Assembly (NCBI GenBank): GCA_026770705.1 | Contig: JANJGN010000038.1 | Coordinates: 4,712,001-4,776,000, forward strand | DNA length: 64,000 nt | DNA from: Isurus oxyrinchus | Lineage: Eukaryota | Direction: 5' to 3' | Part shown: one piece after another, positions 1 through 64,000 of the stretch | Numbering within the stretch: position 1 is the stretch's first letter | Layout: every line of letters starts with the position of its first letter | Notes under the pieces: generated by a model | Seen by the model: the letters and a program-made list of their open reading frames with translations, nothing else | What the model was told of the DNA's origin: nothing | The model's database searches: none | Translations under genes and position numbers: made by a program

Positions 1-302
1 ACCATGAAATTGACAGTGAGGTGAAATAGTTCCACAAGCTGCACATGCATAACTTTCCATTTCCAAACCCTCCACCCTATTCGCTGTGGGCCAATGGAAG
101 CGCCGATCCCCAGTCATGAGACATCAGGGAAAGTATCAAAAAGGTTTGACATTTAGAGGCTACTTTCGACTTTTTTTTCATTCCCGATCTTTTCACCAGA
201 GAGGATTTTCTTCGACTAATTGTTCTGTTTAGGTTGAACACAAGAGACTTATTTAGCCAATGAGAAGTACCAATGTTGTTAGCTGGAACATGAAATCGAT
301 AC

Positions 303-462
303 TTTCCTCCTTTAAGACAATTCTTCAAGCTTCCGCCTTTGACCGAGCTTTAAGTTATCTGACCAGATGTGAGGCTCGGTGTCGCACTTTATTATATAAT
401 GATCACGGGGGACGCCTTGTGACATTTCAACAGATTAAATGCGTTTTATCAATATAAGTTAT
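303..462 (+). mobile_element. Degenerate 3' end of an L2-type LINE/SINE tail
   Basis: tcctcctttaagac...tttgaccgagcttt...ggctcggtgtc...gacgccttg...taaatgcgtttt...ataagttatt resembles the L2-like 3' tail common in shark genomes (recognised from memory). Confidence 0.5.
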
Positions 463-719
463 TATATGCAGAAGCATTATCAAAACTTGCCCTTTAAGTG
501 AGAGGAAAGCTGCCTTGTTCCTGTTTGTTGTTGGATTTTAACTGAGCGCAGTATATTACAAGCGACTTAGTTTCGCTCTTCACCATTTCACAGAATAAAC
601 ACTCAGGAAAGTGAATGTATCTTTCTGCTGGCAGCGGGTGATTGGAGAGTGCGGGGCCAGAATGTTGCTGCTTTTCTGCTTTTCCCTCTCACTCACTGCG
701 GAGCTGAGGAAGAGGGAAT

Positions 720-898
720 CATTAACGGGTCTATTTGATCCAATAACTTCATAGATTTGTAGGTACCTTGTTGGTCAGTTGTTAAAGTATAAAGAAGTGA
801 CAGTATAAATTGCAGGGTTCCGCGGAAAAGGTCGGGTTGTGACAGAGACAGGGCGGGTAGAAGGTCCTCTTTATCTGCTGTAACCATTCTATGATTTC
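720..898 (+). mobile_element. Degenerate CR1-type LINE 3' end
   Basis: aaattgcagggttccgcggaaaagg...gggtagaaggtcctctttatctgctgtaaccattctatgattt: CR1/HER1-like terminus with attctatg tail. Confidence 0.5.
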
Positions 899-1143
899 AC
901 ATAAATAGTACAGGCGTGCTGCTAAGGTCTGTAGTCGTGCCCGAGTGTTTAAGCTGATGGATTTTCAATCCATTGGGGTTACCCCGCGCACGTTCGAAAG
1001 CTGCTGACTACGTTTTCCATTATTTCTGAATTTAACCATTGATCTCTAACAGTAAATCGAATCGACATTTGCACAACACCTGCAGTAGCAAAGATTGACC
1101 AGTGGGTGGCGGTGAAACCGTGATTGCTTCCATCACATGAAGC

Positions 1144-2420
1144 AGGCACTGTCTCTGTTCGTATTAAATTAGACACCATTTCTGTTTCTATTACACTAGG
1201 ACTTGTCTCTGATCATATTAGAAAAGGTCATCTCTCAGTTGTTTCTCTAACTGGCTCAGTCGCAGTTGTTTATATACTGGACTAGGGCCACAATACAATT
1301 GGCACTATCTCAGTCCTGACTGCTCTGAAGCAGGTCTCGGCTAAAGTTACAATAAGCCATGCCCCAGTTGGCACTGCACTAGAGCTTGTCTCTGGTCATG
1401 GAAAACTAGAACATGTTTTTATTTGCATTTCACAAGACTCTGTCTCTGCTATTACTCCAGTAGAACGTGCCACGTGTCTATCAAACTGGACCCTGTCTCA
1501 GTTAATGCTGCACCAATACATGCCTCCATTCATATCACACGATTTCCTGCTTCTGCTTTTATTGTCCTTTGTCATGACTTTGTTATTGCTTTACTTGTCC
1601 ATGTCTCCGTTTTTATTATATCTCGTACCATTGCAGGTATTTAATTTACCAGACACTGCGTCAGATTATATTAAAAAGAACCCTGAATTATGTTAAACTC
1701 CACTAGACCCTGTATCAGTTTTCTTAAACTTGATCCAGTCTGTGTTATTGCTCCACTAGGCAGGTTAGTATTACACAAGATCCTATCTCAATTATTACTG
1801 TACTCAGCACTGCCTCAGTTATGTGTCACTAGGTTGCGGCCTTGCTTATAAGACACTCAATCATGTCTGCACTTATATTCCTCTAGACCGTATTTCAGAG
1901 CAATTTACACTAGACTCTGTATCAGCCTGTATCACACTCGAACTTGTCAGCCTTTTTAACTAAACTGGATCCTGTCTCTGCATAGGCTTTGTCTTTGTAC
2001 CTCTGTCTCTGCTTCTATTCCACTCTCCCTTTCCGTGTTTTTACTCCAGCAGATCATCCCTGTCTCTCTTACACTGGCGGCACTCTCCGTTATTACGACT
2101 TAGACTCTATCTAGGAAGCAATTACTCTATGCCCTGTGCCTGTAATAACTGCCCTATTTCATCTGATGTTGATCCAGGCCCTGTATCAGTAACTATTGCA
2201 TTAGCCCCGTCTCCGCTATTACAGCAGTAAACCCTGTCTATGTTAATATAGCACTCGTCCCCGTCCCTGTTCATTGTGCACTAGGTCACGTCTTTACTTA
2301 AGTAACATTAGATGGTCTCTATTGTTACAGCACTAGTAATGTCTCTGCTTAAATTGCACTAGGCCCTGTCTCACTAATTACCACACCAGGCTCTGTCTCT
2401 GCTGTTACTACACTACTCTA
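1144..2420 (+). repeat. Degenerate 27-bp tandem array (consensus ~GGCCCTGTCTCTGTTNNTATTRCACTA), roughly 45 units
   Basis: Units such as ggccctgtatcagtaactattgcatta, aaccctgtctatgttaatatagcactc, ggccctgtctcactaattaccacacca recur with 27-bp period. Confidence 0.85.
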
Positions 2421-2855
2421 TGTTTCTATAAGGTGAACATTGAGTTCGAAATGGGCCTCTGACTTTGGCCTAAAACTACAGGTTTCCAATTGACGGTTTG
2501 TTCCATGCAGCCCCAGATATTCAGTTTCATTACAGCCAACAATATTACATATGAGACATCGCCTGTTCTGTGTGTCGGTGTGAAAAGAAATCATGCTGCA
2601 TCATTCCGCAAAGATAAAAGATTTATCTTCACCAGAATGTTTCATTTTATTTTATTTTCTCTTTTTCAAACTGTAGCTACAGATCGTCTAATAATGTAAA
2701 TATTCATTGATAGTATATCCTGTTGTGTGCTCTTGTTTAGAAATTCATGTCCTACCAACCATTTCTTTGCTAAGACGGGGACATTTGTTACAACATTCAC
2801 TTAATGTCTATCATCTCTCTACCTGAGACAGCATCTTACTCACGGAAAAGTATAG

Positions 2856-2907
2856 TTCTCTCTCTCTCTTTCTCTTTCTCTCTCTCTCTCCCTCTCTCTG
2901 TCTCTCT
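2856..2907. repeat. (TC)n microsatellite
   Basis: Direct reading. Confidence 0.95.
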
Positions 2908-2986
2908 GGCTGTCTCTGAGAAATTGACCATTTATTTAAATCTCTGGTTTTCTAATAATGCTTTTTTGAAAAAATAAATTTAATAA

Positions 2987-3279
2987 AGTGACCATTCCCA
3001 ACAAGAGAGAATCCAACTGTTTCCCCTTGACATTTAAAGGAATTAGTATCACTGAATCCCCGACTATCAACGTTGTGGGTGTTACCATTGAGCACAAACT
3101 GAACTGTACCAGCAATGTAAATACTGTGGCGACAAGAGCAGATCAGAGGCTGAGAATACTGAGGAGATTAATTCACTTCTTGAACCCCCAAACTCGCCCA
3201 GTACCTACAAGGCTCAAGTCAGGAGTGTGATGGAATACTCTCCATTTGTTTGGGTGAGCGCGGCTCCAACAACACAATA
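2987..3279 (+). mobile_element. CR1/L2-group LINE RT fragment; near-identical inverted copy of 3965-4257
   Basis: ORF 2988..3230 is almost identical to ORF 4014..4277 on the opposite strand; about 6-7 mismatches in 293 bp. Confidence 0.9.
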
Positions 3280-3500
3280 ATGCCCCAACATTAACCTCAA
3301 TGATAAACTACAGCCCATCTCCACCTTCAGAGAATGTGTTAAATCCGAAAGAGTTCTGGCATTTTAATTGCAGATAGTTTAATACTGCAACTATTTATTG
3401 ATAACTATTCGGTTGTTTTCCATTGTTTACAAAGTGATGTCAGACTGACCATTTCGTTTTCAAGAATCGGCTTTTCTGTTCCCAAAGATCATTTGGAAAA

Positions 3501-4497
3501 TTATTATTTATTATTTCACGGGACGTGGGCGTGGTTGGCTAGTCCAACATTTTTATGCCCATCCCTAATTGCCCTTGAGAAGGTGATGGTGAGCTGCCTT
3601 CTTGGACCGCTGCAGCTCATGTGGTGCAGGTACACCCACAGTGCTGTTTGGGAGGGAGTTCCAGGATTCTGACCCAGCGACAGTGAGGGAAGGGCAATAC
3701 ATCTCCAAGTCAGGATGGTGAGTGACTTGGAAGTGAACTCCCAGGTGGTCGTCTTCCCATCATTCAGCTGCCCTTGCCCTTCTAAATGGTAGTGGTCGTG
3801 GGTCTGGAAGGTGCTGTCGAAGGAGCTTGTTGACTTCCTGCAGTGCATCTTGTAGATGGCACACACTGATGCTACTGTGTTCGGTCGTGGCAAGAGTAAA
3901 TGGTGAAGGTGGTATGTGAGGTGTCAGAAAGTGAGCTACATTGTGTTGGATGGTGTCGAGTTTCTATTGTATTGTTGGAGCCGCGCTCACCCAAACAAAT
4001 GGAGAGTATTCCATCACACTCCTGACTTGAGCCTTGTAGGTACTGGGCGAGTTTGGGGGTTCAAGAAGTGAATTAATCTCCTCAGTATTCTCAGCCTCTG
4101 ATCTGCTCTTGTCGCCACAGTATTTACATTGCTGGTACAGTTCAGTTTCTGCTCAGTGGTAAAGCCCACAACGTTGATAGTCGGGGATTCAGTGATACTA
4201 ATTCCTTTAAATGTCAAGGGGAAGCAGTTGGATTCTCTCTTGTTGGGAATGGTCACTACTGGGTGTTTGTGTAGCACGAATGCTGCTTGATGCTTATCAG
4301 CCTAAGAGCCCATGTTGTCTAGGTCTTGCTGCATTTGGACATGGTGTGTTTCAGTCTATGTGGAGTCATGAATGGTGCTGAACATTGTGTAATCATCAGC
4401 GACCATCCCCACTCCTGACCTTATGATGTGGCAGGGGAGGAGATTAATGAGGCAGATGAAGATGCTTGGGCTTAGGACACTGCCCTGAGGAACTCAG
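3501..4497 (-). mobile_element. 5'-truncated CR1/L2-group LINE (RT C-terminus + 3' UTR)
   Basis: Minus strand gives VxxVADDYT RT motif, PLTFKGI..ITESPTINxxG, and the 3' tail gggcaattagggatgggc...gcccacgtcccgtgaaat shared by other copies in the window. Confidence 0.9.
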
Positions 4498-4834
4498 GGA
4501 TTAGAATCACATCGAGAATGACGAGCAGCTTATTGGAAAATGTTCACCTCAGCATCTCACAGAAGCTCCTGATATTTACCTGAATGTGTGATGATTAATG
4601 CAAGCAACGGAAAAAAATGATCCTGTACGTTAACCTGACATGATAGTCACGCACCTGTAATTATCTGATTTATTATTCCAATTGTTGGAAAGGATTGAAA
4701 CTCTCGTTGTTCTCGTTCTACGGTTTTTAACTGTGAGCTTTACAAATTCCACCCCGAACGTTCTAATCATTTTTGGACTAGTTTGTCTGTCTCTTTAATT
4801 TGTATAATCTATGGAAAATTATCTGAAATAACTC

Positions 4835-5290
4835 AGGGCCTGGCGTAGCATAAAGAGATAAACGACCTGGTGCAATATAAAAGGAGATATGGGCTAGTGC
4901 AGCAACAACAGAGGTGGGCTCTACTGTAACAGTAACTGAGATATCAGCTGGTGCAGTCACAATAGAGACATTACTTGTTCAGTATTAACAGAGACGTGAT
5001 CTCGTGTAATATAAATAGAGATATGGGCTAGTGAATTAACAATAGAGACAGGATTTGCTGTAAGATAGATAGAAATATGGACCAGTACAGTCATAACAGT
5101 AACTGGGGCTGGTACGTTATAAACATAGATATGGGCTACTTCAGTGATTGGAGAGGCACGTCCTGCTGTAACATAAAGAGAGATATGGGTTTGTGCAGCG
5201 AGGGCACTAACTGTCCCTGGATTTAATATACAAATGAGATATTGGCTAGTTTGGGGAGATGAGGGACAGGTCCTGATGATACATTCTAAG
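4835..5290 (-). repeat. Second 27-bp array (54-bp higher-order dimer), inverted relative to 1144-2420
   Basis: Minus-strand translation alternates xPVSxxxxL / AHISxYxTx (ORFs 4778..4960 and 4957..5346); fades out toward ~5550. Confidence 0.85.
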
Positions 5291-5681
5291 ATGCAAGTCT
5301 TTGTATCAGCAAGAATGGAAAATAAATGGTTTGTATTATAACACATGAAGAGGTCTCATTGAAGCAACTAACAGCAGCAGCGTCAACTTCAGCAATAAAA
5401 GATAAAAGTTCCTATCGAAAACTGACAGGTGCAAGGTTTCTACTAATAATAGCGATAGAAGTTTCCATTAGAAATTGACTGATAGGTGGCCCCTTAATGC
5501 AACCATTGCAACGATTACACCTCAAGAAACAGGATGTGAGCCAGTGTCTATTGGCTCATGATACCACCTGAAATATACTGGGTGACATTTTCCTCGGTGC
5601 TACGGAGCCACCCAGGTCGTCAAGATGGGAATACTAATTTGAAATGTGGTTTTTCTGGCGTTAGAGCAAGATGGCATATTG

Positions 5682-5683
<2 letters not shown>

Positions 5684-5717
<34 letters not shown>

Positions 5718-5957
5718 GTGTGGTTATGTGTATGTGCATGTGTCTGGGTGTGTGTCTTTGTGCGTGTGTGCATTTATGTATGTGTGCGTCTGTGTCTGCT
5801 TTTTGACTCTATGTGTCTGTGTGTGCATGTATGTCTGCCTGTGTGTATCAGTGTGTGTCTGTGAATGTATTTATGCATGTGTATGTGTGTGAATGTGCAT
5901 GTGCCTCTGTGTGCGTTTGTGTGTGTTTATGTCAGCGTCTGTGCTTGTGTGTGTGTG

Positions 5958-5993
<36 letters not shown>
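5684..5993. repeat. Compound (TG)n microsatellite
   Basis: Direct reading; source of the CV-repeat ORFs. Confidence 0.97.
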
Positions 5994-5995
<2 letters not shown>

Positions 5996-6019
5996 AAACG
6001 CGTCATATGTTTTGCAAAT

Positions 6020-6770
6020 GAATTTCAGAATGATCTTCGTCATCCTTCCATTCATGAAAGATGACAGACATACAGCAAACAAATCTATTTCAGATGGGTT
6101 GTCTCTATATGCTGCACAGTTTCTGATGGCTGAGGAGATCAATCCTTGAGGGGCAGTTTCCATCACAAGTGCCTCAAATGAAGCTAAACGCGATGTTATG
6201 GGCTGTTGTTTCTTGTCTTGGCGTCTGTTGCCAAGCCGCTGTAGCAAATGGGCATCATGGTGATGCCCAACAGCTCACAGAAAGTGCTGCCATCTTCCTC
6301 TGTCGTCATCGAGTGAAATTCATGTCTGATAATCGCTAATTAAGGCCTCCATGTCACGGATGTAACGGTCCTACAAGCAGAGATTTGGGCGTCTCACTGT
6401 CCGCCTGGCCCTTAGCTATGTGACCACCTTCCATCCTGTAAACGGGCCCGAGCCATCCAACCTCCCTCTGTTTGCTGAGCCTAACAGACTTGGGAGCTCT
6501 GTCTTTGAGAGGATTGCTGCTTCCTGATTGTGTCCCGCCAGGAGATACCCAATAACCACCGCACACAGTGCAGATGGAAGTTGCAGAGAATTTTTTTCTT
6601 GATAACTGTAAGTCGTCCATGTTTCACAGCCAGACAACAAGGTACTGAGGACATAGCCCTAATACACCATCTGCTTGGTGTCAAAGGTCAGTTTGATGTT
6701 AATTCATGCACGTTTCATGAGTCAGGTGATATCTGTTTCCCCGTGTGTGTATCAGGAACTGCATCAAGGA
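6020..6770 (-). mobile_element. Decayed RTE-clade (BovB-like) LINE 3' portion
   Basis: Frameshifted peptides LLSGCETWTTY, FHLHCVRWLLGISWRD, ILSKTELPS, WLGPVYRMEGGHIAK are typical of the RTE RT C-terminal region. Confidence 0.8.
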
Positions 6771-7107
6771 GCAGACTCTCTGTCACCGAGGAACCTGGGG
6801 AGCAGGATTTACCAGCCACATCCAGCCGGGTGTTACCTTGTGTGATCAGTGGTGGAAGTGCAACACTTTAAACATGATTTTCTTGACGTTTTTAGTCAAA
6901 TAGAACAAGATAAAACCATGCTAGAGATGGTAAATAAGTCGCTGTTGATCTTCCTGTACAATAACTCTGTGTAACAGAATTTAATAAACCAGTACAGGGG
7001 TCGGGGGTACGCTTCTGCTCTGTCATTGCAATGCTACCTGCTGAAAACCGTTCCATGAATTCAAGAATCTCGGATCCAAATGTGGTTCCACATGTAGTAG
7101 CTCCAGT

Positions 7108-7111
7108 AAAA
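7108..7111 (-). terminator. Pol III T4 terminator of tRNA-Ile
   Basis: TTTT on the minus strand 5 nt downstream of the tRNA 3' end. Confidence 0.7.
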
Positions 7112-7115
7112 TCTC

Positions 7116-7210
7116 TGCTCCAGGTGAGGCTCGAACTCACAACCTCGGCATAACCCACTGATTACACTGCTCTATAAGTACCGTGCGCTAACCGATTGCG
7201 CCACTGGAGC
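7116..7210 (-). tRNA. trnI-TAT: tRNA-Ile(UAU) gene with 21-nt intron (7152-7172)
   Basis: Minus strand GCTCCAGTGGCGCAATCGGTTAGCGCACGGTACT-TAT-A[gagcagtgtaatcagtgggtt]ATGCCGAGGTTGTGAGTTCGAGCCTCACCTGGAGCA matches vertebrate Ile-TAT; anticodon 7176-7174; intron at canonical 37/38 position; intact A and B boxes. Confidence 0.97.
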
Positions 7211-7450
7211 GCCCGGTCGTGGCAGCATTTGATCTGGTTACATTTTTCATAGATCACTGGGGTCAGACATGATTGCTTAGTGGCAGATTGGTCAATGGGG
7301 TCTCAATAAAGTTTTATGATACGACATGAACTGTAATATATTTCGAATAAAATAACATTCCAAGAATGGGCCAGGGAAACTTTGTTAATTTTCACACATT
7401 GAGCATGGACACTGCTGAAGGGCCTACGCCTTTTTCAATATTGTTTTCCC

Positions 7451-7613
7451 TAACTCCAAGTTTTCAAAAGGGAACTGGACAAATATTTGAAATGGAAAAG
7501 CTGTCGGGTTATGAAGAAATAGAAAGATATTGGGACTAACAGGGCAGCTCTTTGAAAAAAGCTGGCGTGGGCACGATGGGTCCTAATGAGTTGTGAACTT
7601 TTACGATTCCATT
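7451..7613 (+). mobile_element. CR1-type LINE 3' end
   Basis: tttcaaaagggaactggacaaatatttga...gggcacgatggg...gattccatt. Confidence 0.7.
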
Positions 7614-8199
7614 GCTCGATCAATTTCTCCACGGTTTACCTAAATATCCCAGCCCAATCCTACTTCTGCAAAGCATACTCCAGAACTGCAACATGAGGAC
7701 ACAGTTTGAAATTCTATACAAGCCCCTCTGGCTAACTCACTGCGCGGGGTTTCTGTAGTTTACTGTGTGTCATATTCGTCCAACAGGCGCACAAACCCCC
7801 GTTCAAAATGGGTCAGAAACACTACCAAACGCATTTAATCTCCGAGCCGCCAGAAATCAGTAATTCGCATTTGTTGTTGAATATTAACTGAATACAGCAT
7901 CTTACACTGTGATAAAGAATAGACTCATGGAATCCTGCAGGCTTACAGCACTGATCAGGAATGAATAGTTTCGATTCCGGAGTTCTGATTATTTCTGAGA
8001 TAAAATGACACTTGTAAATTGAGTTTTTCCATTCATATCTCAGGGGATGAAGATAACACAAGTGTCACAGGATGGACAGGAGCAGTCATAGTCCGGAAGG
8101 AGGAAAGGGTGTTGATTAGCTAATAATCAAAAAGGAAACTAGGGGATTGATAATTTTAAACTGTTGTCAGCTCTACCAGCTATCTTATAACTAAGACCA

Positions 8200-8630
8200 T
8201 GGACTGTCAGTGATTATTGAGCTGATAACCTAGTTTAAAATTAAAGCTGCCCTTATAAGTGTAACAATAACCTTGCAATTGATAACCATTGAATATTGGT
8301 GTCCATGGAAATGGTGCCCTGTTCTAACGATGACCTTGGCATTTGATGAACCAGTTCAAGTAATGTCACCGTCAAACGGTGACCATGTAATTGAAATGTG
8401 TTGTTTTACTGCTCTTGTACCCGACACTCCAGTCCAACAATGACCTTGTAACATCTATCACGATCTACATTTGACCCTGTACCTGACAGTCCGGTCCAGC
8501 AGCCACCTTTATCTATAACTTGAGGCCAAGAATAAATTTCTTCCTGATATGCCGATCTAATATTGAACATCCACCTGATACTTCGATCTAACAGTAACTT
8601 TGTGTTACAGGTGCCTAATGCCATAGTTCA
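8200..8630 (+). repeat. Degenerate 31-bp tandem array, paralogous to 22720-23370
   Basis: Units like ccaacaatgaccttgtaacatctatcacgat; flanking 7905-8165 also aligns with 22445-22695. Confidence 0.75.
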
Positions 8631-9409
8631 TATGTTTTAGAATAGTAGGTTTATTTTCAGTAATGGAGGGAGAATTCCACAGATTAATGACCTTTTGGGA
8701 GAGGATCAAGAGTTTTGAATTTATGCCCTGAAGATGTTCTAGGAATCACTGTCGGCTTCCAATGTGATCGGACAGACCACAGGATAAGTGTTCGACATTT
8801 CCGTCTAGCATTCTGTGGGAACCAGCCGAGATCATTCTCCTGCATCAGAAACTACAGTCCAAGGGGCTGCACTTGTACATGTTTGTTCAATGTCCGTAAT
8901 TAATATGAATGGGTGACAGAACCTCACTTGTTTGTTCAAAGTTAGACAAGCACATTCGAGGCTCCTTAATTGTGCCTCTGGGGGGTTAAATCTCAGGTAT
9001 AATAGTCACTACTTCAATAGTCAAACAGAGCTTGGGTGCTTCTCGCCGCTGCTCCTCTCAGAAGATGCACTTTCCACCAAGGGGCCCGCTCTGTGCCATA
9101 TACTATACCGCCCTCGCCGCTGTCGCAGTCCCAGGTAAAACGTGTCTCAGTTTTTTCTGCTTCTCAGTTTCTGTTTCTCTTTCACAGGAGTTAGACATCC
9201 CTGGCTAGGCCACCCATGTATTGGCCATTCCTAATGAAGGTGATGGTGGACCGTCTCCTTGAACCGCCGCTGTCCATGTGGATTGCAAAGAGCTGGAGAA
9301 CTTTCCAGCCGCTCTGCCTCACTTAACCGAGCTGTTTCTGGTCAATTCTGCACAGCCAGTGATTATACATGTTTCATTATCTATTTTCATTGTTAGCTTT
9401 ACTCAATCA

Positions 9410-10030
9410 TAGGATTGGAGCGGAGCCGATAGGGCCGGCATATATTGCCCCTCCCTAATCGCGCTTGAGGACTGAGAGCCTTGCTGGGCCATTTCAGGGG
9501 GCAGTTAAAAGAGTCAACCACATTAGCGGCGGGTCTGGAGTCACATGTTGGGCAGACCGGTTAAGGACGGCAGATTTCCTTCCCTAAAGGGACATTAGTG
9601 AACCAGATGGGTTTTTACAACAATGAACGATAGTTTTGTGGACACCATGACTCATGCGAGCTTCATATTCCTGGCTTTTTAATTGAATTTAAATTGGAGC
9701 GAGGCTGTTTAAGGTCAATTTCCAGGGAGCCCTTCCCTTTTCTACATTCTTTCTCGGGACTGGGCGTCGATGGCAGAGCCAGCATTTGCTGTCTATCCTT
9801 AACTATCCCAGAATGTCTTTCTCGGCTATTTCAGAGGGCAGTTAAGAGTCAACCACATTGCTGTGGGTCTGGAGTCACGTGTAATCCAGACCAGGTAAGG
9901 ACGGCAGATTTCCTTCCCGAAAGGGACATTAGTGAACCTGATGGGTTTTTTTCCGGTTCTGGTTAGTTATAATTGTCCTGGTCACCATGATGGAGACTAG
10001 CTTTATCATTCCAGGCTGTATTAATCAATT
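9410..10030 (-). mobile_element. Two tandem tRNA-derived SINE copies (about 9410-9690 and 9745-10030)
   Basis: Both carry the reverse complement of the core ggttcactaatgtcccttt..ggaaggaaatctgccgtccttacc..ggtctg..acatgtgactccagacc seen in 12286-12682. Confidence 0.85.
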
Positions 10031-10579
10031 CTAACATTACCACGAGGACACTATCTCCCCCCGACATGCTAAATGTTAGGTACAATAAATCAGCAATATC
10101 CGATATTCAATGTCGCTCAGCAATGTCGACATTAACTCTAAGTCAAGGTCACTCCAACTCTTACATTAGGGTCTCGCCGATCCCCAACATCAAACACGAT
10201 GGCTCCTCACCAGGGAAAATGATCGATCCTGGCTTCAGGGAGAAGCATGAGTGTTAAGCCAAGTTAGTACAGCAGACAATCAGTTCATTTTTAAACATTC
10301 GCCACACCCTCCTCTTCCCACCTGGAGTCAGTCCCTTATGCCCCAGCTGCAGGCCATTCAGCCCACTGTCTATGCCAGATCCCACAGAGCAGCCCCTTTC
10401 ATTCCCATGCAGCTGCTCTAGCCCGGAGAGCTGCCTTGCCTCATGGGACCAGTTTCATTCAGAAATCAATCATTTCCACTTGGATCATCCTGGTGAGAAT
10501 CGGGCTCCAGGTCATTACCACTTGCTGTGTCCAAACACTCATCTCCCCACCTTACCATTCCGCTGCCATTCCTCACCCA

Positions 10580-12237
10580 AGAGGCAATGGCTACTGTAAA
10601 GGCTATGGGGCCTGACAATATTCCAGCAATAGTACTGAAGACTTGTGCTCCAGAACTTGCTGTGCCCCGAGCCAAGCTGTTCCAGTACAGACATAACACT
10701 GGCATTTACCCGAATATATAGCAAATTTGCCCAAAACACAAAAAGCAGAACAAATCCAAGCCAGTCAATCCCCACTCCATCAGCCTACTCTCGATCATCA
10801 GTAAAGTAACGGGAAGGGGTCATCAGTGCTATCAAGCGGCACTTGTTTATTAATAAACTGCTCACTGAATCCCAGTTCGGGTTCTGCCAGGTCACTCAGT
10901 TCCTGACCTCATTACAGCCTTGTTTCAAACATGGACAAAATAGCTGAACTCCTGAGGTGAGGTGAGAGAGACTGCCCTTGACATGAAGGCAGCCCCAGCA
11001 AAACTGGAGTCATTGGGAATCAGGGGGAAAACTCTCTGCTGGGTGCAGACATATCTAGCAGAAAGAAAGATGGTTGTCGTTGTTGGTCAGTCATCTCAGC
11101 TCCAGGACATCACTGCAGGAGTTCCTCAGGGTCGTGTCCTCAGCCCAATCATCTTCAGCTGCTGCATCAACGATTTTTCTTCCATCATAAGGTCAGAAGT
11201 GGGAATGTTCGCTGATGATTGCACAATGTTCAGCAACATTCGCGACTCCTCAGATACTGAAGGAGTCCGTGTCAAAATGCAACAAGAATTGGACAAAATC
11301 CAAGCTTGGGCGGACAAGTGGAAAGTAGCAATCACTCCAAACAAGTGTCAGACAATGGCCATGTCCAACGAGAGAGAATCCAACCATCGCCCCTTGACAT
11401 TCAATGGCATTATCATCACTGAATCCCCCACTAATCAACATCCTCGGGGTTGCCATTGACCAGAAACTGAACTGGACTAGCCATATAAATACTCTCGCCA
11501 CAAGAGCAGGTCAGAGGCTGTGATTCCTGTGACAAGTAACTCACCTCCTGACTCTCCAGAGCCTGCCCACCATCTACAAGGCACAAGTCAGGAGTGTGAT
11601 GGAATACTCCCCACTTGCCTGGATGAGGGCAGCTCCCAAAACACTTAACAATCTTGACATGATCCAGAGAAAGCAGCCACTTGATCGACACCACATCCAC
11701 AAACATTCACTACCTCCACCACTGACTCACCGTGGGAGCAGTGTGCACCATCTACATGATACACTGCAGGAATTCACCAAGGCTGCTTCGACAGCACCTT
11801 CCAAACCCACGGCCACTGTCATCTAGTAGGACAAGGGCACCAGAGACAATGGGACACCACCACGTGGGAGTTCCCCTCCATGTCACTCACCATCCTGAGT
11901 TGGAAATATATAGCCATTCCTGCACTGTCGCTGGGTCAAAATCCTAGAACTACCCAATAGCACTGTGGGTGTATCGACACCACATGGATTGGTTTCATTT
12001 GCCCTTTAGGGAAAGAAAGCTGTCATTCCCATCTGGCCTACATGTGACCCCCAGACCCACAGCAAGTGTGGTTGACACATTTCTGTCTCTTGACAAAACC
12101 CTCACAATTAGGGGTGTTCAGCAAATGCTGACATTGGTTCAAGGCAGTAGCTCATCACCACCTTCAAGGGCAATTAGGGATGGGCAATAAATGCTGGCCC
12201 AGCCAGTGATGCCCACATCCTGCAAATAAATAAAACA
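10580..12237 (+). mobile_element. 5'-truncated CR1/L2-group LINE (RT domain, multiple stops) with a SINE-core fragment nested at ~11988-12132
   Basis: KAMGPDNIPAIVLKTCAPEL, GVPQGRVLSP, MFADDCT, MEYSPLAW; 3' tail gggcaattagggatgggcaataaatgctggc. Confidence 0.92.
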
Positions 12238-12285
12238 ATTACTCTGTCTCATGGTTCCGAATTCAACTGCCTCTGAATTCCAACT

Positions 12286-12682
12286 CGGGGAGATGGAGGA
12301 TTAGTGGTAACCTCATGGGATTAGTAATCCAGAGAGCCAGGCTAATGCTCATCGGTTCAAATCCCACTACAGCAGTTCGTGGAATTTAAATTCACCAAGT
12401 CTAGAAAATTAAGCTCGTCTCAGTAATGGAGATGATGAAACTCATCGATTGTTGTAAAAACCCATCTGGTTCACTGACTTCCCTTTCGGGAAGGAAACCT
12501 GCTGTCCTTACCCGGTCTGGCCTACATGTGACTCCAGACCCACCATATATGTGGCTGGCTCTTAAATGCCCCATGAAATTTGCCCCAGCAGGCCACTGAG
12601 TTCAATGGCAATAAGGAATGGACAGAAAATTCTGGTCTTGCCAGTAATGCCCACATACCATAAAGAGAAAAACAAAATAAAA
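12286..12682 (+). mobile_element. Full-length tRNA-derived SINE with LINE-derived 3' tail
   Basis: A-box-like tagtggtaa, B-box ggttcaaatccc, conserved core, 3' tail ggcaataaggaatggac...gcccacatacc + A-rich end. Confidence 0.88.
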
Positions 12683-13799
12683 TGGGACACCTGCAAGAGT
12701 GCAGTGCTCAGTCCTGCACAGCCCTATTGGGCCTAGGGTGGAGCTTCAATCCGGACATCATCCTCGGTAGAATACCTCATGCTAAAGTGATCATTTAAGG
12801 GCCTGACTGACAATTTCACACTAACATTGCGCTGAGTAAAACATTTCACGATCTAAAGACAAGACACATGGTGGGTACATTTCCATGAAAATCTTTAATA
12901 TTTAGGAAAGATTAAAACATTTTAAACATTCCAAAATCTCATGTCTCACAGATGGCTACAGTGCCCCAGGATGAGCCTGACAGTAATGGGAAATGTGGGA
13001 ACAGGTTCAGGCAGTGAGAGGGAGAGAGCAAGTGAGCAATATCAGAAACGATGGACATTGTCATTCAGATCAGACCATCGCCAATCAAATCATTTCAACC
13101 GGTCAACTTGACCGGAAATAGAAAAGGGACAAATGGAGGGCAGAGATTTAAGAAACTTAAAAAAAAAATGAACTGACCTGGTGTCAAATATGAGCCATGA
13201 ATGCAATAAGGAGAGAGTGTATGGTACTTGGCAAATGCTCGGCTGTTAGCAATATTTGACTGAGGACAGTTTATGTTGGCGGGCGGATGCCGATGGGTCA
13301 GAAGACATTCCATTCTGCATTTCACCAGCAGTCGCCCACGGACAAGTTCAAGCACAAGTGAGTGGTGACGAATTTGAAGGCCATAAGATGGCGGACACAT
13401 ACATTCAGAATAAATAGAGGCTCACTGGTCATCAGATCCTCCTCTTGGCCAGGAATCGGCCTGTCTCACTGAAAGAGGGGAACACAGGTGAGAAACAGTT
13501 CATTCTCAAGGGGGTTGAGATCTGTCAGGCTAACCTCTCATCCCCCTCAGTCTGTCCTGGATACTACTGAGCCCCCCACCCACCCCTCAAACCCAGGTAT
13601 AGTCAGTCAACCGGAGCTGCGATCCTGATATTCATCTAGTGAGCAGGGGGTGACCAGGCTCTCAGCTTGCTGGAGTCCCATATCAGTGACTCGTACATAG
13701 AACAGCCTGAACTTGCTCACAGGAATGCAACTGTACTGACAATAACAACGTTCATAAACGTGGGACAATTGTCGATTTATTGGTAATTTGGCATGTTTA

Positions 13800-14455
13800 A
13801 TTCATTTCACAGGATGCGGGCATCAGTGGCTGCGCCAGAATTTATTGCCCTTCCCTGGTTGCCCCTGGATAGGTGGTGATGAGCTGCCTTCTTGATCCGC
13901 TGCAGTCCATGTTGTGTAGGTATACCCACAGTGCTGTTAGGGAGGGATTTCAGGATTTTTACCCAGCGACAGTGAGGAAGGGCAATATATTTCCAAGTCA
14001 GGATGCTGACTTACTTGGAGGGGAACTTCCAGGTGGTGGTGTTCCCATGTGACTGCTGCCCTTGTCCTTCTAAATGGCAGTAGTCATGGGTTTGAAAGGT
14101 GCTGACGAAAGAGCCTCGGTGAATTCCTACAATGCATCTTGTGGATGCTACACACTGCTGCTACTGTGCGTCGGTGGTGGAGGGAGTGAATATTTGTGGA
14201 AGGAATGCTGATCGTGTCGGATGCTTTGGTGTTAAGTTTCTTGTTTTTGTGTTTAGAAGGTGCACTCATCCAGGCAAGAGGAGAATATTCCATCACAATC
14301 CTGATATGTGCCTTTAGATGGTGGACTGGCTTTGGAAAGGCAGGGAGTGAGTTACTCTTTCGCACAATTCCCAGCTTCTCTGACCTGGTGTTGTGGCCAC
14401 AATATGGCTAGCCCAGTTTAGTTCCTGGTCAATGGCAACCTCCAGGATGCTGACA
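13800..14455 (-). mobile_element. CR1/L2-group LINE 3' fragment
   Basis: ORF 14084..14365 MEYSPLAWMSA...HSLHHRRTVAAVC; same 3' UTR as other copies. Confidence 0.9.
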
Positions 14456-14529
14456 ATGCATTTATGACACGTGATGCAATTATTCCAGCTGAAGAATTTT
14501 AAATAATTTGTCTAGATTATAAACAAATG

Positions 14530-14992
14530 AAACGAGACTTCGCTACTCCTTTCTCCAAATCCTCTTGTGATAAAAGCTAACATTCCATTCGCCTTCCTGA
14601 TTGCTTCACATGTATGTCATGTTTCAGAGACTTATTGATGAGAGCACCCAGGCCCCCTTGTACAGTTACATTTTGTCGGCTCTCACATTTTAAGAAATAA
14701 TCTGCACATCTATTGATCCTACCAAACTGAATAACCTTGCATTTTTCTGCGTTAAATTCCTTCTTTCCTGTTCTGTCCCCCCCGCCCCCCCACTACGCCT
14801 GTCCAAATCGCCTTGAAACCGCTTTTCATCTTCCTCACAATACATGTTCCCACCAAGCTTTGTGTCATCCTCGAACTTAGAAATATTACATTTGGCGCAA
14901 ACATCCAAATCATTGATATGTTGTGAACAGCTGGCTCTCAAGTAGTGATCCTTGTGGTACCCCACTGACCACATGCTCACAAAGTTTGACAT
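14530..14992 (-). mobile_element. CR1 LINE RT fragment
   Basis: HINDLD..ISKFEDDTKLGG...FQGDLDR (CR1 FADDTKL motif). Confidence 0.85.
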
Positions 14993-15870
14993 TTCACTCT
15001 ATACTTTCCCCCACCACCGCCACCCCCACCAAAAAAACTCCCACTTAGCCCGCCAGCCCCCCTCACCCCACACCCTACACTTTGAAATGACATGCTTCAG
15101 TTACTGCTGCAGCAAGAGGAGGCCTTTGGATCACCTAAGGGTGTCACAACACTGTTGGAAGTCCTTATAGCTTTAGTCTGTTTCTCTCTTCACAAAGGTA
15201 GCGAGGGCTGCTGATTTTTCCCACATTTCACTTTTTTATTTCAGTTCTGAGCACATTGGCTCCCCCCCTCCCTCTCCTCTCCTGAACATACTTTTTCAGG
15301 ATGTGTTCAGGGGGACATTTAAATTGACGAATTTCACTGAGACATAATTTGTGCAGTGGAAATAAACCTTTATTTGAAACGAGGAGATTTCCCACTCCGA
15401 GGTTCTGGGACTGGAATAAATACTGGAATAAAATCACAGAAAGATTTTGAAAAGCTGACATCACTGACCTTTGAACCTCTGAAAACCAGCCTGCCATCTG
15501 CAGGTTAGTCCGAAATGTTTTGAACAAGGTTTCCCTGGGATACTGGAGACACTGCGGCATGTCCGCCCCTGGACTGTAACCTGCCCGATTGACCTTGTCC
15601 TCAAAGCCCCCTTTGTGTAATGACATGAAACTCGAGCCCGGTGGGTGGGAATTTCACAAACCAGTCCCAAGGTGAACCGGACAGTTGCAATAGACAGAAA
15701 ACCAGCAGGACAAACAGGACTGAGGTAAATTACTTCCCAAATGCAGCGTTTCTGGTAGTCACTGAACCCTGGCGGTGAAAGTTGGAAACCAGCCTCACCC
15801 TGTGCTCATCACCGAGATGAAGAGATTGGGAATCAAACAAACAAACTCATATTGAAAATGGAAATTCTTC

Positions 15871-16757
15871 TCACTGTTTAATAAATTTAACAATTACAGA
15901 AAAGGGATATTTCACCACATTCTTCAGCTCCTTTCTGAATTGAGTCTGGGTCACTGCATAAATAGCCGTGTTGGTGCAACAACTCAGGAGCTGAAACATA
16001 AACCCCAGTTCGTGCACAAATTTAGGAAGATTTTCAGGAATAGCTTCTACCTAATATAACCTATTACAAGCAGAATAGATCATAAAGATTGCCCACAACA
16101 GGATAAAATTCCCCAATATAGCAAACAGTAAAATAATGGATTTCCTGCGTTTCTCCATCTCTGGGTCACTGGCATTCTCCCTAGTGCAGTGAACCCAGAG
16201 TCTCCTGCGGGCTCTGCTCGACACTAAAATATATCTGACAGTTAAAACATTCAACACCAAAATAAAAAAAAAGAGTTAAAATATAATGAAAAAAATCGAT
16301 TGCTGCCCACATTGATGAAAGATCAGCACCAGTCACTAATGTGCAAAACCAAGGAGCGTTGGAAATTGTATACTGACCTTCATACATAAAGTACCAGCAA
16401 GTGCTCTTCACACAGAACAGCAGACTGTTCTGAGAACGACAGCCGCTGTCTGCTCGGTGCAATAATTTGTTTTCAACTTGTGGGAATAATTGGCCAGAAA
16501 TCTATCAAAGGGGAAAGAGTCTGTGAACCAGACAGAACAATCTGTGGCTGCATAAAGCAGGACTGCATGGATATTACACACTGTAATCCTCCATATGAAC
16601 TAAAACTGAGCGCAGTAACGAATAGCAATTTGCCTGAATATGAGATCAAGGATAACGATGAGTAGATCCGCAGTTGCCATGGACATCAGGTAACGGGAAA
16701 CACTTTTTGACAGACCGCGCCTTCCCCGAGACCGGGTCACAATAGTCAATAAGTTCA
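15871..16757 (-). pseudogene. GPR139-like GPCR pseudogene, exon 2
   Basis: Acceptor ttccttacag; NLLTIVTRSRGRRGLSKSVSRYLMSMATADLL...DCSVWFT...FDRF...ENASDPEMEKRRKS...LLSCCTNTAIYAVTQTQFRKEL*; in-frame TAG at 16602-16600 plus frameshifts. Confidence 0.93.
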
Positions 16758-17509
16758 CTGTAAGGAAGAGAAAGACAGGAAATTTATTGATTAACTTAGA
16801 GCAACTTTTGCAGACTGAAATTTGAAGATTTATCCAAGGTCAGAATCTAATTACTATACCAGTGTTTGAACTTTCCGCTGGAGGGAGGGTTTCAAGTTAA
16901 ACACCATCCTGTTGTAACAGGAAACCAAATGCAGCAGCAGGTCCCAGCGCTATTTCCTGACCTTATGGTGTTCGGAGTGAAAATCACTCACCCCATTATT
17001 AGTCCTGCTCAATATCCCATGAACATGCTCCAAACTGCACGCACGAAAATTGGAAAATCATTTGTAGGATGTGCTATGATTTGTACTGAAGGAAAATGGT
17101 TCATTTTTTATTTGACAAGACAGCTGAGTGGAATAATAAGGCTGTGTAAAGAAATAAATACGGATTTGAATTCATTCATAAATTGTCCTTCAAATCAGGA
17201 TATCCGAATTTGTCTTCCTGATAATTATTGCTCTCCCAAAAGCCACAATGAACCCTGAGACTGTATCCCAGTAACACACACACTTTTGAAAAGAACAAAC
17301 GAACACGTTAGGTAAATGGATCGCTAAAGTGAAGAAAATAAATTAGAGATTGAATCAGAACTCAATACTGGCCAACAGAAAGGAGCAGCAGAGAGTGACA
17401 GCATCCCAAATTCAGGTTGGTAAGCAGGAGAGATTTTACCAATGGATCGGATGTGTGTGTTTTGGACCAGGAACTAAATTGGCCAGTGGTTGGGATTTGA
17501 GGTTGTTAC

Positions 17510-18090
17510 ATAGGAATGCAGGAACTAGGAGCAAGAGCAAGCCAATTGTTCCCTACGGCCAAGTCTAATGTAGACTAAGCCTATGGCCTTTTATCGACCT
17601 CTACTTTTCAAAACTGTCCTCATTTACATTGATGGCCTTAGAGCCCAAAGATCTGTCGACCACTTTCTTGACTGTATCGAAACAAACAGCCCTATAGATT
17701 TGATAATGCCAAAGATTCTCCACTTTCTGAGAGAACAAGATTCTCCCCATCTCAATCCTAAATGGCCAACAGCTTATTCTCAGGCTATGGGCTCGAGTTC
17801 TGTACTCCCCAGCTAAGGGAAACATTCTCTCAGCATTTACCCAATGAGGAGACTAAATAATTTTCTATGACTCGATGAGATAATCACCCATCCTCTAACT
17901 TAAAGAAAATGTGCGTCTAATTTGATTGATTGATTAGATACGTATATTGTTCAGTAGGCAAGGAGACTGAAACTGTAAACATTAATCCATATGGTTTCTC
18001 AACAATCACATGCATAATTCTATGAATAGGTTCCTTACTCGAAGACAGGGATCACTGCCATTTATTATCCTAATCACTTGCTGCAATATT
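17510..18090 (-). mobile_element. Decayed CR1 LINE 3' end
   Basis: Minus strand: FRIEMGRILFSQKVENLW (ORF 17601..17825), typical CR1 C-terminus. Confidence 0.75.
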
Positions 18091-18096
18091 GTATCC

Positions 18097-19320
18097 TATC
18101 CTCATTACAGCTTTGTTTCAAACATGGACAAAAGAGCTGAACTCCCGAGGGGAGATGAGAGTGGCTGCCCTTGACATCAAGGCAGCATTTGGCAGAGTGT
18201 AGCATCAAGGGGCCCTAGCAAAGCGTGAGTCAATGGGAATCAGAGGGGAAATATCTGCTGCTTCTAACCATACCTAGCACAATGGGAGATGGTTGTGGTT
18301 GTCGGAGGTCTGTCATCTCAGCTCTAGCAATTCACTGCAGGTTTTCTTTAGGGTAGTGTTCTCTGTCCAACATGTCCAGCTGCTTCATCAATGACCTTCC
18401 TTCCATCATATGGTCAGAAGTGGCATGTTCGCTGATGATTGCACAACGTTAAGTAGCATTAACGACTCCTCAGGTACTGAAGCAGCCCATGTCCAAATGC
18501 AACAAGACCTGGACAATACAAAGGCTTGCACGGACAAGTGGGAAGTAATTTGTGCACCGCTTAATTGTCAGGCAATGTCCATCTCCAACAAGGGAGAACC
18601 CAATCATCGCCCTTTGTCATTCAATGGCATTCCCATCAATGAATCCCCAGTATCAAACCCTGGGGTTTGCCATTGACCAGAAACGGAATTGAACGAGCCA
18701 TATAAATACTATGGCTACAAGAGCAGGTCAGAGGCTAGGAATAGTGCGATGCGTAACTCACCTCCTGATTTTCCACAGCCTGTCCACCATCTGCAAGGCA
18801 CAAGTCAGGAGTGTGGTGGAATGCTCCTCGCTTGATTGAATGGGTGCAGCATCCAAAGCACTCAAGAAGCTTGACACCATTCAGGGCAATCGTTGGATTG
18901 GCAGCACACCCAAAAACATTCACTCCCTCCACCACCATCGCACATAGCAGCAGTGTGTACTATCTACAAGATGAACTGCAGGAAATCACCAAGGCTCCTT
19001 CGGCTGCACATTTCAAACCCTGACCACTGCCATCTAGAAAGACACAATCAGCAGACAGATGTGAACACCGCCAGATGGATGTTCCCCTCCAAATCACTCG
19101 CCTTCCTGACTTGGAATTATATCGCCATTCCTTCACTGTCGCTGGGCCAAAATCCTTGGAAATCCCTTCCGATCAGCACTTTGTGTGCACATACACCACA
19201 TGGACTGTAGCAGTTCAAGAAGGCAGATCACCACCGCCTTTTCAAGGGCAACTAGTGATATGTAATAAATGTTGGCCCAGCCAACGAAGCCCATTTCACA
19301 TGATTGGATAATAATAAAAT
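18097..19320 (+). mobile_element. 5'-truncated CR1/L2-group LINE
   Basis: ALDIKAAF, GMFADDCT, QMQQDLDN, PLSFNGI; 3' tail gggcaactagtgat...aataaatgttggcccagcc. Confidence 0.92.
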
Positions 19321-19639
19321 ATATTACATGTTAGCTTTCTCTAGTTTGTGTACCTGAGCACCCAAGTTATGAAAATTTACAATTATTTACCGGTGTCTCA
19401 TCTGTTGAAACGCTGGATGAGGATAGAATGCAACTCGTCTGTGTTACTATCTCAGGGAAACTAAAGATTATTGTGCAATATTAACACAGGACAGTGATGT
19501 GTGTGTAAATTAACACGAAAGATAATTCATAAAATTAAAGGTCCTGACCTCCCATTTGGTGGTGATACTCGGATGATCAGCACTGATTGTAAATATAATT
19601 AAAGCCCTATTTTTTTCCACCCTTGCAGCATGTTTTTCT

Positions 19640-20120
19640 TACCCACGTAGTGGGGTGGGGGAGATGAGGTGTGCATGAGGTGCGAGGATGTCGGGGTGGT
19701 TAGTAGTTGTTTTGGGGATGGGCGAGTAGTTAACGTGCTTTGCAGTCGGTTGGGGGCGAATGGCTGGGCAATGGCTAGTGAGAGGGGTGCAATTGGGTCG
19801 AGGGGAAGACAATCGGGTCAGATTGCGCTTTCTGGGGTCAGTAGTTGGGGGGTGATGTGGTTTTTTTCGTGTGGGCTGAATGTGGGAGGGCTGTGCATGG
19901 GGGTTGGGCGTGCATGGGCTGCACCCCACAGTTATTCACTGACACATGCTAGAAATTAACACCTGGAAATTTCTAGGGCAAGCATGTGTCACACAGCAGG
20001 CACAAGAGTCCAAAACTGAAGTCAGTTTTGGGGTCATTGTTAGAGGGGCCCGGGTAGTACCGATATGCCCATCAGAAGTTTAAAGTTCGCAGATAATTAC
20101 CATGTATGCTCCTGGATCAA
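19640..20120. repeat. G-rich arm plus core of a foldback/MITE-like element (same family as 36960-38480 and 41290-42410)
   Basis: G-rich tract followed by atcagaagtttaaagttc, cf. cggaagtttgaatttcc (37628) and atcggaagtttgaagttcc (42269). Confidence 0.5.
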
Positions 20121-20904
20121 GATTTCCGATTGGTCCTGATGTGCAGAGCGGCAGACATTTCAATATTTACCACTGTTGGCATCGGGCGATCCAGGTTAAT
20201 GATGCAATCAGAATCAAATTCACCGCAATGGACTCCAGACACCAGCTTCAGATAGAGGGAAATTACACAAGAGGGAAATGGAGACCAGGTCAAAGAAGGC
20301 TGGAGAAGGAGGAATAACAAAAAAGAACACATTTTAAGAATTATCTTGAAGGATGATAAGTTTGTAGCGAGGACAACAGATTTAGGAGGTAATTCAGAAC
20401 ATGAAAGTCTTAATATTTCACTGTGGCCACCCATGCCAAAGGCTGCAGACATGTGGAGAAGAGGAAGGAGAGGAGTTTTGACATTAGCATAGTCACATAA
20501 GATAGAATTTGTGCCTTTGCTAAGGACGGTGTAAGAGTTGTAATAAGGGAGAAAAATGGTTAGAAGGATTTAAGCATGGTGTCCCTGGAAGGTGGGGCGG
20601 AAACGTGGGGGGTAGCAGCAGGGACAAGGAATTTGCAGAGGAAAGAGAGCTTAGAGATGGAGTGTTTGCTTGCAAGGACTGAGGCATCAGGGGTTGTTTA
20701 TTTACAAGAGCAGGGGTGATGGCTACAGATTGGAGCAGGAGAAGAACAGTGGCTAAGCAGATGGAACTATTAACTGTATCAGCAACTGAGGAACATGTTG
20801 AAGAAGTTCGGTGTTCAGCAGTTTGGTGGGAGTGCACTGAACCAGTCCCCAGCAGCAGCCACCCCCCAGCCCAACCCCCACAGCACGCCTCCCACCAAAC
20901 CAAT

Positions 20905-21400
20905 CAAAAGCTTGGAAATCTCACGCATGAAAAATGATGGAACGCTCACTACTCATGGGGATGGGTATCACAGCAACACACAATAAGCAGAATCACCTTC
21001 AAAAATGGAATAGATTTTCCATCAGTGATCGTCCATCATTAAACTCGATATTTCACCGCCTCCACCTTTGTGGATGCAGGGACAATCTCTGCATAATCAA
21101 CAACAACAAAACACCGGGCCTACTTCGACAGCACGTACCAGCACAGCAACATGCAGAAGGTGTGCAATGCCGCCAGATTCACCTTCTCTAATGCACCATC
21201 CTGACTTGGACCGATAACATCTCCCTTCATCAGAGTTCTGGAATTCCATAATAGCAGGTAGGAGCACCGTCAGCAGAGGGAATAGTTCAGCTCAGCAAGA
21301 AGACCCAGCAACAGCTTCTCAGCTCACCTCCGGCTGGGTAATAAACGGAACTTTGTCACAAGCATCCATGTCCCAAGAACACATTTTGAAAATAAAAACC
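20905..21400 (+). mobile_element. Old CR1/L2-group LINE 3' fragment
   Basis: atgatggaacgctcactactcatggg, cttcgacagcac, accatcctgacttgga, ggctgggtaataaac..ccatgtccc. Confidence 0.65.
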
Positions 21401-22060
21401 TGTGGGAGGGGGATAATGACTTACAGATCTGAATAAAAGTAATGCAGAGACAAGGGAAGGAAATTAGGTCTGTTGAAAGAAATGGGAACGGAGCCAATTG
21501 TTGGTGAGGGGAGCAAGTATTGTTGAACAATTATTACATTTTGTACCCTGTCCTAAAAATATAGATTTTGTGACTGTTAGGCAAAGCGGGAAATGGTGGA
21601 ATACAAGTTGCTTGGAGCTGAATCATTCTTGGAGATTCTCTCTTGTTCCTGCCTGCTCTGATTGCCACAGATCAGTGCAAATTACAACCTCCATCAGACC
21701 GCAAAACCAATACCTGCAAAATATATTTCATCTGTGATATTGGGTTTCAGTTCAAAGAGCAGACAGCAGCTGTTCAATATCTATAATCCATCGCTAATAT
21801 TTATTGCGTAAAATATTCAACCAGCCAAATTATGCAGAAAAAAATCAATTGAAGCAAGTCATGAGATATAAAAACGGTCCATGGAACAGCAAACACGGAA
21901 TCGACAACTGGTGAAATGCTACTTGACAGAAACGTAGGGAATTACATGCCACACGACGCAAAAATTACAAAGAATAAATTAATTAGCTCACATAAAGCAC
22001 AAGGACAGCAAACACAGTGAAAGATGTTTTATAAAATACATTTCTAAAATAATCACTCAC

Positions 22061-22157
22061 CAGGAATACCAACAGCAGCGAAGAGTGGTTAGTAAATCCT
22101 TTGTAAATTATAAATTACCCACAGGATCCGACGTTCAGCTGGAATATTCCAAAACAT
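22061..22157 (-). pseudogene. Exon 1 of the GPR139-like pseudogene at 15871-16757
   Basis: MFWNIPAERRILWVIYNLQRIY*PLFAAVGIP + G|gtgagt; phase-1 donor matches the phase-1 acceptor at 16757; YYP motif carries TAA. Confidence 0.85.
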
Positions 22158-22427
22158 GATCTCATTTTCTCTGAGATCTAATGATCGCCTTTAATATTGG
22201 GGGCCACTATACTCTTTCAAGCACTGATATACACAGTGAACACATTGCCTAGATGTAGGCAGAGAAGAGTCCCCAGTGATTCAATTTAACCATACACTGG
22301 CTGACATTAAGTACAGTCACTTAACAAACAAGATGCCTTAACCCTTTCATTCCATCAATTTCTATGGAAAAATATAATAAAAACAACATGGCATTCCTGT
22401 AAAGATAATTCATTCAAAGCAAGCACA

Positions 22428-22435
22428 TGACGTCA
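22428..22435. promoter_or_regulatory. Perfect CRE palindrome TGACGTCA ~270 bp upstream of GPCR exon 1
   Basis: Motif seen directly; function inferred from position only. Confidence 0.35.
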
Positions 22436-22719
22436 GCCACTTTTGTGAGAAACAGATTATGGAAGCTTGCAGGCTTGCAGCACACCTTGAGAAATAAATA
22501 GATTCAAATGCAGAGTTCTGATTGTTTTGGTGATAAAAATTCTGCCCAGCAATTTCAAGTTATCAATTCATTTCTCAGGCGATGAAAATAACACAAGTCC
22601 CAGGGGATGGTCAGAAGCAGTAACAGTCCTAAAGGATGTATGGTTGATGATCATCCCGTGATCAGAAAGTAAAAAGTGAACTGATAATTTGAAACTTATG
22701 TCTGGTCTAACACTAAACG

Positions 22720-23370
22720 TATAAGTGATACCTCCGAGTGACACTTATTATGGAAATGATAAAACAGTTTAACTTGAAAACTGGCCTTGCAAATGATACC
22801 CCGGTGTAACAAAAACCATGTAATTGAAATCCATGGAATATTAGTGCCCATGTAGAAAACGGACAATCTAAAATGACCTTGTGCCTGACACCACAGACTT
22901 ACAGTGATCACATAACTGATACCTAGTTGCACAGTGCTCGTTTAAATGATACCGAAATCCAGCAGTGGGTGTTTTACAGATAGTCATCAAACGGTTACCA
23001 TGGGATTGAAACCTAATGTTCTGCTGGCCTTGTATCCGACACTCCGATCTAACAGTGACCTTGTAACCAATGTCCCGATCCACAATTTACCTTGTACCAG
23101 CAGTCTGTTCTAATCGCCACCTTGTAACTGATAATCCAGCCTAACAGTGGCCTTGTAACTGGTATCATGATCTAACATTGGCCATGTACTTAATAGTCCA
23201 GACCAGCAGTGACATTTTAACTGATAATTGAATCTAACGGTGACTTTGTACCGGATGTCCCAATTTAACCCTGATCATTTATTTGAGGCTCTGGCTGACA
23301 ATGACCTTGTGACTGATATCCCAGTTTAATAGCGACTTTTTACCCGATCCTACGGCCTGAAATTGACCTT
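22720..23370 (+). repeat. Degenerate 31-bp tandem array (consensus ~CTAACAGTGACCTTGTAACTGATATCCCRRT)
   Basis: Consecutive 31-bp units from 23049: ctaacagtgaccttgtaaccaatgtcccgat, ctaacagtggccttgtaactggtatcatgat, ctaacggtgactttgtaccggatgtcccaat. Confidence 0.88.
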
Positions 23371-23918
23371 TTGTTACGTTAGTGTCATTGTTCAGATGTG
23401 TTTTCTTCAATGTAATCTTTAGTTTTGGAAATTAGAGATTTAACTGATGGCAGTGGGTACATCTGGTGACGAAACTGGCAAATGCAGCCCTAAATTTAAT
23501 GCAATGGAAACAGCCTTGGAGTTTATTATTCTTAGAAGGTTGGAGCCATGTTGACTTAAGATTTAACAGCCAGGAAGTTAAGGCCTTCATACTGCAGGTG
23601 GTCTTAATTAGCTAAGGAACAGGAACAGGACGTCTGTAGTTATTCCAATGAATTAAAAGCTATTTACGTGGTTTACCAGAATTAAGGAAAGTTTTGGAAT
23701 TAACAGATAATTATGTTGCCATTCTACACGGTAACAGACCATGTGTGTCATGTTTATGTGAAGATATCTGGAGCTCAGTTGAGAGTTTAGAAAAAGATGG
23801 AGTGCAAAAATATATTTGTGATCAAAATTCAGTTCAAGTTCGCGGTGTTTGCTTCAAGAATTAAAACTTTTGTCAGCTGTAGGGATTTCATACTCTCTCA
23901 ACCACATGGCCTCACAGT

Positions 23919-23943
23919 CACACACATGCAAACGTGTGTGTGC

Positions 23944-23994
<51 letters not shown>

Positions 23995-24420
23995 ACAGAT
24001 ACAAATGCAGATATACACAACCCCATAAGCAGACTCATGTTGGACATGTAAACATATGCATGAATATGTTCATTACTATCCTGCAACGAACACAAAAATA
24101 TAGATCTAAAGACACACTATCATGCACAGTAATGCAAATACATAGGCATTTCCATACACACATTAACAAATTGACACATGGGCACTTAGATGAACAGGCA
24201 ATAGCATTTTCACAAACACTGAACAAGAAACGACGATGAATATATTTACACACCTACAATAACACAAACACATAGAAACACACATTTTAGTACACATGGA
24301 CAACTAAACAGACATAAACACATAGTTATAAACATCCATCAACACATAAAGGCACGCCATAACATATTCACACGCTCATGCAGGCAAAATTATTAACATA
24401 GCAAACAGAGACCCTAAAAA
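23919..24420. repeat. (CA)n microsatellite and decayed CA-rich tract (continues 25630-25830 after the Penelope insertion)
   Basis: Direct reading. Confidence 0.9.
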
Positions 24421-24517
24421 GTCATAATATCAGATACATTAACAAGCAAGGACGGAAACAAACGCAAAAATAGCTGGAAAACTCCACAGGTCTGACAGCA
24501 TCTGCGGAGAGGATCAC

Positions 24518-24556
24518 AGTTAACGTTTCGAGTCCGCATGAATCTTCATCAGAATT
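24518..24556 (-). ncRNA. Minimal hammerhead ribozyme motif (Penelope-associated)
   Basis: AATT-CTGATGA-A-GATTC-atgcg-GACTC-GAAAC-GTT-AACT; catalytic core intact, one mismatch each in stems I and II. Confidence 0.65.
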
Positions 24557-25489
24557 AAGGAAAATAGGAATGAGGTGAAATATGAACTGGTTGAAGGGGT
24601 AGGGACAGGTAGAGCTGGATAGAGGGCCAGTGATTGGTGGAGGCAAAGAAGAGATTGCCAAAGATGTCATAGGCAAAAGGACAAATGAATGTTAACGGTG
24701 GTGATGTTAGCAAAGGAACATGCTAATGGTGCTATTAAGGGTAGAAAGCAGGACGAGCAAGTGACAGATAGCCTCCGTGGGACTGTGGTGGGGGAAAGGG
24801 ATCGAAATAGGCTAAAAGGTGGAGGTAAAACAATGAGTGGAAATTAAATTAAAAATATTAGAAATTGGTGGAAAAAGAAAAACATATTAAAAAATATTTT
24901 TTTAAATTATAAAGTATTGCAAATATTGGGCTATACGCAGACACCCATCTCTCCGGAAGCATGACTCAGACCTCCTGGTCACTTGCCATTTCAACTCACC
25001 ACCCTGCTTTCATGCCCACATGTCCGTCCTTGGCCTGCTGCAATGTTCTGGGAAGGTCAACGCAAACTGGTGGAACAGCACCTCATCTTCTGATTAGGCA
25101 CTTTACCGACTTCCAGACTTAACATTGATTTCAACAACTTCAGATCATCAATTTTCTCCTCCATCCCCACCCCCTTTCCGATCCCCTATTTCCAAAAATT
25201 TACAATTTTTAAAATATGATTTTTTAAAAATATTTTCCTTTTCCCACCTATTTCAATTATTTTTAAATTTATTTCCATTCATATTTTTCTTCACCTTTTA
25301 GCCTATTTCGGTCTCTTCCCCCCACCGCAACCCCATCACATTTCCACCATCAACACCCCTTTATCCTTTACTCGTTGACATCATTGGAAATCTCTTCTTT
25401 GCCGCCACCTATCATGGGCCCTCTATCCAGCTCTACCTATCCCAACCCCCTCAACCAGCTTATATTTCACCTCATTTCTATTTTTCCTC

Positions 25490-25528
25490 AGTTCTGATGA
25501 AGAGTCATCCGGACTCATAACATTAACT
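25490..25528 (+). ncRNA. Minimal hammerhead ribozyme motif, core mutated
   Basis: AGTT-CTGATGA-A-GAGTC-atccg-GACTC-ATAAC-ATT-AACT; stems I and II perfect but GAAA changed to ATAA. Confidence 0.55.
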
Positions 25529-26949
25529 CTATTCCCCTCCGCAGATGCTGAGTTTTTGCAGCTATTCTTATTTTTGTTTCAGATTTGCAGCATCCACAGT
25601 ATTTTGCTTTTATGGACGTAAACAAACTCTTTGACACAGGCATTAATAAGTGAACATAAACATCAACGCATAAACAGGCACACTGATACACAAACATTTA
25701 CAAATGAACAAACATACACAGGTCCGCCACACATAAATAAGCATATCAACATTCATTCCACATCAACACACACATCAGCATTCATACAACATGGCACACA
25801 AACACAGTTAAATGCAGAGCACGAGACACCCCTGCACGCAATACGCAAATATATATTTAAAAAAAAAACAAATGCCAGACGGAAGTCTATTTCAAGTGTC
25901 CTTTTTTAGCGGGCACATCCTCCAAAAATTTCTGGGAGCACATAAAGACCCAGGAAACACACTGAAGCAATGTTCTGAATTATAAACTGATTTCAGTTAA
26001 CTATGTGCCAAACATTACTACCACAAATAAATAAACAAGTTGAAAATTTACAGAGTTCAGAATCTCAGAATTAATAGCGATCAGTACCTACCATTAAAAT
26101 AATTGTTATCAATTATTAAACGTCCTGCAATTTACTGCATAATATAATCCAATGATAGGCCGCACGAAATTGATCCAAAATGAACTGGTACCGAAGGGGG
26201 AAAAGACACTTTTTTCCAATACGGGCAGGATGAGGAAAGTAAAGTGAGAACAGCTGTGGGGTTAGTGACAGGCAGAGATTGCTGAGAGTCGCCAATTTAT
26301 TACCAGATATGCACTGAAAATTTAATGAGAAGACAAATCAATAGTTTGAGGGAAATACAATAGATTTAATATATATTTTAAAAAGTAAGATGCCCTCGGA
26401 TTCTAACAATGTAATTAAATTTCCTCGGTTATATTCTTGTAGATTCCACAGAACGCATGTGGATTGAAGACAATGAGTACGATAACGGGAACGTCTGCAC
26501 AACAGCTTCCATATCCATTGCCCTGTTCGTCCTGAGCATTTTCTACAGAACTGCCGTCACTTTGGTGAATGTGAGAAAATTGCATTTACTAACACGACAA
26601 TCTGACAGAAGCGGTTTGAAAACTTTCTTAATGTTTCAACGATTAAGATCTATAACATAAATGCACCAGATCATAAACATCTGCTTCATTATATTCTCCC
26701 TCTTTTACAGATCAAGTAATCGGTTGAATTTCGGACCCCGTAGCTTTTCCTTTAATTCCAATTTAAAATATGTTCTCTTGGTCACTGTAAAAGTGAAATG
26801 TTCTCACTTTGTAATTCCCGACCTGTAACCGAACCTGCCACAGAATTTCTGTTTTTCTGTATGAAATGTGCGAGGTGTTCATGGTCGTAATGAAATTGGA
26901 GCATCTAATTTCCATGGACTTAGAATGCCATTTGTCATTAATTAACTTT

Positions 26950-27960
26950 TCTGGTTCCATTTTCACTATTGTTCCCTTCCCTTTCCGTTGAGCCGCTGTT
27001 TTCTCTTTCTGACCTATGTTTCTGTGGTACATACGGTTTACCAACTCAGAGTGCATGTTCCCAATGTGACGCTCAGGCATTATATTCACGTCTGTTAACC
27101 ATAACATAAACTTTCATGTAAAATATTCTTTGAAATTGCTAATGAATGTGGAATGAAAAGTGAACTAACTATGGCTTTGCTGAATTCCTTTTTCTGCGGT
27201 CCATCGACACTGCTCCATTTTCCCTATTACACATTTCTCCCTATTTCACTAGTCCTGTCTGGGATCTATTTGCCCAGAAGGCCCCAATGGGCCACGCATC
27301 GCCCCTTCCGTGCAAAGGGACCTTTACCTCTGCCTGTTTCTGGCAATTGCCTGAGGCGGAATGATTGAACAGGGAGGGCCACCTCGGTGATTTGACTCAT
27401 ACTCTGGGCGGTCACAGTCACATGTCAGGTAATTTTATACAGTAGCGTTCGACTTCATCAGAGGCTGACGCATGACAGGATGTTGGATCAGAAATCTTCC
27501 TTTACACTGCCCTAGCCAACACTCCCACGGTTGGTACAGCCAGGGTCATAACAGGGTTAAGATCCCTCTGCATTGTCCAATTAAACACTTTGAAGGCAGG
27601 GGTGCCGCTGGCTAGATATATAACACAGGCATAATTGGGAGCATTAACCAAGGGGCGATTCCAGAGACTCGAACGTGTCTGGCACTGATATATGATCGAG
27701 TGAAAATCCTGTAAATTATTACAGAGCTTTAGGTCTATTGCACATACCAGGGGGACAAAACCGTGAAAATGCGAAAAGACGGGGTTCCACGTGATGCAGC
27801 AAGTAAACATAAACATGGGGCTTGTTCCTTGATCCTGGGGCCTATCGAATACTGAGACACTGGCTTCGAAGTATTTCTTAAATACATAAACAGGCATTAC
27901 TCGCACCCCACCAAACCAACGACTTTCTGTTAAGAATATATACGGTCCACATTCCGGTAA
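26950..27960 (+). pseudogene. Duplicated promoter + decayed exon (copy 1), possibly MCL1/Bcl-2-family-like
   Basis: Aligns with 38670-39900; TATATAA at 27617-27623; SWGLSNTETL vs TWGLSNTQTL with mostly third-position differences; possible donor cg|gtaaat at 27956/27957. Confidence 0.4.
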
Positions 27961-28178
27961 ATACACACTGACTGTCCACTTCCAACTTTTCTTTTAAATC
28001 CATTAGCCCTGTCATTCTCCCTTTTCCTTCGATTGTGAACTGTTTCCCTGATCAGCTCATTCCTACTGATACCATCTCCCTGTTCTCACTGAGCATAACC
28101 CCAGGGATCCTCTCTGCCTGCTCCAATCCTTCTGATACAATCTCCCTGAACTAAATGAACATCACCCCACGGTTTCGT

Positions 28179-28363
28179 AAACACAGAAAATGCTGCAAAA
28201 CCTCAGCAGGCGGACAGCACCTGTGGAAGAAGGAATAGAGTTGACGTTTCGAGTCCGTCTGATGAAACGTGAAAGCTTTGTTTCTGTCTCCACAGATGCT
28301 GTCAGACCTGCAGAGTTTTCTGTGTTTCTTTCAGATTTCAAGCATCTGCAGTTTTATTCTTTT
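28179..28363. mobile_element. Short palindromic Penelope-derived element with diverged 18-bp TSD
   Basis: acagaaaatgctgcaaaacctcagcagg..cagca...gatgctgtcagacctgcagagttttc; flanks atcaccccacggtttcgt (28161-28178) / atcaccctcgggttttgt (28364-28381). Confidence 0.8.
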
Positions 28364-28664
28364 ATCACCCTCGGGTTTTGTTCCTTCTGCTTCATTGTTT
28401 TTTCAGTGGTTCCTTCAGCGCCTCCCAATCATGGGAATATCAGGAGAAGTTCTCTCCACGACATTTCAACATTTTCTCTAAAATCCCAGAGTTCACGAGC
28501 GAGGTTCCTTGTTGTTGAATGTAGGAAGAGTGAGGCAGGGAAAAATTACCGACGCGTCTTAAAGACTCGGAATGCTGTTTGTTAATCGGTGAAGTTACTG
28601 TTAAACCCTTTATCTCTCCCAATCTGACTCCCATCTTCTTCCACACTACCGTTCAGGACATTTC

Positions 28665-28906
28665 AAACAACAACAGAAAATGCAATAAAAGCTCAGCAGG
28701 TCTGACAGCATCTGCGAAGGAAAAGACAGAGTTAATATTTCGAGTCCGTATGACTCTTCTTCAGAGTCTTCTTCTCTGAAGAAAAGTCATACGGATTTGA
28801 AACGTTAATTCTGCCTTTCTGTCCACAGATGCTGTTAGACGTGCTGCGTTTTTCCAGCATTTTCTGTCTGTGTTCCAGATTTCCTGCATCCGCAGTATTT
28901 TGCTTT
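28665..28906. mobile_element. Short palindromic Penelope-derived element, 18-bp TSD, with back-to-back hammerhead motifs (28729-28766 minus, 28776-28810 plus)
   Basis: TSD taccgttcagga(c/t)at(t/c)tc at 28647-28664 and 28907-28924; CTGAAGA-A-stem-GAAA on both strands. Confidence 0.87.
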
Positions 28907-29339
28907 TACCGTTCAGGATATCTCTCCACTGTTAGCTGCATTTATTTTTAGCCACCACCGTTGTGCTCCTGTGTTTCTCTGTCCTTTCCCAGTCTCGGAA
29001 ACACTCAATGGACGCACGGCCCCAATAAGATGCCAAGAACTCACTCCCACGGGCCCACAGTCCTCAGTCAGGAGTCACAGGTGGAACAAACTTTCCCGCT
29101 GAGTGGGGGCTGTGGACGGCTCGCTGCTGAATCAGTGCGGGAAATTATCAATTACGGTCGATATATGTTACGGTTCAATGAGTGTTGAAATTGAGTGGCT
29201 ATTTTAATGAGAACGGAAGTCATCTTTTAATTCAATTAAAACACTTTTTAATAAACAGCAGGCACGAGCAGGGTATGACTTCACAATAACATGGCCTTCG
29301 TCGATTGGTCCTGCAGCGAATGATGTCACAATTTTTCCA

Positions 29340-29972
29340 ACATGTCACTGCACCGTGATTGGTTCTTGTTCCATTAAAGTTGGCTGTGCATGAGTTCATT
29401 ATTCTTACTCTGGATATTCCAATATGCTTTTCGACCGTCACTCTGCACCTTATGAGACAATGATCGCTGTCTCCTTGATATTCCCCGCAGACACTTGATC
29501 TACCTGTCTAACCTCATTTGCAAGAGCCAGGTCTAGCAGTGCCTCCTTTCTTGTTGTACCGGATACATACTGCTATACAACATTCTCCTGAACACAATCG
29601 AGGAGCTCTTGCCCTTCTCTGTCCTTTATACTGTGAGTATCCCAGTCTATATTCCGGTAATTAAAGTGCCCTATTATTAGTATTCTTTCATCATTGCACC
29701 TCTGTGTTTACCCTGCAGAATTGTTCCATTACATCCTTCCTACTGGCAGACGGACGGCAGACAACACCTAGCACTTAATGGCACATTTTTCCCCCGTAGA
29801 TCTCGCCAAATTGATTCTGTCCTTCAACCTTCTTGGACATCCTCTTTCTGCAGCACTGCAATGCTCTCCTTAAACAATACCGTCACCCCCGTCCTTTTCT
29901 TCCTGCACAATCTTTACTGCATACCTTTTACAGAGAAATATTTAGCATCCAGTCCTGCACTTCCTTGATCCT
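29340..29972 (-). mobile_element. CR1 LINE endonuclease (APE) region remnant
   Basis: Minus strand: RTESIW, IIGHFNYRNIDWD, LLDCVQEN, TRKEALLDLALANE, DSDH. Confidence 0.8.
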
Positions 29973-30403
29973 GTTGAAAACGGAAGTCTATGAAACGAAA
30001 AGCCAGAGGCAGCGTTGCCGAATTTATGAGAGAATTGCAGTAAGGTGATGCAGTGCATAATTTCCAAAGCAGTAAGTGTACAATTATCTTGAGGCTGCTT
30101 TAAAAACTCGCGTTGCAACTTATAACATTAGACAAGCATGTGAACGTCGAATATCACATGACAATCCTGCAGCCTGTGTCACATTTCCTGTCCTGTTTGA
30201 AAATTCTTGCATCGGGGCATTTTCTACCACAGCGTACATTCACTTGTGCAGCACTCATTAGTGTTTAAAGGGCTTTTCAAGTATATGAAAGTGTTAGAAA
30301 AATTTGAAAATTTTTAAAGTCTGTAGAAGTGTTTTAAATCATAACAAAACACCCATCTGCCTTTGGCCTGAAAAGGGACCGCAGGGAACTTGTATCAGGC
30401 TCG

Positions 30404-30421
30404 TGACGTCAGGAGGGGCGG
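30404..30421 (+). promoter_or_regulatory. CRE palindrome (TGACGTCA, 30404-30411) followed by GC box, ~450 bp upstream of GPCR exon 1
   Basis: tgacgtcaggaggggcgg seen directly; may belong to a GC-rich repeat. Confidence 0.3.
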
Positions 30422-30794
30422 CCGTCGTCAGAAGTCACCCCGATGCTACATTTCACAGATCATTTTGTCCATGGGCCATGCATCAGCCAAAGGCTTAAAT
30501 TCTGGCGGCAGCCAGTGAACCAGTCAAATTGGGATTCTCCAGAGCAATCAGGACCAAAGGCCTCTCATTCACCCCTGACCACAAAATCCAGGTCGGTATC
30601 TTTTTTATGAGAAAATAAATTGTGATCATGCTGCAATCTCTGGGTGTCAACTCCATTGAAAAAAAACTTTTTATTCTCCTAAAACATAAACGTCAGTCCT
30701 GAAGCAGCTGGGCTGAACTGTTATTATTTAAAATTAATGTATTTAATGCAAGAGATCAAACCACCTAATTAACTCCCTGGCACTTCACATCAGT

Positions 30795-30800
30795 TATAAA
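30795..30800 (+). promoter_or_regulatory. Candidate TATA box of the GPCR gene starting at 30852
   Basis: TATAAA ~50 bp upstream of the ATG. Confidence 0.45.
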
Positions 30801-30851
30801 TGTGACAATCTTTCAGTGATGTGCAGGAGGCGTTCAGAACATTTGTTGAAA

Positions 30852-30921
30852 ATGCACGGATCACCGAAAGACCTTCTGTCTGCCATTTATTATCCAGTCC
30901 TTGCAGCTCTCGGGGTTCCAG
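30852..30921 (+). pseudogene. GPR139-like GPCR (single nonsense codon), exon 1
   Basis: MHGSPKDLLSAIYYPVLAALGVP + G|gtaaag; 70 nt, same length as exon 1 at 48535-48604. Confidence 0.92.
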
Positions 30922-31019
30922 GTAAAGTATTGTAATTAGTATTTTGATACGGAAATCGGTTGTCTGCAGGAATTCTACCTTTTAAAAGCATTGTATATCC
31001 ATAACGTTATACCCATTCT

Positions 31020-31480
31020 CCCATTCCGCCCTTTATCTGTGCAATTCTCCCCATTAATGGAGCAATTTCCCTCTTTTAACAAGTATATTTTCCCCCTCTA
31101 AAAGAACATTTTCCCCACTTTATAGGTATAATGTCTGAATTTTGACAATTTTATTTGTTCCCTTTGCCTAAAATTCTCGTCGCTAATGGCTTAATAATAT
31201 GCTGTTAAAGGTGCAATTCTTCGCTGTTAATGGCATAATATTACCTTGTTAAAAACAAAATTTCACAATTTAAGTGCTATCATATTACCCTGCTAAGTGT
31301 GCAATTTCTCGCTTTTAATCGTAAAATATTACCCTGTTCAGGGTGAAATTTCTCGCTGTTAGCGGTATAATATCACCCTTATAAGGGTGTAAATTTTCAT
31401 TGTAAGTGGTATTATATTACCGTCTTCAACGGTGTTTTGCACCATTTAGTACTGTTGTATTTTCACACTGTTATCACAGT
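31020..31480 (+). repeat. Intronic degenerate 22-bp array with 44-bp higher-order dimer
   Basis: gtgcaatttctcgcttttaatc / gtaaaatattaccctgttcagg / gtgaaatttctcgctgttagcg / gtataatatcacccttataagg. Confidence 0.8.
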
Positions 31481-31684
31481 GCAATTGCCGTTCCAGTTTG
31501 TTACTGGCATTGTTGGTGAAGGAGAATTATCACATTGTAATCACGGTGCAAGTGTAATTGTCTTCTGTTACTGCAGGTGTATTATAACAGTGACATTACA
31601 GTCTAAATGTTTTTCCATTGTGTTTCCGGTATCGTTACTGAAGGTGAATTATCACATTGTAATCACGGTGTGAATGTGATCACC

Positions 31685-31885
31685 TTCTGTTACTGACAGT
31701 CTAACTGTGGTTGAGTGATCACACTTTAATCACAGTATGAATGTGTTCGTGTTCTGTTACTGACAGTCGAACTGTGGTTATGTTGTCACACTTTAAACAC
31801 ACTGTGAAATGGATCATCTTCTGTTACTGACAGTCTAACTGTGGATGAGCTATCACACTGTTTTCACGGTGCAAATGTAAATCTG
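31685..31885 (+). repeat. Three 67-bp tandem repeats (looser copies from ~31495)
   Basis: ttctgttactgacagtc at 31685, 31752 and 31819. Confidence 0.88.
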
Positions 31886-32224
31886 TTGTGCTGTTCACAA
31901 TGACAATAATCGAACAATTCCCACGAATGTTTCATTGATAGAGGGCAATGTAACATTCAATATTCCCCCAATGAATTTGATGGAAGGTCATCATGAGCAC
32001 CCAGTTTTTGACAGATGTATAAACAATGTAATAGTAGACTTTTGATGAATATTCTATGTTAGCACCACAATCACAGAGGTGTGTTTCTGCTCTCAGTCTC
32101 CAACACTAATTGGTTCATGAGCTGCTGCTGACGCTTCGACTTGACCACTGTTGATGCCAGAATTTCCTTCAGCTGATATCACCGGGCAATGCCCCACATT
32201 TTCCTGTCTCGGCTGTTTGTTCAC

Positions 32225-32640
32225 ATTGAGTGAGGCTGCCTACTTGGTCCTTCGCATCTGAGGCACAATACTTTGATTTCAAATATCCACTACAGGACAA
32301 CTTTGATAGTTGATCCTGACAGTGCAATGCAGTCCGGAGTCAGTGCTGCATTGCAAGAGGGACCTCACTCGGAAGGAGACTTCGGCTTCCGCCATTTCCA
32401 AAGGTTCAGATCGACACTGATCTTCCAGTTGACTATATGTGAGGAGCAAGGATGTTTCTTCACATGCAGGCAAACGCCCTGTCTGGAAGATCAGAAATCA
32501 TTCATTGCCCCTTTACTCCTCGCTGTATGTGGATATTTTTGAGCAAGTTTAATTCCCAAAGTTCCCAACAACGAAAAATTTACAATAATTATTGCCAATT
32601 AGTATATAGGAAAGGAACTATATTGATCTTCAGTGAGATA
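32225..32640 (+). mobile_element. Old Deu-domain-type SINE remnant
   Basis: cagtgcaatgcagtccggagtcagtgctgcattg, gaggagcaaggatgtt, ctcgctgtatgtgga resemble the shark DeuSINE core; other copies ~53370-53650 and ~63330-63660 (minus). Confidence 0.55.
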
Positions 32641-33074
32641 TAATCCGCGCCCTTATTCGTTTCCACACATCTTGTTGCTTGTTTTGTTATTTACCTTCGT
32701 CATTATTTCCTGCAATGCCTTGCAGATGCGTACAATTTCTTCTTGCTTATGCAAAAATTCTATGTTGGTTTCTCTGTTTTAACGATGCCTTTTGTTCTCC
32801 ATTAGTTTTTATTAAACTATTTGACATTCGTATAACTTTGACCTTCCCTATATTGAACTAAGATTTCAATTTTCAAAGCTGAATCATTTGCCCATTGCAA
32901 TTGCACAACTGGGGACCATGTCTGAAAGGTACAAATTCATGCAGAATCCTATACAATTGTTGATTTGTTTATAGTTTGAGCAGTAACCTTCCTCTGTTCG
33001 TTCTCTCCCAAACTCACACACATAAACTCAGTCTCTTTCCACCTTCTCTCTTTCTCTCTCTCTCTTTATTGCAG

Positions 33075-33985
33075 CTAATCTGGCGGTGATTGTGATCCTT
33101 TCTCGAGTGAAATGCGGTATCTCCACCTGTATAACCTATTATTTACAATCCCTGGCGGTGACAGATCTCCTGCTCATTATAACCGCTGTGATATTGAACC
33201 GGATTACTGGTATTTATTTCCCACTCAGTTTCCTGTCAATCACACCAGTATGCAGTCTCTGTGAAGCCCTAATATATTCAGCCATAGACAGCTCTGCCTG
33301 GTTAACTACAGCTTTCACCTTTGATCGATTTGTGGCCATTTGTTGCCAGAAGCTGAAAGTAAAATGTTGTTCCAAAAAAACGGCGGCACGGGTTATAGGG
33401 ACAATCTGCGCAATCAGCTGTGTCAGAAACACCTTCCAGTATTTTATATACGAATCTTTGTACATAATTGACAATGTGCCCTGGTTCTGCGATGTAAAAG
33501 TGATATTTTATACCTCACTTGCATGGATCGCCTATGACTGCATTCATCACATTTTAACCCCTTGTCTCCCATTCATTCTGATTTTACTGCTCAATGTCCT
33601 GACAGTCAGACACATTCTCGCAGCCAGTAGAGCTCGCAGGAGACTCCAGACCCGGAGAAATGGAGACAATCAGCGTGACCCTGAGATGGAGAAGCGGACA
33701 ATGTCCATCATTTTACTCTTCTGTGTATCGGGAAATTTCATCCTCTTATATTTGTTAATTTTTATAACTTTCCTCTATGTGCAAATTGGAAATGTTAAAT
33801 AATTTTCAAGCTCTGAAATCAATCTTTCAATATTCATTCTTGAGGAAAAAGCATACATGCTTCAGTTTTTGAGTTCCTGCGTCAACCCGTTTATTTATGC
33901 AGGGACCCAGAGTAAATTCAGAGAGGAGTTAAAGAATGGGGTGAAATATCCACTACTTGAAATTGTTAAATTATTTGGACGATAA
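33075..33985 (+). pseudogene. GPR139-like GPCR, exon 2, with a single premature TAA at 33800-33802 (loss of TM7/helix 8)
   Basis: Acceptor tctctttattgcag; AFTFDRFVAICCQKLK; frame continues after the TAA with LSSCVNPFIYAGTQSKFREELKNGVKYP...FGR*; 911 nt, collinear with 46378-47288. Confidence 0.93.
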
Positions 33986-35049
33986 GGACAGCAAAATCCA
34001 ACTTCAACTGTACACAAGATTCCATCCTTTCCCCTTCTTGTCGATGCCACGCATTGTTTTCCATTCTAGTTCACAGTCACTCAGTTTGAAAATAAGACTG
34101 TTAAAGGGGCAATACATCCGAGGACAATTAAGTGTCAGTATCTGTTCTCTGGTAGTTAAATGTTCTCTTGCCCATATTTTCTGTGGTCTGTCTTATTCCC
34201 ATCAGAATCCATGGTCCCTGGAGTCCTCGTAGTATCTCTACGTTCATGTGGACGGCAAAGTATCGTATATCTGATTTGTTAGCACATTCCAAGATGATAA
34301 AGCAACTACAATCTCCCTGCGTCCCGCCCCAGTAATGATTCTGATCTTGATGGTTGGATACGCTTCGAAATGGATGCACATACTATCCTCAGGAATTGTT
34401 CTCCACTGACCAAGCACCGCTTTACAGCAGACACCTGAGCCCCTAAATATACAAACAGCGGACTGTGGGATTGTGATGGCAAAACACCATCAATTCATCT
34501 TCTGCACTTTCCGTTGGCCAATTGGGAAGAGTCCCATCTCTAAAGGGGCCCCAAAAATGACCAACAAAATCATTTTTTAAAAAGTTATAAAACTGCATAA
34601 GGACATTATCTTCATTTATCATTTATAAATCTTCAGCTGATTTCGTTTCCTGCTGTCCTGTTAGCCACGTTGATAAAGGTAGAAGGGATTTTTTTATTCG
34701 TTCAATCGCTAAATGCTCTTGTTCAGAGAGCATTTAAGAGTCACGTAGAGGCCAGACAGCAGATGCTCGTTCCTGCAGGAAATAATTAAACCAAATGGGC
34801 TTTTACAGCAATTAGCAATGGTTTCATGATCATCATCAGACGCTTAATTAAAGAATTTTATTGAATTCAAATTGCTCAACCTTCCACGGTGGGATGTGAA
34901 CTTAGGTCCCAAAGAATTAGATTGGGCCTTATGCAATGTTAACCTGGTCATAATACTGCTACACCACCACCTCCCATCAGTAGTTAGCTGGTCCTAATTT
35001 ATCTTAACAGTTATTCGACAAATGGGCAGACGTGATCAACAAAAATGTC

Positions 35050-36000
35050 AGTGGATAGCTTCAATATTTGGGGCGCGAACTTACTTGCAGCAGTGGTACC
35101 GAGGTTTAGCTGTGGTTTGCTGAGGCACCTTCTACCATGACCCAGAATTCCATTTGTGAAAGAGGCCTGTGGGAGTATCCCCCGTATTTGCCTGGAAGAG
35201 GTGAATCGATGTTACACTGAAGTCACACATCCTGACGACTGAGGTGATGGCAGTATACCAAATGTCGACTGGAAAATGCATTAATACATCATTCGGCAAA
35301 CAGAAACTCTAGTTCTGCAAAACTGACACTCCACCAGTGTTTCACGATGGGCTTGGCACCTTAATATCATGGAATTTAATTTGGAGGAGTTCTCCTCTCA
35401 CAAACTATTTGGTGTTATTAAGGCTTGTTTTTGGAGGCCTTGTGGTTGGTTTCTGGATTTCCCAGATGACTGTTCTGCAGCATGTAAGGAGAGGCAGCAG
35501 ATCTGATGATGTGTCCACGGAAAGGTTGTAGCGGGGCCAGCGGTTGCGATGCCTCTGGACCAGCAACGTTGCAGCTGAAATGCAGTGTCGGCTATGAAGA
35601 GGTGAAGCTCTGCCAAATGCAATCTGTTGAATTGGAGCCAGACTCTTTAATGCTCCTTGACAGCGGCAGGAGTTGCCATTGCATTGTATGAACCAATATT
35701 AACAAACTCACTCGATCTTCTCGCAATACTCAATAGATCCATTTATCAATGATCTGGTGGGCAGGATTTTGGGGTGTGCATAGCGTGAAACGCAATCGAG
35801 TTTAGTTGACACTTAATGGACTCCAGAGAATAACAGGATGTTGGTGCTGCAGTGTTGCTTTGTAATGCAGTAGGGGCCTACAACTCGGCAATTTGGGCTG
35901 ATTGGCGAGACGTTCCATTCGTTTTCATTTTGGGCGGATGCTGGATGACACTGACACTGCTCAGGAGCACATTCGTCTTTCGAAAGGCAGGTACAGAAAG
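35050..36000 (-). mobile_element. Very decayed non-LTR retrotransposon (RTE-X/I-group-like) remnant
   Basis: Weak minus-strand traces (QLNS...TP...WI); not confidently classifiable by eye. Confidence 0.3.
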
Positions 36001-36959
36001 AATTAGACGAATTTATTAATCGGGTTGTCTCGTTATTTCCGTTGCATTAATTAATCCATTGTAATTCCCAATAAGATCAGTCGTTATTTTTTCATGTTCT
36101 CCTTTACAAACTAGATTTTTAAAAAACTTATTCAACAGGAAACATTACTCCCATGATATCTTACAATATCTTTAAAAGTTGCACGTTTCTCACGTTATGA
36201 TGTTGAATGTTAATGAAGCATGTTGACATTGAATGTCACGTGACAATCTAGAAGCCCCCATACAAATTCACCACAGAGACATTTCCTATCCTGTGTGAAA
36301 ATCATTGCTGCATTATAATCAGTCAGCCTAACATTGCCGCCAGGTGAACGTCCAGTGAGCAGAATCGGGGCAATTTTAATGGTGAATTGGAAAATTTTCG
36401 GTTAGTAACCGACAGCTAACATGGATTTGTAATAAGGCAAAATAGAGAAACTTGACAGAACTTTTCTCTGAAGTAATAGACGGGATGGTATTCGTGGGTC
36501 CCGATGGTTTTGCATCATGAAGCAAGTTAACACAGTGTCCCACAAGTATTGGTGTTCAGTCAATTGTCATTTGTGATATCTGTTAGACATATGGACACGG
36601 GAACAAAGGGTAAAAATTTAAGCTTTGCCGATAGCGCAAGACATGGATATGGAGAAAACTGTGTGCAGGCTAGTTGACATAATTCAGGAAAGACAGCTGG
36701 AATGCCAAGCGCATGAGATATGGAATTTACTGCAAAATATATGATTTGGAATGCTATAATTGGAAAAAAATCGAGTTGGGAAGCAACATAAACCAACAGG
36801 CTAGAACCTTCGGTGATGCCAGTACAGTGGTGTATATTCTGGAAGGAGGGCCTTTGGAGTTCTCAATATCTGCTGCGGAATCCATCAAGTCTCATGACAT
36901 CAGAGAACATCAAATCAAACATGGATAAGGAAAACTACTGCTATTAGATATCAGATATC

Positions 36960-38480
36960 CAGAATCCAATTTTCCAGGATTGGGGATGGAGGTGATGGGC
37001 CGCTGGGGGAGAGGGTGGGAGGGCGGTGTTGGAATCATCGGGTGTGTCCAGGGTTGTTACATTTGGATACCAGGAGAGAATTAGGCGTGGTTGGGATGGT
37101 GGTCGAGGTGTTAGAGTGATACCCTGGGCTGTACAGGGGGCTGGAAGGCTTATGGGGTAATGAGGGGTCTGCAGGGTGTTTGGGGAATCGAGGGAAATTG
37201 TCGATGTCATGCTTGACGAGTATTCGATGTGTTGGGAGGGTGTTTGGCAGGTTATCGGGGGTATTCGTGAGGTCAATTAGGTCCTCACTGGGTGAGGGTG
37301 CAGTTGGGTGCTTGTGGTTCGTTGATTGTTGGGAGGACATCTTGGAGGCGGGAGGGTTGTCAGGGGTTGGGGAAGGTAATGGGGCGTAGTCAGGGGCGGG
37401 TTGAGAGGATAGGCGGGGGTGCTTCGGCAGTTGGGGAGGTGGGAGATATAGTTGAGGTTTCCAGTGGGGGGTCGGGGTTGTCATTTCTATAGTGACCCAG
37501 GAGTTAGAAGCGATTTTCGTTCTTCTCATTCCTCCTGGGAAACTATTTTCCCGGGACAGGCATAACAATCTGAAGTTTCCAATTAAAATCCACATGTCGG
37601 ATGGTTTGGATGGTCCCTGATGTTCTTCGGAAGTTTGAATTTTCCGGTCAATACTCGTGCAGCCCTCATATGGGGGCTTCCGGACCGGGGGCGGATGGTG
37701 GAGGTTGTGCTTCTCAAACAGCATCTTTGGGGTGCCTCATGGCTGCGGCCCTACGGAGATCAGAATGTATTGTCAATATTCCCAGATCTTCTGACCAGTA
37801 GATGGCCTGACCCAAAGGTACCAGAGAGATGCGATGTTCGATGCCATTTAACTCCCCACTTCAGGACGGCCAGGCAACTTCCCCCGGATTTTCCACATCC
37901 TTTATACAATTAGTACTGCATCTGGAACATTCCAGAACCCTGGGTTAGATTTGGAGGAGTTGGATTTTCCTGGCATACTTAGCAGAATAGGTACCCAGGA
38001 AACGTGAGAAGGATTAATACCAGTTCCAGCTCCTGGGTAACCAGAATTCAGATCTCCAACTCTGAAATGGACACCCCAATTACTGTCCAGACAGCCCGAG
38101 TGTGCCCTAGAACCCCGACTACCATCCAAAACCCAATTACCCATACCCTGTCTAATACATTGAAACTTCAACTGCTGCCGAGATGACAGGGACAACCCCC
38201 ATCCCCAAACTAATCTCCCACATTCCCATTGCACCCAACCCCCGACTACCCTCCCGAACACCCGAATCTCCCCCTACCCCAGACAACCCTCCGGATAACC
38301 CAAACGCTACCCACACTCCCACCGCACTGTGCCTACTCCGCACTTCAACGCCCACCCGCTAACCACCCCCCCGTCCAATTGTCTAGCCCCCTTCCCCCAC
38401 TAAATGTCAACAACCTCTAACTGCCTGATATCCCTCGAACTAGCCTATTCCCTCACCCCTATACTTGCCACCCGACTACC
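36960..38480. repeat. ~1.5-kb imperfect foldback (G-rich left arm, C-rich right arm) MITE-like element
   Basis: 37492-37551 aligns with the reverse complement of 37982-38041 (gtgacccaggagttagaa.. / gttacccaggagctggaa..); strand skew flips around ~37770. Confidence 0.7.
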
Positions 38481-39083
38481 TGACCCTGCTGTCTTGCACA
38501 CTAAACTTCTCTCCACGCTGTGCCTATCTTCATTTTATGATTCTGAATCTGTAATTGAGACATTCGTGGAAGTATTTCCACCTTTCTGTCTGAAATGCGC
38601 GAGATAATTATTATTTTAAAATAACTGTAGCTTATAATTTCACTATAGCTTGAATTGTATTTGTCAATATGTATTTTCTTTCGCTGTTATCCCCTTCCCT
38701 TTATGCTAAATTTCTGTTTTCTCTTTCTGGCCTATGTTACACTTCTACTTACAGTTGGCAGCTCAGAGCACATGGGGTCGTCTCAATGTGACGCTCAAAT
38801 GATAAATTCACTTTTGTGACCTTTAAATGAATAATTTCTACAAAACATGCCCTGAAATTGTTAATAAATCTTGAATGATAATTGCACCAAGTATGACTTT
38901 GCTGAATTCATTTCTCCTCGGTTCATTGACATGGCTGCATTTTCCCTATTTCACGTTTTCCTCCTTTCCCGACTGGTATTTAACACGATTCCTGTCTGCA
39001 AAGTGTTTGAACTCGAGGCCCTTCAGTCAAAGCGCGATTCACCACACAACCCCCCACCCGTGTAAAGAAATGTTTACCCCTTC

Positions 39084-39410
39084 CCTTTTATGGTAAAAAC
39101 CAGAAGCAGAATGATGGAATGGCGAAGAGCAGCTCAGTGACGTCTCTGATCTGTCACATCAGCGTCAGGTCGTTCTAAATAATAAAGGCACTCTTCCTCA
39201 GAGGTTAATGCAGCACAATGTTTGAGGAAGAATACGTTCTTTACATATCACATAAAATATTCCCAGGCCTCTACAGCACTGGTTAGGCGCGGAGTAAAGT
39301 GCCCCCCCCACGCCACCACCGCCCCGCCCCCCCCACACCCTCCCCCCCCACCCCCCGCACTGTCCGGCTAAACACTTACAAAGCAGAGCAGTTGCAGAGC
39401 CGATATATAA
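39084..39410 (+). promoter_or_regulatory. Immediate-early-type promoter: CArG box, Ets-like site, CRE-like site, GC boxes, TATA
   Basis: CCTTTTATGG 39084-39093; ccagaag just downstream; tgacgtct ~39138; ccgccccgcccc ~39318; TATATAA 39404-39410 (also conserved in the paralog at 27617). Confidence 0.55.
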
Positions 39411-39529
39411 CACTGACATTGCCGTTGGCACAACCATAGGCTAATTCCTAGAGGCCGGGAAATATATGGCACATAAACACCATCGAGACAAAATCTTGTC
39501 GGCCTTCTTATGCTGAACCGGGCAAAAAC

Positions 39530-40100
39530 ATGAGAACGATTCTGAGAGATTGGGACCAATGCAGATCTGATATAGACATACTATTGAACAGAAATTCTAC
39601 AAGCTTTCGCTAGAATTTGTATTCCCTCAGGCTTGAGAGGGAGCAGAACCCGTTGGACATTGGGGCCTCGATGACACAAAAAGGAAATCAGCCTGAACAA
39701 AGTGATGTGGTGCAAAACCTGGGGCCTCTCTAATACACAAACCCTAATGCCTTCTCTGGCACTTTTAGTTTCTTTGATCTGGGAGCTGCATGACTGCTTG
39801 AACCCCTTATGAAGACAACTGCAGATAGTACGTCCACACCATGAAAAGCTGCCTATTCTTTAAGGATTTCACACTGGCAGATCTGGCCTCTTTATGCAGA
39901 CATGGACTATCCAGTGAATTGTAATTATTGTTTACCCACTACACAAATCCATGCTTCCCCACATCAATTATTATTACTAAAACTAAAAGAAAACACGAGT
40001 TACCAGATTGGCTAGTCACAACACTTGATATCATGCGAGTTGTCAAAACTAGCATGAATTACGTCTTGATTGAAAGAATAAAACGAGGGCTGAGAGTTAA
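39530..40100 (+). pseudogene. Heavily decayed MCL1/Bcl-2-family-like coding relic (copy 2)
   Basis: Collinear frameshifted peptides EQKFYKLSLEFV..*EGA (cf. MCL1 EDELYRQSLEIISRYLREQA), A*LLEP/L*R/TADS (cf. RKALETLRRVGDG), *IVII (cf. RIVTL), DWLV (cf. RDWLV). Confidence 0.42.
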
Positions 40101-40596
40101 AATTTCGCATCAGGTTTTGGAAAATTCACGTGTCCACTGGTCGAGAACAGCTATAGAGGCGGAGATTAGAAGTGAAGGAAAGGGGTGAGATGGGCTGTGC
40201 TAATGCACAATGCACAAAAATTTAACTGACTAAAGATGGTGGTGTAAGGCTGAATATGGGTTGCAATGGGACAGATGTTTCTGCTTGCTGTTTACACAGA
40301 TACACACATTACTCCTGATCAACCAATCACAACTGACCTTCGAAAACAGCACTCCAGTCCGGAGTTGTTTCTTCACTGCAACAAATGGTGCAACTCCGCC
40401 AGGTTTACAACTCGTTTTGTGTTGCAAAGTGGAGAGTGCCTAATTTCCAAATGAGAATACAAATATTACAACTTTGATTTTAAACATTGAAGCATCATTT
40501 ACTCCGTCAATGTTAGAGTCGGATATCAATACTTCGTCCCAATTAGGCACAATATCAGTTAAAAAGTCAAAGGGTAAAGTGATGCTTCTGTAACAG

Positions 40597-41253
40597 TTTT
40601 TTTATTCATTCATGGATGTGGGTGTCCCAGGTTCAGTCAGCATTTAATGCCCACCCGTAATTGCCCTTGAGAACTTGGTGTTAATGAGCTTCTTTCTTGA
40701 ACTGCTGTGGTCCATGTAGTGTAGGTACACCTATGTTCTGTTAGGGAGGGAGTTCCAGGATATTGACCCAAAGACATTGAGGGAACAGCGACATATTTCC
40801 AAGTCAGTATGATGAGTGACTTGGAGGGGAAATTCCAGTTGTTGGAGTTCCCATATATCTGCTGCCCTTGTCATTCAAGAAGGTAGTGGCCGTAAGTTTG
40901 GAAGGTGCTGTCTAAGGTGAATTCCTGCAGTGCATTTGTAGATGGCAAATAGTGCTGCCACTGTGTACCAGTGGTGGAGGGAGTGAATATTTGTGGATGG
41001 GGGGGTCAATCCCGCGGGTTGCTTTGTCCTGGATGGTGTCAAGCTTCGTGAGTGTTGTTGGAGCAGCACTCATCCAGGCAAGTGGGAAGTATTTAATTAC
41101 ACTCTTGACTTGCACCAAGAGCAAGTGGGCCACCTGGTGGGCAGGCTTTGGGGAATCAGGAGCTGAGTTAATCGACGCAGGATACCTAGCCTCTTACCTG
41201 CTCTTGTAGCCACAGTGTTTAGATGGCTAGCCCAGTTCAATTTCTAGTCAATG
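40597..41253 (-). mobile_element. CR1/L2-group LINE 3' fragment
   Basis: KYFPLAWMSAAPTTLTKLDTIQDKA, HSLHHWYTVAA; family 3' tail. Confidence 0.9.
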
Positions 41254-41289
41254 GATGTGTCAGGGGAAGAGTAGATCAGGATTCGAAAA

Positions 41290-42410
41290 GCCGGCGTGAG
41301 GTAGGATGCTTTGAACTGACAAAATGTGTAAGGTGTTGTGAACAGTTGACGTAGTGTAACTTGTGTCAGGAGTAGGTTTCGTTGGCAGTTGAGGAATGGT
41401 CGGGCTTGTAGTCTAGTTCAAGTGGGGCAGGATTGTTCGGGCGTGAAATGGTCGGGGGGGGTTGGCTGGTTCAGGCTGTCTGTTAGGTCGGGGAGGTAGA
41501 GTGGGTAGTATAGGTCCAGTGGGTTAGAATAGTCCAGACTGTAGGATAGTCCTTGGAGGCAGGATGGGTTGAGGGGGGTAGGTTGGGCTAGGAGAATTGG
41601 ATGATTCAGGGTAGGATACTTGGAGTGTGTATGATGGGTTGGAGGTAGGACGCGGCGAGTGGGGTTGGGTGTGCCAGTCTGGATGGTTGGATCAGGGGTA
41701 GAATGGTGGAGCGTGGTAGGATGATTCAGTGATGTAATCTGTGGCTGGCTGGTTGGATGAGTTGAGTGGGGCAGTATGGGTCAGGGGCATAGGATGGTCC
41801 CGGGTTTAGGGTAGGTAGAATGGGATAGGGTGGATCGGGTGGTAGCATCGTTCAGGGGAATAGGATACGTTGGGATTAGGATAGGTGGAGTGGGTAGGAT
41901 GGGTCGGAGGGTGTAGAATTAGTCCAGGGGTATTTTGTGTCTGCGGGTGTCAGTCGAGGCGTGGGTGAGACGATTTGTGGAGGGAGGAATAATAGGGTGG
42001 TGTTTTTTTAGTCGGGTTACTCACGGGGGTGGGGTTGTAGTCCGGGGTAGGAAGGTAGTCGGGCTGTCAGGAGGATAATCGGGGCAACCGAGTGAGGAAT
42101 GGTGGAGGGGAATATTTGGGGTCAAGTGGGGAATTGGGAAGTAGGAAATTATTTCAAATCCCCTGACTTTTCCTGGATACCTATTCTGCTAAGAGTGGTG
42201 GAGCTACGTATGTTCTGCAATTTAAATTTGATGTCCAGATGATTCCAAGGCATCCAGGATAATTTCCCATCGGAAGTTTGAAGTTCCTGTGCAATATCTT
42301 TGTAATGTTTACATGAGAAATTCCTGTGGGGGCCCCGGGTGCATCTTCTGGGGCACTCACCATGCACAACCCCTCCCACCCCCACGTACCGAATTCGGAA
42401 GTTCGGTGCG
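41290..42410. repeat. G-rich degenerate ~19-20-bp minisatellite (gggtaggatggt...) plus foldback-element core
   Basis: Repeated gtaggat/gtagaat units; ttcctggatacctattctgctaag (42170-42193) is the reverse complement of 37978-38001. Confidence 0.7.
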
Positions 42411-42414
42411 AATG

Positions 42415-42680
42415 ACAATGGTTCCCTGAATATAGTCTGCTCTGCCCCTAAATACAATGCTCTCTGCCCTGTAAATGGAATGATCTCTGTCCCCTAATAC
42501 AATTTTCACTGTCCCCTAAAACAATGACCACTGTACCATAACCATAATGATCACTGGCTGCTAAATACAATCTTTGAATGTCCCCTAACTACAATGATCA
42601 TCTTCTCCTAAGTTCAATTATTAATGTCCCCTGAATGCAATCTTCACTGTCCCCTAAAAATAATGTTGATTCACCCATAA
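42415..42680 (+). repeat. Degenerate 23-bp tandem array (ctgtcccctaaatacaatgatca)
   Basis: About 11 units read directly. Confidence 0.85.
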
Positions 42681-44049
42681 ATTGAACAATGCGCTCTCTG
42701 CAGGGAACATTTGTCAGAGCTCCGCAAGGGATTATTTAGAAGTTTACTAGAAAAGCATCATATTACCGCTGCTTTAAGTGTTATTTATAGATAATTATTT
42801 TAAAATAGACTCTGCACAGTCACAGGCCCCTGTGTATTGTACCCAGTTCAGTGAGTATGTTTTTGTCAAGGAGCTGGTGATGTGATTGATAACTTCCAGC
42901 GTTTTTTCTTTTTGTTTCTTTATGAGATTTTCAGATTTCTTTCCATGTTACATAGTTGCCTTTGAATTACTTTCATCTTTTTCAGCTTGTGATTACTGGC
43001 TCTAATGGCTTAATTACAGTATCACTTTTTACAACCAACGCTTTGTTCAAATAACTTAAGTGTAAAAATTACAGTAATCAGGGATACAAGCACATCATTA
43101 AACCTAGATGAGATACGGACCAAGGTGTGGCTTAAGACAGAGCAATTCTATTTCATTGATTTATTAACCTCTGTTTGCTTTTCTACATATAATTTCCAAT
43201 CCCTGTTTTGTAGACTATGGCCGATCATAGAAAACACACTAATTTAAATCATGAAGTCTTCTTAATTTCACAAAGTTCAAATGAGCATGTAATTAAGAAA
43301 ATACTTTGAAATGGAAGTCGATCTGTAAGTTTACTAAGCTAGATATCGGGCATTGTTGTTTACGTGTCGTCTCAGAGGTGAAACATAATTGTTACATGTA
43401 ACTGCTAACCAGACCTCCACTTTAATAGCAATTTCTCAAAATGCACAAATCCAACCAAGAGGATAATTACTTTTTATTTTAAGTTTCAGCTTCTTGTTCC
43501 ATCGCCAGAACTCTCGTTTTTAATTTTTTTTTATGTATTTGTAACAAAGTGTGACACATGTTTTGTGATGTGTGTCCTGCAACAGAAGTGCATCGGTTCC
43601 AAGACTAACAGCAAATATGCAAACGTAAATGGTAGGTTGTTTGATAGTGACAGAGAAACTAACCAATCAATAGAGACATTCATTTTGAGTGGAAAGGTTC
43701 GTCTCTTTTAAAGATAACAAGTTTATTTAATGTCAGGAGATCTAATTGTTCTAAATAAACATCAAAGAGGTATTTGAACTTAATCATTATTTAATTGTCA
43801 TTGGGCCAGTTTGGTGCAGGTCACTTTCTAGTTGTGGACAAAAACGCCCAAAACTTTAAGATTTTTTTTTTCGCGGTATGGCCGAACCTAACTCTGAATG
43901 GTGATAGAAACCTGGAATATTGGCTGAACGGTACGATTCAAAATATGATTATGTCAGCCTGTTGCCTGAATGCTCTCTGGGGCAGATCTCATGCATCCAC
44001 ATTTGTGTGAAGAAGACTTTACAGGATCGACAGAGCTGACTGTCATTTT

Positions 44050-44430
44050 GTTGTTTCTGGTGCTTAGCTCGATGCCGGGTGTTCCATCGGTTCTATTTTC
44101 AAACATTTTCTCCCGCTTGCTAGGCCAGTTAAGGGGGAAGTTGTCACTCCACTGCATCTCCCTGGGCGTAGCATCACATAGAGGCCAAACTTGGGAAAGA
44201 CAACTGAATTCCTTCATGAAAGTAAATGAATGAAACGGATTGTGCTAATTCATGAGAATTCTGTAGTTTCATGGTCATCATTCATAATTGCTCTTTTTTA
44301 ATTTTCAGCTTACTTTCGTGAACTGAATTTATGTTCATCAGTTGACGTGGTGGGATGTAAATTTTCGTCCCTGAATCACTAACCTTGCCTTCAGATTTAC
44401 TCGTCCATGAACCTGACCACTATTCCAACA
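44050..44430 (-). mobile_element. Decayed tRNA-derived SINE
   Basis: gctaggccagttaaggggg..gcatcacatagaggccaaac..gtggtgggat, reverse complement of the 12286-12682 family; similar copy ~34690-34975. Confidence 0.6.
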
Positions 44431-46377
44431 TACATCAAGGCAATTGTCTACCAACGAGATATAGAGACTAGGGTTCAATTGAAAATATCAAAACTGAGAT
44501 TGATAGGATTTGGTACCAACTGCTTTAAACTAAGGTGTCCAAATGGAGACATTCTGCATATTAGCAATGCACTAATTGAAGGACAGGGAAGATTCCCGGA
44601 CCAGAATATCCTTCTCCTTTTGCTATGGGTCAACAACTTCGGGATAGGATCCAAAATTGCACTGGTAAATGCATAACTGAAACCAGAAACCAGCTGTAGT
44701 CAGCAATTTCTGCAAAGCAGCGAGAAGGGAACAAGGAGGCATAGAACAGCACCAAGCAGATTGGAAAAATGGTCGCCAGTATAGTAAGTATGACTATATT
44801 TCAATAGTTAGTGTGACAGCAAAAAGAATGTGATGCACACTGGACAGAGAGTGCTCCAATGCAATGGATGTGGACAACGTTTTAACTAGTTAGCACAATA
44901 TGAATAAATAAACGCATCGCACCATTCACAGTGGGGAGAGGTCTTGCACGTTTTCAATGACTGGACGAAGTTTCAACAAATCATCCAACTTCAGTAGCAC
45001 AAGGATGCGGTATACTGCGAAACATTGCAAATGAGGACACTGTAGGACGGGACTCGCTTCCTCAGCCTGCCTGCAAATTAATCGTTATATTCCCACTGAG
45101 AAGAAGTTGTTCACATGTTGCATGGAGTAGGGAAGATGTTAACAGTTGTTTCTTCTTCTCGCAGTCCGTTATGTTTAAGAGGTAGACGTAGGAAAAACCT
45201 TTCAAATGATATGTAGTTGGTGAGTGAGTCAGTCGTGCATTTCAATTGCTGACAGATGAGTGAAATTTCAAGTAGCAGCAGAATTTCAATTATGTTCTTA
45301 CTAATGATGTTAATCACATCTGGGGTTATTTAATAATCTGGACAAAGGGCATATAAAGCGAAGGCTAATGCATCAGTTTCCACCTCGACATTGAAAGACC
45401 TTTCGAGGTATAACAAATAATTACTTTCTTACTCACGATCTTCCGCTGGCAACAGTGACAAATATTGAGACCTGTGCCGCATTTTGCATTTGGGGAGCAG
45501 GAGAACTGCCATACCCCAAGCGCATGTGCAATACTCACCCGAGATTGGGATAATGATCTGTTGCAATGAGTAGCCAATAACTTCTCTGGCGTGAGATTTT
45601 GTGGCTATCAGGATGGCAAGAAATGTGTTTGTGCATGGTCAGTGGGGAGCGGCAGTGCTGTAAAGTGTGGCGAGTCATTCAAAAGCTCATTGGCTTTGAC
45701 AGAACCAAAAAATCTCGCCGCCGAGAGGGGCCATAAAATTTTGAATTTGCCATTACATTTGATGAGTTATTTTTAATAATTCTGTTGTTCACGATTGATG
45801 CCCGTTGAAAATAAGACACTGTAGTTAGACTCGATTTATGCTGTTTGATAACACTGGAAATGTCATCGTAATTGTCCGATTGAAAGTGTAGAAGGCGAAT
45901 TACTGTTGTTCATTTTTTCCTGCCCCTTATTCCTATGTTTAATGACAAGGGTTAGCGAGTGTGAAGCGGTGACTAGTGAGTTGAGAACAATGCATGGGAG
46001 TAGCATTTGTTACCGTTTCAGAACGCCTTTTACCTATAAGGTATAAACTACACAAAGCAATAACATTGAGGTTCCTCCCTTAAATTGTTAAATTTTGGTA
46101 TCCAATATCAGATCTAAGCCGGACTCTCTGTCTCCCACATGGATTTCCAAGGCCCTGGGGGCTGGTAGGGATGTACCAGGCCCCTGCTAGCACGAGGAAG
46201 ACAACTAAAAACTAACTGGGAGCAGGCAACGTTCTTTATACATTGTTAAATTCACACGGAGGAAAAGGGACTCAAAGCAAATGACGCTGCTTCCGGGAGA
46301 CAAAACTTTTGTGTGAGACAAACTAAAGCAGTAATGGATGGAACACAAATTATGACTTGTGTTGAATTTTATTGTTA

Positions 46378-47288
46378 TCATCTTTTAAATAATTTTACAA
46401 GCAGATTCAATGGGAATTTCACACCATTCTTTAACTCTTCTCTGAATTTACTCTGGGTCCCTGCATAAATAAATGGATTGACGCAAGAACTCAGGAGCTG
46501 AAGCATACGTGCGCTTTCCTCCATAAGAAAATTTGATTCATTGATATTGGTAGAGTCTGCATAGCTAAGATTCGCAATTCGGACATAGAGGAAGTTTATA
46601 AGTCTTAACAAATGTAACAGGATGAAACTGCCCGAGATACAGAAGAGCAAAACCATGGATTTCCTTCTTTTCTGCATCTCTGGGTCACTTTGATTCTCTC
46701 CATTGCTCTGGATCCGGAGTCTCCTGTGGGCTCGACTGGCCGCTACAATGTGTCTGATGGTCAGAGCATTGAGCAGTAAAATAAGGAAGAAGGAGAGGCA
46801 AAGGGTTAAAACGGCGATTATGCTTTCATAAGCGACCCATTCAGGTGCCATATAAAATATTGATTTTGAATTGCATTGCCAGGGTATATTGTCAATGATA
46901 AAGGCAGGCTCACACCTAAAATACAAGGGAATGCTTTTAACGCAGTTAAGTACAGAGACAGTTGCTATCACCGCAGCCGCCATTTTCTTAGTGCAATATT
47001 TAATTTTCAGCTTCTGGCAGCAAATGGCTACAAATCGGTCAAAGGTGAAAGCCACTGTTACCCAGACAGAAGAATCGATGACTCCATAATTTAGCACAAG
47101 TCTGACGCTGAAGACCGGAGTGATGGCCAGGAGACTGAACGGGAAATAAATACCTATAATCTGGTTTAATATCACAACTGTGATCTCGACAAGAAGATCC
47201 GTCACGGCCATGGACATCAAATAGTAAGTGATACATTTGGAGAGACCGCATCTTCCTCGAGTCAGTATCACAATCACGACCAGATTAG
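46378..47288 (-). CDS. GPR139/GPR142-like class A GPCR, exon 2 (intact; spliced protein 326 aa)
   Basis: Acceptor cgctgtcacag; open frame with 7TM pattern, MAVTDLL (TM2), FTFDRFVAIC (TM3), NPFIY (TM7), FREEL (helix 8); intron within GIP-A-NL as in GPR139 GLPAN. Confidence 0.93.
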
Positions 47289-48534
47289 CTGTGACAGCGA
47301 AACGCAGCCAGCAAATAGCCAATTTTGGGAAAGAAATTTAGAACATAAAATGTTGGAAATTCTCAGTCAGGCAGCAGTTGAAAAGAGAGGAACAAGTTAG
47401 CATGTCAGAAAGATGATCTGGAGGAAAATATCCTAAAACACAGCAATCTGTTCTGTACTGTCAGCAACACTAAGGGCCAACTCAAGGTGAAAATTGAACG
47501 TCCTGCATTGTGACCCTGAAATACAGTCAATGTTGTTCTCATTCAACGTTTAGAGACGGGAAAATATAACAATACTCTGAAACATTGGAAAATCGAAGGT
47601 TAACAAATACATTATAGAGCTTGAAAAAAGTTCAGCAAAAAAAAAGCTACTACTTAACTGAAAAGAAGATGAAGGAGATGTGATGCATCTGAGTTGTAAC
47701 AATTCGAAGTTAAAGGAACAAGGCTTCACAGCCACGAGTAAAACTAATCATGCTTACTATGGCTCTGTTTACAGCAATCTCACTTTTGAGTCAAAAGGTG
47801 TAGCGTTCAAGCCCAACTGTTGGACTTCAGCAACGTTGCACTGCCGGATATGCTATATTTCAGCTAAAACAAAAGGCTGAGGACCGGTCGTGAATACAAA
47901 ATCTTACTTAAGAAATAGCTGTTATTCACATTCCAGCGCAAGGAGCAATATATGCACATGGCAAAGTGAGGTAATTTAACAGCTGTGTCAATAATACCAT
48001 AGAGCTACATTTACAGCGTGATAAATCAGCCATGGTGACAGTGTCAGTAATACAATTGATTTACATTGCACTGTGATATTAGTGTGCTAAATACTTCGCC
48101 CACATTAATAATGACAATAACAACATCTAATTACGTTTAGACTGAGAGGCGGCACTGCTAAGTTGGCAGAAAAGTTTTATTTAAAGAGATGAAATGGCAT
48201 TGGCGAAGCAAACATAGTAATCCCTGAAATGGAAGTAAGTATAGTGGCAATGGGAAGAAACTGTTCTCGTGAAGGGGAGAAATTGTAGCCTTAAAGTGGA
48301 GAAAAGAGACCAGTAATGACCAGTAATATTGCAAGGAAAGGGAAGGTTTAATCTCATTTAAAAGAAGAATGCACCAAACGTGGAGATAAGGATACTGCAA
48401 AAAAGGGAAAACATTATAAAAATACAAATTATCCTGTTAATGGGGTGAATCATAGAGAAGCAGTACAGCTAAATTAAAGAAGTGATAGAGTGAAAAATGA
48501 TTCTGGTAACTGGTAACTAACCCTAATACTTTAC

Positions 48535-48604
48535 CTGGAATACCGATAGCTGCAAGAACGGGATAGTAAATGACGAACACCAGACCTTCTGGTATCCCAT
48601 GCAT
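48535..48604 (-). CDS. Exon 1 of the intact GPR139-like GPCR
   Basis: MHGIPEGLVFVIYYPVLAAIGIP + G|gtaaag, phase 1; in-frame upstream ATGs at 48613 and 48664 are alternative starts. Confidence 0.9.
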
Positions 48605-48989
48605 TTCTCTCATAAGCTCCAAGTGGGCTCTGTGCTGCACCGAAAGACTTTTAGATTTATACATGATGTCGGACTCTAGGGAGACAATGAGAAGGTTTGC
48701 CTTTTTACATTAATTACACTAACTGAAAAAAACATTTTAGTGCAGCTGCTGCCACGCTCGCGTTTATATTTTTGATGGAATGGAATCTGTTTTCAAGGAC
48801 ATTGGCGCGACAGGAGAGTACGGTCCAAGTTGCATTTTTGCCTAAAATTTAAATAACAAGCCAAATAAGCGATTGTAACTGTGAAAGTGAGCACTGTGCA
48901 CGAGCATCCATGGCTTTAAACTCAGCAGGAAAACATTACAAAGTTCTCACTCTTGATCATTTTTCAGCCCGTGTGAACACGGATCACGT

Positions 48990-50590
48990 TAATGTGGCTC
49001 CCTTTCCCTTCTGGAATGAGGAACCAATCAGTAGCCATCCATCATCAGCCTCTCTGCCTGCTTGGACGTCAACTCACGACGAAAACTCTGTAAATGAAAC
49101 GCCAATGCTATGGGTATTGGCTTGTGTCCTATTTCTGTTTGGCTTTTGGATGGATTTGTAGCAGAATTATTGATCCAGTCCCACTCAAGCACCTCCATCA
49201 CACTTTTGCCTGGTATATTCATGACCAGATCAGTATTGATCTCGTTCAACCCCCAAACTGGAAAATGAGGTTACGTTTGCTTTGGAATGTAACCCTCCCC
49301 ATGCACTTACTTGCTCCATGTTTGAAATTTATATTTCCTTCTGCAGCTTTGATGTGGACACATCGGGGAATTGGCTATGGCCCAATATTCAACAGAAGCT
49401 CACCAACAACCAGCTATCTTGAATACACATCCATGCACATCGTTTACTGGAAAGGAACTTTTCCGTTCTCTCAGAATCTCAGTTTCTGCTGAATATGTTC
49501 GATTATCCCTTCTAGCTCTCTCCAATAGAGCTTCCAATTACTTCAGCCGAGTATTTCCAGCGCACCGTGGTTGACAGAACGCAGTGCCGTACATGTAACA
49601 TGTCTCACACTTCTGCTTTCACACCTTCTCCCCCTCCAGGATCCACAGTAGGCTTCTCCTTGCCCTTGCCTACCATTCCACACATCTCTTGTATCATTTG
49701 GTCCACCTCTGCATTTTCAAACTCATCCGGCATGTTGTCACTGCCCAATATGCCCAACTCACTTCTACTATTTAACATTGAGAATGGGTCTTTGCTCCAC
49801 TCTGCACTTGTCTCCTCCAAAGTCAATCCAACCCTTCCTTTTCCGAAGAACGTTCCCATGCACGCAATGAACATGCAACGCCAGCCCCTGTCTCCATGCC
49901 CTTCTCTCTGTCCTACGTCCCAAACAATGCTTCTAAATGGAAAATCGATTTGTTTGAACTTCTGTCCATTGAGTATACCCTGTTCACTGCTCAATATGCA
50001 GCCTGCTCCACATTCTGGAGGTTAAATGTAGATTGGTGATAATTTCTCAGGTACATCCATTCGGTCCACAAGTGTGATCTTCTGGTCACTTGTCACCCTA
50101 ATTATCTGTTCCATTCTCACTTTGACATGACTGTCATTGAACCCTCCTACTGCTCCAAGGAAATGGAACCTGTGCTCCAGGAGTAAAATCTCATATTTCC
50201 TTAAGGCACTTTCTAGGCTTTTGGATTTTCCATAAATTTCAACAATCGTGATCACACGATTTTTCTTCCTTCTTTGCTCTTTGTTATTGCGTTGGGAAAA
50301 CATCTCTTGATTTTGATTCTGTTATAAACAGTTTGCCATCTTTTAGACATTCCTCTTCTGCTTTTCCTTGTTCCACTTTGACTTCCACCATCACTGCTTT
50401 TGTCATTTGATTTCTCCTGTTTTCCCATTTACCAGAAGCATCTCCTTTTGAACCTTTTTCCCCGAAAACCGTTTTTTGCCTCTACACTTGCATTAAAACT
50501 GTTCCATCTGTAACTTTTGACTGATCTGATGAAAGGTCACATGCTGCCGGATATCTTGAGTATTTCCATCGTTTCCTGTTTAATTCCATT
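48990..50590 (+). mobile_element. Old Penelope-like element (RT C-terminus, GIY-YIG, pseudo-LTR)
   Basis: FPFSQNLSFC (cf. IPFSQFLRLRRIC), decayed GIY-YIG region ~50090-50230, terminus ctgatgaaaggtca..atgctg..gagtatttcca. Confidence 0.7.
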
Positions 50591-50612
50591 CAGGGTGTTT
50601 ACATTCAGTGTA

Positions 50613-51565
50613 GAAATGTGCAGCTCGGCACGGTTATATTCACTGTGCGCATGCCTGGTTTGGCATGGTTACTTCCATTGTGGACTAGTTCAATTCAGTT
50701 AGTGTAGCCATGTCAATCCCGGCAATAACGAAAGTGCACAGGTGTGTGAATTTACATTTTGTGTGGCAAGATCCAGTTCAGGACGTGTGTGCTTGGTGCT
50801 TTCAGTCTAAGCTCAGTCCACTCACATTCAGAGAAGACAACCTCCTGTTGAGCATGATTAAATTAATGATGGAGCACTCCAAATCAACATGGTTATATGC
50901 CATGTAGAAAGTCCTGTTCAGCTCGTTAGCAATCACTGTTTAGTGGAAAACCAGTTTAGGGGATTATCACGCTGGTGTGACTGTCCAGTTCAGTAAATTG
51001 CATTCACTGCATTCAGGTTAAATTGTGCACATCTCCACTCAGTACGAACAGGCCAATTTCTATCCTGTTACACTAAATGTACATGGACGACTTTTTGCCC
51101 GATTATTGTCAACTTTGTCCAGTGGAACACAACTACGTACAATGTGCACAGCCCCGGCTGTGAACACTTTCTTTCTTGCAGTGGAAAATTTCACTTCAGC
51201 GTGATTACATTCCATATAGAATAATCAATTTCATTACTGCTGTATTCGATGGAGACAGGACTGGCCGAGCATGGTTATGTTTCGTGTAGATTTATGAAAG
51301 TCTGCTCGGTGTTACTAAATGTGTACATGGACATTTGCATTCAGACTGGTTCAGTTCTGCATTCTTACTTTTAATTTAAGCTTCTGTGGTTCACTGTGGT
51401 GGACAGTCCCAATTGATCACTGTGAACCTTTTAATTTCCCAGCAGCTATGCTTCGTGTGCAGATGTCTTGATCAGTGAGGTTACATTCAATTTGCGTAAT
51501 TGCAGTTCTGTAGCATGATTTTCAGTGCAGACTGTTCTCGGCCGGAGAGATTTTATTCATTGTGA
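50613..51565 (+). repeat. Degenerate 35-bp tandem array (~GGTTACATTCAGTGTGGACAAGTCCAGTTCAGCAT)
   Basis: gtttacattcagtgtagaaatgtgcagctcggcac / ggttatattcactgtgcgcatgcctggtttggcat / ggttacttccattgtggactagttcaattcagtta. Confidence 0.75.
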
Positions 51566-51818
51566 TTTTCCACGACAAAATCTAGGTCTATTGTTACTGA
51601 TAAAGGAAGGTTCATAGGCAAAAGTACCAGGGGATGAGGATGTTCTGGAGACTTTGGAATTGTCTTCTCCAGAAAACAAGAGACGGCAGGGGCACTAAAT
51701 ATATTCAAGGACTAGTTAGACAAATTATTGATCGACAGGAGATCCGATGGTTACTCAGTCTGGCAGGAAAACGGAGTTAAGGCCAGGATTACATCAGTCA
51801 TAAACTCCGATGGGCATT

Positions 51819-52670
51819 ACACAGCGTTGACAACAAAATGCATCTTAGGAGAATTGAATGGAGCAGTTAACAGCAGCAACAGAGTTAAAAGTGCTCTTCA
51901 TAACAGTTAATCGATTGCAACTATTTGATAAATTTACGAATAAACATGTGGAGGGTAAACAAAAATATGGAAAAATACATACCACTATCATTTATAGTTT
52001 CACGCCAATTAGAAAATATGCTGATCTGTAATGGTTAAGCTCAAATCGCCACAAAACAACACCCTCCCACAAATTATATTCCTTCTCCCACAGTTTGCTC
52101 TTTCAGTTATCCAACAACAACCCTTCGCAATGTCCTCTTCTTAACCAAAATATTTACTGTATCACATGGCTTATTTTTGGCAGCACTTTGGATACAAAAC
52201 TTACTGTTGCTTCCTTTTGAGCCTTCTAAATACGGTGAAAAGCTGAGACCCAAATACAAATCGTGCGAATCAGCTGTCACCCCTGTCAATTGAACTGTAT
52301 TCACATTACCGATCAACAAATTAAATGAGCTTTGTACATACCACAGCCATCGCGAGTTAAATTTATGTCGATATCAATTTAAATTAACATCTAGGCATGT
52401 AAAATAAATGACCTGTTTAACTAAGAAATTCTGGTTTTAATGACATTATTGAAGTAACAATTAAACTACATTGTGCAGCATTTGTATCATTACCAAAACG
52501 TCCGTCAACACAAGGCACAGAAATCGCGGACACACATAGAACAATCTTGAATGTTTTGCTGTTGGAGGACAGCCAAACATCCGGAGAAGCTAGACAGTAA
52601 ACATCTGACCCTCATGCTTCACAGTTGAACAAACATTGAAAAGACCTAATTCCGGAAAAACAAAACGTAT
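51819..52670 (+). repeat. ~850-bp direct duplication, copy A (possible ancient GPR139-like relic)
   Basis: About 80% identical by eye to 53701-54580; strong acceptor ttccttctcccacag ending at 52093; traces EKLRPKY, TIKxIVAA. Confidence 0.85.
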
Positions 52671-52709
52671 AATTCAGATTCAGAATGTTTCCGTTTCGTA
52701 TTTTGAGTG

Positions 52710-52861
52710 GCTCAGGAAACTGACTGGAAAATAAACAGCCGTAAACCGGCTTAATACCAGTGTAATGATAATAACTTGGAGATCTGTCACCGCCATGGAC
52801 TCTGCGTATCTGGAAAGACCACATCTTCCTCGGGAACGGATCACGATAGTCAACAAGTTAG
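52710..52861 (-). pseudogene. GPR139-like exon 2 5' fragment (TM1-TM2 only)
   Basis: Acceptor (ct)n cccttacag then ANLLTIVIRSRGRCGLSRYAESMAVTDLQVIIITLVLSRFTAVYFPVSFLS; small in-frame deletion; truncated next to duplication copy A. Confidence 0.9.
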
Positions 52862-52869
52862 CTGTAAGG

Positions 52870-52879
52870 GAGAGAGAGC

Positions 52880-52914
<35 letters not shown>

Positions 52915-52915
52915 A
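52870..52915. repeat. (GA)n microsatellite forming the polypyrimidine tract of the fragment
   Basis: Direct reading. Confidence 0.95.
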
Positions 52916-53700
52916 GGGAAGAATTAGTGCTGAATCTCCCAGCTACAACGTCCGTTTGGCGGGAGAATGGTATGGCACATGGACCATCAATACTTCATTC
53001 AACGCTGGAACTGATTACTTTGCCAATGTATTAATGCTGGTCCATTTTTTATTTATATTGTCGCAGATGAAGTGGAAGTCGGAATATAAAATGACACAAA
53101 ACATTACTTTCCGACTGATGTAAATTTTATGTAATCTAGAAGTAGAAGGAATTGATCTTCATTAAATTGACAAAAGGACAACCTGAGAATGGCATAAAAA
53201 TACAGATAAAAGCTCAGTACATTTATTCATTTATAAATACAGTAAATAATAACATTATGAAACGTTAAACCGCTATAACAATGAAAGCAATCGAATGACA
53301 GGACATAAGATATGGGTAATAACGAATTCCTAATAAATATCAGAAGGAACCAAGGTACGATCAAAAAGAAAATTTGGACTTTGCCCCTGTGGAAACAAGT
53401 CAAAGCGCATCAGAGGCTTTTTTGCAGTTCAGTGATTGCAGTAGTGGAAGATCAGGTCTCGCAGCAGTAGTGTGGATTTTCAACTGATAAAACAGCAAGG
53501 CCTTGGCTTAGAGCCTCGTCAGAAGGACGACAGAATAGACAGTGCTGGACAATCTCAGGGGCATGGAGCTCGGCAATGGACACGAGATCGGAAGTAGGGA
53601 TCAAACCCAAGGCTTTCCGAATGATCACTGAGGTTTCAAAATTTAGTTGAGCTAAATAAAGTGGCTATGAGCATAATGAATTCCGGCTTCGAAGGTTATC

Positions 53701-54670
53701 ACACAGCCTTGACAACAAAGTGCACTTCTAAAGAGAATTGAATGCAGCTGTTAACCGCAGCAACGGAGTTAAAAATGGTCTTCATAACAGATCATCGACT
53801 GAAATGATTGATGTTAAAGTTACGCATTGCAAATTGAACAGCAATAAACATGTGGTGGGTAAACAATAACATGGAAAATACTTACCACTATCATTTATAG
53901 TTTCACGCTAATTAGAAAATATGGTGACGTGCAATGGTTAAGCTTAAAGCGCAGAGAAAAAATCTCTTCCACAAATTGTATTCCTTCTCCCACAGTTTGC
54001 TCATTCAGTTATACAACAACAACCCTTCGCAATGTCCTGTCCTTCTGTAAACTATTGACTGTACCACATGGTTTATTTTCGGCAGCAATTTGGATACAAA
54101 ACTTATGGTTGCTTCATTTTGATCCTTCTAAATGCAGTGAAACTCTGAGGCCCAAATACAAATCCTGCGAATCAGCTGTCACCCCCTGTCAATTCAACTG
54201 TATTCGCACGATCCATCAACAAATTAGATGAGCTTTGTACACACCGCAACCATCGTGAGTTAAATTTACATCGATATCAATGTAAATTAATATCTAATCA
54301 TTTAAAATAAATGACCCGTTTAATGAAGAAATTGAGGTGTAAATTACAATATTGAAGTAACAATTAAACTATACTATGCAGCATCTGTATCATTGCCAAT
54401 AATCCTGTCAACACAAGAAACAGAACGCCTGGGAACTCATAAATCAGTCTTGAATGTCTTGCCATTGGAGCGCAGCCAAAAACCTGTAGAAGCTACATAG
54501 TAAACATCTGACCCTCAAAGATTGACAGTTAAGCAAAGGTTGATGAGAACTAATTCCGGGAAAAAAATATGTAGAATACAATGAACAATGCCAGATAGTA
54601 CAGGAAGCTACAGAGACAAGACGCATGCCCCTGTAAAAGCCATTACCCAGACACAAAACTAGAGAGACAT
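53701..54670 (+). repeat. Duplication copy B (possible ancient GPR139-like relic)
   Basis: Aligns with 51819-52670; traces IDCTTWF......D, TLRPKY, AITQTQ (cf. AVTQTQFR). Confidence 0.8.
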
Positions 54671-55352
54671 AGCTCAGCCATCTTTAGGATACAAAGGGTT
54701 GAGTTATGAGAGAATTCCCTTTAAAAGTTAAGACAAATGTACACTGTACTATTGAGAAATTATATTGGATTTTAAGAATAACTTCTTCAAATCAATATTT
54801 GTTTGAATATCCAGATTGTTCAATGCAGTGGATTTATAATTTTATGCTATCTTACATAGGACTGCTAGGTTATATTCGATGATATAGTATTGATATAGAT
54901 ATGAGTTGTAGCCTCATACTGAAATTCTCACGAACCCACATATAAGTAACAATATCAGAGAAATTGTAAGTTTGTTTTCTAAGTGCGGATATTGGTAAAC
55001 GTTTAAAGAGTTTTTTTCTTACTGTAATATACCTGTAGTAATATTCTACCCTGGTATAATTTTTCTGGTTCGAAAACTCTGAGGAGTGAAGATATTTTAT
55101 TTCGGGTCCACGTTTATAGCTCGTAAAGCTGACTATATTATTTTAATGATCTATTTCTTTCTGAGATGAGGTTTTAAGCCAACAATAACATTCAGTGGGT
55201 TGGTTTAACTTTCCGTGTGGTAAAGTGAGTAAAACCATAAACAGGCAGCCATAAAACCTCTTACCAATTTCTTTATAATCTAATTTACATCATCATCCAA
55301 AATCGACTTCATTAATTCTTCTTTGTAAAGATAGGGTATTAATAGAAGATGA

Positions 55353-55390
55353 CGTTTTTGTACAGCGTTCTCGCTCCTTGCTACACTGTG
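55353..55390 (-). other. Recombination signal sequence: CACAGTG - 22 bp - ACAAAAACG
   Basis: Perfect heptamer 55390-55384, nonamer 55361-55353 (8/9), directly after YFCAV. Confidence 0.95.
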
Positions 55391-55707
55391 TGTACAGCAC
55401 AGAAGTAGGTGGCAGTGTCTGTGAGACTCAAGGCTGAGATGGTCAGGGAGTTGCTTTTCAACAAACTTCGAATGATGGCTCTAAAGTCATTGTTTGCCGA
55501 CACCATTAACAGCAGCTTTGGGCTCTGGTTCGGAGACTGAACGTACCAATATATCACAGAGAATGGGATGGTTTTGCAGCAGTGTATCAACATCGTTTTC
55601 TGTTCACCCGGATTCTGTAATGGATAAATTTGTATAACATCTTCTTTACATTTAACACACAAAGTGATCACTAGAGCAAAGCCACCAGCTCTAATCTGTC
55701 CCAACAT
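55391..55707 (-). CDS. T-cell receptor alpha/delta-type V segment, open frame, apparently intronless leader, short CDR2 region
   Basis: Signal-like MLGQIRAGGFALVITLCVKC; C..WYVQSPNQSPKLLL...SLTISALSLTDTATYFCAV; RSS follows. Confidence 0.88.
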
Positions 55708-58409
55708 GTATCTCAGAACATAGGAGCAGCTGTTTGACTTTCAACTCTACAGCCCTGCTCCATATTCAATTAGTTATCATTTCGTCTGATGCATAAATTT
55801 ATTTGCTTTCCTTAGCCCAATACCCCATGATGTAATTGTGCTTAGCTAAGGAACCTCTTGGAAATATAGCGAAAGAAATACAAAAAATTGTGTTTGTGTG
55901 TGTAGTCATTCATTCTTGTTTGAGTTAATAAAGAGGTAAGATACCCCTTGAGAAAATAGAGCCTAAATGTGGCAGAGGACAAGGGAGCCTGCTGGGACTG
56001 TTGCAGGATGAGCAGCGACAGAGTTTATCAAGGCAATTGGGCACATAAGAAGAAAACTGGGTTTCATTTCTAAAGGGAGGAAAGCTGAAAATCAGAAAAG
56101 TTGCTTTTCTGATACACTGAACTTCGTTAGGTCACACGTGAATCTCTGTCCTAAGTTCTAGTTTCTATTTCGATGCATTTGTTTTTAATCTCATGACCCG
56201 AATTTTGAGATCATACCGGCCAGATACCATGACAAGATTTGTCTCGTATATCTAGAAATGAATAAAGTGGGTTTTGCCCCTATAATAGCCTTTGGGTTAC
56301 AGAAGTATTCGAGAAAACATATATAAGGAAAACGTCTCTACTTGTGGGAGATACTAGAAGTAGTAGCATACATATAAGATAGATGAAGAGTTGTACGGGA
56401 ATTCTCTTACTTAGCGTAATCAGATGCACAGACTTGTTGGGCTGAGCACCCTGTTTCTGTGCTGCATATCCTGTCTAACTACTTAACGCTTCGAATGGAG
56501 TCAAGAGCTTCGGATTCACAACCTTCTCCATGGAAGAAATTCAGTTTTCCCTCAAAAATAGCCTACCTCTAATTTTAAGATTATATACGCTCGTCCTTTA
56601 TTCTCCTATAAGAAGATTTTTTTTCTGTATCTACCCTGTCAAACAGTTAAACAGTAAACCACCTCTAACAGGTCTCCTTTCAAGACTCGATGGTCAATGG
56701 AATACAACGGACAATTCTGCAACCCTTCCCCATAATTGCATATCATATCTCCTGCATCCTGCTGGTGAATCTGTGCTGTATTAACTAGGAAGCAAATTAA
56801 TGTTGCCTTTGGTGAGGCGCAGAGAGTTGAATGCATTCATGCAGATACCGTCTGACCAGACAACTGAAGTCTAACTTTTGCTGCTCCATGTCCCAGTTAC
56901 CTTCTATAAGGACTCACTTTGTTTTCGCCATTCTGATGGTATTTTCTGTCCCTCTACTCGCTTTCAATGATTGTAAAAGTGGACACTTAAGCCTCTTTAA
57001 ATTCCTTCCTTTCTCCACGTTTAGGTTTTGGAGGTTCAAGGTGAAAGCCCTCACACCTGCACACAGTAAACTCAATCTGCCACATTGTATCCATTCATTT
57101 ATTCCGTCAACTTCCTCATACAGCCACATACATAATTTAATTAAATATGCAATCTTGGGTGTATAATTTACTTTCATTTACTCCAGGTCATTAATAATGT
57201 TCGTAATAACTATGCTTACATATTTGGAGGGACAAAATGTAATAAAATCTTGCACATTCTGTCAGTATTGTTTTACACATTTAAATACTCACATGTTATA
57301 AAACTGACTGGAATGGACACTAATATCAATCTGAAATGTTCTTGCATCATGTGCATTGAAAGGGCCTAGATTCTGCTCAAAGTATTGTTGCAGAATTAGA
57401 GAAATGTAAGAGGGACTAAAGGATAGGCTGGACCTGCTTCATTGATTCATACATCCGAAAATCAAACGCACCGACAGCTTCTCCCGCATGTTACTTCGCC
57501 ATTGCTGGTCACGAGGGTAAGTTCCATCATTTAGGAAAGGAAGTAATACTCAGTGCAGCGCCGCCCTCAAATACAGCCCCGAGGTTATTGCTGGCGGGTT
57601 CAGCAGCCGAGGTTTTATACATTAGCGTGACAGAAATTCGACCCGCATCACAATAAGAGACTCGTGTTTCCCTTAAAATCAATAATATATATTATTTCAA
57701 TGATAATTTTCTCATTGATCTGCTGACACTGCAGGAACAATTGATCAGGACTGTCTGATTTCTAAGCGTTCGGCTTTTTAAAAAAAATGTCTTTATTTGA
57801 AATATCACCGAGTGGATATAGGATATTTTCGTACATTTTGGAAAACGCGCATGAAATTTTGAATGTTGATCTGCTTTATATTACATGAAGTTTCCAGAAG
57901 ATATCTTATAGTATTGTTCACCATCTCTGGGGTATTAAAAACAAATTGTGTTTGAGACACTTTTTACAGCACTCAGTGTGACAATAGCAAAAAGTGCCTG
58001 CCATGCTTAAGCTATTACGAGTGACGATCCACAGATGAGTCAACATTAGTACATTCTTCCTAACGCTGATTAACAAGCAGTGAATTGTTGGTCCGGGGAA
58101 CAAAGCAGACATGGGCCCCATTTAAAGTCAACTATTATCTGCTTCCATTTTTAAAACTGCAAACACTTACATTTTGTTTGTTATTATTACTGGTTAGAAT
58201 GCAAACCAGTTAGGACTTTTAAAGCAACTTTTTTTGGTTTAGCTTTTCAACCGGGCCGTATCTCTGCAGTGATGAGTGTTCGCAAGCACAAATCCAAAGA
58301 GCTACACGGACAATCATGGTCCGGAGGTGTATTTACATAGTTTTATATGTTAATTACGTGAATAAGTCATAGAAATATTCACGCATTAATGACAGAAAAA
58401 TGTCTCATA

Positions 58410-58580
58410 TTTAACATTAAATTAGCTCGCCTTCGGCACTGAGCATGGAGACGGAGTCTTGTTGCATGTAATTTATGTGCCTTTTGGGAAGCCCAGGACG
58501 ATTTGTTTGTCCTCTTTCTCAACACAAGCAGGTGTACCTCCAGTTGCTCGTTGTCCAGCTCAGGCTCTTTGAGCGTGAAG
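58410..58580 (-). mobile_element. Possible Myb/SANT-like remnant of a PIF/Harbinger transposon
   Basis: PELDNEQLEVHLLVLRKR...W..KAHKLHATRLRLHAQCRRRANLM resembles FSxxELEVLL...WxxIAxxVNA....RxxxQCRKRxNDL. Confidence 0.35.
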
Positions 58581-58769
58581 AAACGCTCAGGCCACATGGA
58601 AGGCTGAGAATCTTCGAGACCGCACATTAGGATAATTTCAATTGGTTTTCGGGCCATAATGTCTAGCTTTGCAGATTATTGGAAGTTATGCAATCCACCA
58701 GTGACATGGGAAATAATTGACGCATTCTGGTGATACAGACAATCACATAACAGGTAACACTTATCTCGG

Positions 58770-59265
58770 AGAAGTATTAAATTATCCATTTTGGTAGGTA
58801 GAGTGAGGAAAGGTAATATGGATTAAATACGCGATCTTATCGGGGCAAGAGCTCCTGGAGTTATATGAAACCAAAATTTGTAGGTCACAGGACGAACAGA
58901 GATGGCTGCTCAGGATCATAGATTTCCTAATAGAGGAATGATTTTCCTCTAAGCCTTTGTCAAATACTGGGTGCTAGTCCAGACTTAGGGTTTTTGGTGT
59001 AATTAATATGTTACGTGCTAACTAAGAGATCGGCCACTTAGAACTGAGGTCGCAATAAATGTTCACACTCAGATAATTGTGAATCATTGGAAATCTCGAC
59101 CGCAAATGGACTGTATGTTTATTCAAGACTGATATCGAGAAATCAAAGACAATCAAATAAATGTTGCAAGGAATTTCAGTCAATAATTTTAGTCCGGATT
59201 CTAGCGAGTGACAAAGGAGCCTGGAGTGTCAGAATAACCTAATCTTGCTTCTGTATCTTATCTAT
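58770..59265 (+). mobile_element. Decayed CR1 LINE 3' portion
   Basis: ttatccattttggtagg, ttagaactgaggtcgcaataaatgttcacactcag..gtgaatcattggaa, ttcaagactgatatcga. Confidence 0.65.
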
Positions 59266-60784
59266 TTTATCCATATGAATAGGATAGAAAAAAATATTAA
59301 TTCTAACATTCTCTGCTCGTTTTCGTCATCTAGAATAGAACAGAGATGGTAATGTGTGGGATCTGTTTCGTCCTGATGCCTTTGTGAGACATGTGACAAA
59401 TATGGCAGACATTTCCTTTTATCGATGTGTTGTAATTTTAGTGAATGGTCTCCCTTTATGTTAAATTTATGTTATCTGACAATTTAATAAGTTCAAGGCC
59501 ATATGTTTGCATTCATAGTCATCACCCATACATAGAAAAATAATATTGATAACAATTTCTCATATAGATTTTCAAAGGACTTTCTGCAGGTTTAAAATGT
59601 AATACCTATAAAATGTAATACCTATGAAGGCAGATATAGGATAAACAAACTACGTATGAAAACATATTTCATGATGTTTTAACATAATGCAATTTAAATT
59701 TATGGGTTTCAACATTATTGCCATTGTTTGTGATGCATCATTAAATTCGATTTTCCACCTGGCTGAAATCCGTCTCCACTTGTTTCTGAGTGTTTTAATG
59801 AACAGAAGCGCATCATTAACAATGTTAACGGTATGAATTTTAGAATAGCACTGAAATTAGTCATCGGTTTGGCACTGATTTTTTTTTCTGAGTTCAGGTG
59901 TAGTTTCTACGCTTTGAAAGTTTGAAGTTGCAGAAGAATTTTATTCATCATTTTCATTTAATAGAGTGTTTCGGGCAACACAAGTTTCTGGGGAATTCCT
60001 ATTACAGCTCCCTGGTTGAAGAGGACTGGCTGATGCGTACCTGCCCTAACATCAACCCTTTGACCATTACTTTCTCTCTTGTTACATGTTACGTGTTCCA
60101 GACATTACTTCACCAGGTTTAGCTGCGAAAAAAATCAGTTTTAGCAAGGATCACTCGAAATACTTTGCCCTTGGCTGAACTGCCAATCTAATCATTCAAC
60201 GGACGACAATTACAGCGCCAAACAGGGACTCCCTGCATTTCTTATGTCACCTGCCTCGATGGAAGCATTTTCTGAAGTTATACCGTATGGACCTGAAGGT
60301 TACCACATACCCAAGAGAGATGAAGACAAGCTCATTCCTGACTTATCTACAGTAAGCAAAGTGACCTCCCATGCAAATAAATCTGATCTTGATTGAACTG
60401 ATCTCCCTTCACCGTTTGGAAATGCTTTCAGTTAAACTATGCGTTACTCACTGCAACTCACGTCATCAACAAAGTTTTTTTTTAAAATCACTATAATGTA
60501 AATCCAGTCCTTGCTGAAGTCTTTCTTTGCTATTTCACTAGAGATGCACCAGAGAAATATGACTTTCATGTTTGGATCGATAACTTGGAAACTAAATCGA
60601 ACTCAATCCACTCTATAGGCCATGTTGATACATTTGGGGCTTTGGTACAGTTTGCAAATATTTATCTGAACCGCTATATTATATTTGTCCTGTGACTCTG
60701 ACAGCACACCGTAGTGTTGTTCTTCTCACTACCAGGCTCCACAGTCGCAATGAGAGCTTACCTCCAAGTCAAAAGGGCCCATCA

Positions 60785-60823
60785 AGTTATTGTACAAGTG
60801 TCGGGCTGGTTCTAATTGCTGTG
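60785..60823 (-). other. Recombination signal sequence: CACAGCA - 23 bp - ACAATAACT
   Basis: Heptamer 60823-60817, nonamer 60793-60785. Confidence 0.85.
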
Positions 60824-61261
60824 AGCGTCAATACGCAGTAATACATAGGCTGCGTCAGAGAGCCGCAGTTTGGAGAATTTTAAGGTAATGATGATATTCG
60901 TAGTGACCAGTACAGACGAGAAAAGACTTCGAGCAGAATGTGCTCTCATTTGGCAACCAGTCGAAACCCTGCGAAGTAGAATTTGTGATTCTTTGCCCGG
61001 GTATTGCAGGACCCAGAATAAACTGAAGGAACCTTTGGTACTGAAATAGATGCAGTCTGAAATTGTAATGCCTCTTTTTGTCCAAACCACTGTCAGGAGG
61101 CGTTGTGTCACAGAGATTTCCTGAGTCAGACCAGCTTTAAAAGGAAAATGCAAAAGCTATCCCATTTATAAAGTGCTGTTACGTTTGGTTCAAAATTACT
61201 ACCAAGAATACTTATCCATGATAAGTGCTCCAAATACGGCACCGAAAAAGAGTAAGCGCAC
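60824..61261 (-). pseudogene. TCR alpha/delta V pseudogene (leader exon 61261-61216, 81-nt intron, V exon 61134-60824)
   Basis: Leader (V)RLLFFGAVFGALIM with ATG>GTG and donor GT>AT; V exon SVTQ..C..LFWVLQYPGK..LRLSDAA then +1 frameshift before MYYCVL. Confidence 0.9.
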
Positions 61262-62419
61262 TGCCGTTTTCATTAACACAGTAACCTATAGAAACTGGCA
61301 CAAATTGACCTCTGAAAGTAGCCTCATTGAGGGTCGATGTTCCCTTCTTGTGTCCTCAGTGATATGTCGTAATGTTCAATCTTTCGGGTAAAACACGGCT
61401 ACGAGTCTCCAGGCAATGAGAAAGGAAATGTTACAATCGCACAAGCTGCAAGCATCTAAAATCCAAACAGGATAACGATTTTATTCAGAGGGAAGGAAGC
61501 AATATATTTTTATAGTATCTAATTTAGGTAATTCGCTCTCGACGTATTTGTGAACTTGTTGCAAACACTAACAGCTGGACATTACGATTGAATTTCACCA
61601 AATGCATTGAAGTTCACCAACGTCTTGTATCTAATGTAGCGTGTCACAGAACGTGGCATAAGTCAGTAACTTGCACGGGATATTTTGTAAATATTGAACC
61701 TTTCTTTTTCTGTTTGAGTTCCATTAAAGGCACTAGAATTTTAGAGTCCTGCACGAAGTTCACAAAAAATAAACAAGGGACATATAAATAAAAGGTTTCC
61801 CCTGTGGACAATTTTGTTACATTATTAGTTACCAACTGCTCATCTAAACGGTACTTTGTATTTTACTTCCTTCGGTGACATTAACAAGTGCAATAATTTG
61901 CATAGTGAATGAAATGCTAACTATATCGCTTTTGCCGTAGCAAAGCTTCCATGAGACCTGAAACACACGTGGGCATTTTTAGCCGTTGAGGTTATGTTAA
62001 AACCACCTCGTGAGGTGACGCTTCTCGCCGCTGCTGTAACCTGGGAGCGACAGTTGCGGTACAAGGTGGGACAGAACGAGACAGGTGCACTTCCGGCTCT
62101 AATGGCGGCTCCTTATCTCCAACTGTGTGGTGACAGAAGAAAAAGGCTGAATGCAAAGTAGGGCAATTCTATGAGACAAAATATTCAAAGAAAATGATTA
62201 AACATTTGAAAACGCTGGTGACACTACACGTTCACTCTCCAAGTGCATTTCTGGGGAACTGATTATAGAATTTATTTATTTTTTTAAATAAAGGACATGA
62301 AGTAGGATCAGAACAGACAAGGGGCTGGGGAATGTTTTCATGGAAAACATGAAACTAAGGCTGCTCTTTACAAACTTTACGTGTAAACTTACGCCGTGCA
62401 ACATCACCGCTTAAGAGCA

Positions 62420-62790
62420 GACAATGGCTTAGTAGCAATGTCACTAGAGTAATTATTCAGACACTCAGGCTCATCTTTGGAGGATGCCTATTCAAATCCC
62501 ACCACAGAAAGCTGGTAAAATTAACTTAACAAAATCTGAATTTATAATTCATTTCAATGATCTTGTCTGTGAATTATCAATGATTGTCACAAAACCCATG
62601 TAGTTCACTGATATCCTTCAGGGAAGGAAATCTGTCGCCCTTACCTGGTCTGGCCTCTATGTGACTACAGATTGATTGTTAACTGCCCTTTGATGAAACA
62701 CCCTAACAAGCCATTCAGCTCAGTGACATTTAGGGATGGACAGTTTATGCAGGTCTTGTCAGCGACGCCAACATCCTATGAAAGAACTAT
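62420..62790 (+). mobile_element. tRNA-derived SINE (same family as 12286-12682)
   Basis: ttcaaatcccacc, gggaaggaaatctgtcgcccttacctggtctggcc, tttagggatggac..gcgacgccaacatcc. Confidence 0.85.
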
Positions 62791-63209
62791 AAGAAATTTA
62801 GGAAGCACGTCAGGAAACTTTAGCCCAGCAAACCCCCAAAAAGCAGCAATGTGATCCTGACGATGTCACCCCTTTTTATTATATTGACTGAGGATAGATG
62901 TTCACCAACAGATCAGGCAGATCTTTAGTTTCCTCCCTTCCATCCTACTCACCTTCCTAACTTCACCCTTCCTCGGCCCTTCCTGATTTCGTTCTTCCAT
63001 TCCTCCCATCGAAATTCTTCAATATGTAATGTGAAGTTTTCACTGTCACAACTGAATGTTGTAGCCCACAACTGATACCCCACAACTGTTCTGTTATTGA
63101 GCAAATGCAGTTTGCCATTTTATACAATAGATATTGATGTTGAATCTGCAGACCGTGTATTCGGTGTCAAAAGGTGGGATGAGCCACATTTGCAATAAAC
63201 GAAATCAAA

Positions 63210-63305
63210 AATAAAAGTACATCTAAAAACCTCAGCATTTCTGACAGCATCTGCTAGGAGGAACACAGTTATTGTTTCGAGTCCGCATGACTCTTCAACA
63301 GAACG
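63210..63305 (-). mobile_element. Solo Penelope terminus with mutated hammerhead motif (63267-63304)
   Basis: GTT-CTGTTGA-A-GAGTC-atgcg-GACTC-GAAAC-AAT-AACT. Confidence 0.7.
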
Positions 63306-63735
63306 TGCCTGCTGTCCGAATAAACATATGCAAATGGTTGTAGTTTCTTCATCTTTGTCCCTTCCCAATGTTGACAACACATTCCACCATTAAAGTCATG
63401 TTCAGACGGAGTCTGCCGCTCTGCCAGCATGAAGTATTAATTCAGGGCACTGGGAGAGCTGCAATGCCCTTCTTGAAATATGCCAATGAATCATTTATGT
63501 GTAAAGGAGAAAGCAAACGGCGCTACAGTACAATACATTCGAAAGCTCCCACAGTTCTACACCGAAATGCCAGTCTACATTAAAAACGCAATCTCCAGAC
63601 TGGGACTTAAAATAACATTTTCTGATTCTGAGGCCAGAGTGCCACCACTGATCCACAAATCTGTAAAGGAATAACAGCAGTGCGACGGCTGATTGAAGCA
63701 GGGAATTCAGAGAATTCACAACAACTGGAGCTGAT

Positions 63736-63774
63736 AGTTTTTGTACCAGTGGTAAGGGTTTATGTAACGTGGTG
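63736..63774 (-). other. Recombination signal sequence with non-canonical heptamer: CACCACG - 23 bp - ACAAAAACT
   Basis: Nonamer 63744-63736 (8/9); heptamer at 23-bp spacing retains CAC only. Confidence 0.75.
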
Positions 63775-64000
63775 CTTCATAGCCGCGCAGTAACACACGG
63801 CTGAGTCAGAGAGCTGGGTGTCTGTGATGTTCAAAGGGATGTTTGTGTTGCTCCTATCCTGTACGGCTGAAAAGCGCTTTGCAAAAGCTGGTGCATTCTC
63901 TTCATTCCCAGCCGTGTGTCTGAGCAGCATATACTGAAGGCCTTTTCCCGAGTACTGTACGTACCAGAATAGGTAAGCAGTTGTGTATGTCACTGGGTAG
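63775..64000 (-). CDS. TCR alpha/delta-type V segment, 3' part (5' end outside window)
   Basis: YPVTYTTAYLFWYVQYSGKGLQYMLLR...FAKRFSAVQDRSNTNIPLNITDTQLSDSAVCYCAAMK; RSS follows. Confidence 0.9.

Follow-up and report, generated by a model that had tools for sequence, protein, structure and literature searches.

In mammals, the MRGPR and formyl-peptide receptors are lineage-specific, clustered class A repertoires with which sensory and immune cells detect peptides and small molecules. The Srw/FMRFamide-receptor-like expansions of invertebrates are used as chemoreceptors, and clusters from molluscs, nemerteans and arthropods, both FMRFamide-receptor-like and Srw-bearing ones, are among the look-alikes of the receptor family analyzed here. 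Sharks are said, in the part of the literature covered, to rely for smell on a few dozen V2Rs and to have almost no odorant receptors (ORs). GPR139 and GPR142 are single-copy receptors with a short N-terminus that belong to a wider branch of peptide-type class A receptors; in the supplement rows of PMC9605692 that were available, the little skate has gpr139 and gpr142 listed separately. The Trp/Phe site of GPR139 consists of F3x33, H5x43, W6x48, N7x38 and R6x51, and a change to His at 6.48 abolishes activation by these amino acids (PMC5430874). A conserved non-mammalian GPR139-like orphan receptor is found in sharks, coelacanth, ray-finned fish, amphibians and reptiles, mostly with one row per species. 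It probably corresponds to a candidate among the receptors named NMOGPR or 'orphan 139-like' (PMC5207463 Table 1) and GPR210A/B (PMC6504862).

The window analyzed here (the whole stretch of DNA, 64 kb) contains four copies of one class A GPCR family between positions 15871 and 52861, together with an orphan exon 1. A profile search of the window gave 229-523 bits for copies A, B and C and an E value of 1.9e-15 for copy D, which excludes chance, and placed A, C and D on the minus strand and B on the plus strand. The receptor features are as follows.

9065 to 9134, plus strand: copy E, an orphan exon 1 of 23 codons with an ATG and a phase-1 GT donor
15871 to 16757, minus strand: exon 2 of copy A, a pseudogene with two stops and two frameshifts, of the NT-type TM7 subfamily
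22061 to 22157, minus strand: exon 1 of copy A, interrupted by a premature stop; a GT donor is present
30852 to 30921, plus strand: exon 1 of copy B
33075 to 33985, plus strand: exon 2 of copy B, with a single premature stop at 33800-33802 (ECL3) that removes TM7
46378 to 47288, minus strand: exon 2 of copy C, an open frame; an AATAAA begins 5 nt past the stop
48535 to 48604, minus strand: exon 1 of copy C
51564 to 51636, minus strand: second remnant of copy D (TM4-ECL2), 73 nt, nhmmer E 0.0013
51805 to 52676, no strand assigned: a 0.9 kb segment interrupting exon 2 of copy D, about 81% like 53687-54580
52710 to 52861, minus strand: 5′ fragment of exon 2 of copy D (TM1-TM2), with an intact AG acceptor in front

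In each of copies A, B and C a short exon 1 ends at a phase-1 GT donor, and an AG acceptor precedes a long exon 2. The sequence-only reading had claimed at least four paralogs in mixed orientation with a common two-exon structure; the number and the orientation were borne out, and the structure holds for these three copies, while exon 1 of copy D was searched for near 54670 and not found. The proposed cluster end at 54670 lies just past the edge of the duplicated 0.9 kb segment (54580-53687), within which the search found no receptor remnant. The limits 15871-54670 also leave out copy E, for which the profile search found no matching exon 2 on the plus strand before copy B. Copies B and C, taken to be collinear, are in fact inverted, tail to tail. 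Their estimated identity of about 60% was close to the measured one (195/303 residues, 64%; 73% in DNA), and of three motifs described as nearly invariant between them the first and third are identical but the middle one differs at several positions. Copy A is of the NT type in TM7; this motif, however, marks its side only loosely because among the representatives NT is the majority form of the family and NP the minority. The local cluster is mostly dead: a two-exon gene was duplicated in tandem and in inverted orientation, after which stops, frameshifts and truncation set in.

In a search beyond the window, 2447 of 4601 candidates matched at E≤1e-10. Among the best 120 of these that were listed, 119 came from named sharks and 80 from the horn shark Heterodontus francisci, in records of five lengths. 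At 50% identity, 133 clusters reached E≤1e-30, and 18 of the 20 representatives looked up from the main part of the list belonged to named sharks, skates or a stingray, the other two carrying no species. These counts indicate an expansion of this class A GPCR family in sharks and rays. Its database name in their genomes is 'probable GPR139', and a white shark genome paper reportedly mentions extra GPR139 copies; a search of the literature on sharks, which covered genome papers and their supplements in part, found no paper describing the family. The Pfam 7tm_1 domain scored 65-66 bits in copies B and C and was present in 71/71 relatives. AF2 modelled a close relative as a 7TM bundle (pLDDT 75.7), and a fold search with it matched class A receptors. 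D2.50, R3.50 and N7.49 are invariant in 71/71 aligned paralogs, and the cytoplasmic half is conserved.

The position of the family was evaluated by profile scores and by two trees, a quick one and a careful one of 38 of the 85 rows. Against the family profile, the conserved non-mammalian relative reached a median of 172 bits, the amphioxus receptors 110-126, the TRH receptor 55 and human GPR139 52. In the reverse direction, the profile of the relative gave a median of 192 bits for the family, 187 and 215 for the named amphioxus receptors, and 99 for human GPR139. By profile score the family does not lie closer to GPR139 than the other GPR139-like lineages or the amphioxus receptors do. In the careful tree, from which GPR139 and GPR142 were absent, the family grouped with a salamander gene at 100/99, and this group joined the conserved relative with 88/86 support, short of the starred level; copy A grouped at 100/100 with members from Heterodontus, Stegostoma and Pristiophorus. 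As far as the scores go, the family would be a branch separate from GPR139/GPR142, next to the conserved orphan receptor, its nearest widespread relative. A position outside the GPR139/GPR142 clade, which the sequence-only reading had named as evidence against itself, is thus what the scores give, with the family still inside the wider GPR139-like branch.

The Trp/Phe-binding residues were not kept either. The family has Y in 80% at the position of F3x33, H in 45% at H5x43 and W in 15% at W6x48. At N7x38 the Asn is replaced by Y, F or I (position 7.39 is Y62/F34/I4), and at R6x51 by F, L or Y, Arg not being among the four commonest residues at 6.51. Copy C carries His at 6.48. The proposed link to aromatic amino-acid sensing through GPR139/GPR142 is therefore unsupported, and Trp/Phe agonism appears unlikely for most copies.

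The divergence of the predicted pocket was then compared between paralogs and orthologs. The predicted pocket sites came from a general list of 7TM pocket positions and were numbered by an alignment anchor rather than from a ligand-bound structure. Among 71 paralogs, which are not independent because they were drawn from the 120 closest matches, mostly of one species, the 30 pocket sites had a site rate of 1.35, against 1.00 for the 85 remaining outer TM sites (p=0.012). The contrast was maximal at zero label shift, and an entropy version of the test gave p=0.001. Among 30 orthologs of the conserved relative the order was reversed, with 0.53 in the pocket and 0.85 at the other outer TM sites (p=0.003). 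The fastest predicted pocket sites of the family (3.29, 3.32, 5.42, 5.43 and 6.51) are mostly near-fixed in this single-copy relative, in which E2.61, Y3.33, R6.51, Q6.55 and D7.36 are found at 100%. A pocket that is fastest among paralogs and slowest among the orthologs of the relative fits a ligand-diversified repertoire; the pattern is expected of any such family and is not specific to chemosensation.

Between copies B and C, at a dS of 0.74, the overall dN/dS was 0.33, with 0.17 for the inner TM and 0.61 for the pocket, so that selection acted on these frames through most of their existence. Because the pocket value is below 1, positive selection is not shown, and relaxed constraint gives a similar picture; ECL3 reached 1.21 on 26 non-synonymous sites in this pair, the only one with DNA. 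Profile counts, broken copies and site rates uphold the earlier proposal that the family evolves by birth and death in cartilaginous fishes and diverges mainly in the pocket; the excess in the pocket that it had asked for was found.

We therefore favor, with a probability of roughly 0.62, the reading that this locus is a mostly dead local cluster of a shark- and ray-expanded class A family, separate from GPR139/GPR142, which is likely a sensor repertoire for many ligands. Since variation is greatest at the predicted binding pocket, the family likely senses a range of chemicals. Each live copy would couple a different small-molecule or peptide ligand to one G-protein output that all copies may share, and gene birth and death would renew the repertoire as in the odorant, MRGPR and formyl-peptide receptor families. 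The family resembles the OR, TAAR/TARL, V1R and V2R repertoires in being large, clustered and multi-copy, with pseudogenes and a pocket that varies among paralogs and is conserved in the orthologs of the single-copy relative. It differs in that 0/71 members match the OR, TAAR, V1R, V2R or T2R Pfam profiles at E≤0.01, and in that the shark coding region has an intron. The likeness to MRGPR and formyl-peptide receptors is a functional analogy only: these belong to another class A branch, and FPR2 was no more than a generic fold match at 15% identity. Srw was found in 0/71 members and a weak Srx match at E≤0.01 in 16/71, the shark expansion being independent of the invertebrate ones. As to tissue, outward chemosensation (nose, taste, skin) and surveillance by leukocytes or barriers are about even. 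On this reading copy C is probably in recent decay and not representative of the working members.

An outward repertoire of olfactory, taste or skin cells for amino acids or peptides, which would offset the few odorant receptors of cartilaginous fishes, is possible at odds well short of even. It agrees with the size of the repertoire and the variation of the pocket, and the cluster lies in a position similar to that of mammalian ORs among TRAV segments, as described in the accessible part of PMC2275272. However, in the portion of PMC10116579 available, catshark olfactory neurons seem without exception to be microvillous cells positive for Go/TRPC2 that express V2Rs robustly, and it is V2Rs that likely sense amino acids; the state of the Trp/Phe site, with His at 6.48 in copy C, also argues against this reading. 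The short N-terminus, which had been taken as a sign of a chemoreceptor, was rejected as sensory evidence because that of the conserved single-copy relative is about as long (around 25 residues). The RNA runs and expression tables covered yielded no sign of the family in a sensory tissue, and no RNA run carried half of the copy C words. A lone contig of 1317 nt, from a run guessed to be RNA with no tissue recorded, matched a paralog in two short pieces. A coral metatranscriptome run was rejected as expression evidence, its matches being scattered short pieces found also in non-coding DNA. Two sequencing runs with full cover (30/30 bins) show only that a relative carries the region.

Three TCR alpha/delta-like V segments with recombination signals, absent from the sequence-only reading, occupy 55.4-64 kb and point into the receptor cluster.

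55354 to 55644, minus strand: V3, an antigen-receptor V segment with an open frame (V-set E 2e-8), a perfect heptamer and a 22-nt spacer (55390-55354)
60785 to 61126, minus strand: V2, a TCR alpha/delta-like V with a frameshift near its 3′ end and a degenerate 23-spacer signal from 60823
63736 to 64000, minus strand: V1, a TCR alpha/delta-like V cut by the window end, with a degenerate heptamer and a 23-nt spacer from 63774

In each case a V-set is followed by a signal with a spacer of 23(±1), as in TCR alpha/delta-type V segments, those of V1 and V2 being degenerate; for V3, one such match occurred over all 300 shuffles. Of 43 PDB matches of V2, 40 were TCR chains, 38 of them labelled alpha or delta. 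V1 matched antibody constructs and TCR alpha chains, and the best 60 matches of V3 were all antibody chains or constructs. No shark relative of V1 was found among longer proteins (nine candidates), and no linked D, J or C segment within the 64-kb window.

The receptor cluster begins 2.5 kb beyond the signal of a V segment. This proximity, with all three segments directed into the cluster, speaks for an immune or barrier repertoire of leukocytes or epithelia for microbial or damage-derived peptides or metabolites, in the manner of MRGPR and formyl-peptide receptors, for which we likewise put the odds well below even. Among 66 long gene models, single members were fused to TRIM, integrin alpha-X-like, trypsinogen and uromodulin-like domains, suggesting such neighbors elsewhere; V-set fusions, however, occurred in 0/66, and non-immune fusions (hexokinase, sodium channel, C2H2 fingers) were found too. 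Location is also not function: the 5′ end of mammalian TRA/D has OR genes scattered among its TRAV segments, according to the same part of PMC2275272. The 4,750 characters available of a nurse shark spleen supplement do not mention the family. An ancient linkage of receptor and TCR is unsupported, because papers on the salamander TCR mention no receptor of this kind near TRA/TRD.

Unlikely, in our estimate, is a mostly neutral amplification, in which one or a few working neuroendocrine receptors sit in duplication-prone regions and most copies drift to loss. Three of the four copies are broken, an orphan exon is present and the neighboring V segments are partly broken too. Only copy C retains an open frame (326 codons), as had been claimed, but its status as intact is itself suspect. 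C3.25, a Cys in 118/120 top matches and 84/88 covered representatives, is Phe (codon 47112-47110), and both TM5 prolines are lost (P5.47 is Leu, P5.50 is Ser). Copy C deviates at 10 of 86 conserved columns, against a family median of 2; ten was reached by 1/71 paralogs. The estimated probability of no stop over a short neutral phase is 0.19-0.43, indels not counted, so that an open frame is plausible after such a phase. Tandem duplicates also rise with genome size in elasmobranchs, according to the accessible part of bioRxiv 10.1101/2025.06.08.657570. Drift, however, predicts no rate excess of the pocket over neighboring outer TM sites, nor does it fit the inner-TM dN/dS of 0.17 at a dS of 0.74 or subfamilies common to several shark orders.

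True GPR139/GPR142 duplicates that retain aromatic amino-acid agonism, as the database name and the joint best PDB match of copy B (human GPR139, 30.9 bits) might suggest, are very improbable given the profile scores, the separate skate genes in the available rows of PMC9605692 and the altered binding residues.

Returning to the many-ligand repertoire, we propose tentatively a stronger form: an unrecognised chemoreceptor repertoire of well over 100 genes per genome, independent of OR, TAAR, V1R and V2R, which would derive from the non-mammalian orphan branch, with one cluster interspersed in a TCR alpha/delta V array. The conserved orphan has mostly a single row per species and a conserved pocket; the shark family, by contrast, has many copies and its pocket varies. 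A pocket-diversified family of which a single species has at least 80 distinct copies in one subfamily, masked by a misleading database name, would alter the tally of chemical sensors in sharks; if expressed in leukocytes, it would instead be an additional innate receptor repertoire. The neighboring TCR V segments offer a way to study how duplication-prone regions come to be shared by receptor clusters and antigen-receptor loci.

Six-frame translation and profile searches identified one receptor gene of the class A GPCR type, present in the window as four copies (A to D) and one orphan first exon (E).

Receptor copies in the window
Copy A: exon 1 at 22157-22061, exon 2 at 16757-15871; minus strand; one stop in exon 1; exon 2 carries two stops and is frameshifted twice
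Copy B: 30852-30921 and 33075-33985; plus strand; a single premature stop at 33800-33802
Copy C: 48604-48535 and 47288-46378; minus strand; 326 codons, open
Copy D: minus strand; a TM1-TM2 fragment with an intact acceptor and a short TM4-ECL2 remnant
Exon E: 9065-9134; plus strand; solitary exon 1 of a fifth family member, donor intact

The sequence-only reading had described at least four paralogs of two exons each. Four copies indeed occur, on both strands, and A, B and C possess both exons, but exon 1 of copy D was searched for in the window and not found. The two pieces of copy D are split by a 0.9 kb segment, the duplicate of which lies just upstream. This pair (53687-54580 and 51805-52676) is 81% identical, and its second copy breaks up exon 2 of copy D. 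No partner of exon E was found nearby; it could in principle be spliced to exon 2 of copy B, 24 kb downstream. Copies B and C have 195 of 303 residues in common, close to the earlier by-eye estimate of roughly 60% identity, and A shares 134 of 288 residues with each of them. Because contigs of a related organism cover 30/30 bins of the region 30.5-49.5 kb, the arrangement is no quirk of a single assembly. Repeats found elsewhere within the window make up about 22% of it, a reverse-transcriptase fragment included. This LINE fragment (10956-11456, Pfam RVT_1) has kin near 3.0-4.4, 13.8-14.2, 18.1-19.3 and 40.7-41.3 kb, and LINE-like sequence also holds a 293-nt inverted repeat (2987-3279 and 3965-4257, 98% identity, 685 nt between the arms).

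Copy B, with its stop read through, was used as the query for the family search, and 2447 of 4601 candidate proteins reached E≤1e-10. Of the best 120 of these 2447, all but one (119) belong to named sharks, 80 of them to Heterodontus francisci; most carry the name ‘probable G-protein coupled receptor 139’. A family profile, built from the 71 of these 120 with near-standard length, gave 133 clusters (50% identity) at E≤1e-30. The species was looked up for 30 of the 150 clusters listed. The 20 sampled from the main part comprised 18 from sharks, skates or a stingray and two without species; the ten from the lower-scoring part were genes of a salamander, a coelacanth, a teleost, two amphioxus, an anchovy and a caecilian, and three without species. 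The receptor family is real, large and under-described. Several gene models fuse its members (database proteins P0092, P0134, P0157, P0193, P0201, P0231, P0253 and P0421) to C2H2 fingers, a hemopexin-type domain, hexokinase, a sodium channel, an integrin alpha-X-like protein, trypsinogen, a uromodulin-like protein or TRIM domains; these are likely annotation read-through, revealing varied neighbours. In axolotl, TRB is flanked by trypsinogen.

Copy C was examined against this family. Its codon 47112-47110 replaces the TM3 disulfide cysteine C3.25 (class A residue numbering) by Phe, a position occupied by Cys in 118 of the 120 best matches and in 84 of the 88 representatives covering it (95 examined). 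Both TM5 prolines, present in 115/120 and 117/120 best matches, are missing. Copy C deviates at 10 of 86 conserved columns, where the family median is 2 and only one of 71 members reaches 10. The probability of finding no stop in its frame after a short neutral phase is 0.19-0.43, a figure that leaves out indels. Since the open frame is compatible with such a phase and these conserved residues are lost, copy C is likely in decay. The claim of a single intact copy therefore stands for the reading frame, which C alone retains, but not for C3.25 and the TM5 prolines, and the entire local cluster may be dead.

The coelacanth gene led to a non-mammalian GPR139-like orphan receptor (P0224 and its orthologs), called here the conserved relative. 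It occurs in sharks, fishes, amphibians and reptiles, mostly as one row per species, with no mammal or bird name among the 120 matches listed. It likewise bears the name ‘probable GPR139’, and its polar pocket (the predicted ligand cavity) is fixed, which suggests a single conserved ligand. The family profile scored human GPR139 at 52 bits, slightly under the TRH receptor, and the conserved relative at a median of 172 bits. With the profile of the conserved relative, human GPR139 was clearly the best solved match (99 bits); higher scores went to the shark family (median 192) and to the two named amphioxus receptors (187 and 215). On the scores of 52 against 172 bits, GPR139 identity of the shark family was rejected; the profile scores indicate that the family belongs to a wider GPR139-like branch but probably split very early from GPR139/142. 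In a tree whose rows do not include GPR139, the salamander gene was the first to group with the shark family (100/99), followed by the conserved relative (88/86); a clade restricted to cartilaginous-fish members had weak support (80/64). A quick tree of 85 rows agreed. The salamander gene (P0217, P0272, P0275), itself conserved, is the only bony-vertebrate gene found in the 100/99 clade, which suggests losses in other lineages. The residues required for activation of GPR139 by Trp/Phe, as defined in PMC5430874, are not kept: position 7.39 carries Tyr, Phe or Ile, 15% of the family have W6.48, and Arg is outside the four commonest residues at 6.51. Placement within GPR139/142, with a link to aromatic amino acids, had been suggested for the cluster; neither the profile scores nor these residues support it, and the ortholog table of PMC9605692 lists a separate gpr139 and gpr142 for the little skate. 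Non-mammalian relatives have already been named NMOGPR and ‘orphan 139-like’ (PMC5207463, Table 1) and GPR210A/B (PMC6504862).

Residue numbering relied on conserved anchors together with the helix boundaries that an AF2 model gives for a close relative. The pocket was defined by 30 positions, which we take to be the class A cavity sites of the general class A literature. Among the 71 paralogs (74% mean identity), entropy was 1.23 in the pocket, 0.82 in the other outer TM positions and 0.52 in the inner TM positions (p=0.001). This order was reversed in the conserved relative (0.79 against 1.10; 30 orthologs of the 120 listed, 56% mean identity). Tree-based site rates for pocket versus other outer TM were 1.35 and 1.00 among paralogs (p=0.012), and 0.53 and 0.85 among the orthologs (p=0.003). 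Sliding the labels gave a maximal contrast at zero, with shoulders at plus/minus one. Between B and C, dN/dS rose from 0.17 at inner TM sites to 0.41 at the other outer TM sites and 0.61 at pocket sites. The pocket-focused divergence first noted by eye is thus borne out, and the contrast supports ligand diversification; it does not prove positive selection and has no bearing on tissue. The N-terminus has 24 residues ahead of N1.50 in 68 of 71 members and mostly 25-27 in the conserved relative; since this single-copy receptor matches it in length, the short N-terminus, which had been counted as a chemoreceptor trait, does not point to a sensory function.

The shark family thus combines duplication, decay, a conserved cytoplasmic half, a variable pocket and a separate branch. 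We infer, with a probability of about 0.6, that the live copies form a repertoire and would each respond to a different ligand. Gene duplication and decay would renew the copies while the cytoplasmic half stays conserved and the pocket varies, and every live copy would couple its own ligand to a shared G-protein output. Within such a repertoire, outward chemosensation is a tentative possibility, nearly level with immune or barrier surveillance; against the nose, catshark olfactory neurons are apparently all Go/TRPC2 microvillous with robust V2R expression (PMC10116579).

Three antigen-receptor V segments lie upstream of copy D on the minus strand, all directed at the receptor cluster.

V segments beside the cluster
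V3: 55644-55391 (with signal to 55354); minus strand; open, V-set domain; perfect heptamer and 22-nt spacer
V2: about 61126-60824 (with signal to 60785); minus strand; frameshifted; degenerate 23-spacer signal; TCR alpha/delta-like
V1: 63736-64000, cut by the window end; minus strand; degenerate heptamer and 23-nt spacer; TCR alpha/delta-like

A perfect signal of the V3 type was matched once in total over 300 shuffles. For V3, each of the best 60 PDB matches is an antibody chain or construct; TCR chains make up 40 of the 43 matches of V2 (38 labelled alpha or delta), and V1 matched antibody constructs and TCR alpha chains. A further V segment, a J motif and a consensus 12-spacer signal were sought within the 64-kb window and not found. 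Given this orientation and the lack of other segments in the window, the cluster either forms part of a TCR alpha/delta V array or adjoins V segments that have been displaced. The 5′ end of TRA/D in opossum, human and mouse has odorant-receptor genes scattered among its TRAV segments (PMC2275272), so the position of the shark cluster is a parallel to these odorant-receptor genes and not evidence for an immune role. A literature search on shark TCR and olfactory receptors yielded nothing beyond this opossum paper.

Mostly neutral amplification is unlikely but still a real rival to the repertoire, because elasmobranch tandem arrays enlarge with genome size (bioRxiv 10.1101/2025.06.08.657570).

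Our search of a literature set with few subscription papers found no description of the family in cartilaginous fishes, and the available passages or supplements of shark and skate papers do not mention it. Marra and colleagues, in the white shark genome (2019), reportedly pointed out GPR139 copies in the tens and proposed that they serve the senses. If that paper did report such copies, the expansion would already be known, and the present work would add the separate phylogenetic position of the family, a pocket test with controls and the location next to TCR-type V segments.
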